Shown here: positions 1 through 64,000 of the stretch, piece by piece
How the letters are laid out: each line of letters starts with the position of its first letter
Numbering within the stretch: position 1 is the first letter of the stretch
Source of the DNA: a virus
Taxonomy: Duplodnaviria; Caudoviricetes
Length of the DNA: 64,000 nt
IMG/VR virus record: IMGVR_UViG_3300022555_000032
Coordinates: 1 to 64,000 of that record
Direction: 5' to 3' (one strand)
Program-made: the position numbers and the translations under genes
The notes under the pieces: model-generated
Told to the model about the DNA's origin: nothing
Seen by the model: the letters and a program-made list of their open reading frames with translations, nothing else
Databases searched by the model: none

Positions 1-14
1 AAGATATTATCAAT

Positions 15-3000
15 ATGCTTGAGAATACATTTGGAGAGAAAGGAAAACTCACTAACTGGATGGAAGCTAATCTTGGATTCATTCAAAAGAAGGTTGAAAA
101 CAGTGATGAAACAAAAGAGCATTCTCCATTACTTAATAATCCATTAGGAAGAATTGATGATAACCTTAAACAATCATATGAGGATTGGTATAAGAATAAA
201 TTGAAACCTAATGTAATTACTCCTATTCAGGCAAAGATCGATCGCAGTATAGCCGATAAGAAGATCAAACAGATGCGAAACATGGCAAATCGTGAAGAAT
301 TAGGTATTTCCTTCATAGAGATGCTTAATGTAGCCTTTGCTGGTAAACTTGATAAGGATGCTGAAAAAACCCTTGCTGATGCTGAAAAGGCATTGGATGA
401 TCTTTCAAAGATGGAGATCGATGGTAAACAATACGAAAGGCTTTATGATCTTCTTGATAAATATCTTAATCTTGATGATACTAAGCCAGAGACATTCCCT
501 ACTCGTAATGCAATAGAGAAAAGATTCATTGAGACACATCATATCATTGTCCAGGCATATACTAAACTCAGTGGCAAGTTAGGTCCGGTTGAACAAGAGT
601 TATTGGATAGCCTTGGAGAATATGTATATGATCTTAATTCCTTTGAGGTAAGATATGCTATTCGTAATGATAAGAGTGGTGATGTAGGTCTATTAACGGC
701 TGAGTCTTATGCTAAAGGTAAAGATGTATTTACCAAAATAAGATTCCAAGATAATGAAAAAAGAATCGCTTTAGGAAGACAAGATCCATTATCAGAGGAA
801 TATAGTTTCTTTCAGGAGTACTCCTTATATCTTGCTCATAGGATTAATGTAGCCGGAACTGAAGGATCTCCTACATGGGAACAGTTATACCAGATGTACG
901 ATGATGTTCTTAATAGTGAGTTTACTAAGGAAGGCAATCCTATCTATGGAGAAAACTCTAGACTAGGAACAGTAGAACAACAGGAAGCGCTTATTCATCT
1001 ATTAGGATGGTACTATAATCCAAGTCAGAAGTATCTTATTGATAATATTAAGAAAGATCAGTATGTAAAGAATAGAACATGGGATAATGCCATTCTTCTT
1101 CGTGCCTATTCTGGTACCGGAAAGTCAACATGGATGTTTCAACACTTCCTTAATGCTATCTTATTACAGAAAGGTATTACAGATGGAAAGTTCAAAGCAA
1201 CAGTAGTTCTTCCAAACTCAGGATTAACAAAGACCTTTAATGAGAATCTTAAGACTCTTAATGAGAAGTTTCCAAAACTAGAACTACAGATTATCTATTC
1301 AGACGATCTTATCAAAGGAAACATAATCGATGCTGATTCTGATTTCGTATGGCTTGAAGAAGCAAGTTTATACCGAAAGGAAGATGTAGCAAACATTCAT
1401 AAGAACATTGGAGATAAGAAAGTGATCATCGTAGGAGATGATGGTCAGACAACACCAGATGGATCTAATCCAACATGGTATACCTTCCAAGGAGTCTGTG
1501 AAAAGACACTGCCAATGACAGAGAGTTTCCGAGGGAACTCTTTAACTGTTTTTAACGATCTCTTCTCCTGGGGAAGACAACAGTTTTTTAATCCTATGAG
1601 TACTACTGGCATAGATTGGTCTACTATGTCTAAAGGTAAATGGAAGTTTGGTCAGGATGGAAGAGGCCCTATTGGACTTCGTGTTGTAAGGTCAAAGGAA
1701 GAGATACTGCAAGACTTTAAGGAATTCATGGGTATCATCAAGGGTCAGGACATGGAGTTTCCCTCAGAGAAGGAAAACGCTATCCTGATCGTTGCCACAA
1801 CTCTTGACAAGCAAATCCTTTTAAAAGAACATCCGGATCTTCAAAACTTCACTGATAATATCAAGACTATTCAGTATGATCTTGATTACATCATGGCTAA
1901 TGATAAATATCGTGAAGAGAACATATCTGGAATAGAAAAGGAATTCGTATTCATCTATTCTGATTGGTCAGCAAATAATAACATTGAAAAGAAAGACATT
2001 CAGGACTTAGCAACTGAAACCGGAACATCTCCTATTGATCCTTATGTCGCCAGTACTACGCTTGGTAAAACTCAGGCAAGACATATCTTAACTGCAACTA
2101 CAAGAGCAAAGAGGTTCTTAGTGATGATCAATCCTGAAGCTAATGAATCTACCCAGACAATTGATCATGCTTTACCAGATGATAAGATAGATGGTTTTGG
2201 ACCACATGCTCAAGAGACAACACCAGAACAGGTTCAGCTTATGCAAAGGATCTCTTCTGCAGCAATTGAAGGAAGACATAATTATACTAAGACTCCTGGT
2301 ACTGGTGGATCAGTCGTACAGAGTGATGATCTTATCTTCAATAGTGAGCTTACTACAAATGCAAAAAAAGAGCTGGCAACTAATGAGAATATCATAAAGT
2401 TCACCAGTCAACTATCTCCTACTTTTAATACTAATGATCAGCATGTTACTAACCTTACTCAATTAACATCATTACTATCTGAGAGTACTAAACCATCTGA
2501 AATAAGTACATCAAATGCGCTGGCTAATAATGTCCATAGGGAAGCAATCTTATGCGCCTTGGATCCTGATCGGTCAGAAGTAAAAGGAATAGCACTAATG
2601 GAACAATTCCTTGATGTTTATATGAAAGTTACATCTGTAACCTATAAGAAAGAAGATATTCCGGATATTGCTGAGACTGTATTCCATAGGTGGAAGATGC
2701 CTATTATCCAGTCTGATCTATCTAAGTTGATCAATAATCCTTTAGCAGTAATAGCTCATAATGTTTCCTTTAATGGATTCTCAGGAGAACCGCCTATCAT
2801 TGAAGTAGTAGGTTACGATAAGAAGACCAATAAGCCAATAGTAAACATTACTGATTTTACATTTGCCAATGTTACTGAAGCAAGTGAGTATTCGAAAAGC
2901 AAACTTGGAGTATATGCAGCCTTAGCAGAAGCCAATGGTGCTATTATCAATAGATTAAATATCATTCCTGTTCAAATCAATAGCAAGGGTAAGTTCATGG

Positions 3001-6000
3001 GAACCAATTATGGAGAAACCATTAACTTATCAATGGAAGAACGGTCTAAATATGTTCTCAATGGAAAGTCAATAGTAGGCTCTACAACACCTACAACGCA
3101 GACTTTTGCTTCAGTTGAACAAATGCTTCAATCTGCCAGGACAGTTGACTACGACTACGCAGGAATCAAAATAGGAGGATACTATTTCAATCGGACAACT
3201 GGCACCAGAGATCAGGTAACAGGACTTGAGATCAATGCCAAAGGTGATGTAGTAGTGAACATTGCTACTAAGAATGGAAGTAATAAAGCTTTCAAGTTGG
3301 ATACCTTTACTCAAACATTCTCTTTTGCTTCTATGAAGGACATTAATCCTTTATACAAAGAGTCTGCAGTATCATCCTTCAATGGAGACAAAGTAACCGG
3401 AACCTCTCATGCTTTTGCTATTGCTCCACTGATAGGATCATCATTACTTAATGGTAACTTCTATCAATCTAATATCATCAAACTTCGTCAGTTAGTAAGA
3501 GATAAGATAAGATCTCTGGGCCCACTGACCAAAAGACTATATGTTAATGGTAAGGATACTCTTGGATTAGTCTCTATTAATGACAATGGTAATGCTATTG
3601 AAGCTTATGATAACTGGAAGTATGTTGTTACCAATGAACTTGATGAAAGTCAGATAATAGGTCTTATTAGTAATAAATTATTTAATAAATTGTTACGAGA
3701 TAAGATTTATGTTAAACGAACAAAAACATACGAAAACCAACCAATAAGACCTGTATCATGGTCATCTATTGAGGAACTTAAGCAAAAAATTCAAAACGAT
3801 TTTAATAATAATCCAAATATTAATATTGCAAAATATGTTGAAGATTCAACTTCGTCGAATTATTCATTAGAAAAATTAAATGAATTTTATAATACTATCA
3901 ATAGTATTATTACTGATGAACAACTTTATCATATTTTTAAATCTTTTGGACTACACATTGTCTCCATGGACTATGAAAGCGAGTATGACTATAAGGATGC
4001 TGAAGGCAAGATCCCTTTAAAAATATTTGCAGATCCTAACTCAGAGATAAGTAAAGCTGCAGTTGACTATATTAATACTGGTAATGAGAAAGTCTTTGAT
4101 CTATTAAACAGAGATGGATTTACTCAAAGATACGTTCCGGCCGATCAGAAGAATCAGGATATTGCCAAGCAAGCTAATGTAGAACTTAACATCTACAGGT
4201 TGAAGATGATTAAGATGCTTCATGATGGTATTGAAGTAAAGACTACCATACAGGACACAAAGAGAAATCTTATCTATTCTGACGAACCAGTATCCTTTAA
4301 GGACTTTACTGAGAACATGGAGGCCAGGGGATTTATCTTTGAGATGAAGGGTAATAATATTGATATTGCTACCAAAAGAGTTAAAGTAGGAAAAAATAAA
4401 AAAACATTCTTTACTATTACTGCTAAGACTCCCGAAAAAACATACATTGAAATTAGATTCGATGGATCAAGATTAGGAACAGATCTTCATTCAGTTATCT
4501 CTACTTTATTATCCGGACTAGAACCTGATATTACTTTACAGGGAATGGGAAATGTCTTTGATGATCTTGATAAATTAGGAGATAAGATAGGTGAAATGAA
4601 AGGTATTGCTGATGAAGCTGCAAGGAAGATAACAGTAGGTCAGGCAGTACAGAACCTTCGTGATGCTTTTGATGAATTACCAGTAGTACAGTTCTTCCGG
4701 CATAATATGTCTGTCTTTAATGAACAGATGAAGACTAATGAAGCATTTAGAACTTATGCAAGTCAATTCTTTGATGTTGGACTACATTCAAGTAAAAAAA
4801 CTCAGGAGTTAAAGCCTAAAGGAGTTACGTATCAGTATCAGTTACAAATGATAAGTGATTTTCTTAAAGGTCTTACAGTTGATAAAAACGTATCTACTGA
4901 TGGAAGTATTCGTTTGAATAATGAAACAGAGGGATTCTACTTATACAATACTCCTTATACTGACTCAAAGGATACTGTTAATCCAAAGAACATTACTACC
5001 AATGTATCTGCAATAGGAGAACCAATGGTGTTTACTTTAAGAGATACTAACATACCAAAGAACAGTACTATCCGATTCATGCAGAGAGGTATCACTAATC
5101 CAAGTGATATCAAAATGACTAACATGGATCAGGTCACCAGAGAGGTCTATCGTATCATAGGACAGAGGCTAACCGATAATGATAGGATCTACTTAAAGTC
5201 TCCTGAAGAGATGAAGGCGATGTTTAATGATGATCTATACGGTGCTATGTTAGATGCTGCAATCTATCTTACAAAACTTGGAGATGGAACACTGGGTAAC
5301 TACTTTGCTGGCCGACATGAGGCATGGCACTTTGTACTTCATAACCTTTTGAATAACGAAACAGAGAACCGGATCCTTGAACTTACCAAAAAAGAAATGG
5401 TAAAGAAAGGACTAGCTAATTCTATTGAAGATATTACCGATTCTCAGGCACATGAATATGGTGCTAATATGTTCATGCGTGAAGACTATAAGAAGCATAC
5501 CTTACCAGGTCGGATATATCAAACCATTAAGAGATTCTTAACATGGCTTAAGATAACGGCACCGGATATCAACTGGTGGATGCGTAAGATTGACTCAGGT
5601 AAATATGCTGATGCTCCTATTCTTCAGAATGAACTTGAAGGAGTAATGTTTCCAATGAAGTCTAATTGGGAATATGGAAGTGATAAAGCACATGATAGAT
5701 TAAAGAAGACCTTTGGTAGTGATGATCGCTGGACCTCTATTGTCTCTGATCGTGTTATGCCTGAGTTAATGGATCATTCTCCTTACTCAAGACATTTCTT
5801 TGAAGCAAGGAACGCTGGATCAAAGAACATGATCAATCGTACCATAGATGCTTTCCTTGATAAGGAAAGTCAATTTGGACAAGAAAGAGTAACTATTAAT
5901 CAGACTATTAATGGAGAGAATGGTGAAGAGTCAGTAGTTCATAGATTTCAGTTACTAGTTAGTGAAATGACTACTGAAGATTATATGGTCGCTATGTCAA

Positions 6001-9000
6001 GCAATACCCAGGATAATCTCAGGGCCATGTATAAGTATGAGAACTATCATCTTTCTAATCCTAATATACTTCTTCCAATGATCCAGCATATCTTCGGATC
6101 GGTAAATATTCAAAAGATACTTGATGGTCAGCATACTCCTAAAGTAACAGGGATATCAGCATGGAGTAAAGATTCAGATATCATCATGCCGGAACAGTCC
6201 TTAAGCAAGATGTTTCTTCTTCTCTTCAACTCAATGCCTTTATGGGATTACAATACAAAGAAGATCAGTAGAGACGGAAGACGTAATCCTAAAAGGGTAG
6301 ATGCAAAGAATCTTGATACCTTAATGATGACTGTATCAACTCTTCTTCAGGAATCAGGCAAACCTATTAACGATAGATCCTTCTTACAAGCGTTTAAAGA
6401 CGTTATTAAGGCACACCCAGGGATTAAGTCAGGTCAGCAGATGGAACTTGTCAATACGGCTTATTCTTTCCTTATGGAGTGGGGAGAGAACCCAGAGAGT
6501 AAAGGTATAATTTATGATCCGGTAAAAGGAGAGTTTGTATCTGAAGAAGGTAGTGATCCTCCTATTGGAAGATGGGAAATGATCAATAATGCAGATATGT
6601 GGTCAGGTGCTCAAGGAACTCCTACAAGATCATTAGGAAGACAGTCTGCAGCACGACATGACTTTGAGATGGATTTTCAATCTATGATGGAGAACTATCG
6701 TGATGCTTTCTCAATACTTAAGACCTATTATCTTTCAAGATATTCCAGAAGGCAAGCTCAGTTTAATACCTACTTCGTAGACGGAACCTACTTTGACTTC
6801 AATACTAATACTAATAGTGATCTTAAGATATTCTTAAGCAACATCAGGGGTGTATTAAAAGACAATCTTTATACTACTGAAGGAACTCAGATAAATGAAA
6901 GCACAATCGATGCTATCATGCCAGGGGATAATCAACAGTATGACATTGACCTTGTAAAAAATCAGTTATTAAGGAAGGTAAAAGATGGAGATAAGTTTAA
7001 ATTCATTCCGGTACTTGGACATGACTTAGGAGTATCTACTGAACTAGTTAAATTTATGAAGTTCTTAGGACTTGATGGATTTAATGAAGAGATATTCTCA
7101 GCACTTAAGGAAGACTATCGTAGAGAAGTTCAGTCTAACCTGGTAACTGCATTTAAGTTATTGAAGTTAGGTGCTTTAATAACCAAGTTTCAGAATAATA
7201 ATCATTATGATGTCAATGAAGAAGGATCCGGTAAGAATTTCTTATCTGCTATGTCTTCCCTGGATACTCCCGATGCAAAAGAGATAGTATCATTGATCAA
7301 CTCTATTGAAAAGGACTATGCCAAGAAGGAGAATCTATTTGATCTTACAAACATATCCAATCTTAAAAAGGCTAATCTATACCAGGTAAGCCAAGGAATG
7401 AAACTTCCTGAGATCATGGATATGCATAAGTTCTTCGAAGGTATATCTACTCCTTACAACTACATTAAAGATGTCTTTGCTTCCAGAGTAGTAAGAGGTG
7501 TACTTGGAACTTATAAATCAGAGAATCCTTTAGGCAGTCTTATTGCTCAGATGTTTGCCGGAACTACTACTTCCAATAGCAGATTAGCAGTCGATATCCA
7601 AAAGAGAGCCGAAGATCATATTTCCAATGGACTGAAGATTGAGTCTCCATTCTTCTCGAAGGGAGAGAATGGTCAGCCAGTGTTCAATAATCCTATAATG
7701 AGCAAAAAGATCTCCATGGACTATCTCTATACCATGGATGGTGTTGAGGGATGGAAGAACGCTAATGAGTGGACTACGATGTCTGTAAACGATAAATTAC
7801 GTGGTCTATTCGAAGCATGCGTATGGGGCAATCAGATCATTACTGGAAGCAAGAGTAATGTTCCTTCCTTTCCAGCCTTCATTGATACTTTATCAGATAA
7901 GAAGTCAAAATACTTCACTGTTATCCGTTTCATGGACAAACAGTATGCTCAACAATCTTTATTGTTTACAGAAAGAGATCAGTATAAGCATAAGATCAGA
8001 GAGACTATTGTTAATGGTGCTGCAGTAGGGTCTATCCTTATTGACTTTGTGAAGTATTACGATGCTCTTAGGACTACTACTAAAGAACGGTTTGATAATG
8101 CCAAAGGAAACACCTTCAATCTTGTAAAGGATCGTGACTATGTAGTAAACAAAGACGGAAGCATAGGATTAGGCAATGCTATCATTCAGCCTAACAATCC
8201 TTATAATAACATTCACCTTGAACCTAATTCAAGCGACATTGATGTTTACAACTCAGCCAAGAAAGCACATCAGCAATTCTATGATAACTTAGTTGCTATT
8301 ATGAATGATGCTGCTTATCAGATGCCTACTCATATTGCCTCACAGTTTGCTACTTTCCCTGTAGAAGATATTTCATATTCAGAAGCTATAACAGATAAGA
8401 TCCAGGCTAAAGAATCAAAGAGTCTATCTGAATGGAGAAAGGAAGCTGAGAAACTAACTCATATCTCCCGTAATGAAGCCGGTGTAGTAGAAGATGGAGA
8501 GGATGATAATTCTAAAGCGATCTGGAAACATTATAAGACTATTCAGGACCATGCGGTTCAACAGATGGTTAAATCCGGATACAAGTATATTTCTTCAGAT
8601 GGTAATGTTATCTGGCACCCGATCATTGAAGCAGCTTACTGGGGCCACCATATCTTCAACGAATCAGTATCTCATTTGATCAGAGGAAACCAATTCGAAT
8701 ACCATGATGTAGTTGACTATATCAAAAGAGGAAGCGGTATCACCATTGAAGGACTGAATTATAATGTCAATCAGAATGAAGATAATATTACCGGAATAGC
8801 AAAGGAGAGTAGAATACTTATCACTAAGGATATTAAGTTTGATGATCCTTACTATGGAAAAACTAATAAGTTATTCGATGGTGCTATGTATCTTAATCCG
8901 GTAGATGCACTTGACTATGAGCATGCCATGGGTGGACTGATAGGTATCCTTGGAGACGGACCACAAAAGAATGTTCTCTTTCAGCATGATCCAGTAGCAT

Positions 9001-12000
9001 ACAACTCTCTTTATGTCAAGATGGACCACTTCCCACGATCAGCTTATGATTATGAGAATAGTGATATTGACAAACAGATGGTTCACATGATGCTTGGACC
9101 AGTTATTTCAAAATGGTTAACAGAGTATTACGAACCTCTTGTTAAGAATCCTTTGACTCCTGTTGAACTTGAATCTCTATCAGGTCAATTAAAGACCGAT
9201 ATAGAACGAGGGTACGATGATGAAGGTAATGTAGTCAAGATGATAGGAAACCTTCCTGTAACCATTAAAAACCGACTTCTTAGTGATTTTAATGATGCTA
9301 TACTTGATGTAAGCAGACATTTACAGAAAGACGAATGGATCATCAATGGAAAGGAATATGATACTAAGGAGTTAAGAAAAACGATGATCAACTGGATAGG
9401 CTTTGAAAGTACTATCAAGACCGGAATAACAAGAGTAAATGATCTCTTCAACTCCCAGGAAGGAGAATTAAGTCATATCGGAAAAGCTATTGAGGATCCT
9501 ACTTATGATCTTAACGCATTATTCAATAGTGATGATAAGCTGATTACTGTTAACAATGCCAATCTTAGACTTCAGACCATTACAGCACAAGGAACTGAAA
9601 GCACAATGAAGAACTATCCTACTCAGATATCTAATATTATAGGTATCATGGATAAGAACTCAGCCTATGGTAAAGCAATTCAAAATGCTATTGCCGGATT
9701 CGTAGGTGTAGCTGCAGAAAAACTTGATGCAATGTCTCCAAAAGAGATAACGGATATGCTTGCTAAACGAGGATCCAAATACCTTTACGAAAGAGGTGAT
9801 GGTAGTTTAATGAGCAAAATTCTTTCTGATCCTTCTATTGTGCCGGATGTAGTAAGAGCAAAACAGTTACTTGAAGTAGTCAACTATTTCAATGACTATA
9901 TCAAACCGGACATGCCAGGTAATACCTACATTCAGGAACCTTCTACACATCAGTTATTCGTAATCAAAGATGCTAATGGAAAAGAATTACTTCATGGATG
10001 GAGAGATCTTAACGGAACACAAAAGATAGATGTTCAGAAAAAGACTGGTATCATTTCCAGAAGAGGACTTCAGAGTGCTAGGTATGTAGTTGATAATTCA
10101 GAAATCAATCCTGAGACTGGTAAAGGATATACTAAGGAAGAGATCAAGTCAATCATTAATTCTGATCCTTCAAGAGTACAGTATCGTCCTGCAGATCTTA
10201 TCCTTGCTTATCCTAATGCCCGGGAGTTTGGAATAACTAATGAGAATACCCTTGCCTCAGTAGTATCATATCATCAGGATGGAAAGCTTTATAGTCTTTA
10301 TGAAGAATGGAATAATCGTTGGACTAATGAGATGTATCGTGATTTCTTTACTAATCTTTGGGCCGATAAGACTACTGATGATATCCTATTAGGATTTGAT
10401 GCTAATGTAAGCAAACAGATAAGAAGGAATGCTCAAAAGAGAACAGAGAAACTAGGTCGTGCTATCTTTAAGGATGATCTTGTAATAGCTGCAGCAAACT
10501 ACTTCCATAATTTCAATAATTCCCTTGATGTATTCTTTACCCGTATTCCTACCTCAAATGCTTCCTCAGCTTCAGTAGCCAGGATAGTAGGATTTGTTTG
10601 GGATAAACAGAACTCTGCAGTACTTAATCCTAATAAGAATCTCTTTGATGGATCCGACTTTGACTCTGACCCGTTACAGTTATACTTTAGGACCTTTGAT
10701 AGAGAAGGAAGACTTTCTCAGGAAGGAGAAGATAAGCTGGATGGATTTAGGAACAATCTCTTTGAAGCCTTTAGAGGTTATTACATGGACTCTACGCATA
10801 ACTTTGATATGGTGACTGAGCCTATCGAACTTCAGCGCTTAAGAGATATCAGAGACCACAAGATGGATACTGATAAGAGAACTCAGTTAGGATCCACTCT
10901 TGGAACGATGTTCGACATGGACTATGTTAACCACATGAGTAAGAACATGGTTGGTTTTATGGCTAACATAGAGAACTTTGTCGGTAAACTTCTTCATCTT
11001 TCATTCCAGGAGAGAACAACTCTTGCTGATTCAGGTGCCCTATCAAAAGAATTAGGACTACTTGTTGATCCTTCTCAGCAACAGCATATACCAAAAGCAA
11101 TATCTTTTATAGCCAATCTTATCAATGCTGCTACGGACTCCGCTAAAGAAGGAGGACTATTAGGATCTCTTAACCTGGACTATCAGATTACTAATCTTGT
11201 CCTTGGTATGATGTTAACCGGAACTCAGGAAGGTAACTTCACTGATGAAATATTCAGCCAGTTAGTATCTAATGAGGAAAAGACTAGGGGAGTAGTCGAA
11301 TCTCTTATCAATAAACAGAAAAGGATTAAGATTGACGATTATCATACTAATCTGTTAATGAGTCTTTCAGCTATTCGTAATACTTATAAGGATGCAAAAG
11401 ACGATGAGTCAGTAGCAATATGTAATCAATTCCTTAAGTATGCAGTAATCGGCCAGGCGGTCCGTAACTTAGGATCTATAGCACGGATTCAAAGCAGGGA
11501 ACTTGATGTTAAAGCTGCTAACTTCTACATGCTTAAAAATGAAGTTGAGTACGCACTTGGATCATCACTTGAAGACTTCCTTAAGTTATCAGAGGATCCT
11601 TCGTCTGAAACCTTTAAAAACAGGTATGCGGTTAATGAACAGATCGGATGGGTTGAGCAACATTCCCCAAGCAATAAATCAAAGAACAAGAAGGGATATT
11701 TATTCGAATCAGATATCCGGTCCACGATAAATGTTCCTTACATAGTTTCCCTTCAGCCTAACTTAAAGGCAATGGTCGTTGCCCTTAACTCAGCTTATAA
11801 GGCAATGACTAAGGTATTTGTTAACGAAAGGGTACAGTCTATTGATGGAACTCCTTTAATAATGAGTGTCATAAGCCAAAAACTTAATCCAAAGAATCCT
11901 GGTGGACTGAAATATGAAGCTCAGTTCGAAGCCTATGAGTTTGCTATGAGACAAACCTTGGTAGGACTATACCTTAATGATGAATTTACTGATTTAGTAC

Positions 12001-15000
12001 AAAGCACTATTGATGATAATGGAAAATCTTCTACAAGAAAATACAATCTATCTTCTAACTTTAGCCGTTACTGGTTTGCTGCCAACTTCCCCGATTATGT
12101 CAGGAATCTTAAGAATCAGTATACAAAGAATCTGTTTATAGATAGATTAGAAAGTCTATCGGATAAAAGACTAGGACTTACCAAGACTGTATTTGTAAAC
12201 AGTAACTACCTGAGTAATGCTCAAAAGGCAATGTATCACGAATCCTTTAACCAGCTTCCATTAGATGTAAAACGTAACTTTCATGCCTATCAACTCTTAT
12301 TAAATGGCTTTGAACAGCGTAATGGTGGTTATTTTGACTTAATGGACAAGGATATCGCTACTAACTACTCTAACTGGCAAAAAGAAAGAGCAACTAATTC
12401 AAGGATCTCTTCTTTATCTGATAAGATAGCTGAAGATATCATAGTAAAAAGATCAGATGCTTTCATAGATAGAGATAATAGCAAGAAACCATGGAAGACC
12501 TATTATAAACAGATTGGAAGTAAGTTCTTTAATCCAAGGATCTATAAGATGGTCAATGGTGAACCTACTCCTATTAATAACATCTATCCTGAATGGCTTA
12601 ATACCTATGGCGCTCTTGAATCAAATGTGTCTTATGAAAAGACCTTTAAGTATGCTACTCCTAAAGAACTAAAGATACTACATGAAAAGGGAACAATCAA
12701 CTTAGCCAGACCTTCTATTAGTCTTACTACCGGAAAGAAACTTGACGAAAAACAATCTGAATTCCATTATGTAAGAAGTGAAGATACTGTTGTTCTTCCG
12801 GATGGAAGTGTAGGAATTATCAGGAACCAGACCTATGAGAAAGATGGTGTAACAAAGGAGAACAATAAGCGTGTTGTCATTACTTTACAGCAACCTAAGT
12901 ATTATGCTAGGTTTGGACAATCAACGGTAAGGAATGGATCCAAGATGGCCGAACTCTTTGTTGATCGTTTAAAGAGGCTTATGCCAATGATCGATATTAA
13001 AATAGGTACTTCAATGGATACTGATGGAGCCTTGGCTAAATTCAACGATAACGGATCACTAACTATCAATGAAGAGTTATTATCACCGGAAACAGCTATC
13101 CATGAATTAGCACATCCTCTTTTACTCATTAAAAAGTACATGGATCCTGAAGGTTATCAGAAGATGGTAACTGAAGCCAATAAATTCATGGACGAAAATC
13201 CTGTCTTTGCTCAGAAAATGAGACAAGAGTATAATATCAATGATAAGGTTGCCTTCGAGATGGAGGTAATAGCAAATATCGTTGGTCTTAACTCCTTTAA
13301 GAATATGCAAGCCTATTTGAACTTCCATGGTATTACTCAACCGGATATCCAATGGAGCTTCTGGAAGCGAATGAGAATGCATATTGAACAGTTCTGGAGT
13401 AGTATGCGTAAGATCATAGGTCAAGTCTTTGGAATAGACAGATCATTCAAAGGGAATACCATATCTGATCTTTCGAACTATCTCTATGACTCATGGGTAA
13501 GTGGATCCATGGTAACTGCTATTACATCACAGGAATTATCAGCGATGATGAATGGTGGTACCTTCAGTAGTAGATTTGCCTCAGAGTCTATAAAGGACAC
13601 TGGTGGACTACTTAACGAACTTCGCAATACTTCCAATCAAGCTGAATGGACAGATGAACAGAAGATAGCTGAAGCCAGGAGATGCATTAATCCTCTAACT
13701 GGAAAAATGAGTGACTACTTTGATCCGGCTGAAACAAAGTTTGCTGAAACTGATTCACCAGCATCTAAGGATAAGCTTCTTAAGTTATACAAAGCCTTTA
13801 ATGGAAAGAGAAATGAATATGCTAGTCAATTCATTAGATGGATAAAAGAGACTGGTGGATCAACTTCTAAGGAAGCCTCTATAAAGTACTTTGGACAGAA
13901 CGAAAGGGGTGAACCATTAATCGCTACCGGAAACCTTGAAACATTAAAGAGACAACTTAATTTCGGATTTGAAGACACTAAGTACTATCTATATAATGAT
14001 CTTTCCGGAACCGAACACAAGGACCTTTATCATCCAGACCTTAAGATGGACAATGTCATTGTCTCAATTAACAAGATAGATGGTAGAAGAGTAGTTAATA
14101 TCTACTCTATAAGTAAGGAAAGGATTGGTGGAACATCTACCTTAACGAATGGAAAAGGATTGATTGATGGATTAATGAATATGCGTAATGCTGCAGTAGC
14201 CGGAATAGATTACAATAGCACAAATGAAGATGTTGCAGCTGTCGGAATAGGATTGATTCATCGTTACCTGGTTAACACCTTTGATGATGTTGATGTAGAC
14301 AACATAGGCTATATCAATGTAGCAATGAGTGAAAAGAAAACCAACGACCTCTATATGATTGATCCGGTAAGGAACAGAAGAAACATTGAGGCGCTTTCCC
14401 GTATTCCTTCATTCATGAGTAGTCTTTCTAATGGATTGATAAAGGAGATATTCCAATATACCAACTTGAGAGATGCTAATCCGAACTATGAAGAGATGTT
14501 AAAGAGCTTCTATAGATTCAATAATCAGGACGATCTATGGAAGAGCAATATGAATACCTTCATTCTTGATAAGAACAACCTATCTGATCAGGACAAAATC
14601 TCCATTGTAAATACCAGGTTAAGGACTTTGCTTGGAAACAGAACTGAAGATACCATGAATAAGTGGGGTCCAATGGATTTGAAGGAAGTTAACCTATTAC
14701 TTCATACTCTTAAGGATCTTCGTTACATAGGATTCATGTCGGGCCAGATGAATGAGTTTAATGGTCCTAACAAGTTTGAGATGCTTTTAAGCGATGGTCC
14801 AAGCATAAGTAATGATGATATCCAGTTTGCCCGTAGAGTTGCTACAGAGACCTCCAGGGGCATTGTACGAGATATGAATGAGACTAAGAAGAAGATCAAC
14901 TTTGCCTTCGATCATTTCAGAAAAGAATATGCCTCAACAAAGGTTTATCTTAATGATGCTTCCAAGACAATGTTCGATAGGCTATTTGCTACTATGACTG

Positions 15001-17216
15001 CCTATGATAATGGTACTCCAGTTGAAAGACCTAATGGATTTATCTTGTTCAGCAGAGACTCAAGAGAGGATAAATTCGCTCAGCAAGCTATTGATCGTGG
15101 ATTAACTGATGAAGACCTTAAAGCTTCTAAAGCATTAGTAGATGCTATTCACGAACAGATGGTTAAGAATTTCATGCATGCAAAGAATAGTCTTGGTTAT
15201 ATCTATAAGGCTGATGGAACTGAATACACTGTAGAAGATGCAGAAAAGGATCTATTAGCCGAAACCTCCTATCAAAAAGGAATGATTCCTATTATTCAGA
15301 TGTCTTCCAGCGAACAACTTTCCCAGGCATTTGGAGATATGGACTTCGCAGCCTTTGGTAAAGCTTTAAAAGCAAAGATGTTCGAAATGACAAATATGAA
15401 TGAACTCTTTGCCAATATGGATCAGCAAAATTCTATAGATGAATCGTCAAGCACATTAGGAAATGTCTTCTGGTGGCAATTTGGGTTCAAGCAACTTACA
15501 GATAAGACGGAATTTGGCTATAAAGGAAGGATGGAAACCATGCTTGGCTTGAGACTTGAATCTAAACCAGATGGTACACCTTTCTGGAATGTGGTACGTG
15601 AAAATGGACAAACTCAGTCTAAAAGCGAAACAGTATCCCGGGATCTTGAGATGATCACCAACTACTTCCTTCTTACAAGCAAGAGAAGTATTGAATATGA
15701 AGAGAATGTTCTTCCGGTAATCAATGGTATCAAAGTACACCTGAGAGACCTTAAGACTAATGCTAACTTAGCCAAGGAATTTGAGACTGAAAATGTCATT
15801 AAGTACCTTGACTTATTTACCGATCATGCAATAAAGAGTAAAAGGATTCCTACTTTCGGACCTGGTGGAGTAAACTTGGATAAGAGTGTATTGGTTGCTC
15901 AGAACATAATAGCGCCCTACTTCCTTACCTTAAACTTCAATATAGGTATTATCTCAGCTATGAGTAATGGTCTCTTTGCTCACATTGAAGGAGTAAGTAG
16001 GACTCTTGTTAAAGTCTTCCACGATGCCGATATGCCTTACTTTGGAGAAGGAAACCTATTAACAGCTTCAGCCAGATTCTTTGATAATTTTGCTCTTATG
16101 GGTCAAATCATGCAGGAATATCAAGTAATGGATATGTCTGAAATGAGCATGGTAAGCGGAAGGATCAGAAGTAGGACTAAGAAATCTGTAATATCTGACT
16201 TTTGGGGCAACTGGTTTAACTGGTCTTCTGACTTCTACGCAAGAGGTGTAGTTGCAATGGCCCAGATGATGAAGGATGGATCCTGGGATGCTCATTACAT
16301 TAAAGAAGATGGTACTCTTGGATATGATGTAAAAAAGGATAGAAGGTTCTATAACGAAGATGGTACAAGAACTAAAGAACAAGAAGTCCTTTACGAGAAT
16401 ATGAAAAGAATGCAGATTAAAGACGGAATCATTAAGCAAGGAGAGGAACTTAAGTTAGCCTATGATCTTCAGACCATGGGAACACTTAAATTCTTATCTG
16501 ATAAATATGTAGTAGGATCCTTTGATAATACTGTTAAAGCTATGATTGGAGCTTCAACTGTTGGAGCTGCCTTTAAACTCTTTAAGACGTGGTTCTTCTC
16601 CAGGGTGACCAATGCTTTTCAGAACGGAACTGATCTTGACTCAGGTGGCTTCTATGTAACCGAGAAAGATAAGAACGGTAATGTTATTCCTAAATGGCAA
16701 AGGATTCATGTCGAAGGTTACTTAAGAACCTTATGGGATTTCGAAAAGGCTATAATGGTAGGAAAGGGAACTTCTTATTTAAAAAATACCACTGTAGAAC
16801 AGAAACAGAACTTGTATAAACTTGCTCTAAATCTTACCTTATCAATAGGTGGTATCATGATGTTTGCTGCATTAGTACAGGGATTTAACTCTACTGATGA
16901 AGAAAGAAAGAAGAAACCTATTCCTCCTTATCGTTTAATCCGGAATATTAAATACAGTCTTGAATCATTACTGGTCCTTCCAGTAATCTTTGAAATGATA
17001 CAGTCTCCATTTGCTTCTATGAACATTCTTCATAATATCTTTATGGATCCTTTCGGAAACTGGAGAATAGCTGCAGGTAAATTTCCAGCGCCTACTCAGA
17101 TTACTTCCATAGAAGAAGTCTTTAAAGGAATGGACCAGGTTCGTAAGGATAGAAAAGAAAAGGCTAAAGAAACTTCAGAAGAAAAAAAATTAGAGAATTT
17201 AACCATTAATCAATAA
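15..17216 (+). CDS. Giant virion RNA polymerase polyprotein (crAss-like), 5'-truncated; SF1 helicase + degenerate PD-(D/E)xK + zincin + double-psi-barrel RNAP + zincin + helical C-terminal domain
   Basis: RNAP signature R-I-P (aa 3510) followed by GSDFDSD (aa 3546-3552); Walker A AYSGTGKST (aa 364-372) with SF1 motifs; HEAWH (aa 1768) and HELAH (aa 4363); frame is open upstream of nt 15 (D-I-I-N-M), so the true start is probably outside the window. Confidence 0.85.
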   Translation: MLENTFGEKGKLTNWMEANLGFIQKKVENSDETKEHSPLLNNPLGRIDDNLKQSYEDWYKNKLKPNVITPIQAKIDRSIADKKIKQMRNMANREELGISFIEMLNVAFAGKLDKDAEKTLADAEKALDDLSKMEIDGKQYERLYDLLDKYLNLDDTKPETFPTRNAIEKRFIETHHIIVQAYTKLSGKLGPVEQELLDSLGEYVYDLNSFEVRYAIRNDKSGDVGLLTAESYAKGKDVFTKIRFQDNEKRIALGRQDPLSEEYSFFQEYSLYLAHRINVAGTEGSPTWEQLYQMYDDVLNSEFTKEGNPIYGENSRLGTVEQQEALIHLLGWYYNPSQKYLIDNIKKDQYVKNRTWDNAILLRAYSGTGKSTWMFQHFLNAILLQKGITDGKFKATVVLPNSGLTKTFNENLKTLNEKFPKLELQIIYSDDLIKGNIIDADSDFVWLEEASLYRKEDVANIHKNIGDKKVIIVGDDGQTTPDGSNPTWYTFQGVCEKTLPMTESFRGNSLTVFNDLFSWGRQQFFNPMSTTGIDWSTMSKGKWKFGQDGRGPIGLRVVRSKEEILQDFKEFMGIIKGQDMEFPSEKENAILIVATTLDKQILLKEHPDLQNFTDNIKTIQYDLDYIMANDKYREENISGIEKEFVFIYSDWSANNNIEKKDIQDLATETGTSPIDPYVASTTLGKTQARHILTATTRAKRFLVMINPEANESTQTIDHALPDDKIDGFGPHAQETTPEQVQLMQRISSAAIEGRHNYTKTPGTGGSVVQSDDLIFNSELTTNAKKELATNENIIKFTSQLSPTFNTNDQHVTNLTQLTSLLSESTKPSEISTSNALANNVHREAILCALDPDRSEVKGIALMEQFLDVYMKVTSVTYKKEDIPDIAETVFHRWKMPIIQSDLSKLINNPLAVIAHNVSFNGFSGEPPIIEVVGYDKKTNKPIVNITDFTFANVTEASEYSKSKLGVYAALAEANGAIINRLNIIPVQINSKGKFMGTNYGETINLSMEERSKYVLNGKSIVGSTTPTTQTFASVEQMLQSARTVDYDYAGIKIGGYYFNRTTGTRDQVTGLEINAKGDVVVNIATKNGSNKAFKLDTFTQTFSFASMKDINPLYKESAVSSFNGDKVTGTSHAFAIAPLIGSSLLNGNFYQSNIIKLRQLVRDKIRSLGPLTKRLYVNGKDTLGLVSINDNGNAIEAYDNWKYVVTNELDESQIIGLISNKLFNKLLRDKIYVKRTKTYENQPIRPVSWSSIEELKQKIQNDFNNNPNINIAKYVEDSTSSNYSLEKLNEFYNTINSIITDEQLYHIFKSFGLHIVSMDYESEYDYKDAEGKIPLKIFADPNSEISKAAVDYINTGNEKVFDLLNRDGFTQRYVPADQKNQDIAKQANVELNIYRLKMIKMLHDGIEVKTTIQDTKRNLIYSDEPVSFKDFTENMEARGFIFEMKGNNIDIATKRVKVGKNKKTFFTITAKTPEKTYIEIRFDGSRLGTDLHSVISTLLSGLEPDITLQGMGNVFDDLDKLGDKIGEMKGIADEAARKITVGQAVQNLRDAFDELPVVQFFRHNMSVFNEQMKTNEAFRTYASQFFDVGLHSSKKTQELKPKGVTYQYQLQMISDFLKGLTVDKNVSTDGSIRLNNETEGFYLYNTPYTDSKDTVNPKNITTNVSAIGEPMVFTLRDTNIPKNSTIRFMQRGITNPSDIKMTNMDQVTREVYRIIGQRLTDNDRIYLKSPEEMKAMFNDDLYGAMLDAAIYLTKLGDGTLGNYFAGRHEAWHFVLHNLLNNETENRILELTKKEMVKKGLANSIEDITDSQAHEYGANMFMREDYKKHTLPGRIYQTIKRFLTWLKITAPDINWWMRKIDSGKYADAPILQNELEGVMFPMKSNWEYGSDKAHDRLKKTFGSDDRWTSIVSDRVMPELMDHSPYSRHFFEARNAGSKNMINRTIDAFLDKESQFGQERVTINQTINGENGEESVVHRFQLLVSEMTTEDYMVAMSSNTQDNLRAMYKYENYHLSNPNILLPMIQHIFGSVNIQKILDGQHTPKVTGISAWSKDSDIIMPEQSLSKMFLLLFNSMPLWDYNTKKISRDGRRNPKRVDAKNLDTLMMTVSTLLQESGKPINDRSFLQAFKDVIKAHPGIKSGQQMELVNTAYSFLMEWGENPESKGIIYDPVKGEFVSEEGSDPPIGRWEMINNADMWSGAQGTPTRSLGRQSAARHDFEMDFQSMMENYRDAFSILKTYYLSRYSRRQAQFNTYFVDGTYFDFNTNTNSDLKIFLSNIRGVLKDNLYTTEGTQINESTIDAIMPGDNQQYDIDLVKNQLLRKVKDGDKFKFIPVLGHDLGVSTELVKFMKFLGLDGFNEEIFSALKEDYRREVQSNLVTAFKLLKLGALITKFQNNNHYDVNEEGSGKNFLSAMSSLDTPDAKEIVSLINSIEKDYAKKENLFDLTNISNLKKANLYQVSQGMKLPEIMDMHKFFEGISTPYNYIKDVFASRVVRGVLGTYKSENPLGSLIAQMFAGTTTSNSRLAVDIQKRAEDHISNGLKIESPFFSKGENGQPVFNNPIMSKKISMDYLYTMDGVEGWKNANEWTTMSVNDKLRGLFEACVWGNQIITGSKSNVPSFPAFIDTLSDKKSKYFTVIRFMDKQYAQQSLLFTERDQYKHKIRETIVNGAAVGSILIDFVKYYDALRTTTKERFDNAKGNTFNLVKDRDYVVNKDGSIGLGNAIIQPNNPYNNIHLEPNSSDIDVYNSAKKAHQQFYDNLVAIMNDAAYQMPTHIASQFATFPVEDISYSEAITDKIQAKESKSLSEWRKEAEKLTHISRNEAGVVEDGEDDNSKAIWKHYKTIQDHAVQQMVKSGYKYISSDGNVIWHPIIEAAYWGHHIFNESVSHLIRGNQFEYHDVVDYIKRGSGITIEGLNYNVNQNEDNITGIAKESRILITKDIKFDDPYYGKTNKLFDGAMYLNPVDALDYEHAMGGLIGILGDGPQKNVLFQHDPVAYNSLYVKMDHFPRSAYDYENSDIDKQMVHMMLGPVISKWLTEYYEPLVKNPLTPVELESLSGQLKTDIERGYDDEGNVVKMIGNLPVTIKNRLLSDFNDAILDVSRHLQKDEWIINGKEYDTKELRKTMINWIGFESTIKTGITRVNDLFNSQEGELSHIGKAIEDPTYDLNALFNSDDKLITVNNANLRLQTITAQGTESTMKNYPTQISNIIGIMDKNSAYGKAIQNAIAGFVGVAAEKLDAMSPKEITDMLAKRGSKYLYERGDGSLMSKILSDPSIVPDVVRAKQLLEVVNYFNDYIKPDMPGNTYIQEPSTHQLFVIKDANGKELLHGWRDLNGTQKIDVQKKTGIISRRGLQSARYVVDNSEINPETGKGYTKEEIKSIINSDPSRVQYRPADLILAYPNAREFGITNENTLASVVSYHQDGKLYSLYEEWNNRWTNEMYRDFFTNLWADKTTDDILLGFDANVSKQIRRNAQKRTEKLGRAIFKDDLVIAAANYFHNFNNSLDVFFTRIPTSNASSASVARIVGFVWDKQNSAVLNPNKNLFDGSDFDSDPLQLYFRTFDREGRLSQEGEDKLDGFRNNLFEAFRGYYMDSTHNFDMVTEPIELQRLRDIRDHKMDTDKRTQLGSTLGTMFDMDYVNHMSKNMVGFMANIENFVGKLLHLSFQERTTLADSGALSKELGLLVDPSQQQHIPKAISFIANLINAATDSAKEGGLLGSLNLDYQITNLVLGMMLTGTQEGNFTDEIFSQLVSNEEKTRGVVESLINKQKRIKIDDYHTNLLMSLSAIRNTYKDAKDDESVAICNQFLKYAVIGQAVRNLGSIARIQSRELDVKAANFYMLKNEVEYALGSSLEDFLKLSEDPSSETFKNRYAVNEQIGWVEQHSPSNKSKNKKGYLFESDIRSTINVPYIVSLQPNLKAMVVALNSAYKAMTKVFVNERVQSIDGTPLIMSVISQKLNPKNPGGLKYEAQFEAYEFAMRQTLVGLYLNDEFTDLVQSTIDDNGKSSTRKYNLSSNFSRYWFAANFPDYVRNLKNQYTKNLFIDRLESLSDKRLGLTKTVFVNSNYLSNAQKAMYHESFNQLPLDVKRNFHAYQLLLNGFEQRNGGYFDLMDKDIATNYSNWQKERATNSRISSLSDKIAEDIIVKRSDAFIDRDNSKKPWKTYYKQIGSKFFNPRIYKMVNGEPTPINNIYPEWLNTYGALESNVSYEKTFKYATPKELKILHEKGTINLARPSISLTTGKKLDEKQSEFHYVRSEDTVVLPDGSVGIIRNQTYEKDGVTKENNKRVVITLQQPKYYARFGQSTVRNGSKMAELFVDRLKRLMPMIDIKIGTSMDTDGALAKFNDNGSLTINEELLSPETAIHELAHPLLLIKKYMDPEGYQKMVTEANKFMDENPVFAQKMRQEYNINDKVAFEMEVIANIVGLNSFKNMQAYLNFHGITQPDIQWSFWKRMRMHIEQFWSSMRKIIGQVFGIDRSFKGNTISDLSNYLYDSWVSGSMVTAITSQELSAMMNGGTFSSRFASESIKDTGGLLNELRNTSNQAEWTDEQKIAEARRCINPLTGKMSDYFDPAETKFAETDSPASKDKLLKLYKAFNGKRNEYASQFIRWIKETGGSTSKEASIKYFGQNERGEPLIATGNLETLKRQLNFGFEDTKYYLYNDLSGTEHKDLYHPDLKMDNVIVSINKIDGRRVVNIYSISKERIGGTSTLTNGKGLIDGLMNMRNAAVAGIDYNSTNEDVAAVGIGLIHRYLVNTFDDVDVDNIGYINVAMSEKKTNDLYMIDPVRNRRNIEALSRIPSFMSSLSNGLIKEIFQYTNLRDANPNYEEMLKSFYRFNNQDDLWKSNMNTFILDKNNLSDQDKISIVNTRLRTLLGNRTEDTMNKWGPMDLKEVNLLLHTLKDLRYIGFMSGQMNEFNGPNKFEMLLSDGPSISNDDIQFARRVATETSRGIVRDMNETKKKINFAFDHFRKEYASTKVYLNDASKTMFDRLFATMTAYDNGTPVERPNGFILFSRDSREDKFAQQAIDRGLTDEDLKASKALVDAIHEQMVKNFMHAKNSLGYIYKADGTEYTVEDAEKDLLAETSYQKGMIPIIQMSSSEQLSQAFGDMDFAAFGKALKAKMFEMTNMNELFANMDQQNSIDESSSTLGNVFWWQFGFKQLTDKTEFGYKGRMETMLGLRLESKPDGTPFWNVVRENGQTQSKSETVSRDLEMITNYFLLTSKRSIEYEENVLPVINGIKVHLRDLKTNANLAKEFETENVIKYLDLFTDHAIKSKRIPTFGPGGVNLDKSVLVAQNIIAPYFLTLNFNIGIISAMSNGLFAHIEGVSRTLVKVFHDADMPYFGEGNLLTASARFFDNFALMGQIMQEYQVMDMSEMSMVSGRIRSRTKKSVISDFWGNWFNWSSDFYARGVVAMAQMMKDGSWDAHYIKEDGTLGYDVKKDRRFYNEDGTRTKEQEVLYENMKRMQIKDGIIKQGEELKLAYDLQTMGTLKFLSDKYVVGSFDNTVKAMIGASTVGAAFKLFKTWFFSRVTNAFQNGTDLDSGGFYVTEKDKNGNVIPKWQRIHVEGYLRTLWDFEKAIMVGKGTSYLKNTTVEQKQNLYKLALNLTLSIGGIMMFAALVQGFNSTDEERKKKPIPPYRLIRNIKYSLESLLVLPVIFEMIQSPFASMNILHNIFMDPFGNWRIAAGKFPAPTQITSIEEVFKGMDQVRKDRKEKAKETSEEKKLENLTINQ
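10656..10670 (+). other. RNAP catalytic DxDxD motif (DFDSD)
   Basis: gac ttt gac tct gac, 38 codons after RIP at 10542; matches the spacing in two-barrel RNAPs (NADFDGD; DFDID in phi14:2-type enzymes). Confidence 0.85.
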
Positions 17217-17221
17217 TAGTT

Positions 17222-17863
17222 ATGGCACTACCAGTATTTACAATACTTAAAACCTCCTGTTATAATTATACTATCACTAACAATCAAAGTGATAGTTGGG
17301 CGGTACGGGTTTATACCTTTGAAGACTATAAGAATGGCAATCCACCATTCATAATTGAGAGTCTTGGAACTGATTTAGACTATGATCTTGTTCTTCCCGA
17401 TGGAGACAATGTCTATATCATCAAGTTATCAACTGCTTCTACTCAGGTAATTATTGATCCGGAAGACAAGACAGCTCAAGATGTAACCAATTACTACATG
17501 GTGATCTATGAATATTGTGCCCTTGAACAATGTTTCCAGCTATTACTTAAGGATTTACTCTGTAACGAGACTTTGTGCAATCCTAATACAGACTGTGCCG
17601 GAAATGATTTGATGAACGCTGAGGGTCTAAAACGCATTGAAATCATGAAGATATCGGTACTGTATCTTGAGATGCTCATGCTTATCCATGCCGAACAGAT
17701 GGCCTACTTAGATAAGTTTGAATTTGATGAATCCCGGGAAGATCGTTTACAAAGAGCAAATGATAATATCAAGAGGATCCAAACCATTTTACTGCATTGT
17801 GGTTTATGTGGATCAGTTACCTTTGGTCAATCAAATTGTTCACCCTGTTCAAGTTGTAACTAA
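17222..17863 (+). CDS. Hypothetical protein, Cys-rich C-terminus (probable virion/tail-associated)
   Basis: 213 aa ORF 5 nt after the giant ORF; ends CGLCG...CSPCSSCN. Confidence 0.6.
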   Translation: MALPVFTILKTSCYNYTITNNQSDSWAVRVYTFEDYKNGNPPFIIESLGTDLDYDLVLPDGDNVYIIKLSTASTQVIIDPEDKTAQDVTNYYMVIYEYCALEQCFQLLLKDLLCNETLCNPNTDCAGNDLMNAEGLKRIEIMKISVLYLEMLMLIHAEQMAYLDKFEFDESREDRLQRANDNIKRIQTILLHCGLCGSVTFGQSNCSPCSSCN

Positions 17864-18348
17864 TGGAAAATACGTTTATTAACTTTATCGACCTGGATAC
17901 GCCCCCTAACGATATCCAGAAACTCATAGCAGACTACTATGATGGAATGTCTCCTATGATCGAACAGATCAAAGCTAAACTCTTCCAACAAGATGTATTA
18001 GGAGAATCACTATGCGGATACTATCTATTAATGGATATAGAGTTTTTATTAATCTATCTCCTTCTGCTCAATAAGAAGATGAATGAGATCAGAGGATCGG
18101 AACCATGTGCCGTATTAACATCTGAAGACAAGAATACCTTGCTTGAGGAATGGAAACTTGAGTGTATAAGAAAGACATTTCTTTGTAAAGGAGTCAAGGT
18201 TGATAAAGTTCTTAAACTTAATATCCTTCCAGCATATAAATCATTTGATGTAGGAACCAACATTGGTGATGTAGGAATAGGATTTATGTATATTGAGGGT
18301 CCAGAGACAAACGACTGCACAAACAAAGAAACATTCATCGTTAAATAA
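17863..18348 (+). CDS. Hypothetical protein (probable virion-associated)
   Basis: 161 aa, TAATG coupling to the previous gene. Confidence 0.6.
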   Translation: MENTFINFIDLDTPPNDIQKLIADYYDGMSPMIEQIKAKLFQQDVLGESLCGYYLLMDIEFLLIYLLLLNKKMNEIRGSEPCAVLTSEDKNTLLEEWKLECIRKTFLCKGVKVDKVLKLNILPAYKSFDVGTNIGDVGIGFMYIEGPETNDCTNKETFIVK

Positions 18349-18356
18349 TCATAGCC

Positions 18357-19946
18357 ATGTCAGCAACAAAACATTTAAAAGCCTATTTTACAAGTTTTCC
18401 TCAGACAGAGGATCAGCCAGGATTCAATACACATAACCATCCTACAGAAGCAATGTTTATTAATCTGTTTGCCAGTATTCCTTTCTTCCTTAACTATGGA
18501 GATAAGGCTACTACAACAGAACAAGGACTTGCAATGGCAGCGATTGATGCTAATTGTTATACCTTCTTATCAAACAATCCTGCAAATGCTGGTATAGGAA
18601 TAGCTTTCACCCAACCTCATCAGTTACCGGAAATGACATTAATTTCCAGCACTGCTATGACTGATGAATGGTCTATTGAATATGGGCTAGGAATGAAAGT
18701 AACACATCCGGCCCGTACATACGGAAATGGAACAAGGTATAACATCAGATTGGCCTATGATTATGTCTATTTTGATTTAACTGAAGAAGGACATCTTACC
18801 TTTCAAGGACAGTTACCAAGTGATCCGGCCCAGGATACAACTTACTACTACAGTTATATCGATGGTACCTTCTCATGGATTCCAATTAATAGCGGAGGAT
18901 CAAGTTTATGGTCAGTAGTAAGTGATATTGTTCAGACAGATGGTACTCAAGATGTTTCAATTGGAACAAGAAAATTTTATGCAGGGAATATCCAGCTTAA
19001 GGAAGGTGCCAATAGACTTATTGAGTTAGGAAACTCAACTACTGGTAATGGGTATCGATTATTGGTAAAAGCTGGTAATGGATTTCAGACAGCAGATATA
19101 GGTGGAGATATCGCTTTATGTGGTGGTTATGGTCAAGGGGGCGCTGATCATGGGAACACCTTAATTGGACACAATGGATCTGGACACATTGGAAGAACAG
19201 GTATAGGTGGGCTCCCTATTACCGAAGATATTAATATCAACTATCTTGATTATCGTTGTACTGTTTGGAATGGTATCGCTTACTCAGGTAAGTTATATAA
19301 TTTTGTTGTAGGAGGAGGTGGTCCTAATCCTAAAATTACCGCCCCTGAATTTATTATGGCTTTTGATTCTGATGGTGCAGCTGAACCTTATACATTTACT
19401 GCAACCAGGTCAAAGATCTTTCCAACAGCTATAGGCGCTCAGTTACCCATCTACGATGCAACAGAAGGCATTACGGCATGGAAATCTGTTTCTCTAAGCA
19501 AACATGTTACTATTGATAAAGACGGTGCTGTAACGCTTGCAAATGGTATTATCAAGGCAGAACACTTAGCTTCTGATTTATTAGTACCAACATCAAAGAT
19601 TCAATCAACAATAGATGTAATTGCAGATTCAGTATCAACTTATGCAGTTACAAGTGCCAATAAAGTTATCTTAGTAAGTGTAGCTGCAGGAGGAACATCA
19701 TTTAACCTACCTTCATGCACACCAGCTAATAAACTTGCTATCCGGATCATAGTAGATGGACAGCAAGGTGCATTAGCAAATATTTATCTTCAAGCTGTAG
19801 GTTCAGAATCAATATGGTATCTTGCATCTGACTCCAACAGGATTACATTATCTGATCTTGACCAGGGATCTATTATTGATCTTTATGGTGGAAGAGATGG
19901 AACATGGAGAGCAGTCGTGACTAAAACTATTTATCCAGAAACATAA
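18357..19946 (+). CDS. Putative tail fibre/spike protein
   Basis: 529 aa, Gly-rich beta-repeat middle (GGYGQGGADHGNT), C-terminal beta domain of fibre type; last gene before terminator. Confidence 0.55.
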   Translation: MSATKHLKAYFTSFPQTEDQPGFNTHNHPTEAMFINLFASIPFFLNYGDKATTTEQGLAMAAIDANCYTFLSNNPANAGIGIAFTQPHQLPEMTLISSTAMTDEWSIEYGLGMKVTHPARTYGNGTRYNIRLAYDYVYFDLTEEGHLTFQGQLPSDPAQDTTYYYSYIDGTFSWIPINSGGSSLWSVVSDIVQTDGTQDVSIGTRKFYAGNIQLKEGANRLIELGNSTTGNGYRLLVKAGNGFQTADIGGDIALCGGYGQGGADHGNTLIGHNGSGHIGRTGIGGLPITEDININYLDYRCTVWNGIAYSGKLYNFVVGGGGPNPKITAPEFIMAFDSDGAAEPYTFTATRSKIFPTAIGAQLPIYDATEGITAWKSVSLSKHVTIDKDGAVTLANGIIKAEHLASDLLVPTSKIQSTIDVIADSVSTYAVTSANKVILVSVAAGGTSFNLPSCTPANKLAIRIIVDGQQGALANIYLQAVGSESIWYLASDSNRITLSDLDQGSIIDLYGGRDGTWRAVVTKTIYPET

Positions 19947-19947
19947 T

Positions 19948-19982
19948 AAAAAAAAGCCTGAAACCATTTAAGGTCTCAGGCT
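19948..19982 (-). terminator. Intrinsic terminator for leftward block
   Basis: Minus strand AGCCTGAGACC/GGTTTCAGGCT 11-bp stem (one G-U) then U8. Confidence 0.8.
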
Positions 19983-20012
19983 AGGTAAAATCAACTACTA
20001 TTAACCAACAAG

Positions 20013-20050
20013 AGAGACTATCATTTATTTGGTAGTCTCTTTTTCTTTTT
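20013..20050 (+). terminator. Intrinsic terminator for rightward RNAP/tail block
   Basis: AGAGACTATCA/TGGTAGTCTCT stem (one G-U) then TTTTCTTTTT. Confidence 0.8.
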
Positions 20051-20080
20051 CAGTAATGAAAGTTGCAATGGCAAAGGCAC

Positions 20081-20650
20081 TCATAAAAGTTTATTGCTTT
20101 TTCTTAGATTATCAATATACCATAAAGGCTGTAAATTAGATAATGACCAACACTCTTTAAATTCTTTATCATTTATAGATTCATATTTAAAAGAAGATAT
20201 TGGTTTTTTATGATCAATGTGCCATCCATATTTACTATGATTTTCCCATGTCATCCCAGGTAAAAATTGTTTTTCTAAATGAATTTTTAATTCTTCCATA
20301 GTATAACCAATAGTACTTTTATGAGATATTCCAGGTTGATGTTTTTTAATCCGTTCACTAATATAATTACTCATCATTTGGCTTAATCTATAAACAATAT
20401 TATTTTTCATCGCTTGCTTTTGATTAGTAAGTTTTTGTGTTTTTCGATCAGAATATTTTTTATTCCATGCTTGTTTACCACTCATATTAAAATCTTGTTG
20501 TAATCTTAGATTATAAGTATGTTTAGCCGCACAAGAACGAGAACAATATTTAGCTATATTTTTACGATATAATCTAACATTGAATAATTTGTTACAATGT
20601 AAACAAACTAAATCAACTTTAGTGCTAATATTTCCTTTAAGTCCTTTCAT
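20081..20650 (-). mobile_element. Free-standing HNH homing endonuclease with N-terminal Zn-finger/TRASH-like region
   Basis: CLHC...YCSRSC; WHIDHKKP...NLQPLW..DNLRK HNH motif; markedly AT-rich relative to neighbours. Confidence 0.8.
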
Positions 20651-21101
20651 TTTGTTTTTCGGTTACATAAGTACAAATTGCAAATGCTTGCCACTCATCA
20701 CCAGAGAGTTTATATGTTATCCCAGGTGCTTTCTTAACTCCTGGTACTCCATACTTATCAATTAGTGCTGCACGTATGTTAGAATCCTTCGCACGCATTG
20801 AATTACAGTGCCACATTTTAACATCTTTACGATAGATTAATTCGGAATGAAGTTGTTGGTTAACACAACATTCTAAGAATCTACCTATCCATAGACAGGT
20901 TTCAAAAGTTTCTTTACCTACAGGCATTCCATAAGAAGCAATCATTTCTATATAGACCTTAGTTGATAATTCTGGATAAGATTTGATAAGTCTTCTTATA
21001 TCATCATTAAGAACCTTTCCATGATCTAATATAAATGTTCCATCCCATACTATATAGGCTGATTCAGTTGTTCCTGGATCGATCGCTATTATTCTTTTCA
21101 T
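20637..21101 (-). CDS. ruvC: RuvC-like Holliday junction resolvase
   Basis: IIAIDPG N-terminus, IEM acidic residue, C-terminal DEWQAFA helix. Confidence 0.75.
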   Translation of the reverse strand: MKRIIAIDPGTTESAYIVWDGTFILDHGKVLNDDIRRLIKSYPELSTKVYIEMIASYGMPVGKETFETCLWIGRFLECCVNQQLHSELIYRKDVKMWHCNSMRAKDSNIRAALIDKYGVPGVKKAPGITYKLSGDEWQAFAICTYVTEKQNERT

Positions 21102-21370
21102 GATTCTATGTTTTTGTTACCAAATAGAAAATTATATTCTTTCTTTCTCCATTCTTCATTAAACTTTTCTGCATTATGGCTAAGTTTAAGTTTGAGATTA
21201 AGGAATTTCTTTATTCCAAAAATCTTAATGTAGATACCTAACCTATGTTTACCACATATAGTACAGAAAGTATTAATGACTGGAATCTGATGAATGTCTC
21301 CAGATAGAAATTCAAATGCTATAGGATACTTGTGTCTATGGAGTTTCTTAATTGAGAAAGTCATAAGCAT
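21098..21370 (-). CDS. Hypothetical protein
   Basis: 90 aa, overlapping start/stop with neighbours, CTICG. Confidence 0.5.
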   Translation of the reverse strand: MLMTFSIKKLHRHKYPIAFEFLSGDIHQIPVINTFCTICGKHRLGIYIKIFGIKKFLNLKLKLSHNAEKFNEEWRKKEYNFLFGNKNIES

Positions 21371-21557
21371 AAGTTTCTTTAAAGAGTGTCCAGAAGGCTT
21401 TCTTATCTTCTACATGAACAACTACATGTCCTGTTTCAGCTTCAGGGTTTACTACCTGAGCAATTATTTTTCCTCCACAGTCTACAATATCTTTAATGTA
21501 GGTGTCAAGATCTCCCTGGTGTTCACATTCATAAAATGATAGTTCTAGTTTTTCCAT
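21348..21557 (-). CDS. Hypothetical protein
   Basis: 69 aa, coupled to neighbours. Confidence 0.55.
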   Translation of the reverse strand: MEKLELSFYECEHQGDLDTYIKDIVDCGGKIIAQVVNPEAETGHVVVHVEDKKAFWTLFKETYAYDFLN

Positions 21558-22093
21558 TATAGTATAATTATTTCAGATTCTAAGTTACGATCGATATAAG
21601 CAAAGACTTCATCTTTAGATACCCATCTTGATAGTATCATTTCTTTATTAAAAAGATCTTTATACTGTTCAGCATAGGTTCTTGATGTTGTCCAACTGAT
21701 ACCATCATCATCATTTGAGTTGCATGCTCTAAAGACTATAAAGACATCTTGAAGTTCTCTTAACTTCTTAGTTTCTTCAGGAGTACTAAAGTAGTATCTA
21801 TTTGGCCTTTTAGAGCGCATTAGAGAACGGAATAGATCAACATTGACCAATCCACCAGTTATGATCCATACTATCCTTAAAAGCTCCCAATAGCGTTCAT
21901 CAGAAAGATTCTTCTTTTCTTTGATGAATATGGATAGTAATTTCTCTTCATCATGTTCATTATCCCATGCCTGAATGATCTTTTTAGCAATCTTACTATC
22001 TCTTTCAAGCACTTTACGAGCCAGCTTAGGATAATGTCTTGTCATCACTACTGTCTCATTAGTTGCTAATGGTTTAAGATTTAAACTTTCCAT
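21557..22093 (-). CDS. Putative R-S-E type ADP-ribosyltransferase-like protein
   Basis: VFRAC (R) ... GISWTTSRTYAEQY (S) ... RNLESEIII (ExE) in the ART order. Confidence 0.5.
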   Translation of the reverse strand: MESLNLKPLATNETVVMTRHYPKLARKVLERDSKIAKKIIQAWDNEHDEEKLLSIFIKEKKNLSDERYWELLRIVWIITGGLVNVDLFRSLMRSKRPNRYYFSTPEETKKLRELQDVFIVFRACNSNDDDGISWTTSRTYAEQYKDLFNKEMILSRWVSKDEVFAYIDRNLESEIIIL

Positions 22094-22311
22094 AATGAAA
22101 TTGGTCTTATTGGATCAGAATAATTAAAGTCTCCTGTTACATGAGTTCCATCTGGAAATTGTTGAAGAATAATTGTCATCATATAATTATCCATTCTTGT
22201 AGGTATTTTTTTACCATCAGGATTTTCTAACCATATTTCAATAATATTTTGAGGATGATCAATATCACCGATTGAAGAAAATTTAATTCTAATTATATAA
22301 TATTCATACAT
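22081..22311 (-). CDS. Hypothetical protein (AT-rich)
   Basis: 76 aa ORF in operon. Confidence 0.5.
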   Translation of the reverse strand: MYEYYIIRIKFSSIGDIDHPQNIIEIWLENPDGKKIPTRMDNYMMTIILQQFPDGTHVTGDFNYSDPIRPISLWKV

Positions 22312-22314
22312 AAC

Positions 22315-22860
22315 TTAAGATTTAAAGAAGTCTTCATAGTCTTTATCTGGTAACTTACCAAGTTTAATAAAGTGATTAAGTAGATGTCTTCTCATTAGTT
22401 CTTCGTACCTGGATATGTGTCCGGAAGTGGTAGCATGATGATGATTGGCACACTTGATACGATTATTGATAGATTCCAATGCAAGATGTTCAAATGCCCG
22501 TCTACCCTTTTCTAAGGGATGATGGAAGTTGTAAGTGTGTTTAGTTTCTCCAAGATATGCAAATTGAGCCCAGATTATTGGAAGAGTTTTATACCATGAT
22601 TGACTATTCTCTCCTAAAAGTATCTCTATTGCTTTATCTTCATCTTTTCCTTCTTCCACCCATACTTCAAAAAGACATTCTTCGCAGTAATGAGGTCTCT
22701 GTTGCCACATCTTAGTCCATAGAGCCTTCAATAGATCGCTTTCCAGCTTGTTTTTATCTTGAGTTGATAGTACTCCTTCCTTTTGAGGTTTAGTTCTTCT
22801 AATACCACCGTATTGTTTTTTAGGAGTCTTCTCGGGTTTATAATCTGGTAGTCCGCTCAT
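22315..22860 (-). CDS. HNH-like nuclease/Zn-binding protein
   Basis: PHYCEEC ... FHHPLEK ... NNRIKCANHH. Confidence 0.55.
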   Translation of the reverse strand: MSGLPDYKPEKTPKKQYGGIRRTKPQKEGVLSTQDKNKLESDLLKALWTKMWQQRPHYCEECLFEVWVEEGKDEDKAIEILLGENSQSWYKTLPIIWAQFAYLGETKHTYNFHHPLEKGRRAFEHLALESINNRIKCANHHHATTSGHISRYEELMRRHLLNHFIKLGKLPDKDYEDFFKS

Positions 22861-23120
22861 AATGATTTATAGTTACGATCAATTAAGTTGTACCAGGTAA
22901 GTATTCCTACTAACCAATAGATGTTAAAGTCATCTGAGGACATGGAGGCTGGTTCTTCGTCAAGATCAGCATTAAGAAAGTAGATATCAAAGTTCTCATA
23001 CTTCATATTAATAACTACTTCACATTTATCATTGATGAATCTATTTTCTGTTACATCATGTAGTCCATTCAACCTTAAGAATCTTCTTACTGAGTCTAAA
23101 GGATCATTTCTTTGTTCCAT
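22857..23120 (-). CDS. Hypothetical protein
   Basis: 87 aa, ATGA overlap. Confidence 0.55.
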   Translation of the reverse strand: MEQRNDPLDSVRRFLRLNGLHDVTENRFINDKCEVVINMKYENFDIYFLNADLDEEPASMSSDDFNIYWLVGILTWYNLIDRNYKSL

Positions 23121-23403
23121 ATTCAGTTATGTAATATTTAATAGTATCCCAGGTTATTCCAATGCCAGCATCATGGTTATGGATCATGTTCTCCAAGGCT
23201 TCTTGCGCTTGTTTCTTATTGATCTTCCAACCTTTTAGTTTATATTCGGTAAAGTCTTCTACTGACCATTCAATAGACTCTTTTTGATATTGATTAAATC
23301 GTTCTTCAATTAAGTCAAAGAGTTGATCTGTTGCTTTAGAAGCAAGCACTCCATTTCTGGAATACTTACTAACTATCTTTAGGATCTCAGTCTTTTGTAT
23401 CAT
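23104..23403 (-). CDS. Hypothetical protein
   Basis: 99 aa in operon. Confidence 0.55.
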   Translation of the reverse strand: MIQKTEILKIVSKYSRNGVLASKATDQLFDLIEERFNQYQKESIEWSVEDFTEYKLKGWKINKKQAQEALENMIHNHDAGIGITWDTIKYYITEYGTKK

Positions 23404-23899
23404 CGTCTTCTGGATTTTCTGTTACTGGTTCCTTTGGAAATTCTAATTCAGTCTGATCTTTAGGCGCTCTCTTACCTTTGATGTATTCTTCAATGCCTTC
23501 TAGGATCGATTCTAAGAGTTCTACGCATGCTTCAGGAAGAAGTGGTGCATCACTATCATCATCAATGTGTTCTGCTGGCAGATAAGGCGTATTGATCAAT
23601 AACGGACTATTGGTAGAGTCAAGATCGACAAGAACCGTTATAACAGCGCCAAGGATATTATTCTTATAGGAAAACGATATGCTTCTTACTTCTGCATCTT
23701 TACAGTAGTCTTTTGGCATAGAACAAATCGTTTCCACATGAGGACGAAGTTGATCTAACAGCATAACCAATTCACTAACTGGTCTGTCTTTTGCTTCAAA
23801 GGATACATGAGCTTTATCAGTAGGTACTATTGGTATACCTTCATACTCAATCTCTACTGTACTCTTTTTACGATTGTAATTGAATCTTTTTATTTTCAT
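23387..23899 (-). CDS. Phage hypothetical protein
   Basis: 170 aa; ends YIKGKRA..Q.ELEF plus acidic tail. Confidence 0.65.
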   Translation of the reverse strand: MKIKRFNYNRKKSTVEIEYEGIPIVPTDKAHVSFEAKDRPVSELVMLLDQLRPHVETICSMPKDYCKDAEVRSISFSYKNNILGAVITVLVDLDSTNSPLLINTPYLPAEHIDDDSDAPLLPEACVELLESILEGIEEYIKGKRAPKDQTELEFPKEPVTENPEDDDTKD

Positions 23900-23900
23900 A

Positions 23901-24137
23901 TTATTTAAACCAATTAGGATTAGGTAAAAACATTGTATCTGGTAATATTGATTTGACTAGATTAGGATTGTCTATTACTGTTTCTGCTCTTCTTAATGCT
24001 TTATGATATGAAGGATAACAGATAACGCTTCTTATATCTGGAAGAACATAACCATGATAGACTGATCCATCGGTACAAGGACATGAAATGATAACAATAG
24101 CGATATCTTTATAGATCTCTATCCTTTCAGAGTTCAT
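23901..24137 (-). CDS. Hypothetical protein
   Basis: 78 aa in operon. Confidence 0.5.
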   Translation of the reverse strand: MNSERIEIYKDIAIVIISCPCTDGSVYHGYVLPDIRSVICYPSYHKALRRAETVIDNPNLVKSILPDTMFLPNPNWFK

Positions 24138-24138
24138 A

Positions 24139-24417
24139 TTATCCTAATTGAATTGCTTCTTTAAGGTCAGCAATAACCTTTTTATATTCATCAATCCATT
24201 CCTTGATAGAAACCTGATTTACTTTGTCATTCATAATATCAAAACTGATCCGTTCTAATGCTCTTGCTAGATCGCAACCAAATGCTATTGATGTTTCTTT
24301 CTCTTTGCCAATGTTCTTAGAACCTTCTTTAGTGGTTATAGATACCCTATAAAGATCGAATCTGTCATTACTTGCTGGTGTCTGACGAAGAATGTAATTA
24401 CCATATTTTATATCCAT
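24139..24417 (-). CDS. Hypothetical protein
   Basis: 92 aa, A-rich Bacteroidota-type leader. Confidence 0.6.
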   Translation of the reverse strand: MDIKYGNYILRQTPASNDRFDLYRVSITTKEGSKNIGKEKETSIAFGCDLARALERISFDIMNDKVNQVSIKEWIDEYKKVIADLKEAIQLG

Positions 24418-24430
24418 TGTTTTGAGTTTT

Positions 24431-24507
24431 AAAAAGGATAACGAGAATCAGGCATGCTTTAGGAGTATAAAGACATTCATTTTAAGCATCCTGATCCCCG
24501 GTCCTTT
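24431..24507 (-). ncRNA. Long imperfect intergenic hairpin (processing site/attenuator candidate)
   Basis: ~23-bp stem AAAGGA-CGGGGATCAGG-ATGCTT paired with AAGCAT-CCTGATTCTCG-TCCTTT; G-U pairs only work on minus strand. Confidence 0.55.
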
Positions 24508-24513
24508 GTTGGT

Positions 24514-25410
24514 TTAATTAACTATTTCTGCATAAGTCTCTCCTCCTAATTCAAAATGATTAATTAGGAATTGACTTGTAGCAATGTTATTATCAATAAT
24601 AAGTGGAAGATCAGTCATTCCAGCTTTATGATTTTCTGTAATATGATTATAGAATCTCCATAAAGAGATAGGTCGTTCATCTTCTTTGATACCAAGGTAT
24701 TTTTCGGCCACCTGGTTGATTTGAGATGCGCTAAGTGGATAAGCACGTTCAGTACGATACTTATCACGTCCTATACGAAGCATAGTCATGAATCCAAGTA
24801 CTTCAGCAACTTTCTCATGTGCCATGGTAATTTGTTTCATCTGGTTCATTACCGCTACATCATAGTTTCTCTTTTGTCCATGCTCTTCGGCCCAAGTAGC
24901 GATAACTTCTAACATCTTTTGAAAAGAAGGCATTACTTCTGATAAACCATTGGTATAGGTCGACATACTATTACCAGCACCTAAGATTGAAAGGTTAGAA
25001 CATACTCTTACATTCTGACCATAAGCAATCTGAATACCTTTTTGATGAAAATTAACCGCAATCATTCCATGAGATTCATCATCCTGAAAATCAGTTAAGG
25101 AAATACCACCTATTACTCTTCTTAAAATAGTAGCTGGTAAACTCTTATTACCATACTTTTCTTCTAAGATAGGAATGCGTGCTACTCCTGGCAATGCTCT
25201 GTCACCACCATCAGAGATATACAAAGGCATAGGTGTATTGGCTACGTTCTTCTTATCCAATACTTCTTGTATTGCTTCATAAATCTGAAAGTGTTCAATA
25301 CCATGTAATGGCCTTCCCGAAGACTGAGCTTCACTACATGATAATTTTAACTCAGGTAATGAGATAGTCTGAGTTTTATCTTTTTCGAAATCTAATGTTC
25401 TGATATCCAT
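24514..25410 (-). CDS. DUF932-like protein (Bacteroidota mobile-element type)
   Basis: Recalled family motifs LDFEK.K.Q.I.L, GRPL.GI.H, ILRRV, FHQKGIQ..YG..V.VC.N, YPL...QI, W..YN..TE..K. Confidence 0.55.
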   Translation of the reverse strand: MDIRTLDFEKDKTQTISLPELKLSCSEAQSSGRPLHGIEHFQIYEAIQEVLDKKNVANTPMPLYISDGGDRALPGVARIPILEEKYGNKSLPATILRRVIGGISLTDFQDDESHGMIAVNFHQKGIQIAYGQNVRVCSNLSILGAGNSMSTYTNGLSEVMPSFQKMLEVIATWAEEHGQKRNYDVAVMNQMKQITMAHEKVAEVLGFMTMLRIGRDKYRTERAYPLSASQINQVAEKYLGIKEDERPISLWRFYNHITENHKAGMTDLPLIIDNNIATSQFLINHFELGGETYAEIVN

Positions 25411-25411
25411 T

Positions 25412-26446
25412 TTAAATAGTTTTTATTGTGTTACGATCTTTACAGTCATAAATTGGACAAGTGATGCAATTCTCTGGCATAGGAGTTGTCTTCCATCCAT
25501 TCTTATGATGATGTTCAATCTCACTAACCACCGTTCTTATTGTTTGAAACATCTCTCTTTTTCTTACAGAGGCTATGTTTGCAGATTTAGGATCAGGATC
25601 ATTGATATCGGTGTTTACCGGAACTAGTTTCCATCCTCTATCATTCCTTTTATAATCTATCACTAAATAGAAGAAAGGAAGCGATAGGGCGAAGGAATAG
25701 AGATAAGCCTGTATGTTATCCATCTTTTCAGGTTCACCCCAACAGAACTCACCAAAACAGCCATTACGATCAATTGTAAGCTTAAGATCAATAACAGCTA
25801 GGTCATGTTGAAATGATTTATAATGGATTTGGCTTATAAGGTCGGTCTCCAGCTCAATAAAGATATCAAATGGAAAGTCTTCCCTGGTAGTAGGATCAGC
25901 ATTAAGAGTAGTAAACTGTCTCCATATTACTTGTGGATCGATAATAAGATCTAACTGAGGAACAATATTGTTCTTAAAGTTAAATACCTGTTCGTCAATC
26001 CTTAAATGATCTGCAGACTTCTTATTACCTCTTAACAATGGAAGAGTTAACACATCACCATTCTTATCTATACCGCCATTTAATGCATGCGCTTCAAAAT
26101 AGTTGCCTTTCTGCATGCTCATAGTCGGTTTAGAGCGTATCTCGCAAGTGATGTATGTCTTATACAGCTTTAAAGCACAGAAGTCTCTTCGGTCTCCTTT
26201 AAAGGTCATAGCCTTGATCATACTCTGATGAATGAACACTTCTTTAATAGTTCTATTAGATTTTAAGACTAGCCTTGAATCAAAGTACTTTCTTTTTTCT
26301 TCTGTTATATTTAAGGAAGAATCTGCAGATACGGATGGATGATCAATAACATCTTCATGAAGAATCTTTTTGTCCTCCACAGGAGTATAAGTACTCCCAT
26401 GGATAGACATAAGATTATTGTAATATTGATCTAGGTCAACGAACAT
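25412..26446 (-). CDS. Cas4-like PD-(D/E)xK nuclease with 1+3 Cys pattern
   Basis: DFCALKLY near N-terminus; ETDL...VIDLKLT; QAYLY; C-terminal CITCPIYDC. Confidence 0.65.
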   Translation of the reverse strand: MFVDLDQYYNNLMSIHGSTYTPVEDKKILHEDVIDHPSVSADSSLNITEEKRKYFDSRLVLKSNRTIKEVFIHQSMIKAMTFKGDRRDFCALKLYKTYITCEIRSKPTMSMQKGNYFEAHALNGGIDKNGDVLTLPLLRGNKKSADHLRIDEQVFNFKNNIVPQLDLIIDPQVIWRQFTTLNADPTTREDFPFDIFIELETDLISQIHYKSFQHDLAVIDLKLTIDRNGCFGEFCWGEPEKMDNIQAYLYSFALSLPFFYLVIDYKRNDRGWKLVPVNTDINDPDPKSANIASVRKREMFQTIRTVVSEIEHHHKNGWKTTPMPENCITCPIYDCKDRNTIKTI

Positions 26447-26447
26447 T

Positions 26448-27194
26448 TTAAGATGGTTTTTGGTTTACATAGACTAAGAAGATCTCTGCCTGTTCAATCA
26501 GCTTGGTTATAAGTCTCTTCTTTACAACCAATCTTCCGGTAGTAGGATCCGTTTCCTCGTCATTACCTTTCAAATGAGTATAGCTTGGTAAATCCATACA
26601 GGAGATAGCATTATCCAGGCAAGAGAATCTTATCTCTACTGAATCCCTGTTCAGGTCTGTACCATCTTTGGTAACATAAGCCTGAATAGAGTTAGCCATG
26701 ATCTGTAAAGCTTTATCATTAACAGCCATAAGATGAAAAGGATCTCTCTCGTCTGCAGGCATAGCACTAAACTCTTCCGTCCACTCATTAAGTTTCCAAA
26801 GCATTCTTAAGACTCTTCTTAAGGATTCTGAATAAAACTTAGGTCCGGTAACAGAAGGATCGTTCCAGGTACTCTTAGATGATCCAGATGGGCCTGCAGG
26901 AGTTAATGGATTACCATTAGCATCAATCAGTTCAACCTTTGTTAAAACGATCCTGGTACGATCATCCTTAGTCTTTTCTTCTGACTGAGCCTTGATACGA
27001 TCACCTGGCTTGAGTGGCTGAGGACCATTCTCTTCAAGTTTACGGACATACCTTAAGACATCATCTTCTTCAAATAGGACCTTCCATCGGTAGAACTTCT
27101 TACCCATTTCATAGTCATAGTAATGCTTATCGTCTTTAGCATCCTTTGTAATACTCTTCACTATACCAGTGAAGTTTTCTTTTTCTTTTGCCAT
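26448..27194 (-). CDS. Possible ssDNA-binding/recombination protein (OB-fold-like N-terminus)
   Basis: Beta-rich N-terminus, G/P/S linker, position between nuclease and SMC-like ATPase. Confidence 0.35.
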   Translation of the reverse strand: MAKEKENFTGIVKSITKDAKDDKHYYDYEMGKKFYRWKVLFEEDDVLRYVRKLEENGPQPLKPGDRIKAQSEEKTKDDRTRIVLTKVELIDANGNPLTPAGPSGSSKSTWNDPSVTGPKFYSESLRRVLRMLWKLNEWTEEFSAMPADERDPFHLMAVNDKALQIMANSIQAYVTKDGTDLNRDSVEIRFSCLDNAISCMDLPSYTHLKGNDEETDPTTGRLVVKKRLITKLIEQAEIFLVYVNQKPS

Positions 27195-27421
27195 TAGTGT
27201 GATTCTTGAATTTGTGGTTCGAAATATGATAATTCTTTTATGTTGTTATCATGGGCATGACGAGACTCTGATACTTTATCAGTCCAAAACATAGCAAGTT
27301 TTTTTTCTATTTGATCAAGTATGATTTTTTGATCTTTACCTAAGAAATTATTAATCAGTTCATTATAGAATAAATTACAGAGTTCTTCTTTCTTTTTGTT
27401 TAATTCATCAACTTCATTCAT
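27194..27421 (-). CDS. Hypothetical protein
   Basis: 75 aa coupled ORF. Confidence 0.5.
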   Translation of the reverse strand: MNEVDELNKKKEELCNLFYNELINNFLGKDQKIILDQIEKKLAMFWTDKVSESRHAHDNNIKELSYFEPQIQESH

Positions 27422-27425
27422 GGTT

Positions 27426-28778
27426 TTATTCTCCTACAATTATTTTACAATCAACATTTTCATCATCAGTTACAAGTTGTCCAAAGACCATACGATTACT
27501 TTTCTTAGAGATTTCCATGATCTTCTTACGGCTTTCCTTATCGTATAAGGACCAGTCTCCAATATTGACAAAATCACTTGTTGTAATGGAGCATAAGAGG
27601 TCCATGATAGCTAATCTTGCTTCCGTCTCAGAAACAGAACTTTCATCCAGCGCAAACCCGTTAAGAGTAATATTCTCTTCATCAAAGGATAGGCCAGCTG
27701 GTAACGAAGAGTTTTTAATAATCTCCATCTTTTCCTGTTTAGCCTTTTCAATTTGACTATTAAGATCTTCAAGAGATTTATTAACCTGTTCAAGTTCCTG
27801 TAAAGCCAGATTTCGTTGATCAAGCCTTCCTTGATATATTCTTGCACTAGAGATCTTTTTGTCTCCTGTCTCGATACGGGTAGCCAGGACATTAGGATCA
27901 TCTTCCAAAAGCTTTTCAAAACCTTTGATATCTTCATTGATAGCATTTTTAGTATTACCAAAGAACTCAAGCATCTGAGCAATATCTGGAAGATCAGCAT
28001 CGAATCCTACTGCATCTGAGAACTCAGATATCTTTCTTATGATTTCATCTGCAGCACCGATCCTTGCCTTTAATTCCTTAATAGAAGCTTCATATGTTGC
28101 TCTTTCGGTCTGTTTCTTCCTGAGATCAGCTAACTGTTTTTCCATGGTGGGAATAAGGGCAATCTCTTTCTTTTCCTCTTCGGTAACAACAGTATTCCTT
28201 AAGACAGAATTCTTTTCTTCAATAGTCTTATTGATAGTTGCTCTTCTGAAATAGAGATTACCTTCAGTCTCTTTATTCTTCTTATCGGAAACAGAACGGT
28301 CAAGATCAGCTATTTTAACCCTCTGATCGACCGTAAGACATGCATAAAGCACATCTTTAACGAACTTACGCCTTCCTTCAGCATATTTAAGCATCTCGTA
28401 GACTTCGGCAACGGTAAGCGCTGAATAGGATCCCAACAGTTCCCTGATTCGCTTTGGATCAGATATAATTTTGGTATTCCCAGATTTATCAAGATAGCTT
28501 GCTCTAAAAATACTTTGTGTTTCAGTAATATCCCACTCAACTGTGATAGGGTTTCCATCTCTATCAAGTCCTTTTCTAATGACCTTACCTGACTCTTTTC
28601 CTCTTTGAATGGGATCAGTGATAGTATTATCAACAAGCGCAATTGATTCAAGGCACTGGATGATAGTTGATTTTCCTGACCCGTTCTTTCCAATGAAGGC
28701 AAACATCTGACCTCCACTAAAGTCCATAAAGGTTTTTTCGTGAAGTTTAATATTGATTAATTCGATACTTCTTTCCAT
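27426..28778 (-). CDS. SMC/Rad50/RecN-like coiled-coil ATPase
   Basis: Walker A GKNGSGKST, long coiled coil, degenerate ABC signature SVSETEA and C-terminal Walker B region. Confidence 0.75.
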   Translation of the reverse strand: MERSIELINIKLHEKTFMDFSGGQMFAFIGKNGSGKSTIIQCLESIALVDNTITDPIQRGKESGKVIRKGLDRDGNPITVEWDITETQSIFRASYLDKSGNTKIISDPKRIRELLGSYSALTVAEVYEMLKYAEGRRKFVKDVLYACLTVDQRVKIADLDRSVSDKKNKETEGNLYFRRATINKTIEEKNSVLRNTVVTEEEKKEIALIPTMEKQLADLRKKQTERATYEASIKELKARIGAADEIIRKISEFSDAVGFDADLPDIAQMLEFFGNTKNAINEDIKGFEKLLEDDPNVLATRIETGDKKISSARIYQGRLDQRNLALQELEQVNKSLEDLNSQIEKAKQEKMEIIKNSSLPAGLSFDEENITLNGFALDESSVSETEARLAIMDLLCSITTSDFVNIGDWSLYDKESRKKIMEISKKSNRMVFGQLVTDDENVDCKIIVGE

Positions 28779-28799
28779 AAGTGGTTATTTATAGGATTA

Positions 28800-29081
28800 T
28801 TAAAATAATGGTTCGTCTTCATTAATTGGTGAGGCTGGAATGTCTGCATCTTTCACGATCTTGTTTCCTAATGCAACTCCAAGGTTTAATGTCTTGGCTG
28901 ATCCGGCCTGTGAACTAGAGATAAGAGTTTCTTTATTAATCCCTATTCCTGGCGGTGGTGGTATTGGTACTTCTTTCTTTACTCCCTTCTTTAAGTCCAT
29001 GTAACGCTGGACTAACTCAAGATTGTTTTGCGTTAAGACCTTTATAAGATCTTCTGATAATTGTTCAAATGAATCTGACAT
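28800..29081 (-). CDS. Hypothetical protein
   Basis: 93 aa. Confidence 0.5.
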   Translation of the reverse strand: MSDSFEQLSEDLIKVLTQNNLELVQRYMDLKKGVKKEVPIPPPPGIGINKETLISSSQAGSAKTLNLGVALGNKIVKDADIPASPINEDEPLF

Positions 29082-29093
29082 TGTTATTAATAT

Positions 29094-30653
29094 TTAAAAT
29101 GATGGTTCTTCGTCTGGTTCTGATAATGGTCCTTCATTGGGATCCGGTTCAATTATATCTGCTTGATCAAATGTTACTTTTTGACCTTTTGTTCCCTGTT
29201 GAGGATCATAATAGTCAATCTCTTTGAAGATATTATAGTCTAAAGAACATAGGAAATGAATGACTCCTTCCCCAACATCAATGTTATCATCTTCTCTTGA
29301 TGCGCCAACATCGACAATGAATATCTTTTTAAGATTCTCTTTCCTATCTCCTTTATAGTCCGATAGAAGGTCTTTACGTTTGCCAGGAGAGTTGATAAGC
29401 AATACTTGATTAGGAACCCTTCTGAACGCTTCAGTACCCTTTATATCGGTTAATCTGGGCCTATAACCATTGGCAATGTTCTCTTTATTCTGTTGAGCAT
29501 CGTTAAAGTGATGAACAACCAAGATCAAAGCATTGGTCTCTTGCCTAATATTGGAAATCTGACTCATTACATAATCATACATTCCATTAAGATCATGCTG
29601 ATATCTCTCCCGATCTCCTAACTGAAGAATATTATCAATGACTAGTATCTTGAACTTCTCTGGTCTCTTATCACAGAATAGCTTAAAATGAAGTCTGATC
29701 TTCTCAATAGTAAGACTCTTTTCAATGAAGTTGATATCAAATCCTTGCAATGTAGTTACATGCTTATTGATGATAGGAAGAACATCTGCAGAGAAAGTAT
29801 TCTTTTTGATATCCTTTCCTTTGATAAACACTTTTGAAGAAAGATAATGAGTCCAGATATCCAGAGCTGCATCCTCAAGAGTTACCCAGTCAACGGCAAT
29901 ATCCTTATAGTTTTCTAACAGATACATTATAAGCATAGTTAGGAACTTGGTCTTGCCATCTTTTGCAGCACCAGCGAGAAGAATAATCTTATTAGATCCT
30001 ATTACTACCTTCTCATTGAATTCTTTCCAAGGGGTCTGATAGAATAGCATTGGAACACCAGTAACTTGCTTCTTATTGATCATATTGAATACCTGCTGAT
30101 GAACAGTAGTATTATCTATCGCAAATCTTTCACGATCTCGTTCATCAATGGCATTAAAGGAGTGCTGAATAGATTCAATAAGGTCAAAGACATCTGTAGT
30201 ATCCTGGTAAGCATCTTTGATCGCTGTAGAGCCAATTCTGATGATCTCCCTGAGCATGAACTTCTGTTGAAGTATCTTGTATTGATACTCTATATGATCC
30301 GGCCTTGTAGCCTTCATTAGAAGCTGAGAGACATAATACCTCCCCCCTGCTTGCTCAAGAGTACCATTAAGCCTTAACTGTTCACACACGATAAGAAGAT
30401 CGATTGGTTTATTAGCTGTATAAAGATCAATAATAGCCTGTGCTATTAACTGATGTTCTGTTTTATAGAATACTTCCATCTTGAAGATCCTAAAAATAGC
30501 AAAGTTGCATTTACCATCAATTATTATACCTAAGACATTCTCTTCAATTGCAGTATCTTGTGGAGGTATTTTTCCGAACTCTACAAATATCTCATTAAAA
30601 TCATTTTTAGATTTCCGTTTAAAACGTACTGGCTTTTTCTCTTCATTCTCCAT
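29094..30653 (-). CDS. dnaB: DnaB-like replicative helicase (divergent)
   Basis: IPPQD...EENVLG and FYKTEHQLI N-terminal domain; GAAKDGKT Walker A; LVIDNIL Walker B. Confidence 0.8.
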   Translation of the reverse strand: MENEEKKPVRFKRKSKNDFNEIFVEFGKIPPQDTAIEENVLGIIIDGKCNFAIFRIFKMEVFYKTEHQLIAQAIIDLYTANKPIDLLIVCEQLRLNGTLEQAGGRYYVSQLLMKATRPDHIEYQYKILQQKFMLREIIRIGSTAIKDAYQDTTDVFDLIESIQHSFNAIDERDRERFAIDNTTVHQQVFNMINKKQVTGVPMLFYQTPWKEFNEKVVIGSNKIILLAGAAKDGKTKFLTMLIMYLLENYKDIAVDWVTLEDAALDIWTHYLSSKVFIKGKDIKKNTFSADVLPIINKHVTTLQGFDINFIEKSLTIEKIRLHFKLFCDKRPEKFKILVIDNILQLGDRERYQHDLNGMYDYVMSQISNIRQETNALILVVHHFNDAQQNKENIANGYRPRLTDIKGTEAFRRVPNQVLLINSPGKRKDLLSDYKGDRKENLKKIFIVDVGASREDDNIDVGEGVIHFLCSLDYNIFKEIDYYDPQQGTKGQKVTFDQADIIEPDPNEGPLSEPDEEPSF

Positions 30654-31071
30654 CAGATTTAAGTTTTAAGCTATTTACAAAAGCCTTGCGTTGTTTAGTA
30701 AGAAACTCAGTAGCTATATCTCCAAAAAGATAAAGATCTCTAGTAGGAGATTCGCTCTGAGCGTCAAAATCAATAGTATACATCTTAAGTCCAAGGAAAT
30801 TCAAGAAGTTCTTCCTTTTCATAGCATCCGCTTTTTGAATAAAGCCAGACTCAGCCTTCTTCCCATATCTTTTAGTCCATAAGGATATATGTGCTCTATA
30901 TCTACTTAAAACTAGTTCATAGGTAAGATCGGGTATATTCCCAGGATTCTTTGGATTAAGATGGTATTTTAGTTGTTCTAGGCACATGCTATAATTGAGG
31001 TCTTCATCAATAAATATAGCGGATACATCTGCCCTTAACTGATCTCTATCAGGTATAAACTTGGTGTCCAT
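30643..31071 (-). CDS. Hypothetical protein upstream of DnaB (possible initiator/loader)
   Basis: 142 aa overlapping DnaB start; function inferred from position only. Confidence 0.4.
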   Translation of the reverse strand: MDTKFIPDRDQLRADVSAIFIDEDLNYSMCLEQLKYHLNPKNPGNIPDLTYELVLSRYRAHISLWTKRYGKKAESGFIQKADAMKRKNFLNFLGLKMYTIDFDAQSESPTRDLYLFGDIATEFLTKQRKAFVNSLKLKSDGE

Positions 31072-31122
31072 AAATAGTGTTTGGAAGTGTAAATATAGTT
31101 ATATCCCTACATTTAAGAAGGA

Positions 31123-31419
31123 TTATTTTTCAACATTTTCACTTTCCTCAAAGACAAATATCTGATTAAGTAATCCATCGATCCTTCCCTGGAGCCAGGT
31201 AGTAATCTGAACAACCGTATCTAATTGATCTTTTAAGGCGTTAAGTTGCTTTATTTCATCTGAAGGTAGTATCATGCCACTATCTCTTTTTCTGCTTAAT
31301 GTAGCATATCCAGATTCGATCTCAGCACCAATGCCAAGGTAGTATTCAAGGATAGCTATTTCATCGGCTAAGGATAGTTTTGATAGGATCTCAAAGTTTG
31401 GTTTAAGGATTTTGCTCAT
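31123..31419 (-). CDS. Hypothetical protein
   Basis: 98 aa helical. Confidence 0.55.
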   Translation of the reverse strand: MSKILKPNFEILSKLSLADEIAILEYYLGIGAEIESGYATLSRKRDSGMILPSDEIKQLNALKDQLDTVVQITTWLQGRIDGLLNQIFVFEESENVEK

Positions 31420-31684
31420 GTTCTGGTTCTTTAAAGTAGGTAGTATGTTTAGATTTGAATTCCTCTAACTGAGACTGAACTAATAGAAATTCATTAGTCA
31501 TATCTACTGATTGGTGAGTAATAATATTAACAGCAAGGAGATTGGCTCTGAATATCCAATGAAATTTAACGTCTGGTCCATTAGAAATAAGTAATTGTTC
31601 CATACGGATCAGATATGGAAGAAGGTCATCTTTTAAAACAGGTTTAATAAAGTCTTGATCGCTTTCTATTGGATCTATGTTCAT
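31403..31684 (-). CDS. Hypothetical protein
   Basis: 93 aa. Confidence 0.5.
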   Translation of the reverse strand: MNIDPIESDQDFIKPVLKDDLLPYLIRMEQLLISNGPDVKFHWIFRANLLAVNIITHQSVDMTNEFLLVQSQLEEFKSKHTTYFKEPEHEQNP

Positions 31685-31896
31685 AATAATGATTCTTCGG
31701 TATATTTCTTACATTCTTTTTCCATGAAACCTAATCCATTATTTATTCTATTCATGTCTTTGAAAGATTTGGATATGTTTTCATTAAATAAATGTATTTT
31801 AACAATTGGTCTACGTTCTCTATCAGATAAAGGAAAATCAAACTTTAGAATAACTCCGGTTCCGAATGGAGTAACTACTGTATCTCCTACTTTCAT
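31681..31896 (-). CDS. Hypothetical protein (SH3-like MKVGDTV start)
   Basis: 71 aa. Confidence 0.5.
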   Translation of the reverse strand: MKVGDTVVTPFGTGVILKFDFPLSDRERRPIVKIHLFNENISKSFKDMNRINNGLGFMEKECKKYTEESLL

Positions 31897-32066
31897 CCTC
31901 CATCGATATTAAAGTTAGATTCTACATATTGTTCTTTTGTAGGTAATGGACAATCATCCGGAATAGAATTAAGATCAATTCTTCTGTTTAATAGGAAGCA
32001 ATCACCTAATTCCTGATCACAATTTCCACAATCATGGCAACATGTAATTTCAAGTATCTTTATCAT
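31893..32066 (-). CDS. Small Cys-rich protein (57 aa, not in ORF track)
   Basis: MIKILEITCCHDCGNCDQELGDCFLLNRRIDLNSIPDDCPLP...; ATGA overlaps on both sides. Confidence 0.65.
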   Translation of the reverse strand: MIKILEITCCHDCGNCDQELGDCFLLNRRIDLNSIPDDCPLPTKEQYVESNFNIDGG

Positions 32067-32755
32067 AATGCTCCGTTATCAGCAAAAGAATAGTATTCAT
32101 CACCGCCTACAATTATATGATCTAATACTGCACATTCAAGTAATACTCCACAATCTTTAACTCTCTTAGTTATGGTATGGTCAGCATCACTAGCCTGGAT
32201 TGATTTTGAAGGATGATTATGTCCTAATATCATTGAAGAAGCATGATTAGAGAGCGCCAGTTGAAAGATCTTCTTTGGATCAACTACCGTACCGGATACA
32301 CCACCTTCGCTTATCTTAACCGTTCTAATGACCTTATTTGCTCTATTCATAAGTATGCACCAGAACTCTTCATATTGAAGATCTGATAGTATTGGATGGA
32401 AGATATCAAAAGCATCTCTTGACTTGGTTATCTTACCCATTTCTAAAGCTTGGTTAAGAGATCTTCTCTTACCTAATTCAAAAGCAGATAGTAATGTAGT
32501 AGCTTTTTGAGTTGTTAATCCAAGGAATTTAAGATCACCAATACTCATTTTAGCTATCCTATTAAAATCATTATTAGCTTCCTTTAGAATTGACTTGGAT
32601 AACTCAAGGAGATTGTTATTACATGATCCACCACCTATAATGATACATAGTAACTCAGCATCGCTTAAGGCATTTTTACCTTTAACAAGCATCTTATAGA
32701 CTGGCTGATCTTCTTTCACCCAGTCTTTCATTGGAACTTGATCAGTGGAGATCAT
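32063..32755 (-). CDS. radC: RadC/JAB-domain protein
   Basis: LSDAELL; YEEFW; GGVSGTVVDPKKIF; HNHPS...S.AD...T...LDHII; start moved to ATG at 32755. Confidence 0.9.
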   Translation of the reverse strand: MISTDQVPMKDWVKEDQPVYKMLVKGKNALSDAELLCIIIGGGSCNNNLLELSKSILKEANNDFNRIAKMSIGDLKFLGLTTQKATTLLSAFELGKRRSLNQALEMGKITKSRDAFDIFHPILSDLQYEEFWCILMNRANKVIRTVKISEGGVSGTVVDPKKIFQLALSNHASSMILGHNHPSKSIQASDADHTITKRVKDCGVLLECAVLDHIIVGGDEYYSFADNGAL

Positions 32756-32987
32756 CTTCGATAATGACTTTAGTACAGATAATCTCTTTGTTACCCTTAA
32801 TATGTTTAAGGAACCATTTTCCCTTATGTTCTTCATTCATAAGGATTTCAGCTTCATTAATAGTGACAGGAGTATAATAGTATAATCCTCCTTTAATGAA
32901 TTCAACAGCTAATGTTTGAGTAGGTTCATCATAGCCTAACTTGCTTATTAACTGTGAGTATACTGGTATTAAATCAATCTTTACCAT
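32742..32987 (-). CDS. KTSC-domain protein
   Basis: SQLISKLGYDEPTQTLAVEFIKGGLYYY.PV...GKWFLKHIK; start moved to 32987. Confidence 0.85.
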   Translation of the reverse strand: MVKIDLIPVYSQLISKLGYDEPTQTLAVEFIKGGLYYYTPVTINEAEILMNEEHKGKWFLKHIKGNKEIICTKVIIEDDLH

Positions 32988-33129
32988 CGTTTTTCTTTTT
33001 AAGTGGACACCATGTTGGTTGACAAGACACATTACCTATGACTTTCTTAGTCAATAAGCATTTACAATGATTTCCTCGGGTAGATAGATGTTCGCATATT
33101 TCACATCTGATTGGTTCGTCTTCGCTCAT
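32974..33129 (-). CDS. Small Cys-rich protein (51 aa, not in ORF track)
   Basis: MSEDEPIRCEICEHLSTRGNHCKCLLTKKVIGNVSCQPTWCPLKKKNDGKD; ATGA overlap. Confidence 0.65.
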   Translation of the reverse strand: MSEDEPIRCEICEHLSTRGNHCKCLLTKKVIGNVSCQPTWCPLKKKNDGKD

Positions 33130-33371
33130 ATCATTATTACCTTTTTATCTTTAAGAAGTTCAACAGATTCAGATAATGCAACTTCGTCAATAGATCCATT
33201 AAGATTGATACATTGCCATCTGAGATGCATAACTATTACTTCTTTCCTTATCATCTTTTTTAAAGGAAAGTCTGATAGTCCACAGCCGGATAAAGGAGAA
33301 ATGTCAATGTCTGGATAGGAGATGTTCTTCCTGATCTCATCAACTACTTGTTTAATTTCAGTTTTATTCAT
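33126..33371 (-). CDS. Hypothetical protein
   Basis: 81 aa. Confidence 0.55.
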   Translation of the reverse strand: MNKTEIKQVVDEIRKNISYPDIDISPLSGCGLSDFPLKKMIRKEVIVMHLRWQCINLNGSIDEVALSESVELLKDKKVIMI

Positions 33372-33636
33372 TGAATCCGTTTATGTTATCGTAAATAAGA
33401 GTTCCGTCATCATTATAAACTTCCATGGTAGATTGACCATCATTTTCTTCAATAGTCATTTGTTCTTCTGTTTCTACCTGAAATTCATAACTAAGATTAA
33501 TATTTGGTAAATGATCATAAATATCATTAGAAGAAGTTATCTTATCTTCTAAAATTAAATCAAGAAGTTTTTCCCCATCAGCTATATCTGATATCTGAAC
33601 TTTCTCCCAACATGTTACCTTAAAATTAGCGTACAT
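33364..33636 (-). CDS. Hypothetical acidic protein
   Basis: 90 aa. Confidence 0.55.
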   Translation of the reverse strand: MYANFKVTCWEKVQISDIADGEKLLDLILEDKITSSNDIYDHLPNINLSYEFQVETEEQMTIEENDGQSTMEVYNDDGTLIYDNINGFNE

Positions 33637-33788
33637 ATCTCTTGATTAAGTATTTATTAAACTGTTTTAATTGTATACATGCATTACCATGTCTGAAGTA
33701 GGTACAATATAGTCTTAACCGAATCAACTTACGTTGTTCATCATCTTGCATTTTAGACCATATGTGAGTGTCGATGTGCTTATGTATC

Positions 33789-34688
33789 CTATTCCTCTGT
33801 TGGAAGGAGATCGTCTGTCGTAGGTTCCTTATCTTGCTTATTAAGGTATGTTTCCAAGTCATAGTCATCTGATGTATGGAAGATTTCATCAACAAGGTTT
33901 GAAAGATAGTTCTGATTAACCTCAGTAATCTTACCTGAAGCTAAATCAGCCTGAATACGATCAATCATTGCATTGAAGTAATGAATATCAACACCTATGA
34001 GTTGATCATACATGATTTTAGGATTCTTAAGATCAAGAGCATTAAGCTGAAAAGCCATCTTAAAGATATCGCCAGCGCTTATTGTCCATCCTCTGGTCAA
34101 GAACTTCCTTAATCTAAAGAATGATGCTAAAGGATATAAGGAACCTACATAGCGTAATTCTTTAGCAAGGATAGCTTCCATTGAATCGGGATTAAGTCTC
34201 AGTTTACCATCTTTCGATAACCAGTAGGACTTAACATGAACAAAGTCATAGTTCTTATGGATTTCTTCTGCAGGTCCATAGAACCGGATGATAAGCTGAA
34301 CCTGATTAGTTAAAGAGATAGCATTATCTGTTATTACAGCTGGATAGAACTTCTTTCCTTTGTAACAAGGTCTCTTTATACCATCTGATTTAATCTGAAA
34401 ACGGATTCTTCCATCTGGATCCTCGACAATCTTTGTATTATTCATCCAGGTCTCATTCTCCTTGAGTAGTAATGAACGATAATAATTACATACCGCTAAG
34501 ACTGTTTCTTTATTGGTAAAATAGATATCAAAGTCATTAACCTCTTCGTTAAGGACTAGTGATACTATTGCCCCACCAGTAATGATAGAATTGTCTTTTA
34601 CTAATTGCCTTACCTTTTCATCTGTTATTGATTTAAGGAATAAGGCAAACTGACCTCTGAGGATCTTTTCACACGTTATAGCTTTCAT
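33789..34688 (-). CDS. Pol-beta superfamily nucleotidyltransferase
   Basis: ITGGAIVS ... NDFDIYF (GG + DxD), FDF-like YDFVH, RLRKFLTRGW. Confidence 0.7.
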   Translation of the reverse strand: MKAITCEKILRGQFALFLKSITDEKVRQLVKDNSIITGGAIVSLVLNEEVNDFDIYFTNKETVLAVCNYYRSLLLKENETWMNNTKIVEDPDGRIRFQIKSDGIKRPCYKGKKFYPAVITDNAISLTNQVQLIIRFYGPAEEIHKNYDFVHVKSYWLSKDGKLRLNPDSMEAILAKELRYVGSLYPLASFFRLRKFLTRGWTISAGDIFKMAFQLNALDLKNPKIMYDQLIGVDIHYFNAMIDRIQADLASGKITEVNQNYLSNLVDEIFHTSDDYDLETYLNKQDKEPTTDDLLPTEE

Positions 34689-35971
34689 ATTGTTTTTGCT
34701 AATTGTTTAATTACTTTCTTATTGCTATTGACTAGTCTTACAATCTCTTTATGATATGGGGAATCATCATTATTTAATCCTCTTGCCTGAACAACTTTCA
34801 TTTCCGATAAAGAGAATTCTATTGTTTCTAATCTCTGGTTATCTTTCCTTGCCGATAGTATTAATGAGTCTTCATCAGCATAGTATTCATTGCTAAATAC
34901 GCAATGATTAAGGCTATCTCCTTCTATTACAAACTCATTAACATCTTTTAGAACTACTACTGAGAAATTATCATTAGAGAACTGAAGAGGGAAGAACTTA
35001 CTTTTAGATTGTTGATAAAGGATATTGGCTTCTGCTATCTTAGCTTTTAGTTTAGCAATACCTTCTTTTCTTCTTCTTTCATTACTCTTTCTGATATATC
35101 TCTGGTGTTCTAATTTGAGATCAACAGGACAGATGAACTTAGGGTTGTAGATGTCCTTTTCAAACGATATGAGCATGTCTATCTGATCAAGCCACGTAGC
35201 TACATCTTTAACAAGATAGTTGTTCCTGATGCATATTCTGATTTGAGGCCAGTACTCTTTGATCTTTTGATTATACCTATGATATTCACTAAGAAGATTA
35301 AACTGACCAGTCTTGATCAATGTCTCTGTTTTTGATTCGGATAGGATTATAGAGAATAGATAAGCCGGATGAAGCTGATGAAAACTATACTTAAAACCAT
35401 TTCGTCTTAAAGTCTTAAGATAGCGTTTGCCTGGACAAATATCCTTTCCATAGGTATAATATTTGTCTTTAATGTTCCGAATCTCCATGTCAGATCCCCA
35501 AATCCATTTGTCTCCATATCCAAAAGCATTATCCTTTACGGCTCTTACTACACTTAATCCATCTTCTCTTATCCAGTGCTGAATGACCTCCATGGAACTA
35601 TATACAGCCTTCTTACCAGCATAACAGCGCTGATGAATCCAAACAATCCTTACTATCTGATAGTTCTTATGAGTAGACATATAGAAATAATACTCTTTAT
35701 CGAACTTATGCCTTATACGTCCTTCTAAGACCTTTAGGTCGCATCCACACTTAGGACAAGTAAATCCACCTACTTTAACTAGAAGTGATCCCTTAACGTC
35801 TGAATTAGGCCATTTATGACCACATTCTAAGCAAATAACTTCATGCTTTGTCTTATAAGCATATTTCTTAAAGAGATTCTTTCTGGCCCAGGGAAGAGAT
35901 GATTTGATAATTGGAGAAAGAGACTTAGATAGATGATCGACTTCAATCTGAATCTTTGTCTTTGGTTTCAT
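34685..35971 (-). CDS. pcfJ: PcfJ-like protein
   Basis: CLECG/CPKCG N-terminus; EGDSLNHCVF..EYY...SLILSARK...LETIE.SL....VVQARG.NN. Confidence 0.85.
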   Translation of the reverse strand: MKPKTKIQIEVDHLSKSLSPIIKSSLPWARKNLFKKYAYKTKHEVICLECGHKWPNSDVKGSLLVKVGGFTCPKCGCDLKVLEGRIRHKFDKEYYFYMSTHKNYQIVRIVWIHQRCYAGKKAVYSSMEVIQHWIREDGLSVVRAVKDNAFGYGDKWIWGSDMEIRNIKDKYYTYGKDICPGKRYLKTLRRNGFKYSFHQLHPAYLFSIILSESKTETLIKTGQFNLLSEYHRYNQKIKEYWPQIRICIRNNYLVKDVATWLDQIDMLISFEKDIYNPKFICPVDLKLEHQRYIRKSNERRRKEGIAKLKAKIAEANILYQQSKSKFFPLQFSNDNFSVVVLKDVNEFVIEGDSLNHCVFSNEYYADEDSLILSARKDNQRLETIEFSLSEMKVVQARGLNNDDSPYHKEIVRLVNSNKKVIKQLAKTI

Positions 35972-36185
35972 TAGAAATTTTCTTTACTTCTTCAATGAAG
36001 GCTCTACAATGACGACCATCTTTAGTCTTTCCGTATAAGAAATAGTTAAACTGTGTTCCTACTTTTCTTACACATGAAGGAAAATCCCGTATGATGAATC
36101 TTTCACCTGTCTTTACAAGATTTTCTCCTTTATAATCTTTAGTTAATTCTAATGTTTCACCTATGCAAAATCCTGGATCTTTCAT
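35943..36185 (-). CDS. Hypothetical protein inserted between pcfK and pcfJ
   Basis: 80 aa. Confidence 0.5.
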   Translation of the reverse strand: MKDPGFCIGETLELTKDYKGENLVKTGERFIIRDFPSCVRKVGTQFNYFLYGKTKDGRHCRAFIEEVKKISNETKDKDSD

Positions 36186-36604
36186 TAGAACAAACTTAAT
36201 TCTTCTGTTTTAGCAACTTCTTTCTTAGCTGGAATAATAGTAGGTGCCTGTTTCTTTCGCATAGAGGCCATAGCATCATCCTGGACCTTTTGGATAGCTT
36301 CTTTACGTGCTTTGTCTTTCTCTTCTTGAGTAAGCTCAACGGTATGATTAACCACTACTGTAGCATCAATAGCCTTTCCTATATCGATGATCTCTTCGTC
36401 ATAGTAGTGTACTGCCATTGAATAGACTTCTGCATCTGTAAAGCCATTAATACCGCTTTTCTGAACAGTATTTAAGATATAAGTACAACAGTCTTCAATG
36501 TTCTTCTTATCGTTCTTAAACTTGACTGCAAAGAGTTCATCCTGTTCTGCTTTTACTTCAAGATGTTTCTGTATTGCTGCTTTGAAAAAATCAGATCTTT
36601 TCAT
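36185..36604 (-). CDS. acrIIA9: PcfK-like / AcrIIA9-family Cas9 inhibitor
   Basis: FK..I..L...A..DELFA....K...DC...ILN.V..SG..G.TD.EV.S.A.HYYDE...VVVNH.VELT.EEK..ARKEA...ELSLF collinear with AcrIIA9 as recalled. Confidence 0.75.
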   Translation of the reverse strand: MKRSDFFKAAIQKHLEVKAEQDELFAVKFKNDKKNIEDCCTYILNTVQKSGINGFTDAEVYSMAVHYYDEEIIDIGKAIDATVVVNHTVELTQEEKDKARKEAIQKVQDDAMASMRKKQAPTIIPAKKEVAKTEELSLF

Positions 36605-36875
36605 TTAAATGAGCATTTAAATAATCAAATGAAAGTTGTTCGAATTTAAGTTTTGTATAAAAATATGCTTTAACACCACCTATTTCAATAGAAAAAGAAT
36701 CTAATGGAGTTAATTTCTGATCCATAGAAATTTTCCAAACTGGTATAGGCTTATATACTGTCCTTGATATGAATTCAAGTTCATAAAATCTATCGTATTC
36801 ACATTCTATTACAATTACAGAATGTTTATACTTAGGTTCGTCAAGATATGCTAATATCTTAAATAATTTATCCAT
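36591..36875 (-). CDS. Hypothetical protein (AT-rich)
   Basis: 94 aa. Confidence 0.5.
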   Translation of the reverse strand: MDKLFKILAYLDEPKYKHSVIVIECEYDRFYELEFISRTVYKPIPVWKISMDQKLTPLDSFSIEIGGVKAYFYTKLKFEQLSFDYLNAHLNEKI

Positions 36876-37118
36876 CTAAAATGCTTTATAAGGGTAAGGA
36901 TTGTTCAAAATGTAAAACTCTAAGGCTTTTTGTGCTGTTTCGCTAGCTTTAATAAGCTGTATTATTAAGTCATAAGGATCCTGTCCTTGTGCTAAGGCGG
37001 TTACAACAGTATGAAATAGAGCCGATGTCTTATACATTTCTTCTTTTTGATCGACTGGAAACTTATCAATAGTCTCCTGGACTTTTATAAACCATTCTTC
37101 TTTATTCATTTTTTCCAT
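36876..37118 (-). CDS. Hypothetical protein
   Basis: 80 aa. Confidence 0.55.
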   Translation of the reverse strand: MEKMNKEEWFIKVQETIDKFPVDQKEEMYKTSALFHTVVTALAQGQDPYDLIIQLIKASETAQKALEFYILNNPYPYKAF

Positions 37119-37324
37119 TCATTATATCCTACTTCAAAAGCAATAGGATCAAGTTTTCGAATAATTGTACCATATTTATTTTGAAGTCCTTTCTTTAAAG
37201 CCCAATTCTTTTCTCTTGAAGTTTTATCATTACCGGCCCAACAATGTTCTGTAAGATCTCTACATTGATGAAAGTCATATAATTGATTAAGATATTCTTC
37301 ATAATCATTTTTTGTCTTTTCCAT
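37106..37324 (-). CDS. Hypothetical protein
   Basis: 72 aa; ends G..IRK.DPIAFEVGYNEW. Confidence 0.55.
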   Translation of the reverse strand: MEKTKNDYEEYLNQLYDFHQCRDLTEHCWAGNDKTSREKNWALKKGLQNKYGTIIRKLDPIAFEVGYNEWKK

Positions 37325-37517
37325 GTTTAACTTCTTTATCGTTTAATAATACCAATCTGTTTAAAGGAACTATTGCTTCAACTTTAGCCTTGGATTGACA
37401 TAAAGCCTTATCTTTTTCCACCAATCTCATAATCCTTACTGGTATTCCTCTTGAATTAGTAACCTTATACCACTTTACAATAAGGTTAGGACTATTATTG
37501 ACCTCTGGGTACCTCAT
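37305..37517 (-). CDS. Hypothetical protein
   Basis: 70 aa. Confidence 0.45.
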   Translation of the reverse strand: MRYPEVNNSPNLIVKWYKVTNSRGIPVRIMRLVEKDKALCQSKAKVEAIVPLNRLVLLNDKEVKHGKDKK

Positions 37518-37749
37518 TGGTCTTAATAAGTTTCATTAGGTCAAGTAATCGGATCATATAAGGCGCATAGACTTCATTACCAAGATTAGTCCTTACAGTT
37601 AGCACTCCGGCTTCAATACACTTCTTAGGATCGCTTATCTTAAGCCAGGGATAGAGTTGTATAGGTCCATCTGGAATGCCGTTAGACTTGAAGAAAGACT
37701 CTATCTCGTCAATCTTTGCTTTCCAGTGTGCCTTGGTTGGATTTGACAT
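37495..37749 (-). CDS. Hypothetical protein
   Basis: 84 aa. Confidence 0.55.
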   Translation of the reverse strand: MSNPTKAHWKAKIDEIESFFKSNGIPDGPIQLYPWLKISDPKKCIEAGVLTVRTNLGNEVYAPYMIRLLDLMKLIKTNEVPRGQ

Positions 37750-38023
37750 CTTCCTTTAGTAATCTGTATTCAATAAATTGATAACCTACTCCTTCATGTT
37801 CCCAATTAGGATTCCTTGGTCTATACTTAAAGGTAACTCCATTGATTCTGCCTTGTAATAGAGAAGGATCATTAAGATTAAGGTCAATAGTTCTGATAAG
37901 GATAGACAAGCATACCCATTCCGAATGCTTATCATCATTAATGATTTGATTCTTAAACTTAGCTTTTAGCCATTCTCTAATAGCTGATTCATTCTTGCTA
38001 TATTCTTTCTTCTTTCCTTTCAT
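37709..38023 (-). CDS. Hypothetical protein
   Basis: 104 aa. Confidence 0.55.
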   Translation of the reverse strand: MKGKKKEYSKNESAIREWLKAKFKNQIINDDKHSEWVCLSILIRTIDLNLNDPSLLQGRINGVTFKYRPRNPNWEHEGVGYQFIEYRLLKEDVKSNQGTLESKD

Positions 38024-38220
38024 AAAGCATTATCTTTTAAGAATTTATTTTTACCATCAGTATCTACAAAAACAATCTTCTTAGCCTTACTAATGACATG
38101 ATCAGTTGATTCTTGTTTAAAACACCAGATATTTACCTGATCGAATGTATGTTTTTTAGCACAACTAAGAAGATCGTCTCTTGAGAATGACAGAAATCTA
38201 TTATCTGGATCCCAAATCAT
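38020..38220 (-). CDS. Hypothetical protein
   Basis: 66 aa. Confidence 0.5.
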   Translation of the reverse strand: MIWDPDNRFLSFSRDDLLSCAKKHTFDQVNIWCFKQESTDHVISKAKKIVFVDTDGKNKFLKDNAL

Positions 38221-38630
38221 TAGAAAACAAATTGATTAAGCTTATAAAGATCAATCTCATTGTCTTCAATCATAGTTGCAAGCATATTCCTTGTACCTTC
38301 ATCATCACCAAGATCCTTAATGATCTCCTTTTGCTTGATCTGGATAGTCTCATAGCCGACTATGATCTCCCTGAAGGCATTTTTAGGACCGTTAAGATCA
38401 CTTCTGAACACATCTAAGGACTTTGTATCAACCGTATAAGGATCGCCCATCCCAACGATTCTTTCAGCTATCTTATCAGCATTATCTTCTGCCTTTTGAT
38501 AAATTGATTCAAAGAACTTATGAAGCTCAAGGAAGTTAGATGCTTTGATATTCCAATGAGCATTTCTGGTATTTAAAAAAAGATTCCAATAGAGATAACT
38601 AAGATCTCTCAATTTGTCAACTGTTGTCAT
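38220..38630 (-). CDS. dps: Dps-family ferritin-like protein
   Basis: TRNAHWNIKA.NFLELHKFFE.IY......DKIAERI. Confidence 0.85.
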   Translation of the reverse strand: MTTVDKLRDLSYLYWNLFLNTRNAHWNIKASNFLELHKFFESIYQKAEDNADKIAERIVGMGDPYTVDTKSLDVFRSDLNGPKNAFREIIVGYETIQIKQKEIIKDLGDDEGTRNMLATMIEDNEIDLYKLNQFVF

Positions 38631-38675
38631 TGTCTTTTATTTAATGGTTAATTCCTCGCCTGTGAGGGCGTAAAT

Positions 38676-39572
38676 TCATGCTTTCTGCGTTTTATCTGTT
38701 ATAGGATCTTTCCAGCTAGCACAAGCACCACCTAAAGACTTGTAAGCACAATAAACTTTCTTATTAAGCTTATTAGCGTATTCCTGAGCTATTTGTCCAA
38801 TCCTTGTATGGTCACCAGGTGTCCATTGTAAGTCTTGATGAAGAACATCTGAGAATGCATAATCATTTAATTTAAGACTTCTTCTATTAAGAGCAACAAT
38901 ACCTATAGTCATTGATTCTTTTCTTAAGTCTATACCAGTATCGCTAAATAATGAATCTGAGTTAGAGTGCCAAGGACCCTTCAAAGATACAGATTCTCCA
39001 TTTTCAAGAGGCCAGGTTAATGTTGCTCCACCATAGCCTTGAAATTCTCTGTAGTTAGGATCCTGTTCTATTTTCTCTGCTTCTACATGGATATCGCTTG
39101 CCTTACTGTTGCCATTAACCGGAATGATCCATCTCTTACCACTTTTGCCAATAACAACCTTATAAAGTATCTTTTCATCACTTCTTTCATAAGAAGGTCC
39201 ATGGAGTGAGAACAGAACTTCTCCTTCTAAGAGTTCATCTTTTTTTGTTTCTTTCTTAACTGGTCTTTCAGGAAAGGAAGGAACATCACAAATGATATTA
39301 CAGATAGGAAGGTTAGATATCATGTTATACCGAATGCTTCTGATAGGCTCTGATATCACTTCAGCTTCATACAAAGTCTTAAGCAGACCTGGACATTTAT
39401 ATTCTGGTATGGCTGTCTCTAATGGCTTTAAATCAACATCTGGAATGTTTACAGTAGCATCACAGTAGGGTTCACCATCCGACATATAAAGACGTATAGC
39501 TATTCTATCATTATTCTCATACTGATTAAATTGGATAGTAAGCTCATTACCATCATGGATTATCTTTTTCAT
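38676..39572 (-). CDS. Two-domain protein, DUF4313-like N-terminus
   Basis: Y.NNDRIAI.L...DGEPY.DATVNIP; C-terminal GYGG...L.NG....LKGPWHSN domain. Confidence 0.45.
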   Translation of the reverse strand: MKKIIHDGNELTIQFNQYENNDRIAIRLYMSDGEPYCDATVNIPDVDLKPLETAIPEYKCPGLLKTLYEAEVISEPIRSIRYNMISNLPICNIICDVPSFPERPVKKETKKDELLEGEVLFSLHGPSYERSDEKILYKVVIGKSGKRWIIPVNGNSKASDIHVEAEKIEQDPNYREFQGYGGATLTWPLENGESVSLKGPWHSNSDSLFSDTGIDLRKESMTIGIVALNRRSLKLNDYAFSDVLHQDLQWTPGDHTRIGQIAQEYANKLNKKVYCAYKSLGGACASWKDPITDKTQKA

Positions 39573-39811
39573 TATAAAATAAGTTTAAATACTGAACGAA
39601 CTCTTTTGTTACCATCATCATCCATTGTCCACATACAATCATCACCAACAGGTATGATATAAGTATACATCTCTCCATGAATGATAAGTCCTACTGAATA
39701 GCCAATTCTCCCGAATCTGTATCCAAAATAAAGCTCTTGCTTTTTAACTTCTACAGACCCGGGATGAAACTTCTTAGGATCCTTCTGACTCAGATACTCC
39801 TGGAAGGTCAT
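39572..39811 (-). CDS. Hypothetical protein (79 aa, start revised)
   Basis: MTFQEYL start; upstream extension in ORF track overlaps the next gene. Confidence 0.5.
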   Translation of the reverse strand: MTFQEYLSQKDPKKFHPGSVEVKKQELYFGYRFGRIGYSVGLIIHGEMYTYIIPVGDDCMWTMDDDGNKRVRSVFKLIL

Positions 39812-40139
39812 GTTTGTCTTTTTTAAAGAAACTCTTATGAATAGGAATCTCGATATGGATGAAGTTGGTATTATCATCGATATTGCCAGCATTGAAACGT
39901 CCTTCAAATTCAGAAAGAGTATAGACAGTAGAATTCTTAATCGCCAGTTCCATGAGTTTATTAACCGCATCTGGATGATACATATTATCAATCTTTTCAT
40001 CTAAGACATCAGCTACTTCAGCAACATAGATCTTTATATCGTTCTTGATAAAATTCTCTACAAGCTTATGTGTCTCTTTGCGTGTTAGATTGTCGAAGTT
40101 ATCATGGATATAATCCACTATTACATTGATTGTGTTCAT
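39774..40139 (-). CDS. Hypothetical protein
   Basis: 121 aa. Confidence 0.55.
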   Translation of the reverse strand: MNTINVIVDYIHDNFDNLTRKETHKLVENFIKNDIKIYVAEVADVLDEKIDNMYHPDAVNKLMELAIKNSTVYTLSEFEGRFNAGNIDDNTNFIHIEIPIHKSFFKKDKHDLPGVSESEGS

Positions 40140-40294
40140 TCTTCTTCAATTTTAGCGATTAATATTGAGTCTTCATGTTCAAATCCGATAAAGAAAGGAT
40201 CTTCTAGTATATCATCAATAAGATTCTTTAATGATCGTGCTATCTGATCCTTTGTACCAGAACCAGTGATAGTAACCGTATATTCTTTTTCCAT
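40136..40294 (-). CDS. Small protein (52 aa, not in ORF track)
   Basis: MEKEYTVTITGSGTKDQIARSLKNLIDDILEDPFFIGFEHEDSILIAKIEEE; ATGA overlap. Confidence 0.6.
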   Translation of the reverse strand: MEKEYTVTITGSGTKDQIARSLKNLIDDILEDPFFIGFEHEDSILIAKIEEE

Positions 40295-40298
40295 AGGA

Positions 40299-40889
40299 TT
40301 AATTAATTAAAGCTTCAACAAGATCTGATTTACAACCATGTTCATCATCATCTGTAATAAGCTGATTACAGGAAAGGACATTATCATAGATAGCCGACCG
40401 CTCGATTTGTTCTTCAAGATACCAATCAGGAACCAAATTTAAGCCTGTAGGACATACGTTAGCCTTAAGCTGATAGCTTATATCACTTTTAACTGAAGTC
40501 TCTTCCAGCGCCTTTATTTTAATGTTCTGATACTCTTCAGGGAGTAGTTTAGATAACAATGGAACAGCGCTTAGATAAAAGGCATCTAATTCCATTTGAA
40601 AGGAGATCTTTTTAAACTGATTGATCATTGATAGATAGAATTTAGGCTTTGGCCTATAGAACAATGTACCATCTTCGAGCGTAACCTTCTCTTCAACATA
40701 ATCCTTAACAAGGACACCGCTCTTGTTAGTAAATGGATTTGATATAATTATCTTATCTTTGTCAGACTTGATAACATATCCTGCTTTTTCGGCCCAACCA
40801 GCTATTAGTTTTGTCTCTGAAGGACGAAGATCATTACTAAAGTTGTTTAATACAAATTGATTAACAATAAACGAACTATTCTTTTTCAT
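40299..40889 (-). CDS. Hypothetical protein (start revised to MKKNSS)
   Basis: 196 aa. Confidence 0.55.
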   Translation of the reverse strand: MKKNSSFIVNQFVLNNFSNDLRPSETKLIAGWAEKAGYVIKSDKDKIIISNPFTNKSGVLVKDYVEEKVTLEDGTLFYRPKPKFYLSMINQFKKISFQMELDAFYLSAVPLLSKLLPEEYQNIKIKALEETSVKSDISYQLKANVCPTGLNLVPDWYLEEQIERSAIYDNVLSCNQLITDDDEHGCKSDLVEALIN

Positions 40890-41121
40890 AATACATAGGT
40901 TTAATAACGTGAAACTGATTAATAAGAACAATACTTATCTCACTATCTACAAGAAGCTAGGCTTTAAAGACTCAAAGCTATTGTCTGCAGTGGAGATGGT
41001 GCTGAAAATGCACATTAATGAATTACAAAAGGAAGTAAAAGGTCCAGGACGGATCCTCATGCCAACCATGCTGATCAAGACAAGACGACCAGACAGAAAG
41101 AAAATAAGATGAACATAACCA

Positions 41122-41158
41122 AAAAGAAAGGCCCGGACATTAAATCCCGGGCCTTTTA
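41122..41158 (-). terminator. Intrinsic (possibly bidirectional) terminator
   Basis: AAAGGCCCGG/CCGGGCCTTT 10-bp stem with U-runs on both strands. Confidence 0.8.
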
Positions 41159-41192
41159 AATAACAGATAATATAAATCAAGTGGCTAAATTA

Positions 41193-41609
41193 TCAGGCTA
41201 TAGCTTGCCGTTGTATGGAGCCGTTACGAGCAACCGGGTTAATAGCCGGATATGTTTTATGGTAGAAAGGATTAACAGGGGAATAAGAAGTATGGCCAAA
41301 CATAAATTCACTCTTATAAGTTATCCCTTTTGTCCTTTCGCTCCACATAAGAGCTGAAACACAGATATAATCCTTATACGGATCATCTGCAGGCCGGAAT
41401 CCCGGGTTATTGGTTGATAAAGCACTCCAGGATTCTCCTGGCAGGTCGGCAGTCATCGTGGATATATTTATTAAACTAACTGATACATACGTACCAGGTG
41501 GCTTAACAATCAATCCAGAAGATGCCTGAGAGGTCATAACGCTCCCAATCAGCAAGATCATAAGAAGTCCAAAAACTCCGTAGATCCATTTCATTGTTTT
41601 CATAGGCAC
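41193..41609 (-). CDS. Secreted/membrane-anchored hypothetical protein
   Basis: MKTMKWIYGVFGLLMILLIGSVMTSQA signal-like N-terminus. Confidence 0.55.
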   Translation of the reverse strand: MPMKTMKWIYGVFGLLMILLIGSVMTSQASSGLIVKPPGTYVSVSLINISTMTADLPGESWSALSTNNPGFRPADDPYKDYICVSALMWSERTKGITYKSEFMFGHTSYSPVNPFYHKTYPAINPVARNGSIQRQAIA

Positions 41610-41791
41610 TCCTATTGGTTAGTTATTAATCATCATTTCTCATGTAGATAGGTTAAACTACTGATGATTAGAATCCTATTTTAGTCATAAAAGCAATATA
41701 GATATTGATATTAAAAAGAAAGTACAGTGCTATTAACAAGCACGTTCCACTAACACATATTCCTAAATAATGCCATGGATAATCCTTAATA

Positions 41792-42286
41792 TCAGTTAGG
41801 ATTGTTTTGATCGTTGATCGGGATAATAATCGAATGATCGCAGACGTATGGACATGGTCCGGATCCTTGACTTGGTGTTGCATAGTATAATGTATTAATA
41901 TTGTTTCCATTACGATCTGTTGAACATACTGTAGAAATGTTAAGAGTACCATCTTTGGCTATAGTTATCCTACAGCCTACGGTTGATTCGCTTTGAAAAA
42001 GAATAGACATTGCTTCGTATTGCCAACGATTAACTAAGAATGATTTAAATACACCATTAATAGGTGTTGGCTTAGAATTGAGATATTGTTCCTGGAATTC
42101 TTTCGCAAGACCATACGAGATAAGCTGCATAAATGGATTGTTTTGAGGCTGTATAACAGCTTCTTTTAGGTTAGCCGAAGGATATACTGGTTTAGCTTCG
42201 TCCTTCTTCGTACAACTCATAATAGAGAATACAAGCATGTACATCAAAACGCAAAACGCAAAGATTCGTACCTGATGTTTTTTCAT
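41792..42286 (-). CDS. Lipoprotein
   Basis: Basic + hydrophobic N-terminus, lipobox IMSC followed by TKKDE; C-terminal GPCPYVC. Confidence 0.7.
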   Translation of the reverse strand: MKKHQVRIFAFCVLMYMLVFSIMSCTKKDEAKPVYPSANLKEAVIQPQNNPFMQLISYGLAKEFQEQYLNSKPTPINGVFKSFLVNRWQYEAMSILFQSESTVGCRITIAKDGTLNISTVCSTDRNGNNINTLYYATPSQGSGPCPYVCDHSIIIPINDQNNPN

Positions 42287-42317
42287 TGTAACTGTTTTAG
42301 TTAATGGTTAATGATTT

Positions 42318-42411
42318 GAAGAAAAGAAAAGAAAGGATGGATAGTAATTGAGGAAATATAGCTACACATTTGTCAACTGATGAGGCACCCATACCTTTCT
42401 TTCTATGAATG
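42318..42411 (-). ncRNA. Candidate small RNA/leader attenuator
   Basis: Multi-segment hairpin 42328-42402 with minus-strand G-U pairs, U-rich tail, directly after a TATATTTG -7 box. Confidence 0.55.
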
Positions 42412-42417
42412 GAACAA

Positions 42418-42425
42418 CAAATATA
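42418..42425 (-). promoter_or_regulatory. Bacteroidota sigma-ABfr type -7 element (TAnnTTTG)
   Basis: TATATTTG on minus strand in intergenic DNA; no clear -33 at canonical spacing. Confidence 0.5.
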
Positions 42426-42555
42426 TAAAATAAATTATGAAAAATCAGATAAGCAAAAGAAATGAATATGCTAAACGGTATTGATTAAATTTTCCCCTCT
42501 CTTTTCAACACCTATGCTTACACCAGCTTCCTTTCATTTCTTCGCTCAAGACTAA

Positions 42556-42670
42556 GACATATGCTAACTGAGGTAACTAGGAGTTATCACTACCCCATGG
42601 ATCCAGATTTCGATCCCCATTGTTGCCTGTTTCACTTGACTCACCCCTTCCCGAGAGGATAACATATGCC
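42556..42670 (-). ncRNA. Candidate multibranch structured RNA
   Basis: Closing pairs GGCATATG/CATATGTC and GTTATC/GATAAC, inner GGATC/GATCC; GC-rich in non-coding DNA. Confidence 0.35.
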
Positions 42671-42851
42671 TTAAATATCATCTTCTCTTGAATCTATTTC
42701 TTTCTCTTTGTTCATAGTCAGCACGAACTTCTGCCTCCCTACTTTTATCAGTAATGAAGATGATTGTCTTACCACCATTCAACACTATCGGATATTTGTC
42801 TTTTACAGATCCACAAATTACTCAATAGAATCAAACCATCCGGCAATATAT

Positions 42852-42897
42852 ATTGTGGAATCTATGTCAAAGATACAATCTGAAAGCAATTCACAAC
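42852..42897 (-). CRISPR. Solitary type II-C (Bacteroidota) CRISPR repeat unit, no cas genes
   Basis: GTTGTGAATTGCTTTCAGATTGTATCTTTGACATAGATTCCACAAT, 46 nt, GTTGTG...CACAAT termini; 29 of first 32 aligned columns match the B. fragilis II-C repeat as recalled. Confidence 0.8.
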
Positions 42898-43035
42898 TAA
42901 TCCCTTGTTGTTGATCAAGAATATCAACCTTAGCTCTCCTTTTACGTTCCATTTCTTTAAACTCTTTTCTAGTTGTAATTCTAGAAGGAGTAACCGCATA
43001 CCTACGTTTCATAAAGATTTAATTAGATTGTTAAA

Positions 43036-43067
43036 CAAATGTATGAATTATGATAGAATGTTAGCAA
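43036..43067 (-). promoter_or_regulatory. Host-type promoter upstream of the CRISPR repeat
   Basis: TTG-N21-TACATTTG on minus strand. Confidence 0.55.
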
Positions 43068-43143
43068 TTATTACCAGTGCGCCCATTGCTAAGGCACCAA
43101 GAATGATCTTGATAAGTATTACTGGAACTTCGACTAGTTTCAT
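43048..43143 (-). CDS. 31-aa single-pass membrane peptide (not in ORF track)
   Basis: MKLVEVPVILIKIILGALAMGALVIIANILS; starts 5 nt after the lipoprotein stop. Confidence 0.55.
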   Translation of the reverse strand: MKLVEVPVILIKIILGALAMGALVIIANILS

Positions 43144-43147
43144 ATAG

Positions 43148-43534
43148 CTAATTTTTATAGACTATTGTTAGTTTCAATTGAATGATTGTACCTGGAGATG
43201 CATTAAGTCTTCCTATCAGACTATTATCATCATTCATTAGATACTTAATATCTAAATTTTGATTAAAATATCCTTTAGATAGGACTATTGAATCAAGATC
43301 ATTTGATGATTTAGTCTTTAAAAGTAGTAGAACCGGACTCTTATCTGTATATACTGTACCATTCATACCTAAAACACTAATAGGATTACTCATTAATGTT
43401 TTAAAGGTAGGAATATTAAAATCACCAACAGGTATTGAGATCTGAATGGTTTGAAAGGGAAGGATATCTGATTGTTCCTGTTTAGAACAAGAGATCAATG
43501 CCAAAATGATAATAAGAAACAAAGTTGTTTTCAT
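43148..43534 (-). CDS. Lipoprotein
   Basis: MKTTLFLIIILALISC-SKQEQ lipobox. Confidence 0.75.
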   Translation of the reverse strand: MKTTLFLIIILALISCSKQEQSDILPFQTIQISIPVGDFNIPTFKTLMSNPISVLGMNGTVYTDKSPVLLLLKTKSSNDLDSIVLSKGYFNQNLDIKYLMNDDNSLIGRLNASPGTIIQLKLTIVYKN

Positions 43535-43577
43535 CGTCTTGATATTAGGTTAATAAATGAATGAATAAGGCTAAAAG

Positions 43578-43653
43578 AAGCCCCTGGATACACGATCGGC
43601 GCAAGATGACCCTATGACATATCATCAACAGCAACTACGTTCACCAGAGGCTT
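43578..43653 (-). ncRNA. Long-stem intergenic RNA element
   Basis: AAGCCTCTGG/CCAGGGGCTT 10-bp closing stem (G-U on minus only), inner GATGAT/GTCATC, followed by CTTTT. Confidence 0.5.
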
Positions 43654-43906
43654 AATGTTATTCTTCAAAGAGGGAGAATCGGACTCCCTTTCAGATCTTT
43701 CTTCTTCGATTAATCTGTGTACTCCCACTGTACGACCTTGCCAGCAATAAGTAAAGATCTCTTGCAGGACTTATATCCTCTTATAAGCCGAATGATATTG
43801 ATCAAGTGATACAATACTATAGATTGTACTCTTTGATGCGAACCAGCCACTCATAAGCTATTAAATAGACAAGAGATCTCTTAGGTGATACTTACTTAAG
43901 TAATAA

Positions 43907-44194
43907 TCACTCAAGCAATTCTTTTTGATTAGAAAACAGATAAACTTTTTTATCTGAAGAAATTTCATGAGAAACACAGGCACGTATACCCTGATATTTA
44001 AGTGAATTTAGTCTATTGGGTTCATTAGTTTCAGTAGGACATACTCCGTATACTTGAAATATACCAGCATCAACCTGAGCAATAAATTGTTTCTGTCCGT
44101 CTGTATCTATTAATCCAATACATGCGTGATCATCAATCTTATCCAATGGTATGACTGGTTCCTGTTGATACTTAATAATTCTTTGCATAATCAA
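43907..44194 (-). CDS. Hypothetical protein
   Basis: 95 aa, with AAGGAG-containing leader. Confidence 0.6.
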   Translation of the reverse strand: MIMQRIIKYQQEPVIPLDKIDDHACIGLIDTDGQKQFIAQVDAGIFQVYGVCPTETNEPNRLNSLKYQGIRACVSHEISSDKKVYLFSNQKELLE

Positions 44195-44347
44195 TTCTCC
44201 TTTAAGTTAGTTAAACATTAATACTCTATAACTCTACATTCCGGCCCCAACGATCGCATGTACGAACACTTGAACCAGAACTGATGAACAACTCAACTCC
44301 ACCTGCCAACCTCCCTATATAGCTCGCTACGCATCCACATCACCATT

Positions 44348-44381
44348 CCCGACCATTATACCCTATTACCCCTTTACCCCC
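44348..44381 (-). other. G-quadruplex-capable tract
   Basis: Minus strand GGGGG-TAAA-GGGG-TAATA-GGG-TATAATGGTC-GGG. Confidence 0.45.
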
Positions 44382-44592
44382 ATAATAAACACTATTAAGG
44401 TTATCACAAGAGACAAAGGATAGATGAAAGCCTTATCACTACTGATGTTTCAGCTACTCTTATAGTCTATTATGATAATATCTTAAAAGGTATAAATGAT
44501 CATCATGAGCTCTCTCTATTAATAGATGAATATTAATTGATTAGCTATGTTATTTAGAAAGTACAATTTTACACATGCCTTTTGGGTTGTCT

Positions 44593-44603
44593 CCACTCGG
44601 GAG
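44593..44603. repeat. 11-nt direct repeat CCACTCGGGAG, copy 1
   Basis: Exact copy at 45684-45694; both have AATTTTAC to their left on the + strand. Confidence 0.7.
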
Positions 44604-44794
44604 ATAATTAAACTAAAGGTCTGATAATCAATCCTAGCATGTCCATTCTAAATAAGGAATTGACTTGTGACTATACCATGTGTATCCCTCCATGCATAAA
44701 TGATCATTATGAATGACTCTTGAGCACCCTATGAATTGATCCAATAATAATAAGTGTGCGATTTTAGGCACGCCATATATATATAGGAACAATT

Positions 44795-44874
44795 AAAAAA
44801 AATAAACCAAGCACACGTCAGTTCGTGATTAAGATCTCTTGTACGGGAATAGCGCGATGAGATCACTTGGTTTA
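44795..44874 (-). ncRNA. Long-stem RNA/terminator-like element
   Basis: TAAACCAAGTG/TGCTTGGTTTA closing stem, inner GATCTC/GAGATC, then U8. Confidence 0.55.
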
Positions 44875-45212
44875 ACTCAGGCAATAACTGGTCGCTAACC
44901 CTTCTCTTTGGCCTTATATGATCAAGCGTGTACGATCAATGCCCCCATGATAACATATAATGAATCAGGTCTTATCGTTTGTTCAAAGATACCTGATGAT
45001 CATCCATCTTTTCTATTTGCTATCAAAATCTCAACACATCAAAATAGTGCTGAACATATTGATAACAGTGATTAAGAACAACAAAAATAGTAAAGTTAAC
45101 TCATTCTCCTTGCGATATAAATAGTTCTCCCTATGGATGGACGTAATTATAAGCACCAGGAAGAGATGATCGCCATACAAGTATTAACCTCGTCCTATAG
45201 ATTGACTAGAAG

Positions 45213-45243
45213 AAAAAAAAGTCCTTCCCCGAAGGGAAGGATC
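45213..45243 (-). terminator. Strong intrinsic terminator with UUCG loop
   Basis: TCCTTCCC-TTCG-GGGAAGGA followed by U8. Confidence 0.9.
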
Positions 45244-45248
45244 TTTTC

Positions 45249-45638
45249 TTAACGGTGGCTTACAACCATCCTGAACGGGAACTGAGGATTACTTGCATCT
45301 GCTTCGTAACCAACCTCAACGCCTGCCTTAAAGCGAACAAAGCCTTCTGCTGAACCTTTCTCAAACAATGGTTCATTGTTGTACTTTGCCTGCCAAACGC
45401 CCATAATGGTGCTTGCATAGGTCTTGACGTTCTGCCCTGTTAGCCTCATCTTAAGCACGAAGTCAGGCGTATCAACGCCTTTCTTCTTACGCTCGGTGAT
45501 TGAAACAATGACAGGTGAAACAGGAGATATCTCGCTCTTAGGGAGCCATCCTCCAATCTCACTTGGTTTAACATTGTTCAATAAGGACAAAGGAATTTCA
45601 ATTCCTTGTTCCGTCGATGTTGTTGCTAAATCGATCAT
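45249..45638 (-). CDS. Monocistronic first gene of leftward block (129 aa; possible nucleic-acid-binding protein)
   Basis: A-rich leader CAAAAAGTAAAATG, own terminator, higher GC codon usage. Confidence 0.65.
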   Translation of the reverse strand: MIDLATTSTEQGIEIPLSLLNNVKPSEIGGWLPKSEISPVSPVIVSITERKKKGVDTPDFVLKMRLTGQNVKTYASTIMGVWQAKYNNEPLFEKGSAEGFVRFKAGVEVGYEADASNPQFPFRMVVSHR

Positions 45639-45683
45639 TTTACTTTTTGTTAGGATTGTTAATACTAATTTAATTTTACCCAA

Positions 45684-45694
45684 CCACTCGGGAG
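45684..45694. repeat. 11-nt direct repeat CCACTCGGGAG, copy 2
   Basis: See 44593-44603; 45 nt upstream of the 45638 start. Confidence 0.7.
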
Positions 45695-45745
45695 GTGTAG
45701 GGGGGTGCCTGGGGAGAGGGGTATATCAAATAAAAAAGGGGTGGG
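45690..45745 (+). other. G-rich tract at strand switch (G4-capable; possible terminus/origin signal)
   Basis: Six G3-G6 runs in 56 nt in an AT-rich genome. Confidence 0.55.
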
Positions 45746-45841
45746 TGTGTTTAAAACTCACTATTGGTATGTTGTTGATAAATTTAATAGAAATGATAAG
45801 GGGGTATGTTTGAGTATATGTAAATTTGTAGAAAAAAGAAT

Positions 45842-46351
45842 ATGAAAAGAGAGTCAGAAGTTTTAATGAAGTATGATGTTACCAAGGATGGTATTGTCTC
45901 AAATAGAGAGACTGGTAGGATTTTGAAGCATCAGGTATCGTATAAGGGGTATCTAAGGGTTGCAGTTTTTCTTGAAGGTAAGCAGCACAATGTACGGATA
46001 CATAGATTAGTTGCGACTAAGTATGTTCCCAATCCATTTGAGTATTCTCAGGTGAATCATAAAGATTCTAATAAACAGAACAATCATTATTCTAACCTTG
46101 AGTGGTGTACTAATAAGATGAATCACGATCATGCAGTTGATAATGGAACAATAATTCATCTCGGTAGTCATGCACCTATGGCAGTATTGAATGAAGAAGA
46201 GGTATTGGACATCCGGATTAGATTAAGGAATGGTGAATCACACAGTAGTCTTTACAATGGGTTTAAGGATAGGATCAGCTGGTGGACCTTCAGGGATATG
46301 TTAAGAGGAAAGGCATGGAAGCATGTTGTTCTTGAAGATTGCAAACAATGA
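45842..46351 (+). mobile_element. HNH homing endonuclease (HNH_3-type with C-terminal DNA-binding helix)
   Basis: KGYLRV...IHRLVA...PNP....VNHKDSNKQNNHYSNLEWCT...N. Confidence 0.9.
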
Positions 46352-46402
46352 GATGTTAAAAAAAGATTGATAGGAATGATATGTTGTATTGTACGGGATA
46401 CT

Positions 46403-46410
46403 TATATTTG
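46403..46410 (+). promoter_or_regulatory. Host-type -7 element
   Basis: TATATTTG 30 nt before the Tad2-like start; TTG at 46384-46386. Confidence 0.6.
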
Positions 46411-46439
46411 CTCTTAGTATTCATTTAAAGATATGTTAT

Positions 46440-46781
46440 ATGTTATTTAGAGATGTAAGTGGTCAGTTAAGAGATGGGTTGATGGTAAGAAGGACATCGT
46501 GGCCGGAGGGTACGTTTATCTTCAGACAGGTGCCAGCTATCATCAGCAAGACGATCGTTCCAGGGATGCAGTCTTTACCCGCTGTAGTCAAAGAAGAGTT
46601 CCTAAGACGTTTTAAGGACGATTCATACCAGGTTAGTGAGATCTATTACAACGATCAGATAGCGATCGTCAACGCTTCCAATTTGATCCAGGGATGGGGC
46701 GCATTGCCTGTAGACTTGCTAGCAGAAGACTGGACCGTCTATTATGTCATTACTAACATCATTCCAGTACCGGAGGGATAG
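46440..46781 (+). CDS. tad2: DUF2829 / Thoeris anti-defence Tad2-like protein (start revised)
   Basis: G.MVRR.SW....IFRQVPA.I...IVP.MQSLP...GW....DLLAEDW. Confidence 0.75.
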   Translation: MLFRDVSGQLRDGLMVRRTSWPEGTFIFRQVPAIISKTIVPGMQSLPAVVKEEFLRRFKDDSYQVSEIYYNDQIAIVNASNLIQGWGALPVDLLAEDWTVYYVITNIIPVPEG

Positions 46782-46782
46782 T

Positions 46783-46956
46783 ATGTGCTACATGGGTGCC
46801 AAAGGTAAAGAAGAAAAGAAGTTTAAGAAACTTGAATGGGAAGGTCATACAGTTAAGATAACTGATGCTAGTCCACTTGATCAGGATGGTCCAAGATGGA
46901 TAATCATTGATCCGGAAGAGTTCTTTAAGGAGAAAAGAAACAATGTTCCTCTATAA
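46783..46956 (+). CDS. Small hypothetical protein (57 aa, start revised)
   Basis: MCYMGAKGKEEKK... Confidence 0.45.
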   Translation: MCYMGAKGKEEKKFKKLEWEGHTVKITDASPLDQDGPRWIIIDPEEFFKEKRNNVPL

Positions 46957-46967
46957 GTTAATTTAAG

Positions 46968-47198
46968 ATGTTTATAGGATACATAAGAGATAAGTTGGCA
47001 CCACCTATCATAGTACTTATTATCTCGTCTCTACTGACCTATATCGGCAATATAAAAAGCATGGATAGAGAAGATAACAGGAAGTCAACTGACGATCGCC
47101 AGGATGAATGTATCCAAGATAGAATAGATCACGACAGAATTCAGGATAGCACAATAGCATTAATTCTTAAATACCAATACGATGGCATTAAACATTGA
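46968..47198 (+). CDS. Small membrane protein
   Basis: N-terminal TM helix PPIIVLIISSLLTYIG. Confidence 0.55.
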   Translation: MFIGYIRDKLAPPIIVLIISSLLTYIGNIKSMDREDNRKSTDDRQDECIQDRIDHDRIQDSTIALILKYQYDGIKH

Positions 47199-47427
47199 GA
47201 ACAAACTGCATATGACTCTTCGGGATAAAGAAGAGAAGAAGATCTATGTAGGAACAACTAAAGAGCCTCTGGCTGAAGCTGCAGGTATCCATGTCAATAC
47301 TCTATGGAACTATTATAACAGCGCCATATCACAAGGAGGATTCTTTGAAAACGATAGATATATGTTGTTGGTTTCGTGGATCTATGTCAAAGCTAATCGT
47401 GGTCGTAAAAGTATTAACTTGACTTAA
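47182..47427 (+). CDS. Possible HTH DNA-binding protein
   Basis: PLAEAAGIHVNTLWNY. Confidence 0.5.
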   Translation: MALNIENKLHMTLRDKEEKKIYVGTTKEPLAEAAGIHVNTLWNYYNSAISQGGFFENDRYMLLVSWIYVKANRGRKSINLT

Positions 47428-47442
47428 TCAAAAGAAAACTAT

Positions 47443-47450
47443 TATATTTG
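47443..47450 (+). promoter_or_regulatory. Host-type promoter
   Basis: TTG (47419-47421)-N21-TATATTTG. Confidence 0.6.
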
Positions 47451-47467
47451 TTACTCACTACCTCGTC

Positions 47468-47821
47468 ATGCAAAACCAAGAACCTATAGCCAAGACTGAT
47501 AAGAGATTCAGATTAGAAAGGTTTCACTCTCACTTGCTTATTCCATGGAAGATAGCTCAACAAGCGGTTAAAGAAAACGATAGCGAACCTATCTTGCTCT
47601 GGATCGATGCCTATCAGACCGGATATCATTTTAAGGAAGGAGACGAAGTTGCTCATAAGGAATATCCTATTCAGAAGATGTTCGTCCAAAAGATCTTGGT
47701 ATCAAATATAACTCGCAAGGACAACACTAAACTTGTTAAGATGATAGGGATCCTTTGCCATTGGTTCGAATCTTGTCCATGCATTGATGATGTTAAATAT
47801 CAATCAAGTGAAAAAGAATAA
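47468..47821 (+). CDS. Hypothetical protein, DUF2158/YodC-like C-terminus
   Basis: FKEGDEV..K....KMFV..I....CHWF. Confidence 0.45.
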   Translation: MQNQEPIAKTDKRFRLERFHSHLLIPWKIAQQAVKENDSEPILLWIDAYQTGYHFKEGDEVAHKEYPIQKMFVQKILVSNITRKDNTKLVKMIGILCHWFESCPCIDDVKYQSSEKE

Positions 47822-47978
47822 GATTTATACACAGCTTTCAAAAGAACATATCTCTAAGATCAATGTTATCATATGTGGCACTCTGTATATCATGCCAGTA
47901 GTGTTAATCGAATCAACCAGAGGTACCGAAATCATTCCAATCAATTAACTAATCTTAAACCTATTAAAAACAGATTCT

Positions 47979-48968
47979 ATGCAAAGAGAAATTAGTAAAC
48001 AAGAGGTGATCTTCATGTTAGACAGATTATCACAAGTTAAAGAAGTTGAGAGCACTCAGTTCAACTATGCCGTTAATAGGAGTATTGATTTCATTTCTCC
48101 TATAGTAACCAGGATGAAAAAGTCTCTTAATTATACTCCTGAGATGCAGAAGTATACCGAAGACAAAGGCAAGATCGTTGCCAAGTACTTCAAAGAGAAA
48201 GATCATGTCCTGACAGACGAAGAGCAGATTCAACTCAGAGAAGAGATTGAAGAATACGCAAAGAATAATGAAGACGTATATCGTGGCCGGATCAGACAGG
48301 TCAACAGTTATCATCAACAGTTAAGAGAGAAGATCGATATTACCTTCCATGGTCTTCCTTTTTCTTCTACACATATCCCAGAGAACATTTCCATTGCCAA
48401 TCTTTTCAATGCAGCTTATATCCTTGACTGGAAAACATGGATGAAAACAATCCGTCCTGATGCTCCTATACAGGTGGAACCAGCTACATGCATGAATGTC
48501 TTTAAGATCATTCCGGTACTTATCAATGTGTTTGTTTCCAATCCTGAACAACAGCATGTGTTCAATATTAAAATGGCCTATAACCTCTTCTCCATGTACC
48601 AGGAGATGGTTAAGATCATCATCTCTCCCGAGTATACTAAATGGATGGCAGAATACGATTCGAAAAGAGTTGAACTATCTGAAAGGTTTGCAGCAAAGGA
48701 TATCTACGGTGATCCACAGATGGACAAGAACGAGTTTGTCATTGAGGACCAGGCCGGATTTAACGAGGCTATAAGCGCTCTTTCCGAAGAAGTAAAGGAG
48801 ACTATCGATGCAAAGAATAAGTTGCTGGAAACGCCTATAAACATCAATGTCTATCAATTTAGTCTTGACATGTTTCCGAACAATCTTACAACGGAAGTCA
48901 TGGCTGAACTTACACGATTCATAAAGTTTGAAGAAGAAGAGACTCCAGTAGGACCAGGTAACGAGTAA
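47979..48968 (+). CDS. Tandem two-domain helical protein (DUF1617-like repeats)
   Basis: Both halves show YA/MA.N...K..Y......K....E..I.I...L....P.N. Confidence 0.4.
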   Translation: MQREISKQEVIFMLDRLSQVKEVESTQFNYAVNRSIDFISPIVTRMKKSLNYTPEMQKYTEDKGKIVAKYFKEKDHVLTDEEQIQLREEIEEYAKNNEDVYRGRIRQVNSYHQQLREKIDITFHGLPFSSTHIPENISIANLFNAAYILDWKTWMKTIRPDAPIQVEPATCMNVFKIIPVLINVFVSNPEQQHVFNIKMAYNLFSMYQEMVKIIISPEYTKWMAEYDSKRVELSERFAAKDIYGDPQMDKNEFVIEDQAGFNEAISALSEEVKETIDAKNKLLETPININVYQFSLDMFPNNLTTEVMAELTRFIKFEEEETPVGPGNE

Positions 48969-48994
48969 TTAATAATAATCTAAAATTAACGAAA

Positions 48995-49585
48995 ATGAAA
49001 AAGTATCTTTTTATCTTAATCGGTTTATTCATCACCCTTGCTTCCTTTAGCCAGGGATCAGGTTCGCTTGGAGATCCACATCGAAGAACATCAAGGGTTA
49101 GTACAGATCCAATAGAAGGAACTACACTTACACTAACCGGAACTGCAGTAATAGGATCTACAATAACATTTCCTACACCTTTTATCCTTGGCGCTACAGC
49201 AGTAACAACTACCGGAACTAAATTCAACTATCTTACATCGGCAACTGGAACTACCGGAACTGCAACAACTAATATCGTATTCTCAACAAGTCCAACCATT
49301 ACAACTCCTACATTTATAACTAATCTAACCTTACCTAATACTAAGACCATTACTAAAACAACTGGCAATGGAAATAGCTCTACAATAGATGGATCTTTAG
49401 CAGTAGGAGATACTATAACTGGCAATTCTATAAAAACAAATGCCAAACTAAGATTTGCAGCTATTACAGATACGACCATTAAAAGTATTGGACTATCGGT
49501 TATAGGTACAGTATTATATTTCTGTAATGGAACCTATTATTATCCTGTAGTATTTTCAAAAAATGGTGCAACATTTACACGATAA
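48995..49585 (+). CDS. Signal-peptide-bearing Thr-rich fibre-like protein
   Basis: MKKYLFILIGLFITLASFS-Q; fibre-type GTATTNIVFSTSPTITTP. Confidence 0.6.
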   Translation: MKKYLFILIGLFITLASFSQGSGSLGDPHRRTSRVSTDPIEGTTLTLTGTAVIGSTITFPTPFILGATAVTTTGTKFNYLTSATGTTGTATTNIVFSTSPTITTPTFITNLTLPNTKTITKTTGNGNSSTIDGSLAVGDTITGNSIKTNAKLRFAAITDTTIKSIGLSVIGTVLYFCNGTYYYPVVFSKNGATFTR

Positions 49586-49588
49586 ACT

Positions 49589-50083
49589 ATGAAAAAGATA
49601 CTTTTAATTTTCGTCTTGACAACGATCTCCCTTCTGACTTTTGCTCAGAGGGGAGTATTCGTTACTAATCTCCCAGAGATAGGATCATCTACTGTTAACT
49701 ACGATAGTCTTCGTAATGCTATCAATAGAACAAATACATTAGTAACTATTCTTAGTATCAAGATGGATAGTCTTAAGGCTGCACAGAATAGAACTACTGC
49801 CTGGTCTACACTACTTGAAAAGAAAGTTGATACCACCTATAGGCTTCAATTTGGACTTAATGGAGGTGTCTTTGTAAATGATGCTAATGTTCATAATGGA
49901 CAGTTTAATGGAATACAAGTTATCGCAGATGCTATATTAGCAACTGTAACTGCTGATCTTGCAAGTCCATTAACTGGAACTATAACTGGCATAACTCTTC
50001 CTGCAGGTATGTGGATACCTATTCAATGCACGACAGTAACATTAACAAGTGGCAAGGTATATCTCCCATTAAGAATTAAGTAA
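49589..50083 (+). CDS. Signal-peptide-bearing small virion-accessory-like protein
   Basis: MKKILLIFVLTTISLLTFA-Q; C-terminal GITLPAGMWIP..TTVTLTSGKVY beta domain. Confidence 0.6.
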   Translation: MKKILLIFVLTTISLLTFAQRGVFVTNLPEIGSSTVNYDSLRNAINRTNTLVTILSIKMDSLKAAQNRTTAWSTLLEKKVDTTYRLQFGLNGGVFVNDANVHNGQFNGIQVIADAILATVTADLASPLTGTITGITLPAGMWIPIQCTTVTLTSGKVYLPLRIK

Positions 50084-52680
50084 TGAAAAGGATCATTCTT
50101 TTACTGCTCATAATTTCTCCTATTTGGTCCTTTGCTCAGTTAGGATTGGGGATAGGGATAGGTCGGGGATCATCTTCAACACCTATTTCTAATCCTATCC
50201 AATACTTTGACGGAACAATCGCTAAATCCGGCAACCTTTACTATTTAAAGGATAAAATAGGTACAAGAGATGCACTATTAATGGATGCTCCTTGTCTTAA
50301 TATTCCGGCTTCATCAACCTATTATGCGGATTTAGGTAATACTGTCTATCCTACCAATACAAATGATTTCTTGATTGTGGCAAATGATTCAGTAACATTT
50401 GAATACGAGTTCATTTTACCTATCACTAATCCCAATGTTTATCAGGCTATGTATAATAATGGAGGTACGGCTAATGGAGACAAGGGCATAAGGATAAGGA
50501 TGGGGGATGATAGACATATAACAATAGGAATAAGTGATGGCGTTGTAAAACAAGAAATAAGGTGCGCAACTGTCAATACTGCCGGATATAATAAGGTTTC
50601 CATAACATTAGGACTTGTTGGTAAGACCTGTACATTTGTTGTTAATGGAACAACAACAAAACAGAATATAACGTCAAATGCTAATATTCCCGCAAATACA
50701 GCAATAAAATTATTTTACTATGGTTCAGGATCAACATATTCATTGATAAGTAGTTTCATACGATTCAAATTTTATAGAAATAATGTTGCTCTACATGAGT
50801 GGTATTTTAATGACGGAATGAAAACTATTTTGGAGTACAACGAGCATTATGTTATTCCTGATTTAATTGGAACATTTAATTTATATTTACGTAAGCCAAC
50901 TACTTCAACTTTCGGAGGATCACCCTTTACAGCAGTTCAAAACTCTGACTTTTATTTACAAGAACAAGGATATACAGTATATTCAAGGGTTCAGAATCCT
51001 GATGAAATATACATCTGCCCAAAAAGAAGGGATGCAACTGTTACTACACAGATTGGCGTTGGATATTCACGTTTTGTTTCTACGCAATCAATATCATCAA
51101 CTGAATTTGGTTATCATGCTTGGAAAACAATAGACTTTAATCCAGCAGATAGTGTAAGTTCATTTTATGATTATTGGGATACTTCTAACTCATTATTTTG
51201 GACTGCTGCTGCCCGTAGTGATGGTAATTATCATGGAGGTACGGCAGGTAATAAATGGCAAGTTGATAGATCGTGGCTCAATAAAACAACTTTAGATGCC
51301 TATACTGTTAAGGGGAATATTCATGCAAAAAGATCATTCCTTAATTTTAACGATGTTTCTTTGACTTATTGTACCAAGTTAACAAGCATCAGAACTTATT
51401 CATCTAATTATACAAGACCTGTTGTAGATGAATATTTAACAACAAGAAAGAATAATCTATATTTTACCCGACCCCTTATGGCAGGGGGAACTCCGGGATA
51501 TTTGGTTGCGGTAAAAGATAATAAATATCTATGCCTTGCTGGAAATAATCTATATTATTCTTCTGATTATGGGGTGACATACGGATCTCCGGTTAATATT
51601 TCAACAACTACTGGGATAACACTTTTACAAAAGGATAGGTATTTTATAACCCCCACTGGAACTATTCTGTTTGTTCCAGATGGTAATAAAAAGGTATTTC
51701 GCTCAACTGATAATAATATAAATTGGACTGAATCCACTTATCAATTATATTATAGAGGAACAGATACCATTTTTAAACATCGGACTAATCCAGCATATCC
51801 GGGAACATTTTTCAGACCAATGGACGGATTTTATATTAATCCGGCAAGTGGTTCTAATCCTCAAATTATACTGATTGGTAATTATGGTTGTTCTGTCACT
51901 GGGGCTGCTCCAGCAATAGTATGGTACTCAATAGATGATGGTGCATCTTGGAAGGTTGCTTATGCCTTTGGTCAAGCACTTCAATATAGAGATGATGGTA
52001 CAGCAGAAGGAGGTGTTACAGGAACATTATTAGGAGATGCAACCAATCCAATAACAGTAAGACACATTTATGCAATCAATATGAATCCTTATGATGGCAC
52101 ATTTTGGGTGTTCACAGGAGACGGGGGCTACAAAAATCAATGGATGCGAGGTACTTATAATTATGTTGCAGACACATGGAGTTGGGAGAAAATGAAAGAT
52201 TCATCTAATGATGCTAATGAAGATTTCAGAATCATTCGTGCCACTTTTAAAGATGCAAACACGATGATTATTCCCGAAGATGCGGGAATATTTACATCTG
52301 GTTATGTGATGTATCAGGTTCCTATTTCAACATTAAATCAAACTAATACATGGACGGGGTTAGCTACTCCTTATCATAATAAATCTATCTATTGGCTTAG
52401 ATGTTGGGATAATGGCAAAGTGTTGATAGTATTCGATTATGATGCTTCATATACTGCTAAAATATATTATTCATTAGATTGGGGAACAACATGGAGCAGT
52501 ACAGATAATCCAGTATATGAAAATTACAGAGGACTTACAAGTGCGGGTTATATTCCAACAAAATTAAGATTTGACTTTGTATTTGATTACCCTGATAGCA
52601 AGGGCAAGATGCTTAGTCCATTTCCAGATTATACAGGAAACGGATTGTTTTATTTACATTCTGGAGATATAACTCCTTAG
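50083..52680 (+). CDS. Signal-peptide-bearing LamG-like + Asp-box (BNR) beta-propeller protein, spike/glycosidase-like
   Basis: MKRIILLLLIISPIWSFA-QLGLGIGIG; Asp-boxes SSDYGVTY, STDNNINW, SIDDGASW, SLDWGTTW. Confidence 0.65.
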   Translation: MKRIILLLLIISPIWSFAQLGLGIGIGRGSSSTPISNPIQYFDGTIAKSGNLYYLKDKIGTRDALLMDAPCLNIPASSTYYADLGNTVYPTNTNDFLIVANDSVTFEYEFILPITNPNVYQAMYNNGGTANGDKGIRIRMGDDRHITIGISDGVVKQEIRCATVNTAGYNKVSITLGLVGKTCTFVVNGTTTKQNITSNANIPANTAIKLFYYGSGSTYSLISSFIRFKFYRNNVALHEWYFNDGMKTILEYNEHYVIPDLIGTFNLYLRKPTTSTFGGSPFTAVQNSDFYLQEQGYTVYSRVQNPDEIYICPKRRDATVTTQIGVGYSRFVSTQSISSTEFGYHAWKTIDFNPADSVSSFYDYWDTSNSLFWTAAARSDGNYHGGTAGNKWQVDRSWLNKTTLDAYTVKGNIHAKRSFLNFNDVSLTYCTKLTSIRTYSSNYTRPVVDEYLTTRKNNLYFTRPLMAGGTPGYLVAVKDNKYLCLAGNNLYYSSDYGVTYGSPVNISTTTGITLLQKDRYFITPTGTILFVPDGNKKVFRSTDNNINWTESTYQLYYRGTDTIFKHRTNPAYPGTFFRPMDGFYINPASGSNPQIILIGNYGCSVTGAAPAIVWYSIDDGASWKVAYAFGQALQYRDDGTAEGGVTGTLLGDATNPITVRHIYAINMNPYDGTFWVFTGDGGYKNQWMRGTYNYVADTWSWEKMKDSSNDANEDFRIIRATFKDANTMIIPEDAGIFTSGYVMYQVPISTLNQTNTWTGLATPYHNKSIYWLRCWDNGKVLIVFDYDASYTAKIYYSLDWGTTWSSTDNPVYENYRGLTSAGYIPTKLRFDFVFDYPDSKGKMLSPFPDYTGNGLFYLHSGDITP

Positions 52681-52711
52681 ATAGCGATAAAGAATATTAA
52701 AACAATAAGGA

Positions 52712-53269
52712 ATGTTAAATCTTCAAATAGAAAGATACCGTAATGACCTTCAATCTTCGATAGGCCGTTTAATAATTGACGGTAATCTATTTATTTCAAC
52801 TCTTGAACCACCAGTTGGTAAAGTCAATGATCGTGGCATTCAATCAATATCAGAAGGGACCTATAAACTGGTTCCTTATTTTTCTTATAAGTTTCAATGT
52901 ATTGTTCCTTTGCTTACAACCGATCTTCATAACCTGGATACTCTTAAGGATGATGAAGACATTTCTAAGCATTGTTATGAGATCCATTGGGGCAACTCAC
53001 ATCACGATACCGACAGGTGCATACTATTAGGCAAGCTCGATCATGTTGACTGGATCGTAGATAGTAAATATTGGTTTAAGCAATTCATGTACGGATACTT
53101 CTTAAAAGCTACTACCAGGAAATCAGTAGAGTTACTTAATAAATACTTCGAGAGTTTACAGGGAAAAGAATCAAGTGAGATGTCTAATCTACAGTGGGAA
53201 ACTGTTTCTAATGAAGATTATGCTAGAGAGGACCAAGATGTTATTCTTACTATCATAAATTCATTTTAA
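52712..53269 (+). CDS. DUF5675-family putative endolysin
   Basis: IER....SSIGRL.IDG....TLEPP...I.EGTYKL...EIHWGN..HDT.RCILLG. Confidence 0.75.
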   Translation: MLNLQIERYRNDLQSSIGRLIIDGNLFISTLEPPVGKVNDRGIQSISEGTYKLVPYFSYKFQCIVPLLTTDLHNLDTLKDDEDISKHCYEIHWGNSHHDTDRCILLGKLDHVDWIVDSKYWFKQFMYGYFLKATTRKSVELLNKYFESLQGKESSEMSNLQWETVSNEDYAREDQDVILTIINSF

Positions 53270-53280
53270 CACTTCGCATT

Positions 53281-53550
53281 ATGAAAAAGGCATTAATATG
53301 GTTATCTACTATTGTTTGCGACCAAGCTGGACAGATATCCAGTAAGCGATTAGGATTCTACTGGTGTCTATGGATGCTGTCAAGGGCCGTATCATCACCT
53401 ACGATCAACGAAATTGTTATCTGGGCCATAGTTGGTCTTGCGTTTGGTTTAGCCGGTCTAACGATCCCTGAATGGTTTTCTCAGAAGGGTATCAATGGAA
53501 CCACTACTACAATGAAGGCAAGTTCTACCGAGACTACTACAATTAAGTAA
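53281..53550 (+). CDS. Putative holin
   Basis: D..G.ISSKRL motif, two TM helices, next to endolysin. Confidence 0.65.
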   Translation: MKKALIWLSTIVCDQAGQISSKRLGFYWCLWMLSRAVSSPTINEIVIWAIVGLAFGLAGLTIPEWFSQKGINGTTTTMKASSTETTTIK

Positions 53551-53572
53551 CAATCCTATAAATCCTGCAACT

Positions 53573-54028
53573 ATGACAAAGACTAAGGAAGATTCAATCG
53601 TTAGGGCTATACGATATCTACATTCTACTAAATTTAAGACAGCATTCTTTTGGATTATTGTTTCTACTATTTTTTCGTTACTTGGAACATTAACAGTATT
53701 ATCCATTAAGAATAATGCAAACGGAGAGGCAAGAGAACGAGTACTTGATATTACCTTATCAAAGATTAACGAAATAGATAAGAAGTTAGATAATAAGGCA
53801 GATGCTTCAACTAATTCAGAAGATCATAAAGAGATACTTAATGTTTTAAAAGACTTCCAATGTTCTCTTAATGATGTTAAGTTAGGGGTTAATAAACTTA
53901 ATTGGATACATCATCTTGAGTCAATTTCAAGATATGAGAATAGAGTTTATTGCCAACCTCCATTTCAAATATCAACACCATATAGTTTTAATAATAAAAA
54001 CGAACAATATTTAGAACAAGGACCATGA
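53573..54028 (+). CDS. Membrane protein with coiled coil (lysis accessory)
   Basis: TM AFFWIIVSTIFSLLGTLTVL then coiled coil. Confidence 0.55.
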   Translation: MTKTKEDSIVRAIRYLHSTKFKTAFFWIIVSTIFSLLGTLTVLSIKNNANGEARERVLDITLSKINEIDKKLDNKADASTNSEDHKEILNVLKDFQCSLNDVKLGVNKLNWIHHLESISRYENRVYCQPPFQISTPYSFNNKNEQYLEQGP

Positions 54029-54558
54029 AAAGAAGCGTTATAGGATCGATTATGTTTGTACTGGCACTATGTGTCATTTTTAGTTGTAGGCCCTCTCAGA
54101 AACTTTGTAATAAGTGTTATCCTCCAAAAGAAAGCATAAGAGACTCCATCGATCATTCAGTAGAATGGATAAAGCATGATTCATCAACAACCATTCCAGG
54201 AGACTCAGCCTGGTATAAACTTTGGATCGATTGTCAGAAAGACAAAGATGGTAATTGGAAACCAGTCATTATCAATCAACAAGGACAACAAGGAAAGAAC
54301 ATTGAGATACAAACTGAATACGAGAACAGTATCTTCTATGTTACTGCCAAGATCGATTCGCTAAAAGTATTCTGGTCTTATTGGGATAAATATGTTAAAG
54401 ACTCTCATTTTAAGTATGTAGTCAAAAGTGAACAAGTAGTATACATTCCATGGTATATCAAAGCACTTGCCTTCATAGGAGGGATCGTATTAGGCATTGC
54501 CGTTATCTATTATGCATGGAAGTGTATAAAGTTCTATCTTCTTAAAAAACCATTTTAA
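54025..54558 (+). CDS. Unimolecular-spanin-like lipoprotein
   Basis: Lipobox IFSC, beta-rich periplasmic part, C-terminal TM LAFIGGIVLGIAVIYYAW + basic tail. Confidence 0.65.
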   Translation: MKRSVIGSIMFVLALCVIFSCRPSQKLCNKCYPPKESIRDSIDHSVEWIKHDSSTTIPGDSAWYKLWIDCQKDKDGNWKPVIINQQGQQGKNIEIQTEYENSIFYVTAKIDSLKVFWSYWDKYVKDSHFKYVVKSEQVVYIPWYIKALAFIGGIVLGIAVIYYAWKCIKFYLLKKPF

Positions 54559-54568
54559 TATCAGTATC

Positions 54569-54631
54569 ATGGGAAAATGTGGTGGTGACAAGCCAAAGCC
54601 TAAAGGACCAAAAAAAGGACCTAAAAAGTAA
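54569..54631 (+). CDS. 20-aa basic micropeptide (not in ORF track)
   Basis: MGKCGGDKPKPKGPKKGPKK exactly filling the spanin-TerS gap. Confidence 0.6.
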   Translation: MGKCGGDKPKPKGPKKGPKK

Positions 54632-54636
54632 AGAGA

Positions 54637-55220
54637 TGTTTATTTACTATGATGATAACCAGGGAGTACAAATCCTACCAGAAGCAATGAAGTTTGCTGA
54701 AGTGGACGAATTATATAAATCAGACCGCACCACGAATAAGACATCATGGAAGCGCTGGCTGACGTATATATATTACACTTACAAAAAGGATGGAATACTC
54801 TCTGGTGATCTCATGTCTCAGAAAAGGAAGGAAGTAATCAATCGTTTCTTTCCAGATAGTAACGTAGAGTTCTTCGAAAAGAATCCAAAGGTTACTGCAG
54901 TCATAAAGTTGTTCATCAGAAAGCAATACACGCTCAAGGAGAGGCTTTATGAGAAATGGAAGGAAGATGTTGATGCTTACATTACCTATCTCACTGAGGT
55001 ACCCTATTTCAAAGAGAAACTTATATCTGTACCTGGACAGGATGGACAACCTGATGGACAAACCATTGAGAAGATCCCAAACATAGACGAAAAGAAAAAG
55101 GCTCAACAAGCTATTCAGGATCTTGTTGAAACCGGAAAGAAACTAGAACAAAGTATTCTTCAGGAGAAGAAAGAGAATAAGGGTAATATTGATCCTCTAT
55201 TTGACAACGATGGCAAATAA
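54637..55220 (+). CDS. terS: Putative terminase small subunit (start revised)
   Basis: Position upstream of TerL; crAss-like pattern (..W....TYIYY..K...) with C-terminal coiled coil. Confidence 0.5.
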
Positions 55221-56241
55221 TGGCGCTACTCTTTTACCAAGTTCTACAACACCTAAGATGGTTGGTAATCCTATCTATGATAAGTTCGTAGTTAAGAATA
55301 CTGAGCCAATGGGAACAAGGTTAGAACCTAGTGAAGAAAGAGATTATAGGAAGTGGATGGAGAAGATTGGTCATACCTATGAAAACGGAATGAATGTTTC
55401 TCCTGTAGGTTACAATGGACTTGACTATGATTATCGTGGATATTATAAAGAACATGGTCCGGTTGACATGCAGAAAGGCGAACACTTTACTGATACATAC
55501 AAATATCCAAATCATCCCACCTTCAGTATTGAAAGTAAGTATGTAAATTTTCAAAATATTTCTCAGGCCGGCAGATGGGAAGGAGAACAGTATATTCATG
55601 CCAATGGTTATAACAAGCCAGAGGAAGAACAACCAATCAGTTTAAAGGATACCAGAATTATCAATCCAGTATCAGGACAACCGCTTAAAAGTACTCACAA
55701 TAGATCATTAGACGTAAATCCAACTATGCTTAAGACTCTTGTTAATGTCTCTAAAATAGGTGGAGTTGATCCCTGGCGGTCTTTAGCAACAGCATGGCAA
55801 GAGACTAATTTTGGAAAAGCTGATGGAAACGTAGGACATGTCAATATAGATCCTGGTAAGTTTTCTGATCAATTATCAGTAGATCCTTCAAAACACGAAG
55901 ATGGTTCTCAGTATAACAGTATCATTTCTCTTGTAGATGCTATTAAACAAAAGAATGCGTATGCTAAACAGATTGCATTAAAGAAAAAGTTAGTTCCCGG
56001 GTCTCCTGGTTATTCTGATTTCGAAACGCAGATCTATAATGGAATGTCCAATATAGGAGTCAATACCGAAAAGACTTACCACAATAGAACAGGCAGATCA
56101 ACAAATTCATTCTATGGAGTAGAAGTAAAGAACAAACCGATGAATACCGCTACTCTTCTTCCATATGCCAAGACCATAAATTCACTTATAGGTGAATTAA
56201 AAAAGAATCCAGATATTGTTAAGATAGTTGAAGGAAAATGA
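55210..56241 (+). CDS. Two-domain protein with lysozyme/transglycosylase-like C-terminus
   Basis: DYDYRGYY...KYPNHPTFS.ESKY N-domain; LATAWQETNFG ... YNG. Confidence 0.45.
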   Translation: MANNGATLLPSSTTPKMVGNPIYDKFVVKNTEPMGTRLEPSEERDYRKWMEKIGHTYENGMNVSPVGYNGLDYDYRGYYKEHGPVDMQKGEHFTDTYKYPNHPTFSIESKYVNFQNISQAGRWEGEQYIHANGYNKPEEEQPISLKDTRIINPVSGQPLKSTHNRSLDVNPTMLKTLVNVSKIGGVDPWRSLATAWQETNFGKADGNVGHVNIDPGKFSDQLSVDPSKHEDGSQYNSIISLVDAIKQKNAYAKQIALKKKLVPGSPGYSDFETQIYNGMSNIGVNTEKTYHNRTGRSTNSFYGVEVKNKPMNTATLLPYAKTINSLIGELKKNPDIVKIVEGK

Positions 56242-59200
56242 TCTTTAAAGATACCTTTAGATTCTCGCCAGTAATCTATGAACATGATCTTCCACACAAG
56301 GAGGATTATTTTCATATTACACCGGATGGTATCAATAAGGAGATAATTTCTAATAGTGTTGTTGATTCTATATGGTGGAACAAACAGAAAGATCGTTGTC
56401 TTAACGGTTACTATGTCGATGATGCTATTGATAAAGGTGGAGATGCCCTTGTCGATGGAATAGATGCGATATGGACGGGGAACGATTGTTACCTGCCAGA
56501 ATACGATGTCCGGATCATCAACAGGCGTGTATGGATCTCTGGAAGGCTTTATTTCTATCTTAACTTTTGGCCCATTTACGGTCTTAAGCTTGGTGCCAGG
56601 TTCAAGGACTTGATCAATCCTAAATTCCTAATGCTTGACTTTCTCTTTGCCTCAAGAGTAGAACAGTGTTTCGCTCAGATGAAGGATATGGAAGAGGCTA
56701 AGGCAAGACAGTTAGGTTTCTCTGAGAAGATAGCTGGTATGATGGTAGGCTATAACTATACCTTTATACCAGCGTCAGTTAATATCATTATCGGTGGTAC
56801 TGAAGCTGATAGTGAACATATGTTTGAGAATACTGTTCGTGGTCTTGACTACTTAAGGAATACTCAATTCTACAAAATCAGGTCTATCAATAAGATGTCC
56901 GACCTTTTCATTAAGGCTAAGAACTTCAAGAGTGAAGTAAGGGCATTAACGGCAAAGGATAAACCCCAAGCAATTTCGCGTTATTGTTTTGGTAAGAATA
57001 CTAAGGTTAGAATGTTTAATGGATCTATTAAAAATATTCAAGACATTTTAATAGGCGATAAGTTAATGGGTATTGATTCAAAAGAACGAATTGTTAAAGA
57101 TGTACATGCTGGAATAGACCAGATGTATAAAATTTCATCAATTAAGACAGATTCTTTTATTTGTAATGCAAATCATTTATTGTATTGTTACCATAAACCA
57201 ATGTTAAGAAAGAAACTAGGAAATGGTAAATATGTTCAGAATAATTTTAATTATCCAAATGTTACTAAAGTTGATGATAATCATTTTTTGATTCGTGCAG
57301 AAGATTATTATAACTCAAGTTTAACATTTAAACGTTATTCATCAATTGAAAAATCTATTGGTATTGAATATAAAAAAAAGAAACAATTAATTGATCCATA
57401 TTTTTTAGGATTATGGTTAGGTGATGGTGAAGTTGGAACATTAAGATTTACTGTTAATATTGAAGAAAAAGAAATTTTAGAATATCTAACATATTTTGCT
57501 TTTTATCATTGTTGTGAAGTTAAAATAGAACCTCCTACATTTTGTAAATTTCTTAATAGAGATTCAAAAGCATGCCGAGTAAGAATATCTTATAGAGATA
57601 GAATAGGTAAATCATATAAACCTATGAAAAACTATCTTATAGAAGAAATGAAGAAATTAAAAATACTAAGAGATAAATTCATTCCTAAAAAATATTTATT
57701 TTCTTCAAGAGATGATAGACTATTATTACTTGCCGGATTAATAGATACAGACGGATGGAGAGTGAAAACAAAAGAAGGATTTGAACATTATGCAATTTCC
57801 CAGGTTAATAAAAAGCTTATTTACCAAATTAAAGAACTTTGTGAAAGTCTTGGGTTTTATACCAATATAAGCGAGCCAAAATATAATGGAAACATTAATG
57901 GATATAAATCACAACCAATTTTTGAATTATACATTAGTGGTGAAAATATTCATCATATTCCGGTTAGATTAGAAAAAAAGAAAATCAAACAACATAATTA
58001 TATTAAAAATCCTCTTCATTCAGTATTTACAATAGAAAAACTTAATCAAGATAAATATTATGGAATTGAAATAGATGGTGATCAATTGTTTTTATTACAA
58101 GATTATACAATCGTTCATAACTCGCCTACCTTAGTTGTTTATGAAGAAATTGGTAAATGGAAGAAAGGACTTATCCGTAAGACAAAGAAGTTTGTAGATA
58201 TCTCCTTATGGACAGAGACAACTAAGACAGGACTATCGGTTGATATTGGTACTGGTGGAGACATGAAGGCCGGAGCTGCAGACATGGAAAGAATGGTCTA
58301 TAATCCAAAGGCTAATAACTTCGTTGAGTATAATAATCGCTGGACTAAAGAAGGAGATAACCTTGCATTATCCAAAGTAGGTCACTTCTCTCCTAAGTGG
58401 ATGTATAAGATCGTTGATAAAGATGGTAATCCTCAGAAGGAAGAAAGCCTTATCAAGATCGAAGCAGAGATCCTTAATGTTCCTCCAGATGAAAGGATAA
58501 CTGAAAGAGCAAACCAAGCATGCTATCTTAACGAGATGTTCCTTATCCCTGGCGGTGGATTCTTCGGTGAAGAGATCGTAGGAAACCTTAATGCTCAGAA
58601 GAGCGATATAAATACGCACAAGGACCTTAAGACCTTTGTTAAGAACTACAGATTAGAATGGATTGATAAGAGGGATATCACAAAGGGAGTTAAAGCTATC
58701 CAGGATGATGAAAAAGGATGGTGTAAGATCCACGAACTTCCTACAACGCATAAGAAGACCGGAGAAGTAATTCAGAACCTCTACGGGGCTGCTACGGACT
58801 CCTACGACTACGATGAAGCGCTTACATCATCATCTAAGGGATCCTGTTGGATTTATAAAAGGCTTTATAGTGCTGATCAGATCTATAGGACTTGGGTAGC
58901 TGGTTATGTTGAAAGACCTGAGACTGCAGAGGGTGGAGCTGATCTATTCTATGAGAGATGTGCTATGTTATGCGTGTTCTATCGTGCCATCAACCTTATA
59001 GAGTGGAGTAAGATAAGAATCTTTGACTGGTTCAAAAGGAATAACCTTACCTCATACCTTAAGGAAAGACCTCAGTTTGTATTAGCCAGACTAATTAAAG
59101 ATACTAAACAGGTTAATGAATATGGTATTGATCCAGCAACTAAACCTGAATGGCTTAAATCATTAAGAGATCATCTAGCAGAACCGGAGAACATTAAGAA

Positions 59201-59420
59201 AGTCTATTTTGTGGACCTATTGGAAGCCTGGGCGAACTTTAAGTATGATCCTTCAGGTAAGAAGTACAACTGCGATATAACGATCTCTACATCGCTTAAT
59301 TTGATCTTAGAAGAAGATGAAAGACTATTGGAGATAGGAAGAGAAGAACCTGAGAATAAAAGAAGGTCTTTTCCTGTATATTCAACTGATGAAGATGGAA
59401 ACTTTGCAATGTCATTCTAA
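56238..59420 (+). CDS. terL: Terminase large subunit interrupted by an intein
   Basis: Walker A KARQLGFS, Walker B VVYEEIG, GTGGD, nuclease ATDSYD and D..IS motifs. Confidence 0.9.
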   Translation: MIFKDTFRFSPVIYEHDLPHKEDYFHITPDGINKEIISNSVVDSIWWNKQKDRCLNGYYVDDAIDKGGDALVDGIDAIWTGNDCYLPEYDVRIINRRVWISGRLYFYLNFWPIYGLKLGARFKDLINPKFLMLDFLFASRVEQCFAQMKDMEEAKARQLGFSEKIAGMMVGYNYTFIPASVNIIIGGTEADSEHMFENTVRGLDYLRNTQFYKIRSINKMSDLFIKAKNFKSEVRALTAKDKPQAISRYCFGKNTKVRMFNGSIKNIQDILIGDKLMGIDSKERIVKDVHAGIDQMYKISSIKTDSFICNANHLLYCYHKPMLRKKLGNGKYVQNNFNYPNVTKVDDNHFLIRAEDYYNSSLTFKRYSSIEKSIGIEYKKKKQLIDPYFLGLWLGDGEVGTLRFTVNIEEKEILEYLTYFAFYHCCEVKIEPPTFCKFLNRDSKACRVRISYRDRIGKSYKPMKNYLIEEMKKLKILRDKFIPKKYLFSSRDDRLLLLAGLIDTDGWRVKTKEGFEHYAISQVNKKLIYQIKELCESLGFYTNISEPKYNGNINGYKSQPIFELYISGENIHHIPVRLEKKKIKQHNYIKNPLHSVFTIEKLNQDKYYGIEIDGDQLFLLQDYTIVHNSPTLVVYEEIGKWKKGLIRKTKKFVDISLWTETTKTGLSVDIGTGGDMKAGAADMERMVYNPKANNFVEYNNRWTKEGDNLALSKVGHFSPKWMYKIVDKDGNPQKEESLIKIEAEILNVPPDERITERANQACYLNEMFLIPGGGFFGEEIVGNLNAQKSDINTHKDLKTFVKNYRLEWIDKRDITKGVKAIQDDEKGWCKIHELPTTHKKTGEVIQNLYGAATDSYDYDEALTSSSKGSCWIYKRLYSADQIYRTWVAGYVERPETAEGGADLFYERCAMLCVFYRAINLIEWSKIRIFDWFKRNNLTSYLKERPQFVLARLIKDTKQVNEYGIDPATKPEWLKSLRDHLAEPENIKKVYFVDLLEAWANFKYDPSGKKYNCDITISTSLNLILEEDERLLEIGREEPENKRRSFPVYSTDEDGNFAMSF
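56985..58121 (+). mobile_element. Intein with LAGLIDADG homing endonuclease (379 aa)
   Basis: Y|CFGKNT... block A, FLGLWLGDG and LLAGLIDTDG, ...YTIVHN|S; sharply AT-rich. Confidence 0.92.
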
Positions 59421-60094
59421 TGGAACCTCAACCAAATAGACTTAGGCCAATCATAGTTAACGATCCTAACGATCCAAGACTAAAGGCATATCAGGATAGT
59501 TCTTATTCGGTTAAGTATGGAAATCTATTACAAAAATTTTTAATGAATAAACCTAAGTTTCCTATTTATGCAGACTATCAAAACAAATTAAGAACTTCAT
59601 TAAATCCAAATATTGAACCTATTGGATGGTCTAAGAAATATCCTATAAACACAGAAGGAAATAGAAACATTACTCCAACTCTTGAAGCACCTATTTATAA
59701 ACAACCAGTTCAAGAAGTAATATTAAATCAAGAAGGAGATAATAGAGATTTTCAAAACAGAAGATTTATGGATACTGGTAATGGAGTTCCAATGTTATTA
59801 AGAGACAAAAGACAATTAATTAATCCTATTGTTAATCAACAAAGAGAACCTATTGCTATTAATAAATTACAACTAATAGAAACTGAATTTGCTAAACCAG
59901 AAATAGTTCCTGATAAGATCCAATCACAAGGAAATGGATTCTTTACTGACATGCCCGGGCAACCAGGAATAAGAGTATTCATCTCTAATGGAAGACCAGT
60001 TTATATGCAAGACTCAAAAGGTAACAGATCATCTTATAACGCATCTAACAACTGGCAGTTACCTACTATTGAACCTAGTAAACCTCAACAATAA
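59420..60094 (+). CDS. Hypothetical protein between TerL and portal
   Basis: 224 aa, PIIVNDPNDPRLKAYQDS. Confidence 0.6.
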   Translation: MEPQPNRLRPIIVNDPNDPRLKAYQDSSYSVKYGNLLQKFLMNKPKFPIYADYQNKLRTSLNPNIEPIGWSKKYPINTEGNRNITPTLEAPIYKQPVQEVILNQEGDNRDFQNRRFMDTGNGVPMLLRDKRQLINPIVNQQREPIAINKLQLIETEFAKPEIVPDKIQSQGNGFFTDMPGQPGIRVFISNGRPVYMQDSKGNRSSYNASNNWQLPTIEPSKPQQ

Positions 60095-62727
60095 TGCAAA
60101 ATATAGAAGTTCGATTTGGAGAAGATAGTACCACTCAGGAAGGAAGAGAACGCATCCTTCGTACTATCATTCATAATACAGTTGATTTTGGAGGAAAGAA
60201 GAACGATCAGATCTGTTGGGATTACTACAACAACAAACAGGATCCAAACAAATTCAACTATCTAAGGAAGGTAGGTAACTTTGAATTTCCAGCCAAGGTA
60301 AGAAGGATACCAAAGCAAAGACCTTATATAGATAATCTCGTTTCTCAGCAAAGTCAAAGACCCTTTGCTTTTTCTGTTTATTCAGTAGACGATGAATCGA
60401 TCTCCAAGAAGTATGATGAAAAGATAAGGTCGATGATTGGTATGGCTGAAGAGAAGGCCGCTCAAGCCTATTACATGCTCACAGGACAGCTTCAATCTTT
60501 GGAACAACAAAGACAGCAGTTAATGGGCCAACTTCAACAGCAGTCTCGTAATGAAGAGGAACAGGCACAACAGCAACAACTTCAGCAACAGTTACCCCAG
60601 ATAACATCTCAATTAGACTTTCTCAAAAGACAGATCACACAGGCACAATCTGTATCGCAAGACGATATGGATAAACAAGAAGAGTTCTTTAAATATAAGT
60701 ATAAGGATGTCTCTGAGATCATTGCTCAAAAGTCAATGCGTTTTCTTCGTCAGGACCTTAATGTAGCCTATAAAGAAGTCCAGGGAATAAAGCATAGATG
60801 TGTTACCGGAAAAGAATATCTCTATGTAAACTATACTATTGGAAATAAACTTCCAGACTTTGAAGTACTTAATGAACAGAAGGTCTATTTACCTATTTCC
60901 GATATTGTCTATAATGCTCAGGATGGTCCTTGGGTAAGAATAGAAGAAGGACTTAGTTATGATCAGATCTTAGATAAGTTCAGCATATGGCTTGATGGAG
61001 AGGATAAGGCAGCACTTGATAAGCAAATGCCCTATTACTCAACTACTGAGATGGGTAACTTCGTAGCTACTCAGAATGGCGCTATCATGCGTGATACACT
61101 CAAGGGTGTCTATTCCGGTTCTACGAGGGGAGCTGGTATCTATATAACCAATCGAGTCTGGTGGAGAGCGCCAAGGATCATCAAGTATAAAAAAGTACCT
61201 AGTCCTTTCGAACCTGGTAAGGAGTTAACTCATTTCATTCCTACTACAAAGACTATCATCTTTGAATCAGATTACAACTACAATCCCAAGACTAAAGAAT
61301 GGGTTAGTAAGAATAATGAAGAAGATACCTATAAGGCCAATCAGGTAGAGACCATCAATAAGGCAAAAGGAGAATATGTAAAGAGTAAGACTGTCTATGA
61401 TAGGTACTTCGGATTCTCCATTAACAATTCCATATTCAAAGCTTTTAAGGATCCTATTCAACCAAGACCTTATAATGATCCTTCTCATGTCCTTCTTCCA
61501 GTAGTAGGTAGAATGTATAACGCCTCTACAGATGTTCCTTATTCTCTTATCTGGAATACGATCGACCTCCAGGAGACCTACGATATCATTCATTACCATA
61601 GAGAACTTATGCTTGCCCTTTCGGGTGTAGCTGGTGTAGTAATGGATATCTCTCAGAAGCCGGAAGCAATGTCTGAAGAAGAATGGTACTATCACATGAA
61701 GCTTGGTAGATATCTTATTGAGACCGTTACTAAGACCGGAAGAAAGAACTTTGCCTTTAACCAATTCCCAAGAGTAGATATGTCTCTTACGGCATCAGTT
61801 CAGTATCTTGACCAGATGTTAAGATCAGTTGATGAGACCATGGGAATGGTAATGGGTGTTACCAGGCAACGATTAGGACAAACAGTTAATACCGATCAGG
61901 TAGGAACCTTTGAGATGTCCAGGAACCTATCTATGCTCACCACAGAGATCATCTTCAGGGAACATGATGAAACCATTAGGCAAGCGCTTACCATCTGTCT
62001 CAACCTCGCATTTAGGTACTGTTGGGATAAGGGAGCGCTACTTCAGTTAGTCGATGATGGAATAGAACACTTCTCCATTCCTCCGGACGTACTAAATCAG
62101 ATTGAATTCGTCTGTAAGATGGAGAATAATACCCAGGAAGCCTTTAGTCTTGATGAACTAAAGAAGCTTGGTATGCAGCTATCCATGAAGGGCCAGTTAA
62201 ACTTTAAAGAGTTTGTCTCTATCTATACTTCTGATTCTGTTAGAGGTCTTGAACTGAAATTAGAGTCGTTAGCTCGTAAGGCAGAAGAGATGATGAACCT
62301 TCGTGCCGAACAAGGACAAAACGCTCAAGGACAAATTGATCAGCAAAAAGCTGAGTTTGATAAGGAACTCCTTCAGATGAAACTTGATAGTGAAGCTAAA
62401 TTCAAAGAGATGTCTGCACAACTTGATATGGCTAAACAGGATGCTATCAATCAATTAAAAGCTAAAGAACTTGAACTTAAGGAAAAACAGTTTGAATCCG
62501 AACAGGAATTCTCCGGAATTGAACTTCAGTCTAAATCAGATCTTGAAAATCGTAAAATTGATTCAACACTAGTTATTGCCGAGATGAACCAACAGATACA
62601 GGCGGTAGCTAAGAAGATGGAATTCTTACTTAAAAACAGAGAGATCACCAGTAACGAGACTATCAATAAGGAAAAGATCAATATGGAGGGAAGGAAGTTA
62701 TCTCATGCCAATGCTAATGCTACCTAA
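60094..62727 (+). CDS. Portal protein (crAss-like)
   Basis: 877 aa after TerL; Q-rich coiled insertion, GVTRQRLGQ, long C-terminal helical barrel. Confidence 0.8.
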   Translation: MQNIEVRFGEDSTTQEGRERILRTIIHNTVDFGGKKNDQICWDYYNNKQDPNKFNYLRKVGNFEFPAKVRRIPKQRPYIDNLVSQQSQRPFAFSVYSVDDESISKKYDEKIRSMIGMAEEKAAQAYYMLTGQLQSLEQQRQQLMGQLQQQSRNEEEQAQQQQLQQQLPQITSQLDFLKRQITQAQSVSQDDMDKQEEFFKYKYKDVSEIIAQKSMRFLRQDLNVAYKEVQGIKHRCVTGKEYLYVNYTIGNKLPDFEVLNEQKVYLPISDIVYNAQDGPWVRIEEGLSYDQILDKFSIWLDGEDKAALDKQMPYYSTTEMGNFVATQNGAIMRDTLKGVYSGSTRGAGIYITNRVWWRAPRIIKYKKVPSPFEPGKELTHFIPTTKTIIFESDYNYNPKTKEWVSKNNEEDTYKANQVETINKAKGEYVKSKTVYDRYFGFSINNSIFKAFKDPIQPRPYNDPSHVLLPVVGRMYNASTDVPYSLIWNTIDLQETYDIIHYHRELMLALSGVAGVVMDISQKPEAMSEEEWYYHMKLGRYLIETVTKTGRKNFAFNQFPRVDMSLTASVQYLDQMLRSVDETMGMVMGVTRQRLGQTVNTDQVGTFEMSRNLSMLTTEIIFREHDETIRQALTICLNLAFRYCWDKGALLQLVDDGIEHFSIPPDVLNQIEFVCKMENNTQEAFSLDELKKLGMQLSMKGQLNFKEFVSIYTSDSVRGLELKLESLARKAEEMMNLRAEQGQNAQGQIDQQKAEFDKELLQMKLDSEAKFKEMSAQLDMAKQDAINQLKAKELELKEKQFESEQEFSGIELQSKSDLENRKIDSTLVIAEMNQQIQAVAKKMEFLLKNREITSNETINKEKINMEGRKLSHANANAT

Positions 62728-62738
62728 TACTATAACCT

Positions 62739-62936
62739 ATGCCTGCCTTAACTGTCGATGTAAGACTAATTGAACATATTGTTAAATGTCACAGAGAGAA
62801 CAAGTGTAAAGATGGATGTTTATCCAAGAACGATATTGATCAGTTATCACATCTAATAGAAGTTGAGAAGAATAGACAACAAAAGAAGATCGCTAATCTA
62901 AGAAACTACAAAATCAAAAAAACTACTAACACTTAA
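62739..62936 (+). CDS. Hypothetical protein
   Basis: 65 aa. Confidence 0.45.
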   Translation: MPALTVDVRLIEHIVKCHRENKCKDGCLSKNDIDQLSHLIEVEKNRQQKKIANLRNYKIKKTTNT

Positions 62937-62950
62937 CATTTTAACATCAT

Positions 62951-62958
62951 TATATTTG
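62951..62958 (+). promoter_or_regulatory. Host-type -7 element
   Basis: TATATTTG(CA) ~33 nt before ATG at 62991. Confidence 0.6.
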
Positions 62959-62990
62959 CATATTATTATTAATCCTAAAGACTAAAGAAA

Positions 62991-64000
62991 ATGGAAGCAG
63001 AAGAAGTACAGAAACTAGATGAAGGTATTGCAGCTATCTTAAACGAAGACAGTACCGATATTGTCGTTCCAGGAGCAACCGGATCACCAACTGACCCTAC
63101 TCCTCCTGCAGGTAATAACGATCCACCACCAGCTACTCCTGAGCCTATAAAGCCAGCAGATCCGGCACCAGTTAATGATGAAGTCTTATCCATTAAGGAT
63201 ATGGCTAGTATCTTAAAAGCAAGGGTTAGTAATGATCAGTATCAATATGAGATTCCTGATGATATTGTAACAGGAATAAATAAGGAAGGAAAGAAATTAA
63301 CAAAAGATGAATTGTTTGATCGTATGCATTCAGAGATCTTACAGTTTACTGATACTGGTGATGATGATTTCACCATGTCATATAAGAAGGCAAAAGCTGA
63401 TCCTAATTTCAAGATGGATGAATTCATAGGATCATACAATCAATCTTATTCCTTCTTGAAATTACCGGATGATGAAGTGCTATTTCAGGGTCTTAAAGCC
63501 CGGGTAGGAGAAAGTCTATCCGACCAGGACATCAAGGAACATATTGGACAAATGAGTAAGATTGATAAGGTTACTCAGGCAAAAGGAATAAGAGATGCCT
63601 ACAAGACCTTTATGGATCAACAGAATATTGCAAAACAAACTGAATCAAAGACTTTAAGAGATAAGGAAATTGTTTCCAGAAAACTTAAGGATACAACTGA
63701 CCTTGATCTATTATTCAAGAAAATTTCAACTACTGATAATATAGGTGGCCTACCCCATGGCAAAGCCGAACAGGAAACCTTCAATAAAGCTTTTGCGAGC
63801 CTCTACGACATTGACTCCGAGACTGGAAAACGTCAATACGAAAAACTGTTAGAGGATCCAGAGACTTTGTATCAAGCGTTGTTTTTTATTACCAAGTTGA
63901 AAGGTGGTGAAGTTAAATCTTATCTGAGCAAGCGCTTTGAGGAATTTAAAACATCAACTATTGACAAACTAGGTATAGGACAAAGAGCATCTGACGGAAC
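62991..64000 (+). CDS. Probable capsid scaffolding protein, 3'-truncated (not in ORF track)
   Basis: Open frame to window end: MEAEEVQKLDEG... acidic Pro-rich N-terminus then helical; usual position after portal. Confidence 0.65.
   Translation, partial: MEAEEVQKLDEGIAAILNEDSTDIVVPGATGSPTDPTPPAGNNDPPPATPEPIKPADPAPVNDEVLSIKDMASILKARVSNDQYQYEIPDDIVTGINKEGKKLTKDELFDRMHSEILQFTDTGDDDFTMSYKKAKADPNFKMDEFIGSYNQSYSFLKLPDDEVLFQGLKARVGESLSDQDIKEHIGQMSKIDKVTQAKGIRDAYKTFMDQQNIAKQTESKTLRDKEIVSRKLKDTTDLDLLFKKISTTDNIGGLPHGKAEQETFNKAFASLYDIDSETGKRQYEKLLEDPETLYQALFFITKLKGGEVKSYLSKRFEEFKTSTIDKLGIGQRASDG

Follow-up and report, generated by a model that had tools for sequence, protein, structure and literature searches.

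How an RNA polymerase that enters the host with the virion, and that uses single-stranded templates in vitro, could begin transcription on a double-stranded genome is the question raised by a giant gene of an uncultured crAss-like phage, IMGVR_UViG_3300022555_000032, whose record is circular and 85 kb in length. The polymerase gp66 of phage phi14:2 transcribes single-stranded and denatured DNA, and not double-stranded DNA, while the related polymerase QDE-1 depends on a helicase, QDE-3, and on RPA. No activities have been assigned to the giant partners of the crassvirus virion polymerase, such as gp47 and gp50 of crAss001. A predicted helicase that is conserved, apparently competent, and located in the same chain as the polymerase would provide a testable answer to this question. 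The original prediction, based on the first 64,000 nucleotides of the record (referred to here as the window), placed a RecB/AddA-like helicase and a dead nuclease in front of the polymerase.

The reading frame in question is open at the start of the window and continues in frame from positions 81976–85300 of the record, with the gene starting at position 81976, so that the full-length protein comprises 6,846 aa. This frame contains no stops over 20.5 kb, and is continuous across the 127-bp terminal assembly overlap. The N-terminus of the protein agrees with that of P0003, one of four giant homologues (6,431–6,834 aa) that are collinear with the window protein, with an identity of 23–50%. A further relative, P0006, is only 417 aa long, and shares the helicase motifs with the giant proteins. 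As the reading frame wraps the start of the record, the module previously assigned to aa 340–1000, counted from an internal methionine, in fact occupies aa ~1,450–2,110. The N-terminal extension of the giant protein, of approximately 1,100 aa, is rich in glycine and partly hydrophobic. A single chain combines the helicase, a zincin-like HExxH domain, and a two-barrel RNA polymerase core with the motif DFDSD (Table 1).

Table 1. Features of the giant reading frame, in window coordinates.
Feature	Position (nt)	Strand	Remarks
Giant virion-block ORF, part within the window	3–17216	+	Stop-free; wraps the record start
Predicted SF1B (RecD/Dda-like) helicase core, Q-like motif to motif VI	963–2129	+	Full-length aa 1,430–1,818
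AYSGTGKST	1104–1130	+	Frame 3
Motif I / Walker A, GTGKST	1113–1130	+	GTGKS invariant in 6/6 sequences
Motif II / Walker B	1344–1373 (WLEEASLY 1350–1373)	+	Reads EEAS
Motif III, VGDDGQT (GD..Q)	1425–1454 (IVGDDGQ 1428–1448)	+	G, D, and Q invariant
Motif IV, TESFR	1509–1535 (LPMTESFRG)	+	Arg invariant
Probable motif V, NISGIE..FVFIY	1920–1958	+	SG replaces the usual QG; from the family alignment
Motif VI, ARHILTATTRAKRFL	2073–2129 (TATTRAKRFLV 2091–2123)	+	Arg invariant
Poorly conserved linker, helicase to C-terminal domain	2130–2500	+	pLDDT ~25–30 in both models
Putative PD-(D/E)xK-like domain without catalytic residues	2526–2978	+	Full-length aa ~1,950–2,101
NNVHRE	2526–2543	+	Frame 3
ITDFTF	2847–2864	+	Frame 3
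KLGVYAALAEANG	2901–2939	+	Frame 3
HEAWH motif, zincin-like domain	5316–5330	+	Shared with cr118_1 and crAss001 gp47
Predicted polymerase catalytic region, RIPTSNASS ... DFDSD	10542–10670	+	DFDSD at 10656–10670

All eight of the motif strings listed in the original prediction are present on the plus strand, in frame 3. The motif strings of the helicase do lie downstream of position 1101, which had been given as the start of the module, but the helicase itself begins slightly earlier, given that a Q-like motif (T-x-E-Q, nt 963–992) also belongs to it. The alignment shows the conservation of motifs Q, I, Ia, II, III, IV, and VI across the four giant homologues and P0006. The first residue of the acidic pair of motif II varies: P0002, P0003, and P0005 (EEVS) share the E-E of the window protein, whereas P0004 and P0006 have D-E (DEAS or DESS). 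The second glutamate is invariant. In motif V, the placement of which is ambiguous in HHalign, SG and the following valine are invariant among the giant proteins, while P0006 has the QG; one alignment in which P0006 was misaligned past motif IV was dropped. These motifs are not a product of chance, since they form invariant columns across the homologues, and their profile matches the Dda-like helicases at E 1.8e-14.

In the HHalign comparisons, the match to five Dda-like phage helicases reached a probability of 98.3% (E 1.8e-14), with motif II paired with the DEaSM of these helicases, and motif VI with their motif VI. The probability was 92.8% (E 4.1e-7) for the RecD of Escherichia coli, and 1.2% for the motor of its RecB, with a coverage of the P-loop only. 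The label “RecB/AddA-like” must thus be replaced, given that motif II is of the (D/E)E-A-S type typical of the SF1B group; a RecB/AddA-type SF1A motor was rejected, as motif II is not of the DE[FY]QD type and the RecB profile matched so poorly. The broader assignment to the SF1 helicases was borne out by the conservation of the residues of Walker A and motifs III, IV, and VI, with the homologues retaining their Walker residues and the predicted fold being matched to SF1 proteins.

The matches to the Pfam families are weaker, although they occupy the places, and the order, expected of a helicase. The only AAA_30 match in the whole genome (1086–1457) scored 18.2 and 21.6 bits, below the curated threshold of 27 bits, and the only UvrD_C_2 match (2043–2129; 12.5 bits) covers profile positions 24–52, over motif VI. 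The short relative P0006, by contrast, exceeds the Pfam thresholds for AAA_30 (34 bits), AAA_19, and SLFN-g3_helicase. No match was found between the window protein and the Pfam UvrD-helicase family, or between Viral_helicase1 (PF01443) and the genome of the phage. In the structure prediction that had been proposed as a check of the fold, Foldseek matched the models to RecD, Dda, Pif1, and Dna2, and to SF1 helicases of viral origin (including 7mr1_D, 6sjb_D, and 3upu_A), while the two models are of low confidence (mean pLDDT 46.7 and 50.6), with the two-domain fold only partly modelled.

The searches for relatives recovered few matches. The 671-aa fragment had no match in PHROGs, in 50,697 phage records (tblastn), or among proteins of 369–1,175 aa, and only a chance match in the PDB (phmmer), while phmmer over 1.84 billion representatives matched only three giant proteins and P0006. 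No related locus was confirmed in the viral contigs, searched with both the protein and the alignment, and P0006 and the alignment A5, used as profiles against the PDB, recovered only a weak match to Dda (9kwf_B, E 0.5). Taken as a whole, the sequence comparisons identify nt 963–2129 of the window as a diverged, but complete, SF1B helicase core of the RecD/Dda type.

The activity of this core as an ATPase is not assured, given the E-E of Walker B and the SG found in place of QG in motif V. Together with the sub-threshold Pfam scores, these substitutions, the second of which removes the glutamine of motif V, are compatible with a degenerate, non-enzymatic relic, in which the helicase and the nuclease would both be dead and would only provide a scaffold or a surface for DNA binding, and the adjoining domain, which also lacks catalytic residues, fits this interpretation. 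The RecC subunit of the RecBCD complex, in which both the helicase and the nuclease folds are inactivated and serve as a strand guide, represents a textbook precedent. At 23–50% identity, however, the invariant columns are GTGKS, the second glutamate of motif II, GD..Q, and the arginines of motifs IV and VI, which are the nucleotide-binding and coupling residues, in the pattern expected of an active ATPase, and this argues against the relic, which we consider unlikely.

The helicase is followed by a poorly conserved linker and a second domain, and thus has its motor at the N-terminal side of the pair. The four giant homologues all have both the helicase and the conserved domain of approximately 150 aa behind it, with their position unchanged. 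The original prediction recognized here the H..E / DxK / QL..YA layout of a nuclease that has lost its catalytic lysine, and the respective strings are present, with YAALA found in all five giant proteins, but the HRE is limited to the three close relatives, and the aspartate of DFT is replaced by asparagine or valine in two of the five. The elements common to all five proteins are G-x-P, G-[YFI]-D, P-I-x-x-I, and YAALA, with N also in the conserved core. At the position of motif III, the five proteins read DFT, NFT, DFT, DIH, and VIA, so that the acid is not conserved, and the absence of the lysine, as predicted, extends to all five. The position equivalent to motif II of the phage nucleases is occupied by E, T, K, E or K.

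The indications of the identity of this domain come from the predicted structure and from the features of a protein language model (ESM). Both models contain a strand (..VVGYD), a second strand (IVNITDFTF), a helix (..YAALA..), and a further strand, with a pLDDT of 50–76, and this predicted order of the elements, together with the spacing of the motifs, fits the PD-(D/E)xK fold. The ESM features are nearest to the PDDEXK_1 (0.93/0.91), Cas4 (0.92/0.90), and Dna2 (0.89) clusters. The wide VIA-align list and the Foldseek lists were occupied by the helicase domain. The profile methods did not recover such a relationship: the Pfam PDDEXK_1 family produced nothing at E ≤ 10 for the C-terminal domain, and HHalign returned only 0.1–0.2% against four phage PD-(D/E)xK nucleases, crAss001 gp47 alone, and the RecB nuclease, compared with 79.8% for a positive control with a similar depth. 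A short C-terminal fragment aligned to the whole giant proteins had scattered ends, and this alignment was discarded. A Pfam scan of ten ORFs of the replication block for a PD-(D/E)xK nuclease for comparison found none. A C-terminal nuclease of the RecB family was rejected, given the lack of the D, (D/E)xK, QxxxY set and the HHalign value of 0.1% for the RecB nuclease. The C-terminal domain would most likely be a PD-(D/E)xK fold that lost its catalytic aspartate and lysine, and its description as a putative “dead nuclease” is plausible.

The order of a motor followed by a nuclease-like domain resembles that of RecB and AddA, and the protein would be delivered alongside linear DNA ends that need protection, which is compatible with the second functional idea of the original prediction, i.e., that the module mimics or antagonizes the RecBCD or AddAB complex of the host. 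The similarity to RecB is not specific in either the motor (1.2%) or the nuclease (0.1%), and the known phage inhibitors of RecBCD are, to our knowledge, small proteins, which makes this role highly improbable.

As originally proposed, the helicase lies ahead of the polymerase, approximately 3,180 residues upstream from the DFDSD and in frame with it. Drobysheva et al. provide a description of the DFDxD motif. In the present protein, the identification of the polymerase is based on the DFDSD motif, the gene order, and weak profile matches to cr118_1: the giant-protein HMM matches the DFDID region of cr118_1 with an i-E of 1e-4 and its zincin-like region with an i-E of 2.6e-4, while the polymerase region had no tblastn match in the phages and no sequence match in the PDB. 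The zincin-like domain was also aligned with aa 2098–2299 of crAss001 gp47 (HHalign 67.7%, E 4.9e-5).

Upstream from the giant gene, the terminase, portal, major head protein, and crAss muzzle protein genes (crAss_MUZ, PF25731; 51.8 bits, record positions 73616–77812) are followed by ORFs of 566 aa and 827 aa. This order matches that of gp44–gp50 in crAss001, with the giant gene placed behind the muzzle gene and the two cargo-size genes, like gp47–gp50, and the products of crAss001 gp44–gp50 were detected in the virions by mass spectrometry. Given this shared gene order, the mass spectrometry of crAss001, and the case of phi14:2, the giant protein is probably carried inside the capsid, from which it would reach the host before the DNA or along with it.

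The best explanation of these findings, to which we assign a probability of about one half, is that an injected helicase opens or clears the phage DNA for the polymerase to which it is tethered, with the putative dead nuclease fold acting as a DNA-binding or strand-guiding element. In this process, the giant protein would be ejected with the DNA, or before it, and would refold in the cell. As the phage DNA enters, the helicase would then translocate along one of its strands, using ATP, and the duplex would be opened, or its bound proteins cleared, beside the tethered polymerase. The opened duplex would offer a single-stranded template, of the kind needed in vitro by the homologous polymerase of phi14:2, and the nuclease-like domain may bind DNA or guide a strand, like the dead nuclease domain of RecC, rather than cutting it. 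Of the functional ideas of the original prediction, all of which are interpretive, the opening of DNA for the virion polymerase has the best indirect support.

The blocks of crAss001 and phi14:2 contain no such helicase, and this counts against the explanation, in that a helicase in cis is not a general requirement of the polymerase. A more specific and tentative version, on which we would place distinctly less confidence, is an “open and transcribe” machine, in which the SF1B motor, guided by the strand-guiding nuclease fold, would unwind the incoming duplex and hand one of its strands directly to the tethered polymerase. If this were true, it would explain how transcription of a duplex genome is started by the crAss-type virion polymerases, whose templates in vitro are limited to single-stranded DNA, and would imply that the helper may be supplied in cis, at positions that differ among lineages.

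A motor delivered in this way might also pull the genome into the cell, as a translocase at the ejection channel, comparable to the polymerase-driven internalization of T7 and N4. The giant protein appears to be ejected cargo, its N-terminal extension has the composition described above, and the geometry would allow an ssDNA translocase to be fused to cargo associated with the channel, but the track of SF1B helicases is single-stranded DNA, in contrast with the double-stranded genome that enters, the location of the giant protein in the channel is purely hypothetical, and the domain is missing from most crassviruses. This function is thus quite improbable.

It is also conceivable, although somewhat unlikely, that an ordinary Dda-like helicase of replication, recombination, or the removal of obstacles was captured in the giant gene, with its early delivery serving to clear host proteins or defense complexes, or to start replication, and with no specific role in transcription. 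The AAA_30 and UvrD_C_2 matches are the only ones in the 85-kb genome, and the only SF1 helicase of a genome could serve replication or recombination instead. In other crassviruses, the replication block includes a Dda-like SF1 helicase as a standalone gene, as in crAssphage (gp14, which adjoins the UDG) and cr110_1, the fused helicase of cr118_1 is closely homologous to these standalone genes, and the Dda of T4 displaces proteins from DNA. The evidence against simple capture is the maintenance of a single internal position in five giant proteins, down to an identity of approximately 23%, and a divergence from the Dda-like helicases that is far greater than that of the cr118_1 copy, which suggests a long period of adaptation to the virion protein. 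The independent, second fusion to a polymerase protein found in cr118_1 argues for a functional link.

The present protein resembles known systems in some aspects, and differs from them in others. T4 Dda, E. coli RecD, and the Dda-like helicases (AAA_30 / AAA_19 / UvrD_C_2) share with it the set of motifs, the (D/E)E-A-S motif II, and a compact core of approximately 390 aa, but are standalone proteins or subunits, whereas here the helicase is a domain of a 6,846-aa protein, with the E-E and SG variants noted above and a shorter stretch from motif IV to motif VI. RecB, AddA, and AdnAB have a motor followed by a C-terminal nuclease, an order matched here by the motor and the nuclease-like domain, and Foldseek aligned AdnA over 783 columns with a low probability (0.38), but their motors are of the SF1A (UvrD-like) type and, unlike the present domain, their nucleases keep the D, (D/E)xK, and QxxxY. 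RecC offers a precedent for the proposed role, as a PD-(D/E)xK fold without catalysis that guides ssDNA beside a motor, but the helicase fold of RecC is inactivated, while the motor found here appears from its residues to be catalytically competent.

The blocks formed by gp47, gp49, and gp50 of crAss001 and by gp66 of phi14:2 share with this locus the DFDxD core, the zincin-like domain, and a position past the genes of the muzzle and the cargo, but are divided into separate genes, rather than joined in one chain, and the AAA_30 search found no such helicase in either block. In crAss001 gp47, a PD-(D/E)xK domain precedes the zincin domain, in the same order as here, with its nuclease motifs intact (GEVD, YDVK, QLSAY), while the domain of the present protein is a possible dead nuclease, which hints at an older nuclease domain of the block that was disarmed in this lineage. 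Neurospora provides an example of the pairing of a two-barrel polymerase that prefers ssDNA, QDE-1, with a helicase, QDE-3, and RPA, although these are separate eukaryotic proteins, involved in RNA silencing. QDE-3 is a helicase of the RecQ type (SF2).

The closest counterpart is the giant ORF of cr118_1 (MT774379.1 16381–31221, QOR58373.1; Suoliviridae), a phage whose terminase is the nearest to that of the present phage in the phage collection, and in which a zincin-like HEAFH motif, a DFDID core, and an SF1B helicase are also found in one chain. The two-row profile A5 recovered nothing in crAss001, phi14:2, or cr118_1, and is too weak for this purpose, since AAA_30 did detect the helicase of cr118_1, and the junction region of cr118_1 had no other match among the phage records. 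The helicase of cr118_1 is canonical (AAA_30, 94.7 bits), a close homologue of the standalone Dda-like helicases of the crassviruses, whereas the present one falls below the Pfam thresholds. In cr118_1, it is located at the C-terminus (aa ~4,440–4,946), behind the polymerase core rather than far upstream from it, and was not accompanied by any nuclease-like domain that could be found, while one follows the helicase here. The fusion of a helicase with the polymerase is thus already present in the public genomes, in a RefSeq crassvirus, and what is new here is a highly diverged helicase that lies upstream from the polymerase and has a nuclease-like domain as its partner. The different positions of the helicase in these two proteins suggest that helicases were captured recurrently by the polymerase block.

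On its motifs and profile matches, the module near the start of the window is a genuine SF1 helicase, belonging to the RecD/Dda (SF1B) type. All eight of the motif strings quoted in the original prediction are present, and the invariant or near-invariant columns of a six-sequence alignment are the classical SF1 motifs (see the table). Searching with a word index, and exhaustively with phmmer over 1.84 billion cluster representatives, yielded only four giant homologues, P0002 (6,431 aa), P0003 (6,826 aa), P0004 (6,834 aa), and P0005 (6,679 aa), and, besides these, one shorter relative, P0006 (417 aa), every one of them a metagenome singleton. Each of the four giants is, along its own entire length, collinear with the window protein, with an identity of 41–50% in P0002 and P0003, and 22–33%, in blocks, in P0004 and P0005, and the aligned blocks take in the helicase as well as the domain that follows it.

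The Pfam profile AAA_30 reaches a sub-threshold 18.2 bits on the window protein, and both this profile and UvrD_C_2 have a single match in the phage's own genome. P0006 (E 9e-7 against the window fragment) clears the curated Pfam thresholds for AAA_30, AAA_19, and SLFN-g3_helicase. The six-sequence profile was aligned by HHalign with a reference profile of five Dda-like phage helicases (crAssphage gp14, cr110_1, Klebsiella phage F48 Dda, Flavobacterium phage Fpv1, and the cr118_1 domain) at a probability of 98.3% (E 1.8e-14), and, once -mact was lowered, the alignment ran from the Q motif through motif VI. Compared with individual E. coli sequences, the six-sequence profile reached 92.8% (E 4e-7) with RecD, but 1.2% with RecB, so that the assignment to SF1 holds and the RecB/AddA label does not, and a mimic of RecBCD is among the less likely roles. 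The Walker B motif reads E-E in the window protein and in three of the four giant homologues, and motif V carries SG where QG is usual, which makes helicase activity uncertain; the nucleotide-binding residues are conserved, and an inactive relic is also considered less likely.

Features of the window phage and of the fused ORF of cr118_1 (window positions in nt unless a record is named; motif patterns from the six-sequence alignment)
Feature	Position	Detail
Giant ORF	3..17216, + strand; G000 (whole record) 81976-85300	window begins inside this stop-free frame
Quoted motif strings	1104-2939	
AAA_30 match	1086-1457	21.6 bits, E 6e-6
UvrD_C_2 match	2043-2129	exactly over motif VI
Q-like motif		T-x-E-Q
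Motif I		GTGKS
Motif Ia		P-[NT]-x-x-L
Motif II		[DE]-E-x-S
Motif III		G-D-x-x-Q
Motif IV		[FY]-R
Probable motif V		S-G..V
Motif VI		T/S-x-x-S/T-R
Nuclease-like domain	2526-2978	~150 residues
HEAWH	5316-5330	HExxH motif
HELAH	13101-13115	HExxH motif
RadC-like JAB domain protein	32063-32836	leftward block; PF04002, 132.7 bits
PcfJ-like protein	34685-35971	leftward block; PF14284, 115.2 bits
Terminase large-subunit ORF	56238-59420	1,060 aa
Terminase and portal		first in gene order
Major head and tail-spike-like virion proteins		after terminase and portal
Crassvirus muzzle protein		PF25731, 51.8 bits (cut-off 27)
Two ORFs, 566 and 827 aa		after muzzle, before giant gene
cr118_1 4,946-aa ORF	MT774379.1 16381-31221	HEAFH at residue 1,734; DFDID at 3,209; helicase at ~4,440-4,946

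The linker between the helicase and the next domain is poorly conserved, and is modelled with low confidence. In the domain itself, G-x-P, h-h-G-[YFI]-D, P-I-x-x-I, Y-A-A-L-A, and one Asn are invariant in all five giants (the window protein included). The H..E of the nuclease layout originally described is found in the three closer proteins only. At the putative (D/E)-x-K position of motif III, the five proteins read DFT, NFT, DFT, DIH, or VIA, so that all of them lack the Lys, and the acid is likewise not a conserved residue. Phage PD-(D/E)xK nucleases have a common D-h-h-x-h-D ... D-x-K-T pattern, and, when aligned by eye, the invariant Asp of the domain corresponds to the second, hairpin Asp of these nucleases, with E, T, K, E, or K at the motif II position. 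The language-model features of the 205-aa and 130-aa versions lie nearest to the PDDEXK_1, Cas4, and Dna2 clusters (0.89–0.93), which is one line of evidence, and a lead by the tool's own statistics; the motifs fall on a predicted succession of strand, strand, helix, strand in both structure models, and the motif spacing falls within the range of the family. By contrast, searching the whole 85-kb genome with PDDEXK_1 yielded nothing at E<=10, and HHalign gave the domain 0.1–0.2% against four phage nucleases and the RecB nuclease, where the control comparison of the four-nuclease set with RecB reached 79.8%. A PD-(D/E)xK fold has about even odds, and, if this is the fold, the domain is very probably not a nuclease. 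Yutin et al. name at least one PDDEXK nuclease as a hallmark of the crAss-like phages.

In crAss001, gp47 (2,341 aa) has the apparently intact PD-(D/E)xK motifs GEVD, YDVK, and QLSAY at approximately residues 1,730–1,830, a segment on which PDDEXK_1 scores 11.8 bits (E 0.007 per genome). Downstream of this set, at a distance of ~300 aa, lies a zincin-like region that matches the giants' HExxH domain. The window protein has the same order of nuclease and then zincin, which would fit a nuclease domain that was ancestral and has been disarmed in the window phage's lineage. Direct homology between the gp47 nuclease region and the window domain was undetected by HHalign. The annotation seen for gp47 is that of a virion "RNA-polymerase subunit", with no nuclease activity.

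The record (an IMG/VR contig of 85,427 bp) has 127 identical bases at each end, which indicates a circular assembly, and, once this overlap is removed, the open frame at its far end joins the window frame in phase. The joined gene wraps the record start and has 6,846 codons (~780 kDa), in comparison with the 5,733 counted from the internal Met at window position 15, where the residue numbers of the original prediction begin (true positions are 1,113 higher), and its N-terminal residues line up with the start of P0003. The product appears to represent the equivalents of crAss001 gp47, gp49, and gp50 fused in one chain. Its two HExxH motifs may represent zincin-like proteases by which the chain is cleaved into individual virion proteins; the HEAWH domain is also common to cr118_1 and crAss001 gp47.

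The gene order matches that of crAss001, in which the muzzle is followed by the cargo proteins gp45 and gp46, and then gp47, gp49, and gp50, and the products of this block have been detected in crAss001 virions by mass spectrometry. Among the terminases of the phage collection, the one closest to that of the window phage is from cr118_1. The window phage's own large-subunit ORF is of unusual length, and its PHROG terminase matches start only at approximately residue 245, behind an N-terminal extension.

The SF1B helicase, the conserved domain next to it, and a polymerase core all lie in a single chain, and the gene order, together with the crAss001 and phi14:2 data, suggests that this chain would be packaged in the virion and ejected. 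Duplex DNA is not transcribed by the phi14:2 polymerase, which accepts single-stranded and denatured DNA, and QDE-1, a related enzyme, requires a helicase and RPA; this points to a motor that would open the entering duplex, or strip proteins off it, for the tethered polymerase. We infer this to be the most economical role, in which the adjoining domain may bind DNA or guide a strand; a DNA-entry motor is less likely. The observation behind the original prediction is confirmed, and its interpretation is partly supported.

The main rival is that the module is the phage's sole Dda-like helicase, acting in replication, recombination, or obstacle clearing, with its early delivery being incidental to the fusion. 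The fused helicase of cr118_1 is closely homologous to SF1 helicases that other crassviruses encode as standalone genes in their replication blocks. No helicase was found by AAA_30 in crAss001 or phi14:2, and the cr118_1 junction region had no further match among the phage records. The available passages of Yutin et al. list the SF1 helicase only among the conserved genes, with no placement in the transcription block, and a full-text literature search found no paper joining Crassvirales, a helicase domain, and RNA polymerase.

The fusion of a helicase and a polymerase as such already exists in a reference genome. In cr118_1, AAA_30 scores 96.9 bits on a canonical, C-terminal Dda-like helicase (AAA_30, AAA_19, and UvrD_C_2), and the ORF is labelled "DNA helicase" in GenBank and "exonuclease V" in RefSeq, its polymerase content being absent from the annotation. 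What is new in the window protein is the upstream position and strong divergence of the helicase, its pairing with a nuclease-like domain without catalytic residues, and the presence of the whole block in one 6,846-aa chain.

Follow-up and report, generated by a model that had tools for sequence, protein, structure and literature searches.

Sequence comparison traces a 106-nt piece of an 85,427-bp crAss-like phage genome to the type II-C CRISPR locus of its host, from which 60 nt of leader and the first repeat were taken, most likely by recombination. Use of this fragment as a crRNA-like decoy is the reading that we find most likely. Together with the view of its surroundings as a mosaic accessory region that follows no programme, we hold it tentatively, at a probability of roughly 0.42. 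An earlier note had assigned the repeat and a series of anti-defence-like genes to one coordinated attack on the host's Cas9 and nucleotide-signal immunity; these genes are unlinked accessory genes.

On the minus strand the repeat begins with GTTGTGAATTGC and ends with CCACAAT, and it reads in the same direction as the leftward genes (Table 1). It is solitary, with no second copy at up to 3 mismatches in the window (the whole 64,000-nt stretch that was analysed; shuffled sequences lead one to expect 0) and none of its 32-nt core at up to 9 mismatches in the whole genome. The core has matches in more than 120 CRISPR arrays of Bacteroidota, which have a period of 76-77 nt, and the array repeats of Bacteroidota metagenome contigs L152, L156 and L158 are identical to the phage repeat at 45/46 positions, which bears out its earlier assignment to type II-C. 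The sole mismatch, a phage T for a host C, falls on the final base, where repeat and leader meet. All 22 tracrRNA-pairing positions are the same as in the host repeat, and the predicted repeat:tracrRNA duplex comprises 22 bp with one bulge. Two further solitary copies of this repeat family were found, one in a 90.6-kb virus that is only distantly related (G006) and one in a 4.8-kb viral fragment (L003). Each matches a real host variant and neither has a leader; the L003 copy directly abuts the ATG of the next gene, and that of G006 is followed by some 190 nt and a terminator-like hairpin, with no gene.

Leader and repeat together match L158:6704-6809 at 102/106 positions (E 2e-44). The matching host DNA links cas2 to the array of a locus ordered tracrRNA-cas9-cas1-cas2-array, which includes a tracrRNA candidate and a leader and in which neither csn2 nor cas4 was found. 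This flank is invariant, being identical in the 6 other host contigs that span it; it differs in the related genome G001, and the phage flank fits the host lineage and not G001. Host strains with identical cas2 and flank have the distal spacers in common but diverge in those near cas2, which marks that flank as the spacer-acquisition end and, thus, the phage piece as leader plus first repeat. On the spacer side the homology breaks off precisely where the repeat ends; on the other side it tails off within A-rich leader sequence. Missing from the phage copy is the distal part of the leader, with a second inverted copy of the repeat end and the terminator that in the host halts read-out beyond the last repeat. 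Sample ERZ18624653 contains both the phage and the host locus, and the fragment is identical across independent assemblies (L164, L165, L178 and SRR5754711). As the earlier note had expected, the repeat pins down by sequence match the host lineage, one with a type II-C locus and presumably an uncultured Bacteroidota bacterium. Searches of the phage for cas9 and cas1 found neither, leaving it without cas genes, and no sequence resembling the host tracrRNA was found in it.

Table 1. Positions of the fragment, its promoter-like boxes and the genes discussed
Feature	Positions	Strand	Basis or remark
'ART-like' gene (putative)	21557..22093	-	
PD-(D/E)XK nuclease, Cas4-like cysteine motif	25412..26446	-	motifs and Atlas clusters
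AAA ATPase	27426-28778		neighbour of PD-(D/E)XK nuclease
DnaB	29094-30653		neighbour of PD-(D/E)XK nuclease
RadC-like JAB-domain protein	32063..32836	-	PF04002, 133 bits, plus UPF0758_N
Pol-beta-type nucleotidyltransferase	33789..34688	-	GG...DFD motif; phrog_4400
PcfJ-like protein, constant partner of PcfK	34685..35971	-	PF14284, 115 bits
PcfK-domain protein (AcrIIA9 family)	36185..36604	-	PF14058, 152 bits
Lipoprotein gene	41792-42286		downstream of repeat, beyond 530-nt non-coding stretch
TATATTTG box	42418-42425		motif scan; separate, upstream of lipoprotein gene
Host CRISPR leader copy (cas2-proximal array flank), 60 nt	42792..42851	-	flank alone 57/60
ORF, 64 codons	42818..43012	-	runs through repeat into leader-derived DNA, stop there
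Type II-C CRISPR repeat, solitary, 46 nt	42852..42897	-	equals first, leader-proximal repeat of host array
TATCTTTG promoter-like box within repeat	42868..42875	-	motif scan; TTG 18 nt upstream
TACATTTG, -7-like box	43036..43043	-	motif scan; TTG 21 nt upstream
Tad2/AcrIIA7-family (DUF2829) protein	46389..46781	+	PF11195, 38 bits; domain 46440-46739

Two promoter-like boxes bear on how the fragment might be transcribed. The TATCTTTG box within the repeat is of the Bacteroidota -7/-33 type and directed towards the leader; the minus strand of the genome has 24 TAnnTTTG sites, this one included, and promoter activity of the box is putative. The TACATTTG box, which lies some 140 nt upstream of the repeat, is a candidate promoter. 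The 64-codon ORF is probably not a genuine gene in its present form: its final 31 codons are CRISPR-derived, it has no match in Pfam, and its single tblastn match elsewhere is the L003 repeat itself. No terminator follows the repeat-leader unit on the minus strand, so that a discrete small RNA is not evident.

As a decoy, the fragment would be transcribed within the early leftward transcript from the Bacteroidota-type promoter upstream, and the phage repeat would pair with the host tracrRNA just like the host repeat. After processing, Cas9 would be loaded with a guide consisting of the phage's own adjacent sequence. The phage sequence that matches this guide would adjoin the repeat and not a PAM, so that Cas9 and tracrRNA would be tied up in harmless complexes, as with RNA anti-CRISPRs (Racrs). 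Consistent with this are the solitary state of a repeat that keeps every tracrRNA-pairing position, the extension of identity into the flank of a host locus equipped with a tracrRNA candidate, cas9, cas1 and cas2, the joint occurrence of phage and locus in one sample, the constancy of the fragment in a phage without cas9 and cas1, and the sense orientation behind a TAnnTTTG box. The solitary copies in G006 and L003 provide context, as does the established action of solitary repeats as RNA anti-CRISPRs against types I and V (PMC10651486). Several observations weigh on the other side: the repeat alone would suffice, which leaves 60 nt of leader unexplained; no terminator closes the unit; no spacer collected from host-lineage or related arrays matches the phage; and the end of homology exactly at the repeat edge suits a recombination scar equally well.

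The unit resembles Racrs and solitary repeat units (Faure et al. 2019; Camara-Wilpert et al. 2023, PMC10651486) in being one repeat in a cas-less virus, near-identical to the host repeat, on the sense strand of local genes and with a promoter-like motif no more than 250 bp upstream. Tested Racrs belong to types I-C, I-E, I-F and V-A and bind Cas6, Cas7 or Cas12a directly (PMC10651486), whereas the would-be target here is a II-C Cas9 that needs tracrRNA. The phage unit also differs in bearing 60 nt of host leader and overlapping a called ORF, and its decoy role is putative. Like rAcrIIA1 and viral sgRNAs (bioRxiv 10.64898/2026.06.03.729762; mentioned in bioRxiv 10.1101/2024.10.29.618823), it is a phage non-coding element derived from the host type II guide apparatus and lies between genes, in a stretch of some 500 bp. 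Those elements fuse crRNA-like and tracrRNA-like parts and mimic a whole II-A sgRNA, whereas the phage unit is a repeat only; against the decoy stands the fact that the RNA published as a Cas9 inhibitor copies the complete sgRNA, whereas the phage has no tracrRNA-like part.

A strong rival, if a somewhat unlikely one in our estimate, is that the fragment is a scar of recombination or escape that now serves no function. In that case the host would have gained a spacer from phage positions 42898-42927; recombination between spacer and protospacer, with an illegitimate join in the A-rich leader, would then have set the first repeat and leader beside the protospacer. With the repeat in place of the PAM side, the recombinant would have escaped Cas9, and the fragment would have been retained passively. 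Both homology boundaries fit such an event, as do the presence of a leader that a decoy does not need, the interruption of a small ORF, the 4/106 differences from an invariant host flank, which drift predicts, and the sense order of phage sequence, repeat and leader, which is that of spacer 1, repeat 1 and leader. Among 206 distinct spacers of the host lineage and 937 from related arrays, however, none matches the phage, whether at 42898-42927 or elsewhere, and these spacers thus give no sign of current targeting by the host system. Moreover, the fragment is fixed and identical in all phage assemblies examined, and the other two solitary viral copies lack a leader, so that a single mechanism fails to cover all three.

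Since a leader and one repeat make up a minimal integration site, host Cas1-Cas2 could also insert new spacers into many phage copies. The fragment would then be an adaptation sink, or equip the phage with heritable guides that direct host Cas9 at competing phages, with the repeat-internal promoter expressing the acquired guides. This is distinctly unlikely, even though the fragment is the exact integration site, where leader meets repeat at the acquisition end, one host strain (L175) has a leader and just one repeat, and the repeat contains the promoter-like TTG-N18-TATCTTTG. No phage assembly examined has a repeat-spacer-repeat form at this site, the one repeat mismatch falls at the leader junction, where it could impair integration, and the distal leader is missing. 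The virus-borne mini-CRISPR arrays of archaeal viruses (Medvedeva et al. 2019, PMC6858448) likewise set a host-like leader beside a host-like repeat in a cas-less virus, a likeness that implies use of host adaptation and interference proteins. Those arrays are of type I and hold 1-2 spacers between repeats; the phage unit is a single bacterial II-C repeat with no spacer and with its leader downstream in the direction of crRNA transcription. The stand-alone repeats in the same study are leaderless, unlike the phage unit, and whether they take up spacers was left undecided there.

It is improbable that the repeat was kept as a captured Bacteroidota promoter driving the 530-nt non-coding stretch and the lipoprotein gene. 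The box inside the repeat, the loss of the host terminator and the position of the L003 repeat right at an ATG would suit this reading; on the other hand, the lipoprotein gene already has the separate TATATTTG box upstream of it, a promoter would not conserve the tracrRNA-pairing half or the leader, and the G006 repeat leads to no gene.

Most of the gene families named in the earlier note are indeed present. The AcrIIA9-like gene encodes the PcfK domain that AcrIIA9 carries (PMC6739104), and pcfJ lies directly downstream of pcfK in 9/11 other viral loci. The start of the nucleotidyltransferase overlaps the pcfJ stop; its 1362 homologues are all tagged PF26128, and in the other genomes compared the gene is not linked to pcfK or pcfJ. 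The RadC-like translation shows an HNHPS...D motif. The Cas4-like protein has no match among Pfam and PDB sequences; the Atlas clusters closest to it are viral PD-(D/E)XK nucleases (PF12705 or DUF3799; TM 0.62/0.81), and its translation contains ETD, IDLK and QAYLY motifs together with CxxCxxxxC at the C-terminus. The Tad2-like protein across the strand switch exceeds the PF11195 cut-off of 25 bits and matches solved SptTad2, HgmTad2 and AcrIIA7 by sequence (8wjd, E 3e-8; 8kbi, 9e-5; 9kzr, 2e-4). The putative ART-like gene lies outside the coordinates that the note gives. It matches no ART Pfam or PDB sequence; R122, S133 and E172xE174 are conserved among 44 homologues, and its confident model (pLDDT 90.7) gives Foldseek matches to ExoS and ART2.2 that are only weak, with E values no better than 0.09.

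Presence of these families in one genome, a host with a II-C system and the frequent proximity of predicted Racrs to acr genes (PMC10651486) would favour a single co-selected programme of repeat, PcfK, nuclease and Tad2 against one host's Cas9 and signalling defences, but this is highly improbable because every comparison that could be made shows the elements assorting independently. PcfK is absent from L003 and from G006, the only nearly complete virus that carries a clean solitary repeat of this family (a positive control was included), and the repeat core occurs in 0/11 PcfK-bearing viral records. RadC, nucleotidyltransferase and Tad2 are all absent from G006, G015 and G011, Tad2 being present only in G017 among these four, and PcfK is accompanied only by PcfJ. 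The elements are dispersed over about 25 kb and 45 genes amid ordinary replication genes, with dozens of unrelated genes separating the repeat from pcfK (6.2 kb) and from the nuclease (16 kb). The nuclease belongs to the replication/recombination cluster, and the attack on adaptation ascribed to it is unsupported, as are the roles given to the nucleotidyltransferase and RadC.

The PcfK and DUF2829 proteins exceed curated Pfam cut-offs, and their likeness to AcrIIA9 and AcrIIA7/Tad2 is one of family and, for the DUF2829 protein, also of sequence. Both families are very large, with homologues in genomes of many CRISPR types (PMC6739104), which also argues against a programme. AcrIIA9 was selected against a II-A Cas9, whereas the phage host is II-C. 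For DUF2829 two readings have been published, a signal sponge or a tracrRNA binder, and AcrIIA7 failed to bind a II-C tracrRNA (PMC13133391).

The leftward block would be the early, accessory and replication region of the phage, probably a mosaic in which independently mobile accessory genes (pcfK-pcfJ, the PF26128 nucleotidyltransferase, radC and, beyond the strand switch, the Tad2/AcrIIA7-family gene) are interspersed with ordinary replication and recombination genes (DnaB, AAA ATPase and PD-(D/E)XK nuclease). Within it, the PcfK and DUF2829 proteins may add separate anti-defence activities, with nothing that ties them to the repeat.

The phage carries 106 nt of a host type II-C CRISPR locus, made up of a single 46-nt repeat and the first 60 nt of the adjoining leader. 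In a BLAST alignment to the non-array part of L158, a contig from an uncultured Bacteroidota lineage, this fragment is identical at 102 of 106 positions (E 2e-44), and the 60 nt that phage and host share beyond the repeat match at 57/60. The repeat itself is 45/46 identical to the units of the L152, L156 and L158 arrays (21 to 42 repeats; metagenome scan), with the last base as the sole difference. It is nearly identical to a genuine CRISPR repeat of known subtype, as the L158 array adjoins cas9-cas1-cas2. It is also solitary: neither a whole nor a partial further repeat lies close by, and the phage lacks cas genes (cas9 and cas1 were both searched for). No second copy occurs in the window at ≤3 mismatches, none being expected by chance, and the 32-nt repeat core has no further copy in the rest of the whole genome at ≤9 mismatches. 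A degenerate core pattern picked up over 120 sites in Bacteroidota genomes, which were almost always arrays with a 76- to 77-nt period. An uncultured Bacteroidetes genome (L015/G001) headed the consensus-repeat ranking at 43/46, with the 47-nt repeats from gut Bacteroides and Phocaeicola far lower. The exact 46-mer was not found in species genomes; at ≤3 mismatches, G001 was its sole holder within the one order searched.

Features of the phage discussed in the text (positions in the window)
Feature	Position	Strand	Remark
Giant ORF	15-17216		5,733 codons
"ART-like" gene	21557-22093		outside 25412-46781
Sparsely coding stretch	42287-45248		3 kb
Leader copy plus repeat	42792-42897	minus	106 nt
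Host-leader copy	42792-42851	minus	60 nt
Rejected "half repeat"	42809-42817		9 nt
Type II-C repeat	42852-42897	minus	46 nt, single copy

The 9-nt "half repeat" was rejected as a second, partial repeat, being part of the host leader. Reading the region as a repeat, a 34-nt spacer and a degenerate half repeat fails likewise: this stretch belongs to the host leader and does not vary among the host contigs covering it, and the "spacer" with the half repeat has no repeat-like register. A seemingly solitary match in another record, G007, was dropped because it lies 7 nt from a contig end, probably where a host array begins.

In the host locus, a tracrRNA candidate (an anti-repeat followed by a terminator, upstream of cas9 and divergent from it) is followed by cas9, cas1, cas2, a 113-nt flank and the array, whose crRNA sense strand points towards cas2. 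The L158, L168 and L169 loci, with the order cas9-cas1-cas2, neither csn2 nor cas4 and a tracrRNA candidate, are of type II-C. Contigs with exactly the same Cas2 have the same gene order and a Cas9 of 1,523 residues. The flank is invariant in L158 and in six of the eight contigs with an identical Cas2, the remaining two ending within it. Spacers beside cas2 vary among the host arrays while distal ones are common: L168 and L169 have the same distal spacers in the same order, and L152 equals L169 plus four additional proximal spacers. New spacers thus enter at the cas2 side, an array polarity that identifies the flank as the leader. The cut-down most distal repeat of several related arrays and a short junction motif kept beside the last repeat both fit a leader at the cas2 side. 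Since the flank of G001, though alike in architecture, differs in sequence over its first ~55 nt, the phage copy came specifically from the L158-type lineage. The claim in the earlier note that the repeat should identify the host was therefore borne out, the 106-nt match leading to an L158-type Bacteroidota lineage with a II-C Cas9 locus.

The leaders of the Bacteroidota II-C arrays in L158 (6651-6763) and in contigs L029, L118, L053, L094, L008, L050, L035, L116 and L160 follow a common architecture and differ in sequence. The first repeat is succeeded by a short junction motif (NTAYMY-like), beyond which lie ~50 nt of variable sequence and an A-run. An inverted copy of the 3' end of the repeat, co-varying with the repeat from system to system, is next, and then a bidirectional terminator that also serves cas2. 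Among the most distal repeats in L053, L008, L090, L100 and L035, some have a ~30-nt insertion (GGC..GCCGAGCTCGCA..ACGCTCGG) between GCTTT and TTCAG, and others are reduced to their 3' half, with a promoter-like TATCTTTG. In one host strain (L175, ERZ27313079), cas2 and the leader are followed by just one repeat, beyond which the DNA is unrelated; its array has collapsed or never grew, and has the same form as that carried by the phage. In L158 (684-5340) and L168, the cas9 call gives 649 + 910 residues, or 910 alone, where L169 has 1,523; either some strains carry a frameshift or the assembly is in error.

The 85,427-bp virus record, the first 64 kb of which form the window, carries direct terminal repeats, has a GC content of 31 to 39% and encodes a large terminase and a portal protein. 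The closest named relatives of the terminase are from uncultured crAss-like phage cr118_1 and Bacteroides phage BS162P1, at ~33% identity across one third of the protein. A portal search of viral contigs returned no close relative, identity to the viral records G006, G015 and G016 being only 24 to 26%. The giant ORF at the start of the record is of a kind known from the giant virion proteins of crAss-like phages. The fragment lies in a region comprising a leftward gene block, from 25.4 kb to a strand switch near 45.7 kb, and the first rightward genes. Megablast of the leftward block against phage records gave no match, and the window has no tRNAs and no Rfam match at gathering thresholds. Coding is very sparse in the 3-kb stretch around the fragment, which has only a 64-codon ORF, 128-aa and 164-aa lipoprotein-like genes and a 95-aa gene. 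Of the 24 TAnnTTTG motifs on the minus strand of the genome, 5 lie here, a cluster suggestive of multiple early promoters and perhaps of non-coding RNAs.

The fragment is a persistent feature of this phage. Independent assemblies from different projects carry it unchanged (contigs L164, L165, L178 and one from SRR5754711, which breaks off within the repeat), and L178 was assembled from the same sample as host contig L171 (ERZ18624653). In a further phage contig (L162/L179, ERZ18624489), the repeat and 31 nt of leader give way to another leader-like sequence and a hairpin resembling a terminator, up to the contig end; this is either an assembler join with a second host-leader variant or a phage variant. 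In a 1752-nt contig the genes are more closely spaced. Exact searches with the phage sequences on both sides of the fragment recovered no relative with an empty site.

We tentatively favor a reading in which the fragment would act as a crRNA-like decoy of the RNA anti-CRISPR (Racr) kind, with a probability of about 0.42. The repeat is in sense orientation relative to the leftward genes, a TTG-N21-TACATTTG motif (a TAnnTTTG-type box, promoter-like by motif) lies ~140 nt upstream, and all tracrRNA-pairing positions are as in the host, features that a Racr-type decoy fits (PMC10651486). A second such motif lies within the repeat. Racr candidates are expected to be intergenic, with a promoter within 250 bp upstream; the phage unit has the promoter-like motif in that range, but the 64-codon ORF, probably spurious because its last 31 codons are CRISPR-derived, is open across it. 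Two points weigh against a decoy. It would not need the leader, and the RNAs so far described as inhibiting Cas9 all mimic an entire sgRNA, in each case of a II-A system. Such mimics (rAcrIIA1, vsgRNA) join a tracrRNA-like 3' part to a crRNA-like part, whereas the phage has no such 3' part: the host tracrRNA candidate (L158, ~560-650, minus) has no phage counterpart, the repeat itself being the sole match. The literature searched yielded no earlier bacteriophage in which a stand-alone repeat comes with a host leader, and no earlier II-C candidate consisting of the repeat only. A solitary repeat is also present in a 90.6-kb virus, a distant relative (L004; G006:C1:~71560-71800); it has the same sequence as the L053 host repeat and is followed by ~190 nt of non-coding DNA closing in a hairpin and T-run, with the look of a small-RNA gene.

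The leader, superfluous to a decoy, is rather what spacer-protospacer recombination with a host array would leave behind as a scar. Homology stops exactly at the spacer-side edge of the repeat, and the order of phage sequence, repeat and leader corresponds to spacer 1, repeat 1 and leader, an arrangement that such recombination would produce while stripping the PAM side of the targeted site. The spacer that this history predicts (phage 42898-42927) was not found among 937 spacers of related arrays and 206 distinct spacers of the matching lineage, none of which matched the phage at better than 22/30. We rank a scar second, as a strong rival to the decoy. The fragment also corresponds to the minimal integration site. 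Distinctly less probable is that a virulent crAss-like phage keeps a working copy of the host II-C site into which, in an infected cell, host Cas1-Cas2 would write spacers, in replicating phage DNA instead of the chromosome. Archaeal viruses do bear leader-carrying mini-arrays (PMC6858448), and the phage likewise has a host-like leader beside its repeat (57/60, with polarity set by spacer comparison). Mini-arrays, however, hold at least one spacer between two repeats, whereas the phage has a single repeat, with no expanded form, in all assemblies examined, and the sole changed repeat base sits at the leader junction. Were this improbable reading true, adaptive immunity would be blunted at the memory step or, alternatively, the phage would gain heritable guides and turn the host's own Cas9 on competing phages. 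Promoter capture comes last of these four readings.

The earlier note had set the repeat within a layered counter-defense program together with AcrIIA9-like, Cas4-like, ART-like, nucleotidyltransferase (NTase), RadC and Tad2-like genes. Comparison with other viral records did not support this grouping.

Distribution of the solitary repeat and the proposed companion genes among viral records
Record	Repeat	PcfK	Tad2	RadC	NTase
G000 (this phage)	yes	yes	yes	yes	yes
G006 (90.6-kb virus)	yes	no	no	no	no
G015	no	yes	no	no	no
G011	no	yes	no	no	no
G017	no	weak PcfK-like	yes	no	no

PcfK was absent, with a positive control run, from G006 (92% complete) and from L003, a 4.8-kb viral fragment, both of which carry a solitary repeat of the same family; conversely, the repeat core was found in 0 of 11 PcfK-bearing records. 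Within this small sample of distant relatives the elements assort independently, the outcome that the note itself had named as speaking against its proposal. The observation thus stands in part: the repeat is real and more interesting than described, and the program is not supported.

The individual proteins are of uneven standing. The phage PcfK domain is unequivocal (PF14058, 152 bits against a cut-off of 27), and PcfJ follows it directly here, as it does at 9 of the 11 other viral loci. AcrIIA9 carries a PcfK domain (PMC6739104); assignment to its family rests on this domain, and Cas9 inhibition by the phage protein is putative. The DUF2829 protein (PF11195, 38 bits against 25) belongs to the Tad2/AcrIIA7 family by domain and by similarity to characterized members in the PDB (8wjd SptTad2, E 3e-8; 8kbi, 9e-5; 9kzr AcrIIA7, 2e-4), with putative ligand binding. 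The function of DUF2829 is disputed between signaling nucleotides and tracrRNA, and AcrIIA7 did not bind a II-C tracrRNA (PMC13133391). RadC is clear from its profile match, and the NTase has a GG...DxD motif and more than 1,300 homologues, which carry the PF26128 tag. PDB sequence searches with the NTase, PcfK, the "Cas4-like" nuclease and its 248-aa neighbor gave no match.

The gene product called "Cas4-like" is a nuclease of the PD-(D/E)XK type that bears a cysteine motif. Its translation contains FCALK, ETD, IDLK, QAYLY and CITCPIYDC, i.e., the PD-(D/E)XK motifs and a four-cysteine cluster, and it matches viral PD-(D/E)XK clusters at fold level (TM 0.62/0.81). It has no Pfam match to the Cas4 profile (PF01930) even at E up to 5, and its nearest clusters carry PF12705 or DUF3799. 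Its neighbors are the 248-aa protein, an AAA ATPase and DnaB; the cas1-cas2 association typical of Cas4 is lacking, as the phage has no cas1. The "ART-like" protein, examined as a candidate R-S-E ADP-ribosyltransferase, has no Pfam match. R122 is invariant in its family alignment, with S133, E172 and E174 at least 90% conserved; its model is confident (pLDDT 90.7), and the best Foldseek matches, ExoS and ART2.2, are weak (E 0.09 to 0.5, TM ~0.33). The VIA list for this protein was taken up by its N-terminal helical domain. The protein, 178 aa long, is one of a family of over 110 unannotated phage and bacterial proteins, whose N-terminal half is helical and whose small C-terminal half is rich in beta structure.

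Anti-defense-like families listed in one genome are not evidence for a program. The 106-nt match ties a crAss-like phage without a cultured relative to one Bacteroidota lineage and its Cas9 locus, far more precisely than repeat similarity alone would. The fragment also offers a clean test of whether a bare repeat titrates tracrRNA and Cas9, whether spacers are taken up on a phage leader-repeat, or whether recombination leaves such scars.

Follow-up and report, generated by a model that had tools for sequence, protein, structure and literature searches.

A freshwater phage carries on the minus strand of its genome a single, solitary type II-C CRISPR repeat of 46 nt together with the adjoining 60 nt of the CRISPR leader of its Bacteroidales host. 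The reading of this element that we hold to be the most likely, and that we put forward tentatively, is that it is a Racr-like RNA decoy of the solitary-repeat class, i.e. an "extraneous crRNA" that would occupy the tracrRNA and Cas9 of the host. The phage record comprises 85,427 bp with direct terminal repeats, is rated 100% complete and encodes a terminase, a DnaB-like helicase and a frame of 5,737 aa. Positions given below refer to the window, i.e. the whole stretch of 64,000 nt of this record that was analysed, and the features are collected in the table.

All the letters quoted in an earlier, sequence-only reading of this DNA are present, and the 46-nt repeat running from 42897 to 42852 on the minus strand is real. 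It occurs once in the window, with none expected in shuffles, and once in the whole record, and the sole nearby similarity to it is a 9-mer that belongs to the host leader; the complete genome has one full-length repeat, as expected for a solitary repeat unit (SRU). The first 31 nt of the repeat match exactly 55 stretches in genomes of Bacteroidales, Rikenellaceae, Prolixibacteraceae and relatives, mostly in arrays whose period is 76 nt. When metagenomes were scanned with the 3' half of the repeat, which is specific to the phage, three arrays (L062, L065 and L067) of 21-43 copies each were found, in which the repeat is identical to that of the phage at 45 of 46 positions, the sole difference being the last base, which is T in the phage and C in the hosts. 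A final T, as we observed post hoc, ends three phage solitary repeats (window 42852, L002 2351 and L084), and in host repeats the last base is almost invariably C. The Rfam matches to the element, all to CRISPR-DR families, were below threshold (CRISPR-DR50, 26 bits versus a threshold of 47). Given the near-identical host unit, the regular spacers and the adjoining cas9-cas1-cas2 genes, with no csn2 or cas4 seen, the 46-nt minus-strand unit is a genuine type II-C CRISPR repeat.

The homology to the host extends beyond the repeat. Positions 42792-42897 align with positions 6704-6809 of L067 at 96.2% identity over 106 nt without gaps (E 8e-45). On one side this homology ends exactly at 42897, the spacer-side edge of the repeat, and on the other side it stops at the host A-run, before the distal inverted motif and the terminator. 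By this alignment, the copied piece consists of the last, spacer-acquiring repeat of an array and of the cas2-adjoining leader, of which it comprises the first 60 nt. We identify the flank as the leader because it adjoins cas2, because the opposite array ends carry degenerate oldest repeats and because of the published polarity of transcription and acquisition: in II-C arrays each repeat contains a promoter, transcription proceeds toward the leader and the last repeat is the site of spacer acquisition (PMC8092290, PMC12080349, PMC13187072). The phage layout of native sequence, last repeat and leader corresponds to that of newest spacer, last repeat and leader in a II-C array.

The sequence-only reading had taken 34 nt (42818-42851) for a spacer and the TTTGVGGAT-type 9-mer TTTGTGGAT (42809-42817) for a degenerate half-repeat. 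Both are present; between the 9-mer and the host anti-repeat 8 pairs are possible (-7.6 kcal/mol), and the pairing of a 28-nt piece containing it ranks among the best 1.7% of random phage windows. Together, however, they make up the first 43 nt of the 60-nt leader copy and, because of the 106-nt alignment with L067, are part of the host array flank rather than a spacer and a degenerate repeat. A lack of conservation of the half-repeat was to have counted against the earlier reading; it is conserved, but only as host leader.

The host leaders also explain the pairing of the half-repeat. They contain a motif that is the reverse complement of the variable 3' end of their own repeat at a fixed offset of ~57 nt, just before the terminator, and in the closest hosts a second copy of this motif at ~34 nt is the 9-mer. 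These GTGG-type motifs follow the reverse complement of the 3' end of their own repeat and not the constant 5' end, with 8.5/12 matches to the own repeat versus 5.9/12 to the repeats of other hosts. Because the ends of the repeat are palindromic, an inverted copy of the 3' end resembles the 5' end, and the pairing with the anti-repeat is accounted for in this way. RNAalifold predicted no consensus structure for 34 host leaders, and the pairing was then tested with the structure named: 77.9% of cells pair, a share that falls to 64.6% in shuffles and to 33-40% on sliding the partner, and there are 46 double-change cells compared to 15.5 in shuffles, a value reached by 0/500 shuffles. Host leader RNA folds at -44.1 kcal/mol (z -5.8); the predicted phage hairpin has a minimum free energy of -18.6 kcal/mol with a z of -1.6 that is not significant alone. 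A previous study identified no leader-repeat hairpins in II-C systems (PMC12080349).

In L067, cas9, cas1 and cas2 are followed by the array, and the locus carries Cas9-BH, HNH, RuvC_III, Cas1 and Cas2. Its cas9 (684-5340) consists of two overlapping frames of 649 and 910 aa with bridge-helix, HNH and RuvC_III domains; the split is due either to a frameshift, to a sequencing error or to decay of the gene. A candidate tracrRNA, with a TATATTTG box, an anti-repeat, a hairpin and a terminator, is predicted upstream of cas9 on the opposite strand (~650 to 530, minus strand). Repeat positions 2-23 of the phage and the L067 anti-repeat are predicted to form a duplex of 22 bp with one bulge (-27.4 kcal/mol), and the tracr-pairing part of the phage repeat is wholly intact. 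At the cas2-distal ends of host arrays the oldest repeat either retains only its 3' part, which bears the promoter, or is interrupted by the insertion of a GC-rich hairpin. Repeats truncated or interrupted in this manner are known from the oldest end of II-C arrays (PMC12080349), and those found here agree with the published ways in which II-C systems suppress extraneous crRNA. We also observed in a Rikenellaceae MAG (L023 3657-3800) a single full repeat followed within ~25 nt by a stretch resembling a tracrRNA tail, with a nexus-like hairpin and a terminator; this may be an unusual layout of array and tracrRNA or a natural single-RNA form.

Table. Positions of the solitary repeat, the captured leader and associated features (window coordinates unless a host locus is named)
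Feature	Position	Strand	Remark
Solitary type II-C CRISPR repeat (46 nt)	42852..42897	-	Predicted to pair, at positions 2-23, with the host anti-repeat
Copy of 60 nt of host CRISPR leader (cas2-proximal array flank)	42792..42851	-	Holds the 34 nt and TTTGTGGAT
Native phage 30 nt in newest-spacer position, guide part of any crRNA-like product	42898..42927	-	Outside the host homology
64-aa open frame through repeat and leader	42818..43012	-	CRISPR-locus DNA makes up its last 26 codons
Repeat-embedded promoter-like motif TTG-N18-TATCTTTG	42868..42896	-	Motif scan
Bacteroidota-type promoter-like site TTG-N21-TACATTTG	43036..43067	-	~140 nt upstream of the repeat; consensus match only
Predicted hairpin	42805..42865	-	Formed by the repeat 3' end and the leader motif around TTTGTGGATCTGT, with an inner stem between them
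Leader motif covarying with the repeat 3' end	Host loci L005-L067, ~57-70 nt past the last repeat, e.g. L067 6690-6779	-	After the A-run, before the terminator
cas2-distal ends with a truncated or hairpin-split oldest repeat	L005, L016, L017, L042, L047, L048; L022, L024, L034, L041, L058, L063		

The searches run on the phage showed no cas genes, with no match to Cas1 and with a Cas9 family search that had no working control. Likewise, the phage contains no tracr-like stretch beyond chance 10-14-mers, no tyrosine or serine recombinase or integrase was found in it, and comparison with the host loci collected here revealed no other host-like DNA. A likeness of the upstream phage sequence to a tracr nexus, seen by eye, was rejected for want of a seed match. 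No GenBank phage matched positions 42000-44000. Elsewhere in the genome we observed a ferritin/Dps-like DNA-binding protein (38220-38630, minus strand; Pfam Ferritin 6.8e-12; phrog_3636).

The repeat lies on the coding strand of a leftward gene block, and the next sizeable gene starts ~560 nt downstream of the element. Intergenic position is a feature sought by SRUFinder; the element is located inside a 64-aa frame that is accepted by gene callers and lacks homologues: among 5.8 billion proteins only the copies of this phage itself were recovered, and neither Pfam nor PHROG gave a match. This frame is a chimera and improbable as a conserved gene. The minus strand of the 85-kb genome has only five Bacteroidota-type sites, among them the one upstream of the repeat. 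A scan for sigma-70 promoters and terminators, uninformative in itself, detected no terminator-like site in 42200-43700. None of 10 neighbouring proteins belongs to an informative family in Pfam or PHROG, two libraries that hold few Acr families, and no known acr or aca gene neighbours the element as would be expected in a Racr neighbourhood. The flanking proteins have no relatives in viral contigs and only self-matches in the large protein set.

The same phage was recovered on 11 contigs and in runs of two studies (2017 and 2020). An independent ENA assembly is identical across both insert junctions, and in contigs of four runs of the second study (2020, lake water and sediment) each junction is covered without a difference; one of these four runs also holds a contig piece with host-type leader sequence. 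Neither an insert-free allele, nor a joint skipping the insert, nor an allele with a second repeat was found in the 11 contigs or the four runs. Two deviating sequences were observed. Logan contig L068 (870-1010) joins the phage at the repeat to the repeat end and leader of a different host, and was treated as an assembly chimera formed via the shared 33 nt instead of as a recombinant. One ENA contig (protein P0001) has a host-like base at window 42822, with which the 64-aa frame ends in ...SIG. Both could have arisen in assembly, as chimeras via the shared repeat, or be true recombinants.

Among 2.9 million viral contigs, scans identified further single full repeats, of the same II-C family or of related ones, in L002, L003, L085/L086 and L087, and perhaps in L084. 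The clear viral cases are intergenic and co-oriented with genes in 6/6 instances, counting the window, in which the repeat lies inside the predicted 64-aa frame. The L002 repeat takes up exactly the space between two genes, with its last bases, including the final T, providing the ATG of the next gene. L089 (IMGVR_UViG_3300010338_000550) has an SRU at 7683 of the oriented locus in which repeat positions 1-20 are followed directly by a hairpin and a T-run, a design that fits an RNA pairing with tracrRNA and, to judge by its sequence, neither a promoter nor a scar. This element, as a side observation, resembles a ready-made crRNA 3' handle. Leader sequence is carried by none of the other viral solitary repeats, and no other viral contig has the 25-mer from upstream of the element or the 24-mer from its leader. 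In L088 and L091-L093 the match was partial, lay within or next to coding sequence and was dismissed as due to chance. A 217-kb viral contig (L090 12474-13037) was seen to hold a true array of at least eight related II-C-like repeats with a period of 78; this is either an array-bearing large phage or a host piece that was mis-binned.

Combining these data, we suggest the following model for the element as a decoy. The unit would be transcribed in sense with the leftward gene block, starting at the 43067-43036 site or by read-through. The repeat RNA would pair with the host tracrRNA via repeat positions 2-23, and the duplex would enter Cas9 as an extraneous crRNA with the phage's own upstream sequence as guide. 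This product would compete with real crRNAs for tracrRNA and Cas9, leading to weaker immunity. The guide would be harmless to the phage because the matching phage DNA adjoins the repeat and not a PAM. We infer transcription, loading into Cas9 and the effect on immunity from what the DNA itself shows, namely what it is and where it comes from, that it occurs once, on which strand it lies and how it can pair. The engagement of Cas9 is plausible because a phage with neither a tracr-like gene nor a Cas1 match carries an intact tracr-pairing element; in this respect the sequence-only reading, which had the phage engage the Cas9 of its host, holds up, whereas the phage-programmed guide that it proposed does not.

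Several lines of evidence argue for the decoy: the repeat is present in a single copy in a complete phage and is nearly identical to one found beside cas9-cas1-cas2 and a tracrRNA candidate; it occupies the coding strand, with a rare Bacteroidota-type promoter-like site upstream; the locus is identical in an independent assembly, and phage and host-type leader occur in one run; and related viral repeats are co-oriented with genes, one of them (L089) being trimmed to the tracr-pairing part plus a terminator. Other observations argue against it. Inside a predicted frame and with no terminator-like site, the element is untidy as a small-RNA gene, and it has no acr or aca neighbour. One copy must compete against at least 40 crRNAs, each with its own promoter, and the cas9 of L067 is split. 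Moreover, a plain solitary repeat is not known from experiments to inhibit any Cas9 system.

Viral solitary repeats of all CRISPR types but VI were catalogued in 2023, and several act as RNA anti-CRISPRs against types I and V-A (Camara-Wilpert et al. 2023, PMC10651486). Similarly to these Racr and solitary repeat units, the phage element is a single subtype-matched repeat in sense orientation in a genome with no cas genes seen, and it would compete for Cas components. It differs from them in that the tested Racr are bound directly by the type I and V-A proteins on which they act, whereas here the route would be pairing with tracrRNA, and in that it has 60 nt of host leader, lies in a predicted frame and has no known acr neighbour (PMC10651486). 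RNA inhibitors of Cas9 reported in 2026 preprints are sgRNA-like or scaRNA-like (10.64898/2026.06.01.729453). With these viral scaRNAs and sgRNAs (Feussner et al. 2026, 10.64898/2026.06.01.729453) the element has in common that it is a phage copy of a host type II RNA element and that sequestration is the proposed idea; unlike it, they lie near Acr/Aca genes and have the guide, directed at the cas9 promoter, of a host scaRNA or tracr-L, and here we saw no such target, no such neighbour and no fused tracr. Extraneous crRNAs have been described as a burden on defence (PMC12080349), and one reduced Cas13b defence (PMC13187072). As in these ecrRNAs, the guide of the phage product would come from outside an array and the product would engage the machinery without giving immunity (PMC12080349, PMC13187072); ecrRNAs, however, are host by-products that hosts suppress, whereas here the phage would make one on purpose. 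Finally, like Cracr, the product would be a phage RNA mimicking CRISPR RNA and occupying Cas proteins, but Cracr, known for types V-A and I, have at least nine PAM-proximal matches to a host regulatory guide, which this element lacks (Liu et al. preprint, 10.1101/2024.10.29.618823). In the literature examined we found no description of a plain repeat that acts via tracrRNA or of a repeat captured with its own leader.

By whichever route it is used, the insert probably originated, as its junctions suggest, when the phage recombined with a host array at a spacer that had just been acquired, an origin that accounts for both the exact junction and the co-captured leader. This origin alone explains these two features with no function needed, and it is the core of the strongest alternative, in which the element is a functionless scar or one-off escape: the host took a spacer from 42898-42927, and the phage recombined with it, gaining repeat and leader and losing the PAM of the protospacer. 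The order of phage 30 nt, repeat and leader exactly mirrors newest spacer, last repeat and leader (PMC8092290, PMC12080349), homology breaks off precisely at the repeat edge, the 96% identity suggests a recent event, the chimeric frame has no homologues and the leader was captured in this phage only. Nevertheless, we consider a scar unlikely, if well worth weighing. The 30 nt are unlike all 723 unique host spacers, and no insert-free allele was found among the 11 contigs, the four runs and the viral contigs. Point mutation is a far easier route of escape from CRISPR than recombination. In addition, a scar predicts neither the sense orientation of the related phage repeats nor the trimming and terminator of L089.

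Alternatively, the element could be a programmed guide, consisting either of the 34 nt with the 9-nt half-repeat or of the upstream 30 nt with the intact repeat, that aims host Cas9 at a host promoter or at a competing phage. Viral scaRNAs and crRNA-like regulators exist elsewhere (10.64898/2026.06.01.729453; 10.1101/2024.10.29.618823), and the upstream 30 nt and the intact repeat do have the form of a crRNA, as proposed in the sequence-only reading. We nevertheless regard this possibility as improbable. The 34 nt are host leader, the half-repeat offers only 8 bp, and the upstream sequence is found in no related phage. For neither candidate guide did the phage or the host tracr/cas9/cas1/cas2 locus yield a 3'-anchored match of at least 10 nt, the longest being 8-9 nt; in L067 the longest is 8 nt and lies inside the cas9 coding sequence. 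Searched for in 401 Bacteroidales genomes, the final 20 nt of either candidate guide gave only matches with 1-2 mismatches, the number of which was of the same order as in a reversed-pattern control, and the only match examined, common to the two closest genomes, has a seed mismatch and lies inside a gene and not in a promoter. These results weaken the proposal that the guide is directed at host cas or defence promoters. None of the 723 unique host spacers resembles 42898-42927 or the 34 nt; against the phage these spacers gave only chance-level matches (best 16-nt exact or 21/23), as they did against the 90-kb L003 genome and L002, so that no host-targeting link and no PAM could be derived. 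As for the known classes, L067 has in its cas9 promoter region no exact match, with a PAM, to at least 10 nt of the guide 3' end, such as marks viral scaRNAs, and the phage repeat is not fused to a tracr part, as in viral sgRNAs.

A special form of the guide reading, far-fetched in our estimate, is a homing-drive-like allele: with the phage's own upstream 30 nt as guide, host Cas9 would cut insert-free sibling or ancestral phages, and repair from a co-infecting carrier would copy the insert into them. Carriers would be immune to this cutting because the insert separates the protospacer from its former PAM. An origin of the insert by recombination with a new spacer would lead straight to such an allele.

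It is also rather improbable that the repeat was co-opted as a portable promoter, i.e. a compact host promoter for downstream phage genes. TTG-N18-TATCTTTG lies within the repeat as the sequence-only reading had noted, and belongs to the host repeat family without being an invention of the phage; type II-C repeats have been reported to carry their own promoters that fire toward the leader (PMC8092290, PMC12080349). The L002 repeat, which fills an intergenic gap and supplies the next ATG, would fit this function. L089, however, keeps the tracr-pairing half and not the promoter half, the next sizeable gene in the window is distant, and host-type promoter motifs are not enriched in the phage (8 found versus 9.4 in shuffles).

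A role at the DNA level, in which the leader-repeat unit would serve host Cas1-Cas2 as the seed of a mini-array or as a sink diverting new spacers from the host array, appears doubtful to a slightly greater degree. The piece is the exact acquisition site, i.e. the last repeat and 60 nt of leader (PMC12080349), and replicating phage DNA would supply many copies of it; no variant with a second repeat was found in the 11 contigs or four runs, the base at the leader-repeat junction is altered and the distal covarying motif of the leader is absent. Prophage integration into CRISPR repeats and viral mini-arrays are other sources of repeat-like viral DNA. Unlike these, this phage has no integrase and no second repeat: a mini-CRISPR array has at least two repeats flanking a spacer and here there is only one. 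Site-specific integration into arrays was set aside, as no tyrosine or serine recombinase was found.

The phage and its putative host provide a matched set for a direct test of the decoy, in that a complete phage and a host-type locus with cas9, tracrRNA candidate, leader and array co-occur in the same lake samples. [quoted passage not shown] Alongside a small number of further repeats in Bacteroidota phages, it suggests a class of Cas9-directed RNA decoys in a phylum in which anti-CRISPRs are little known.

Follow-up and report, generated by a model that had tools for sequence, protein, structure and literature searches.

Features at the Locus

On the minus strand of the window (the whole stretch of 64,000 nt analysed, positions 1 to 64,000 of IMG/VR virus record IMGVR_UViG_3300022555_000032), the 46-nt unit of the form GTTGTG...CACAAT reported in the initial annotation was confirmed (Table 1). 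Two features that had been missed there are that the unit lies within a called open reading frame (ORF) of 64 aa, and that 58 nt of host array flank stand directly behind it. Unit and flank formed a block of 104 nt (42794-42897), located about 3 kb into a leftward gene block (20081-45683) amid small unannotated ORFs, and the unit was co-directional with the surrounding gene block.

Table 1. Position (window coordinates) and strand of the features at and near the repeat unit; L164, L168 and L170 are metagenomic CRISPR loci.
Feature	Position	Strand	Details
PcfJ-like gene	34685-35971	-	PF14284, 115 bits
PcfK-domain gene	36185-36604	-	PF14058, 152 bits, E 1.2e-44; leftward block, 6 kb from the unit
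Leader piece, almost certainly host-derived, 58 nt	42794-42851	-	55/58 identical to L170 6704-6763; E 1.7e-20 alone
Called 64-aa ORF	42818-43012	-	38 native phage codons plus 26 codons through the host block
Full-length type II-C CRISPR repeat by sequence, 46 nt, GTTGTG...CACAAT	42852-42897	-	45/46 to the L164 and L168/L170 repeats
Promoter-like motif in the repeat, TTG-N18-TATCTTTG	42868-42896	-	Bacteroidota -33/-7 pattern
Candidate former protospacer, 30 nt, native phage	42898-42927	-	Where the newest spacer would stand; guide of any crRNA from the unit
Promoter-like motif TTG-N21-TACATTTG, Bacteroidota type	43036-43067	-	TTG 43065-43067; TACATTTG 43036-43043

The complete virus record spans 85,427 bp, with direct terminal repeats and an estimated completeness of 100%, and the genes of the phage are arranged in three strand blocks. 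In agreement with the earlier description of a phage without cas genes, cas9, cas1 and cas2 were all absent. The portal and the large terminase matched PHROG families. The nearest annotated portals were those of crAss-like Bacteroides, Flavobacterium and Cellulophaga phages, and identity to them was only 22-25%, so that by its portal the phage would be distantly crAss-like. A single ORF of 5,733 aa spanned window positions 15-17216 (plus strand).

The ORFs neighbouring the unit matched no Pfam and no PHROG family, the region from 41.5 to 44.5 kb had zero blastn matches in INPHARED, and searches of IMG/VR with the neighbouring gene and the portal did not find close kin. Farther along the leftward block were a PcfK-domain gene and a PcfJ-like gene (Table 1), with an 80-aa ORF between them (window 34685-36604, minus strand) and, near the pair, a DUF6965 gene (37495-37749) and a ferritin-like gene (38220-38630). 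The Cas9 inhibitor AcrIIA9 carries a PcfK domain (PMC6739104). Directly downstream of the block, window positions 42470-42700 (minus strand) were poor in ORFs and had a G+C content of 0.41-0.42, against 0.36 genome-wide; folding of this stretch was not significantly above that of shuffles (z -1.39), and it had no Rfam match.

The Repeat Unit

At up to 3 mismatches, the unit occurred once in the window (0 occurrences in 100 shuffles), and its 16-nt head had no other exact copy in the window or in the whole 85,427-bp record, which upholds the earlier statement that there is no second full copy. Within 150 nt on each side of the unit no sense-strand partial repeat was found, alignment scores being below the shuffle means. 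Rfam gave nothing at gathering thresholds, with sub-threshold CRISPR-DR49/50 matches on the unit, and the local RNA fold at the unit was no better than that of shuffles (z -0.63).

Compared with the array repeats of five metagenomic loci (L164, L168, L170, L160 and L169), the phage unit differed at the last base alone; its identity over the full length was 45/46 (97.8%) to the repeats of L164, L168 and L170, and 43/46 to the array repeat of a Bacteroidota MAG (G001). The near-identity to arrays that stand beside cas9, cas1 and cas2 with no fourth cas gene, together with the complementarity of the 5' part of the unit to the tracrRNA anti-repeat encoded beside cas9, places the unit in the Bacteroidota class of 46-47-nt type II-C repeats. 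The likeness is far beyond chance and, judged by its sequence, the unit is a genuine type II-C repeat, as first proposed. The closest repeats are those of uncultured environmental Bacteroidota and not that of B. fragilis, with which the unit was then compared.

SRUFinder (Camara-Wilpert 2023) requires that identity and coverage to a known repeat be 90% or more and that no full or partial (>70%) repeat lie within 100 bp. The phage unit had 97.8% identity over its full length and no such repeat near it. SRUFinder also masks confident ORFs, an intergenic location being needed; the phage unit is inside the called 64-aa ORF, itself a chimera read through host non-coding DNA. The designation of the unit as a solitary repeat is right as to its single copy number, but the unit is not isolated, being part of a 104-nt leader-repeat block fused to an ORF.

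Cognate Host Loci

A search for the host repeat, proposed in the initial annotation as a check, led to cognate arrays. Scanning one genome per species with the 21-nt head of the unit returned at least 120 loci. Among the loci listed, nearly all titled records were Bacteroidota, most had copies spaced about 76-77 nt, and the best full-length match was 43/46 (L068), in genome G001. This genome had three arrays plus a locus made up of Cas9 (TIGR01865, 470 bits; RuvC_III and HNH), a 227-aa ORF, Cas1, Cas2 and a repeat, and a tracrRNA-like element was also present upstream of its cas9. Because of the unannotated ORF between cas9 and cas1, the G001 locus is type II-C solely by the absence of Csn2 and Cas4 signatures. 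The ORF itself (227 aa; L125:4841-5524) had no Pfam hit.

Scanning metagenomes with the 3' half of the repeat returned the arrays of L164 (21 copies), L168 and L170 (about 42-43 copies), L160 and L169. L168 and L170 are the same array, and their shared spacers were uninformative on array polarity. The best locus was L170 (contig Ga0118677_10000064, 196 kb; repeat 45/46), in which a tracrRNA-like gene divergent from cas9 was followed by cas9, cas1, cas2 and the array; since it has no fourth cas gene, its layout is that of type II-C. The L170 anti-repeat was at about 625-645, divergent from cas9, and was followed by a tail with a terminator hairpin. The L170 cas9 (684-5340) was found in two overlapping ORFs, one of 649 aa (bridge helix) and one of 910 aa (HNH and RuvC_III), a split caused either by a frameshift or by a sequencing or assembly error. 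A tracrRNA beside cas9 was also seen in L167.

Leader Piece and Borders of the Block

Among all loci retrieved, the only BLAST match of the phage sequence downstream of the unit was to L170, where the 60 nt 3' of the unit matched at 95% right behind the cas2-proximal repeat. When phage and L170 were compared from this anchor, identity was 7/30 in the 30 nt upstream of the repeat, 45/46 in the repeat, 29/30 and then 26/28 behind it, and again 7/30 in the following 30 nt. Over the 104 nt of the block identity was 100/104; the left border was exactly at repeat base 1, and both borders were sharp. On the strength of this match, the block is almost certainly derived from a host.

In type II-C arrays, transcription from repeat-encoded promoters is reported to run toward the leader, which is the variable end, and the repeat has its GTTGT end on the side away from the leader (Hoikkala 2021, PMC8092290). 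With this polarity, the leader is the flank that faces cas2, and, by its sequence context, the copied unit corresponds to the leader-proximal repeat of the host array. New II-C spacers are inserted at the leader-repeat junction, beside that repeat (PMC8092290). The leader piece also holds a decayed repeat-like stretch in register (about 11/23 positions matching by eye), which paired weakly with the anti-repeat (-13.9 kcal/mol, equalled by 16/1000 shuffles).

A second junction was found in a Logan contig of run ERR4193254 (L171, 1,166 nt), in which the 870 nt upstream of the unit and the initial 34 nt of the repeat were both identical to those of the phage. After these 34 nt, L171 (871-1166) switched to a different repeat 3' end and then to unrelated DNA, in which a terminator hairpin stood as far from the repeat as it does in the L170 and G001 leaders. 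Against 401 genomes of the order of G001, this downstream DNA gave low-complexity A-run matches only. L171 arose either through real recombination at the repeat or as an assembly chimera (k=31) across the shared 34-mer; either way, the phage co-occurs in ERR4193254 with a host that has a closely related array.

These junctions bear on a use of the block as DNA, either as an integration sink for Cas1-Cas2 or as a homology handle with which the phage would recombine with host arrays and disrupt them. The block includes the II-C spacer integration junction, in L171 the first 34 nt of the repeat link the phage with a different host-like leader, and integration through solitary repeat units (SRUs) was proposed by Faure 2019, as cited. 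However, L171 is equally explained as an assembly chimera, no expanded phage-borne array was seen, and 58 nt of leader may not suffice; a use at the DNA level is accordingly considered quite unlikely.

The Chimeric 64-aa ORF

The first 38 codons of the called ORF scored 0.146 in codon usage (true genes 0.189 +/- 0.111; shadow ORFs -0.141 +/- 0.156), a score reached by 2/100 shadow ORFs. The repeat-encoded part had a non-coding score (-0.05), and the stop codon fell in the host-derived leader part. By these scores and the host match, the 64-aa ORF is a chimera of a small phage gene and the host block. The frame opening right behind the block (42681-42794) was weakly coding-like, its score being reached by 10/112 shadow ORFs, which fits, but does not prove, a small gene split by the insertion.

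Database searches with the 64-aa ORF gave no relatives except those of the same phage in two other assemblies. An ERZ1426625 contig (3,121 nt, an independent assembly) held an identical 64-aa ORF and ended 25 nt past its stop. Its end coincides with the right border of the block, at which an assembly graph common to phage and host would branch.

That the locus is ordinary protein-coding sequence, in which the likeness to a repeat is coincidental or the peptide is the functional product, would agree with the calling of the ORF by gene callers and with its coding-like N-terminal part. Identity of 100/104 to non-coding host DNA cannot be chance, and effectively refutes a coincidental likeness. 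Also, the codons encoded by the repeat scored as non-coding, and the ORF had no homologues past the same phage and no Pfam or PHROG match. This account is scarcely credible.

Proposed Origin by Recombination

The order of phage sequence, first repeat and leader is the expected product of recombination between a protospacer and the leader-proximal spacer. Spacer-protospacer recombination between phages and CRISPR loci was reported in Varble 2019, as cited in PMC8616872. In the proposed course of events, the host would have acquired a new spacer from the small phage gene and placed it beside the leader-proximal repeat. Phage DNA would then have recombined with this leader-proximal spacer, and a second crossover in the A-rich leader would have led back to phage sequence. 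II-C spacers have their PAM end on the leader side (PMC8092290), so that recombination of this kind swaps the PAM for the repeat; with the repeat in the place of the PAM, that spacer would no longer direct cleavage of the phage.

The candidate former protospacer (Table 1) belongs to the coding-like N-terminal 38 codons and had 7/30 positions in common with the host spacer in the corresponding place. When 1,568 spacers (1,350 from 120 sampled genomes and 218 cognate metagenomic ones) were compared with the whole phage, the best match was 22/30 and not significant. As a matching spacer was not found among these, the recombination step stays a model. It is the simplest route of capture, and it is given a modest preference as the route that was followed.

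A wider proposal, offered tentatively and rather doubtful, is that the solitary repeat was caught near its birth, and that Cas9-type SRUs and decoys like the RNA anti-CRISPRs (Racrs) arise through recombination of phages with the newest spacer that targets them, as the undamaged leader fragment and the exact border on the spacer side would show. In this case, the immediate gain would be the loss of the PAM, and therefore escape, and decoy activity, or use of the junction by Cas1-Cas2 or in repeat-repeat recombination as in L171, would be later gains.

Promoter-like Motifs

The TTG-N21-TACATTTG motif, earlier put forward as an upstream promoter, was indeed present on the same strand as the unit, 23 nt before the ATG of the ORF; from 20 to 46 kb, the minus strand has only one other motif of this kind. 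The motif was not enriched, however: genome-wide, 9 motifs of this type were found and 9.2 were expected from shuffles, and because it is no commoner than in shuffles the motif alone is weak evidence of a promoter. The TTG-N18-TATCTTTG motif inside the phage unit was present in every repeat of the cognate arrays too. An active motif here would give transcripts that begin close to the 3' end of the repeat and run into the leader piece; in the arrays its predicted start point would be about 10 nt before the next spacer, which is consistent with the reported repeat-encoded promoters of II-C arrays (PMC8092290). Sigma-70 promoters and intrinsic terminators were at or below chance.

Predicted Pairing with the Host tracrRNA and the Decoy Interpretation

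In silico, positions 2-23 of the phage unit paired with the L170 anti-repeat through 22 bp with one bulged C, and co-folding with the L170 tracrRNA gave -50.4 kcal/mol for the phage unit and the host repeat alike. The pairing with host tracrRNA that had been predicted is therefore borne out at this level, in that the first 23 nt would pair as does the host's own repeat. According to the mechanism proposed, leftward operon transcripts would carry the repeat, and the repeat would pair with the host tracrRNA and load Cas9 with a guide for the phage's own PAM-less site alone. The resulting inert Cas9 complexes would compete with host crRNAs, the transcript acting as a Racr-like decoy crRNA.

The sequence adjacent to the repeat could, instead, be a programmed guide (a viral scaRNA or mini-array) directing Cas9 to the cas9 promoter, a host gene or a rival phage. 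Viral scaRNAs made of guide and repeat exist, and the repeat-like stretch of the leader, in register, pairs weakly with the anti-repeat. Against this, candidate guides had no above-chance match in the cas9 and tracrRNA regions of L170 and G001, and were unmatched in the rest of the phage and in other IMG/VR contigs; the 30-60 nt upstream and the leader 30-mer matched nothing in host cas loci, phage or IMG/VR, and the 20-mer of the downstream 58 nt was absent from other IMG/VR contigs. Moreover, the arrangement of 30 nt plus half a repeat is simply the host leader. A programmed guide is very unlikely.

Returning to the decoy, 10/12 other viral contigs with solitary II-C-type units had them co-directional with the flanking genes, and 2 had them antisense. 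Recombination alone should be blind to orientation, and the co-directional bias thus hints at selection on the RNA. The flanks of these other viral solitary units had no homology to the sampled hosts. The PcfK/AcrIIA9-family gene in the leftward block counts toward the plausibility of a decoy. With a copy this young (100/104), and with searches that turned up no diverged relative of the phage, selection on the present unit is unreadable.

The fusion of leader and repeat to a phage ORF points to recombination as the mode of capture, for which no RNA function is needed; the leader piece and the disrupted ORF would look like a plain recombination scar. The block could then be a footprint without RNA function, kept through PAM or protospacer escape or as a neutral sequence, with the pairing to tracrRNA being inconsequential. 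The repeat was captured along with a leader fragment, both borders of the block are sharp, with an exact one on the left, the ORF is disrupted and chimeric, and the copy is very young; in addition, L171 joins the same phage flank through the repeat to another host-like leader, as expected from ongoing exchange or from co-occurrence with such hosts. On the other side, tracrRNA:Cas9 would be expected to bind any sense transcript that contains a perfect repeat, the sense orientation prevails in viral solitary II-C units (10/12), and SRUs of other types were functional when tested. A footprint without RNA function is a realistic possibility, although it is held to be improbable on balance.

The interpretation of the unit as an RNA decoy, made in the initial annotation, is thus favoured by the II-C identity of the repeat, the phage having no cas genes, the co-directional placement and the predicted tracrRNA pairing, and is weakened by an origin through capture that requires no RNA function. 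Whether the block would have a measurable decoy effect on Cas9 is judged, from its sequence features, to be evenly balanced. The full explanation, in which a host block was captured by recombination and gives rise to a decoy crRNA, may hold or fail with about equal probability.

Two recurrent elements in IMG/VR contigs (mostly of about 20-60 kb) kept only the first 22-23 nt of the II-C repeat, that is, the head that pairs with tracrRNA. One was found in L126, L130, L132, L142, L144, L145, L153, L154, L157 and L159, and the other in L127, L133, L138 and L151. Both stood directly behind a co-directional gene, and in the first group the head was flanked by the arms of an 8-nt inverted repeat, with a hairpin behind them. 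These head-only elements may be truncated decoy or scaRNA-like genes.

Comparison with Known Systems

In Bacteroidota, Cas9 systems are common, and the most abundant phages of this phylum include the crAss-like ones. To our knowledge, inhibition of a type II system by a solitary repeat has never been demonstrated, and Racrs have been proven for types I and V only.

Viral SRUs were described by Faure 2019, as presented in PMC8616872. In the Racr study (Camara-Wilpert 2023, PMC10651486), nine candidates from both CRISPR-Cas classes (I-C, I-E, I-F and V-A) all inhibited, and the supplement lists II-C units of the GTTGTGA type in IMG/VR viruses as Racr candidates. The kind of element found here is therefore already known, viral II-C solitary repeats having been catalogued. 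Like SRUs and Racrs, the phage unit is a single host-like repeat in a cas-less virus; it has a promoter-like motif upstream and shares its gene block with a member of an anti-CRISPR gene family. Unlike in the proven Racrs, whose repeat is bound directly by Cas proteins (PMC10651486), a type II unit must act via tracrRNA; and unlike the listed SRUs, the phage unit is in a called ORF, which SRUFinder masks, and is accompanied by 58 nt of host leader.

In a preprint by Feussner et al. (bioRxiv 2026, 10.64898/2026.06.01.729453), phage sgRNAs and viral scaRNAs are reported to act against Cas9 by sequestering it with tracrRNA and by silencing the cas9 promoter. RNA inhibitors of Cas9 have thus been described; the earlier remark that no Cas9 case was known referred to crAss-like phages, and Bacteroidota and crAss-like phages are unmentioned in that preprint (10.64898/2026.06.01.729453). 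The phage unit resembles the RNAs of Feussner 2026 in having a repeat part that would pair with host tracrRNA; there, tracrRNA and Cas9 are sequestered and the elements lie near anti-CRISPR genes. Those elements share their guide with host regulators of the cas9 promoter (for scaRNAs, a host scaRNA or tracr-L), and the unit was without such a match in L170 and G001. Compared with viral scaRNAs, its guide had no above-chance match in the cas9 and tracrRNA regions of these two loci, the true host genome not being among them. Unlike the sgRNAs, it has no fused tracr tail; the downstream sequence matches the 3' half of the repeat only weakly and in inverted orientation.

Virus-borne mini-CRISPR arrays that act in conflict between viruses (Faure 2019, Medvedeva 2019) are reviewed in PMC8616872. 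What they have in common with the phage locus is that the virus lacks cas genes and that a repeat is followed by 30 nt and then by a partial repeat-like stretch. Unlike in those arrays, the 30 nt plus partial repeat of the phage are part of the 58 nt of host leader, and match no other virus in IMG/VR. The junction itself is of the form that spacer-protospacer recombination (Varble 2019, as cited in PMC8616872) predicts: the end of a protospacer, the repeat and adjacent DNA of the locus. The case cited from Varble 2019 concerns staphylococci and a route of CRISPR-locus transduction, whereas here 104 nt are fixed in the phage and the matching spacer was not found.

As a II-C example with its cognate tracrRNA, cas9, array and leader identified, the phage unit would allow a direct test of whether a lone repeat blunts Cas9. 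The co-captured leader provides a concrete and checkable origin for viral solitary repeats, namely recombination at the newest spacer, and such an origin would tie together escape from CRISPR, the transfer of genes out of CRISPR loci and the way in which RNA decoys evolve. What is new relative to the known kind is thus the co-capture of a leader with exact borders, together with an identified cognate locus.
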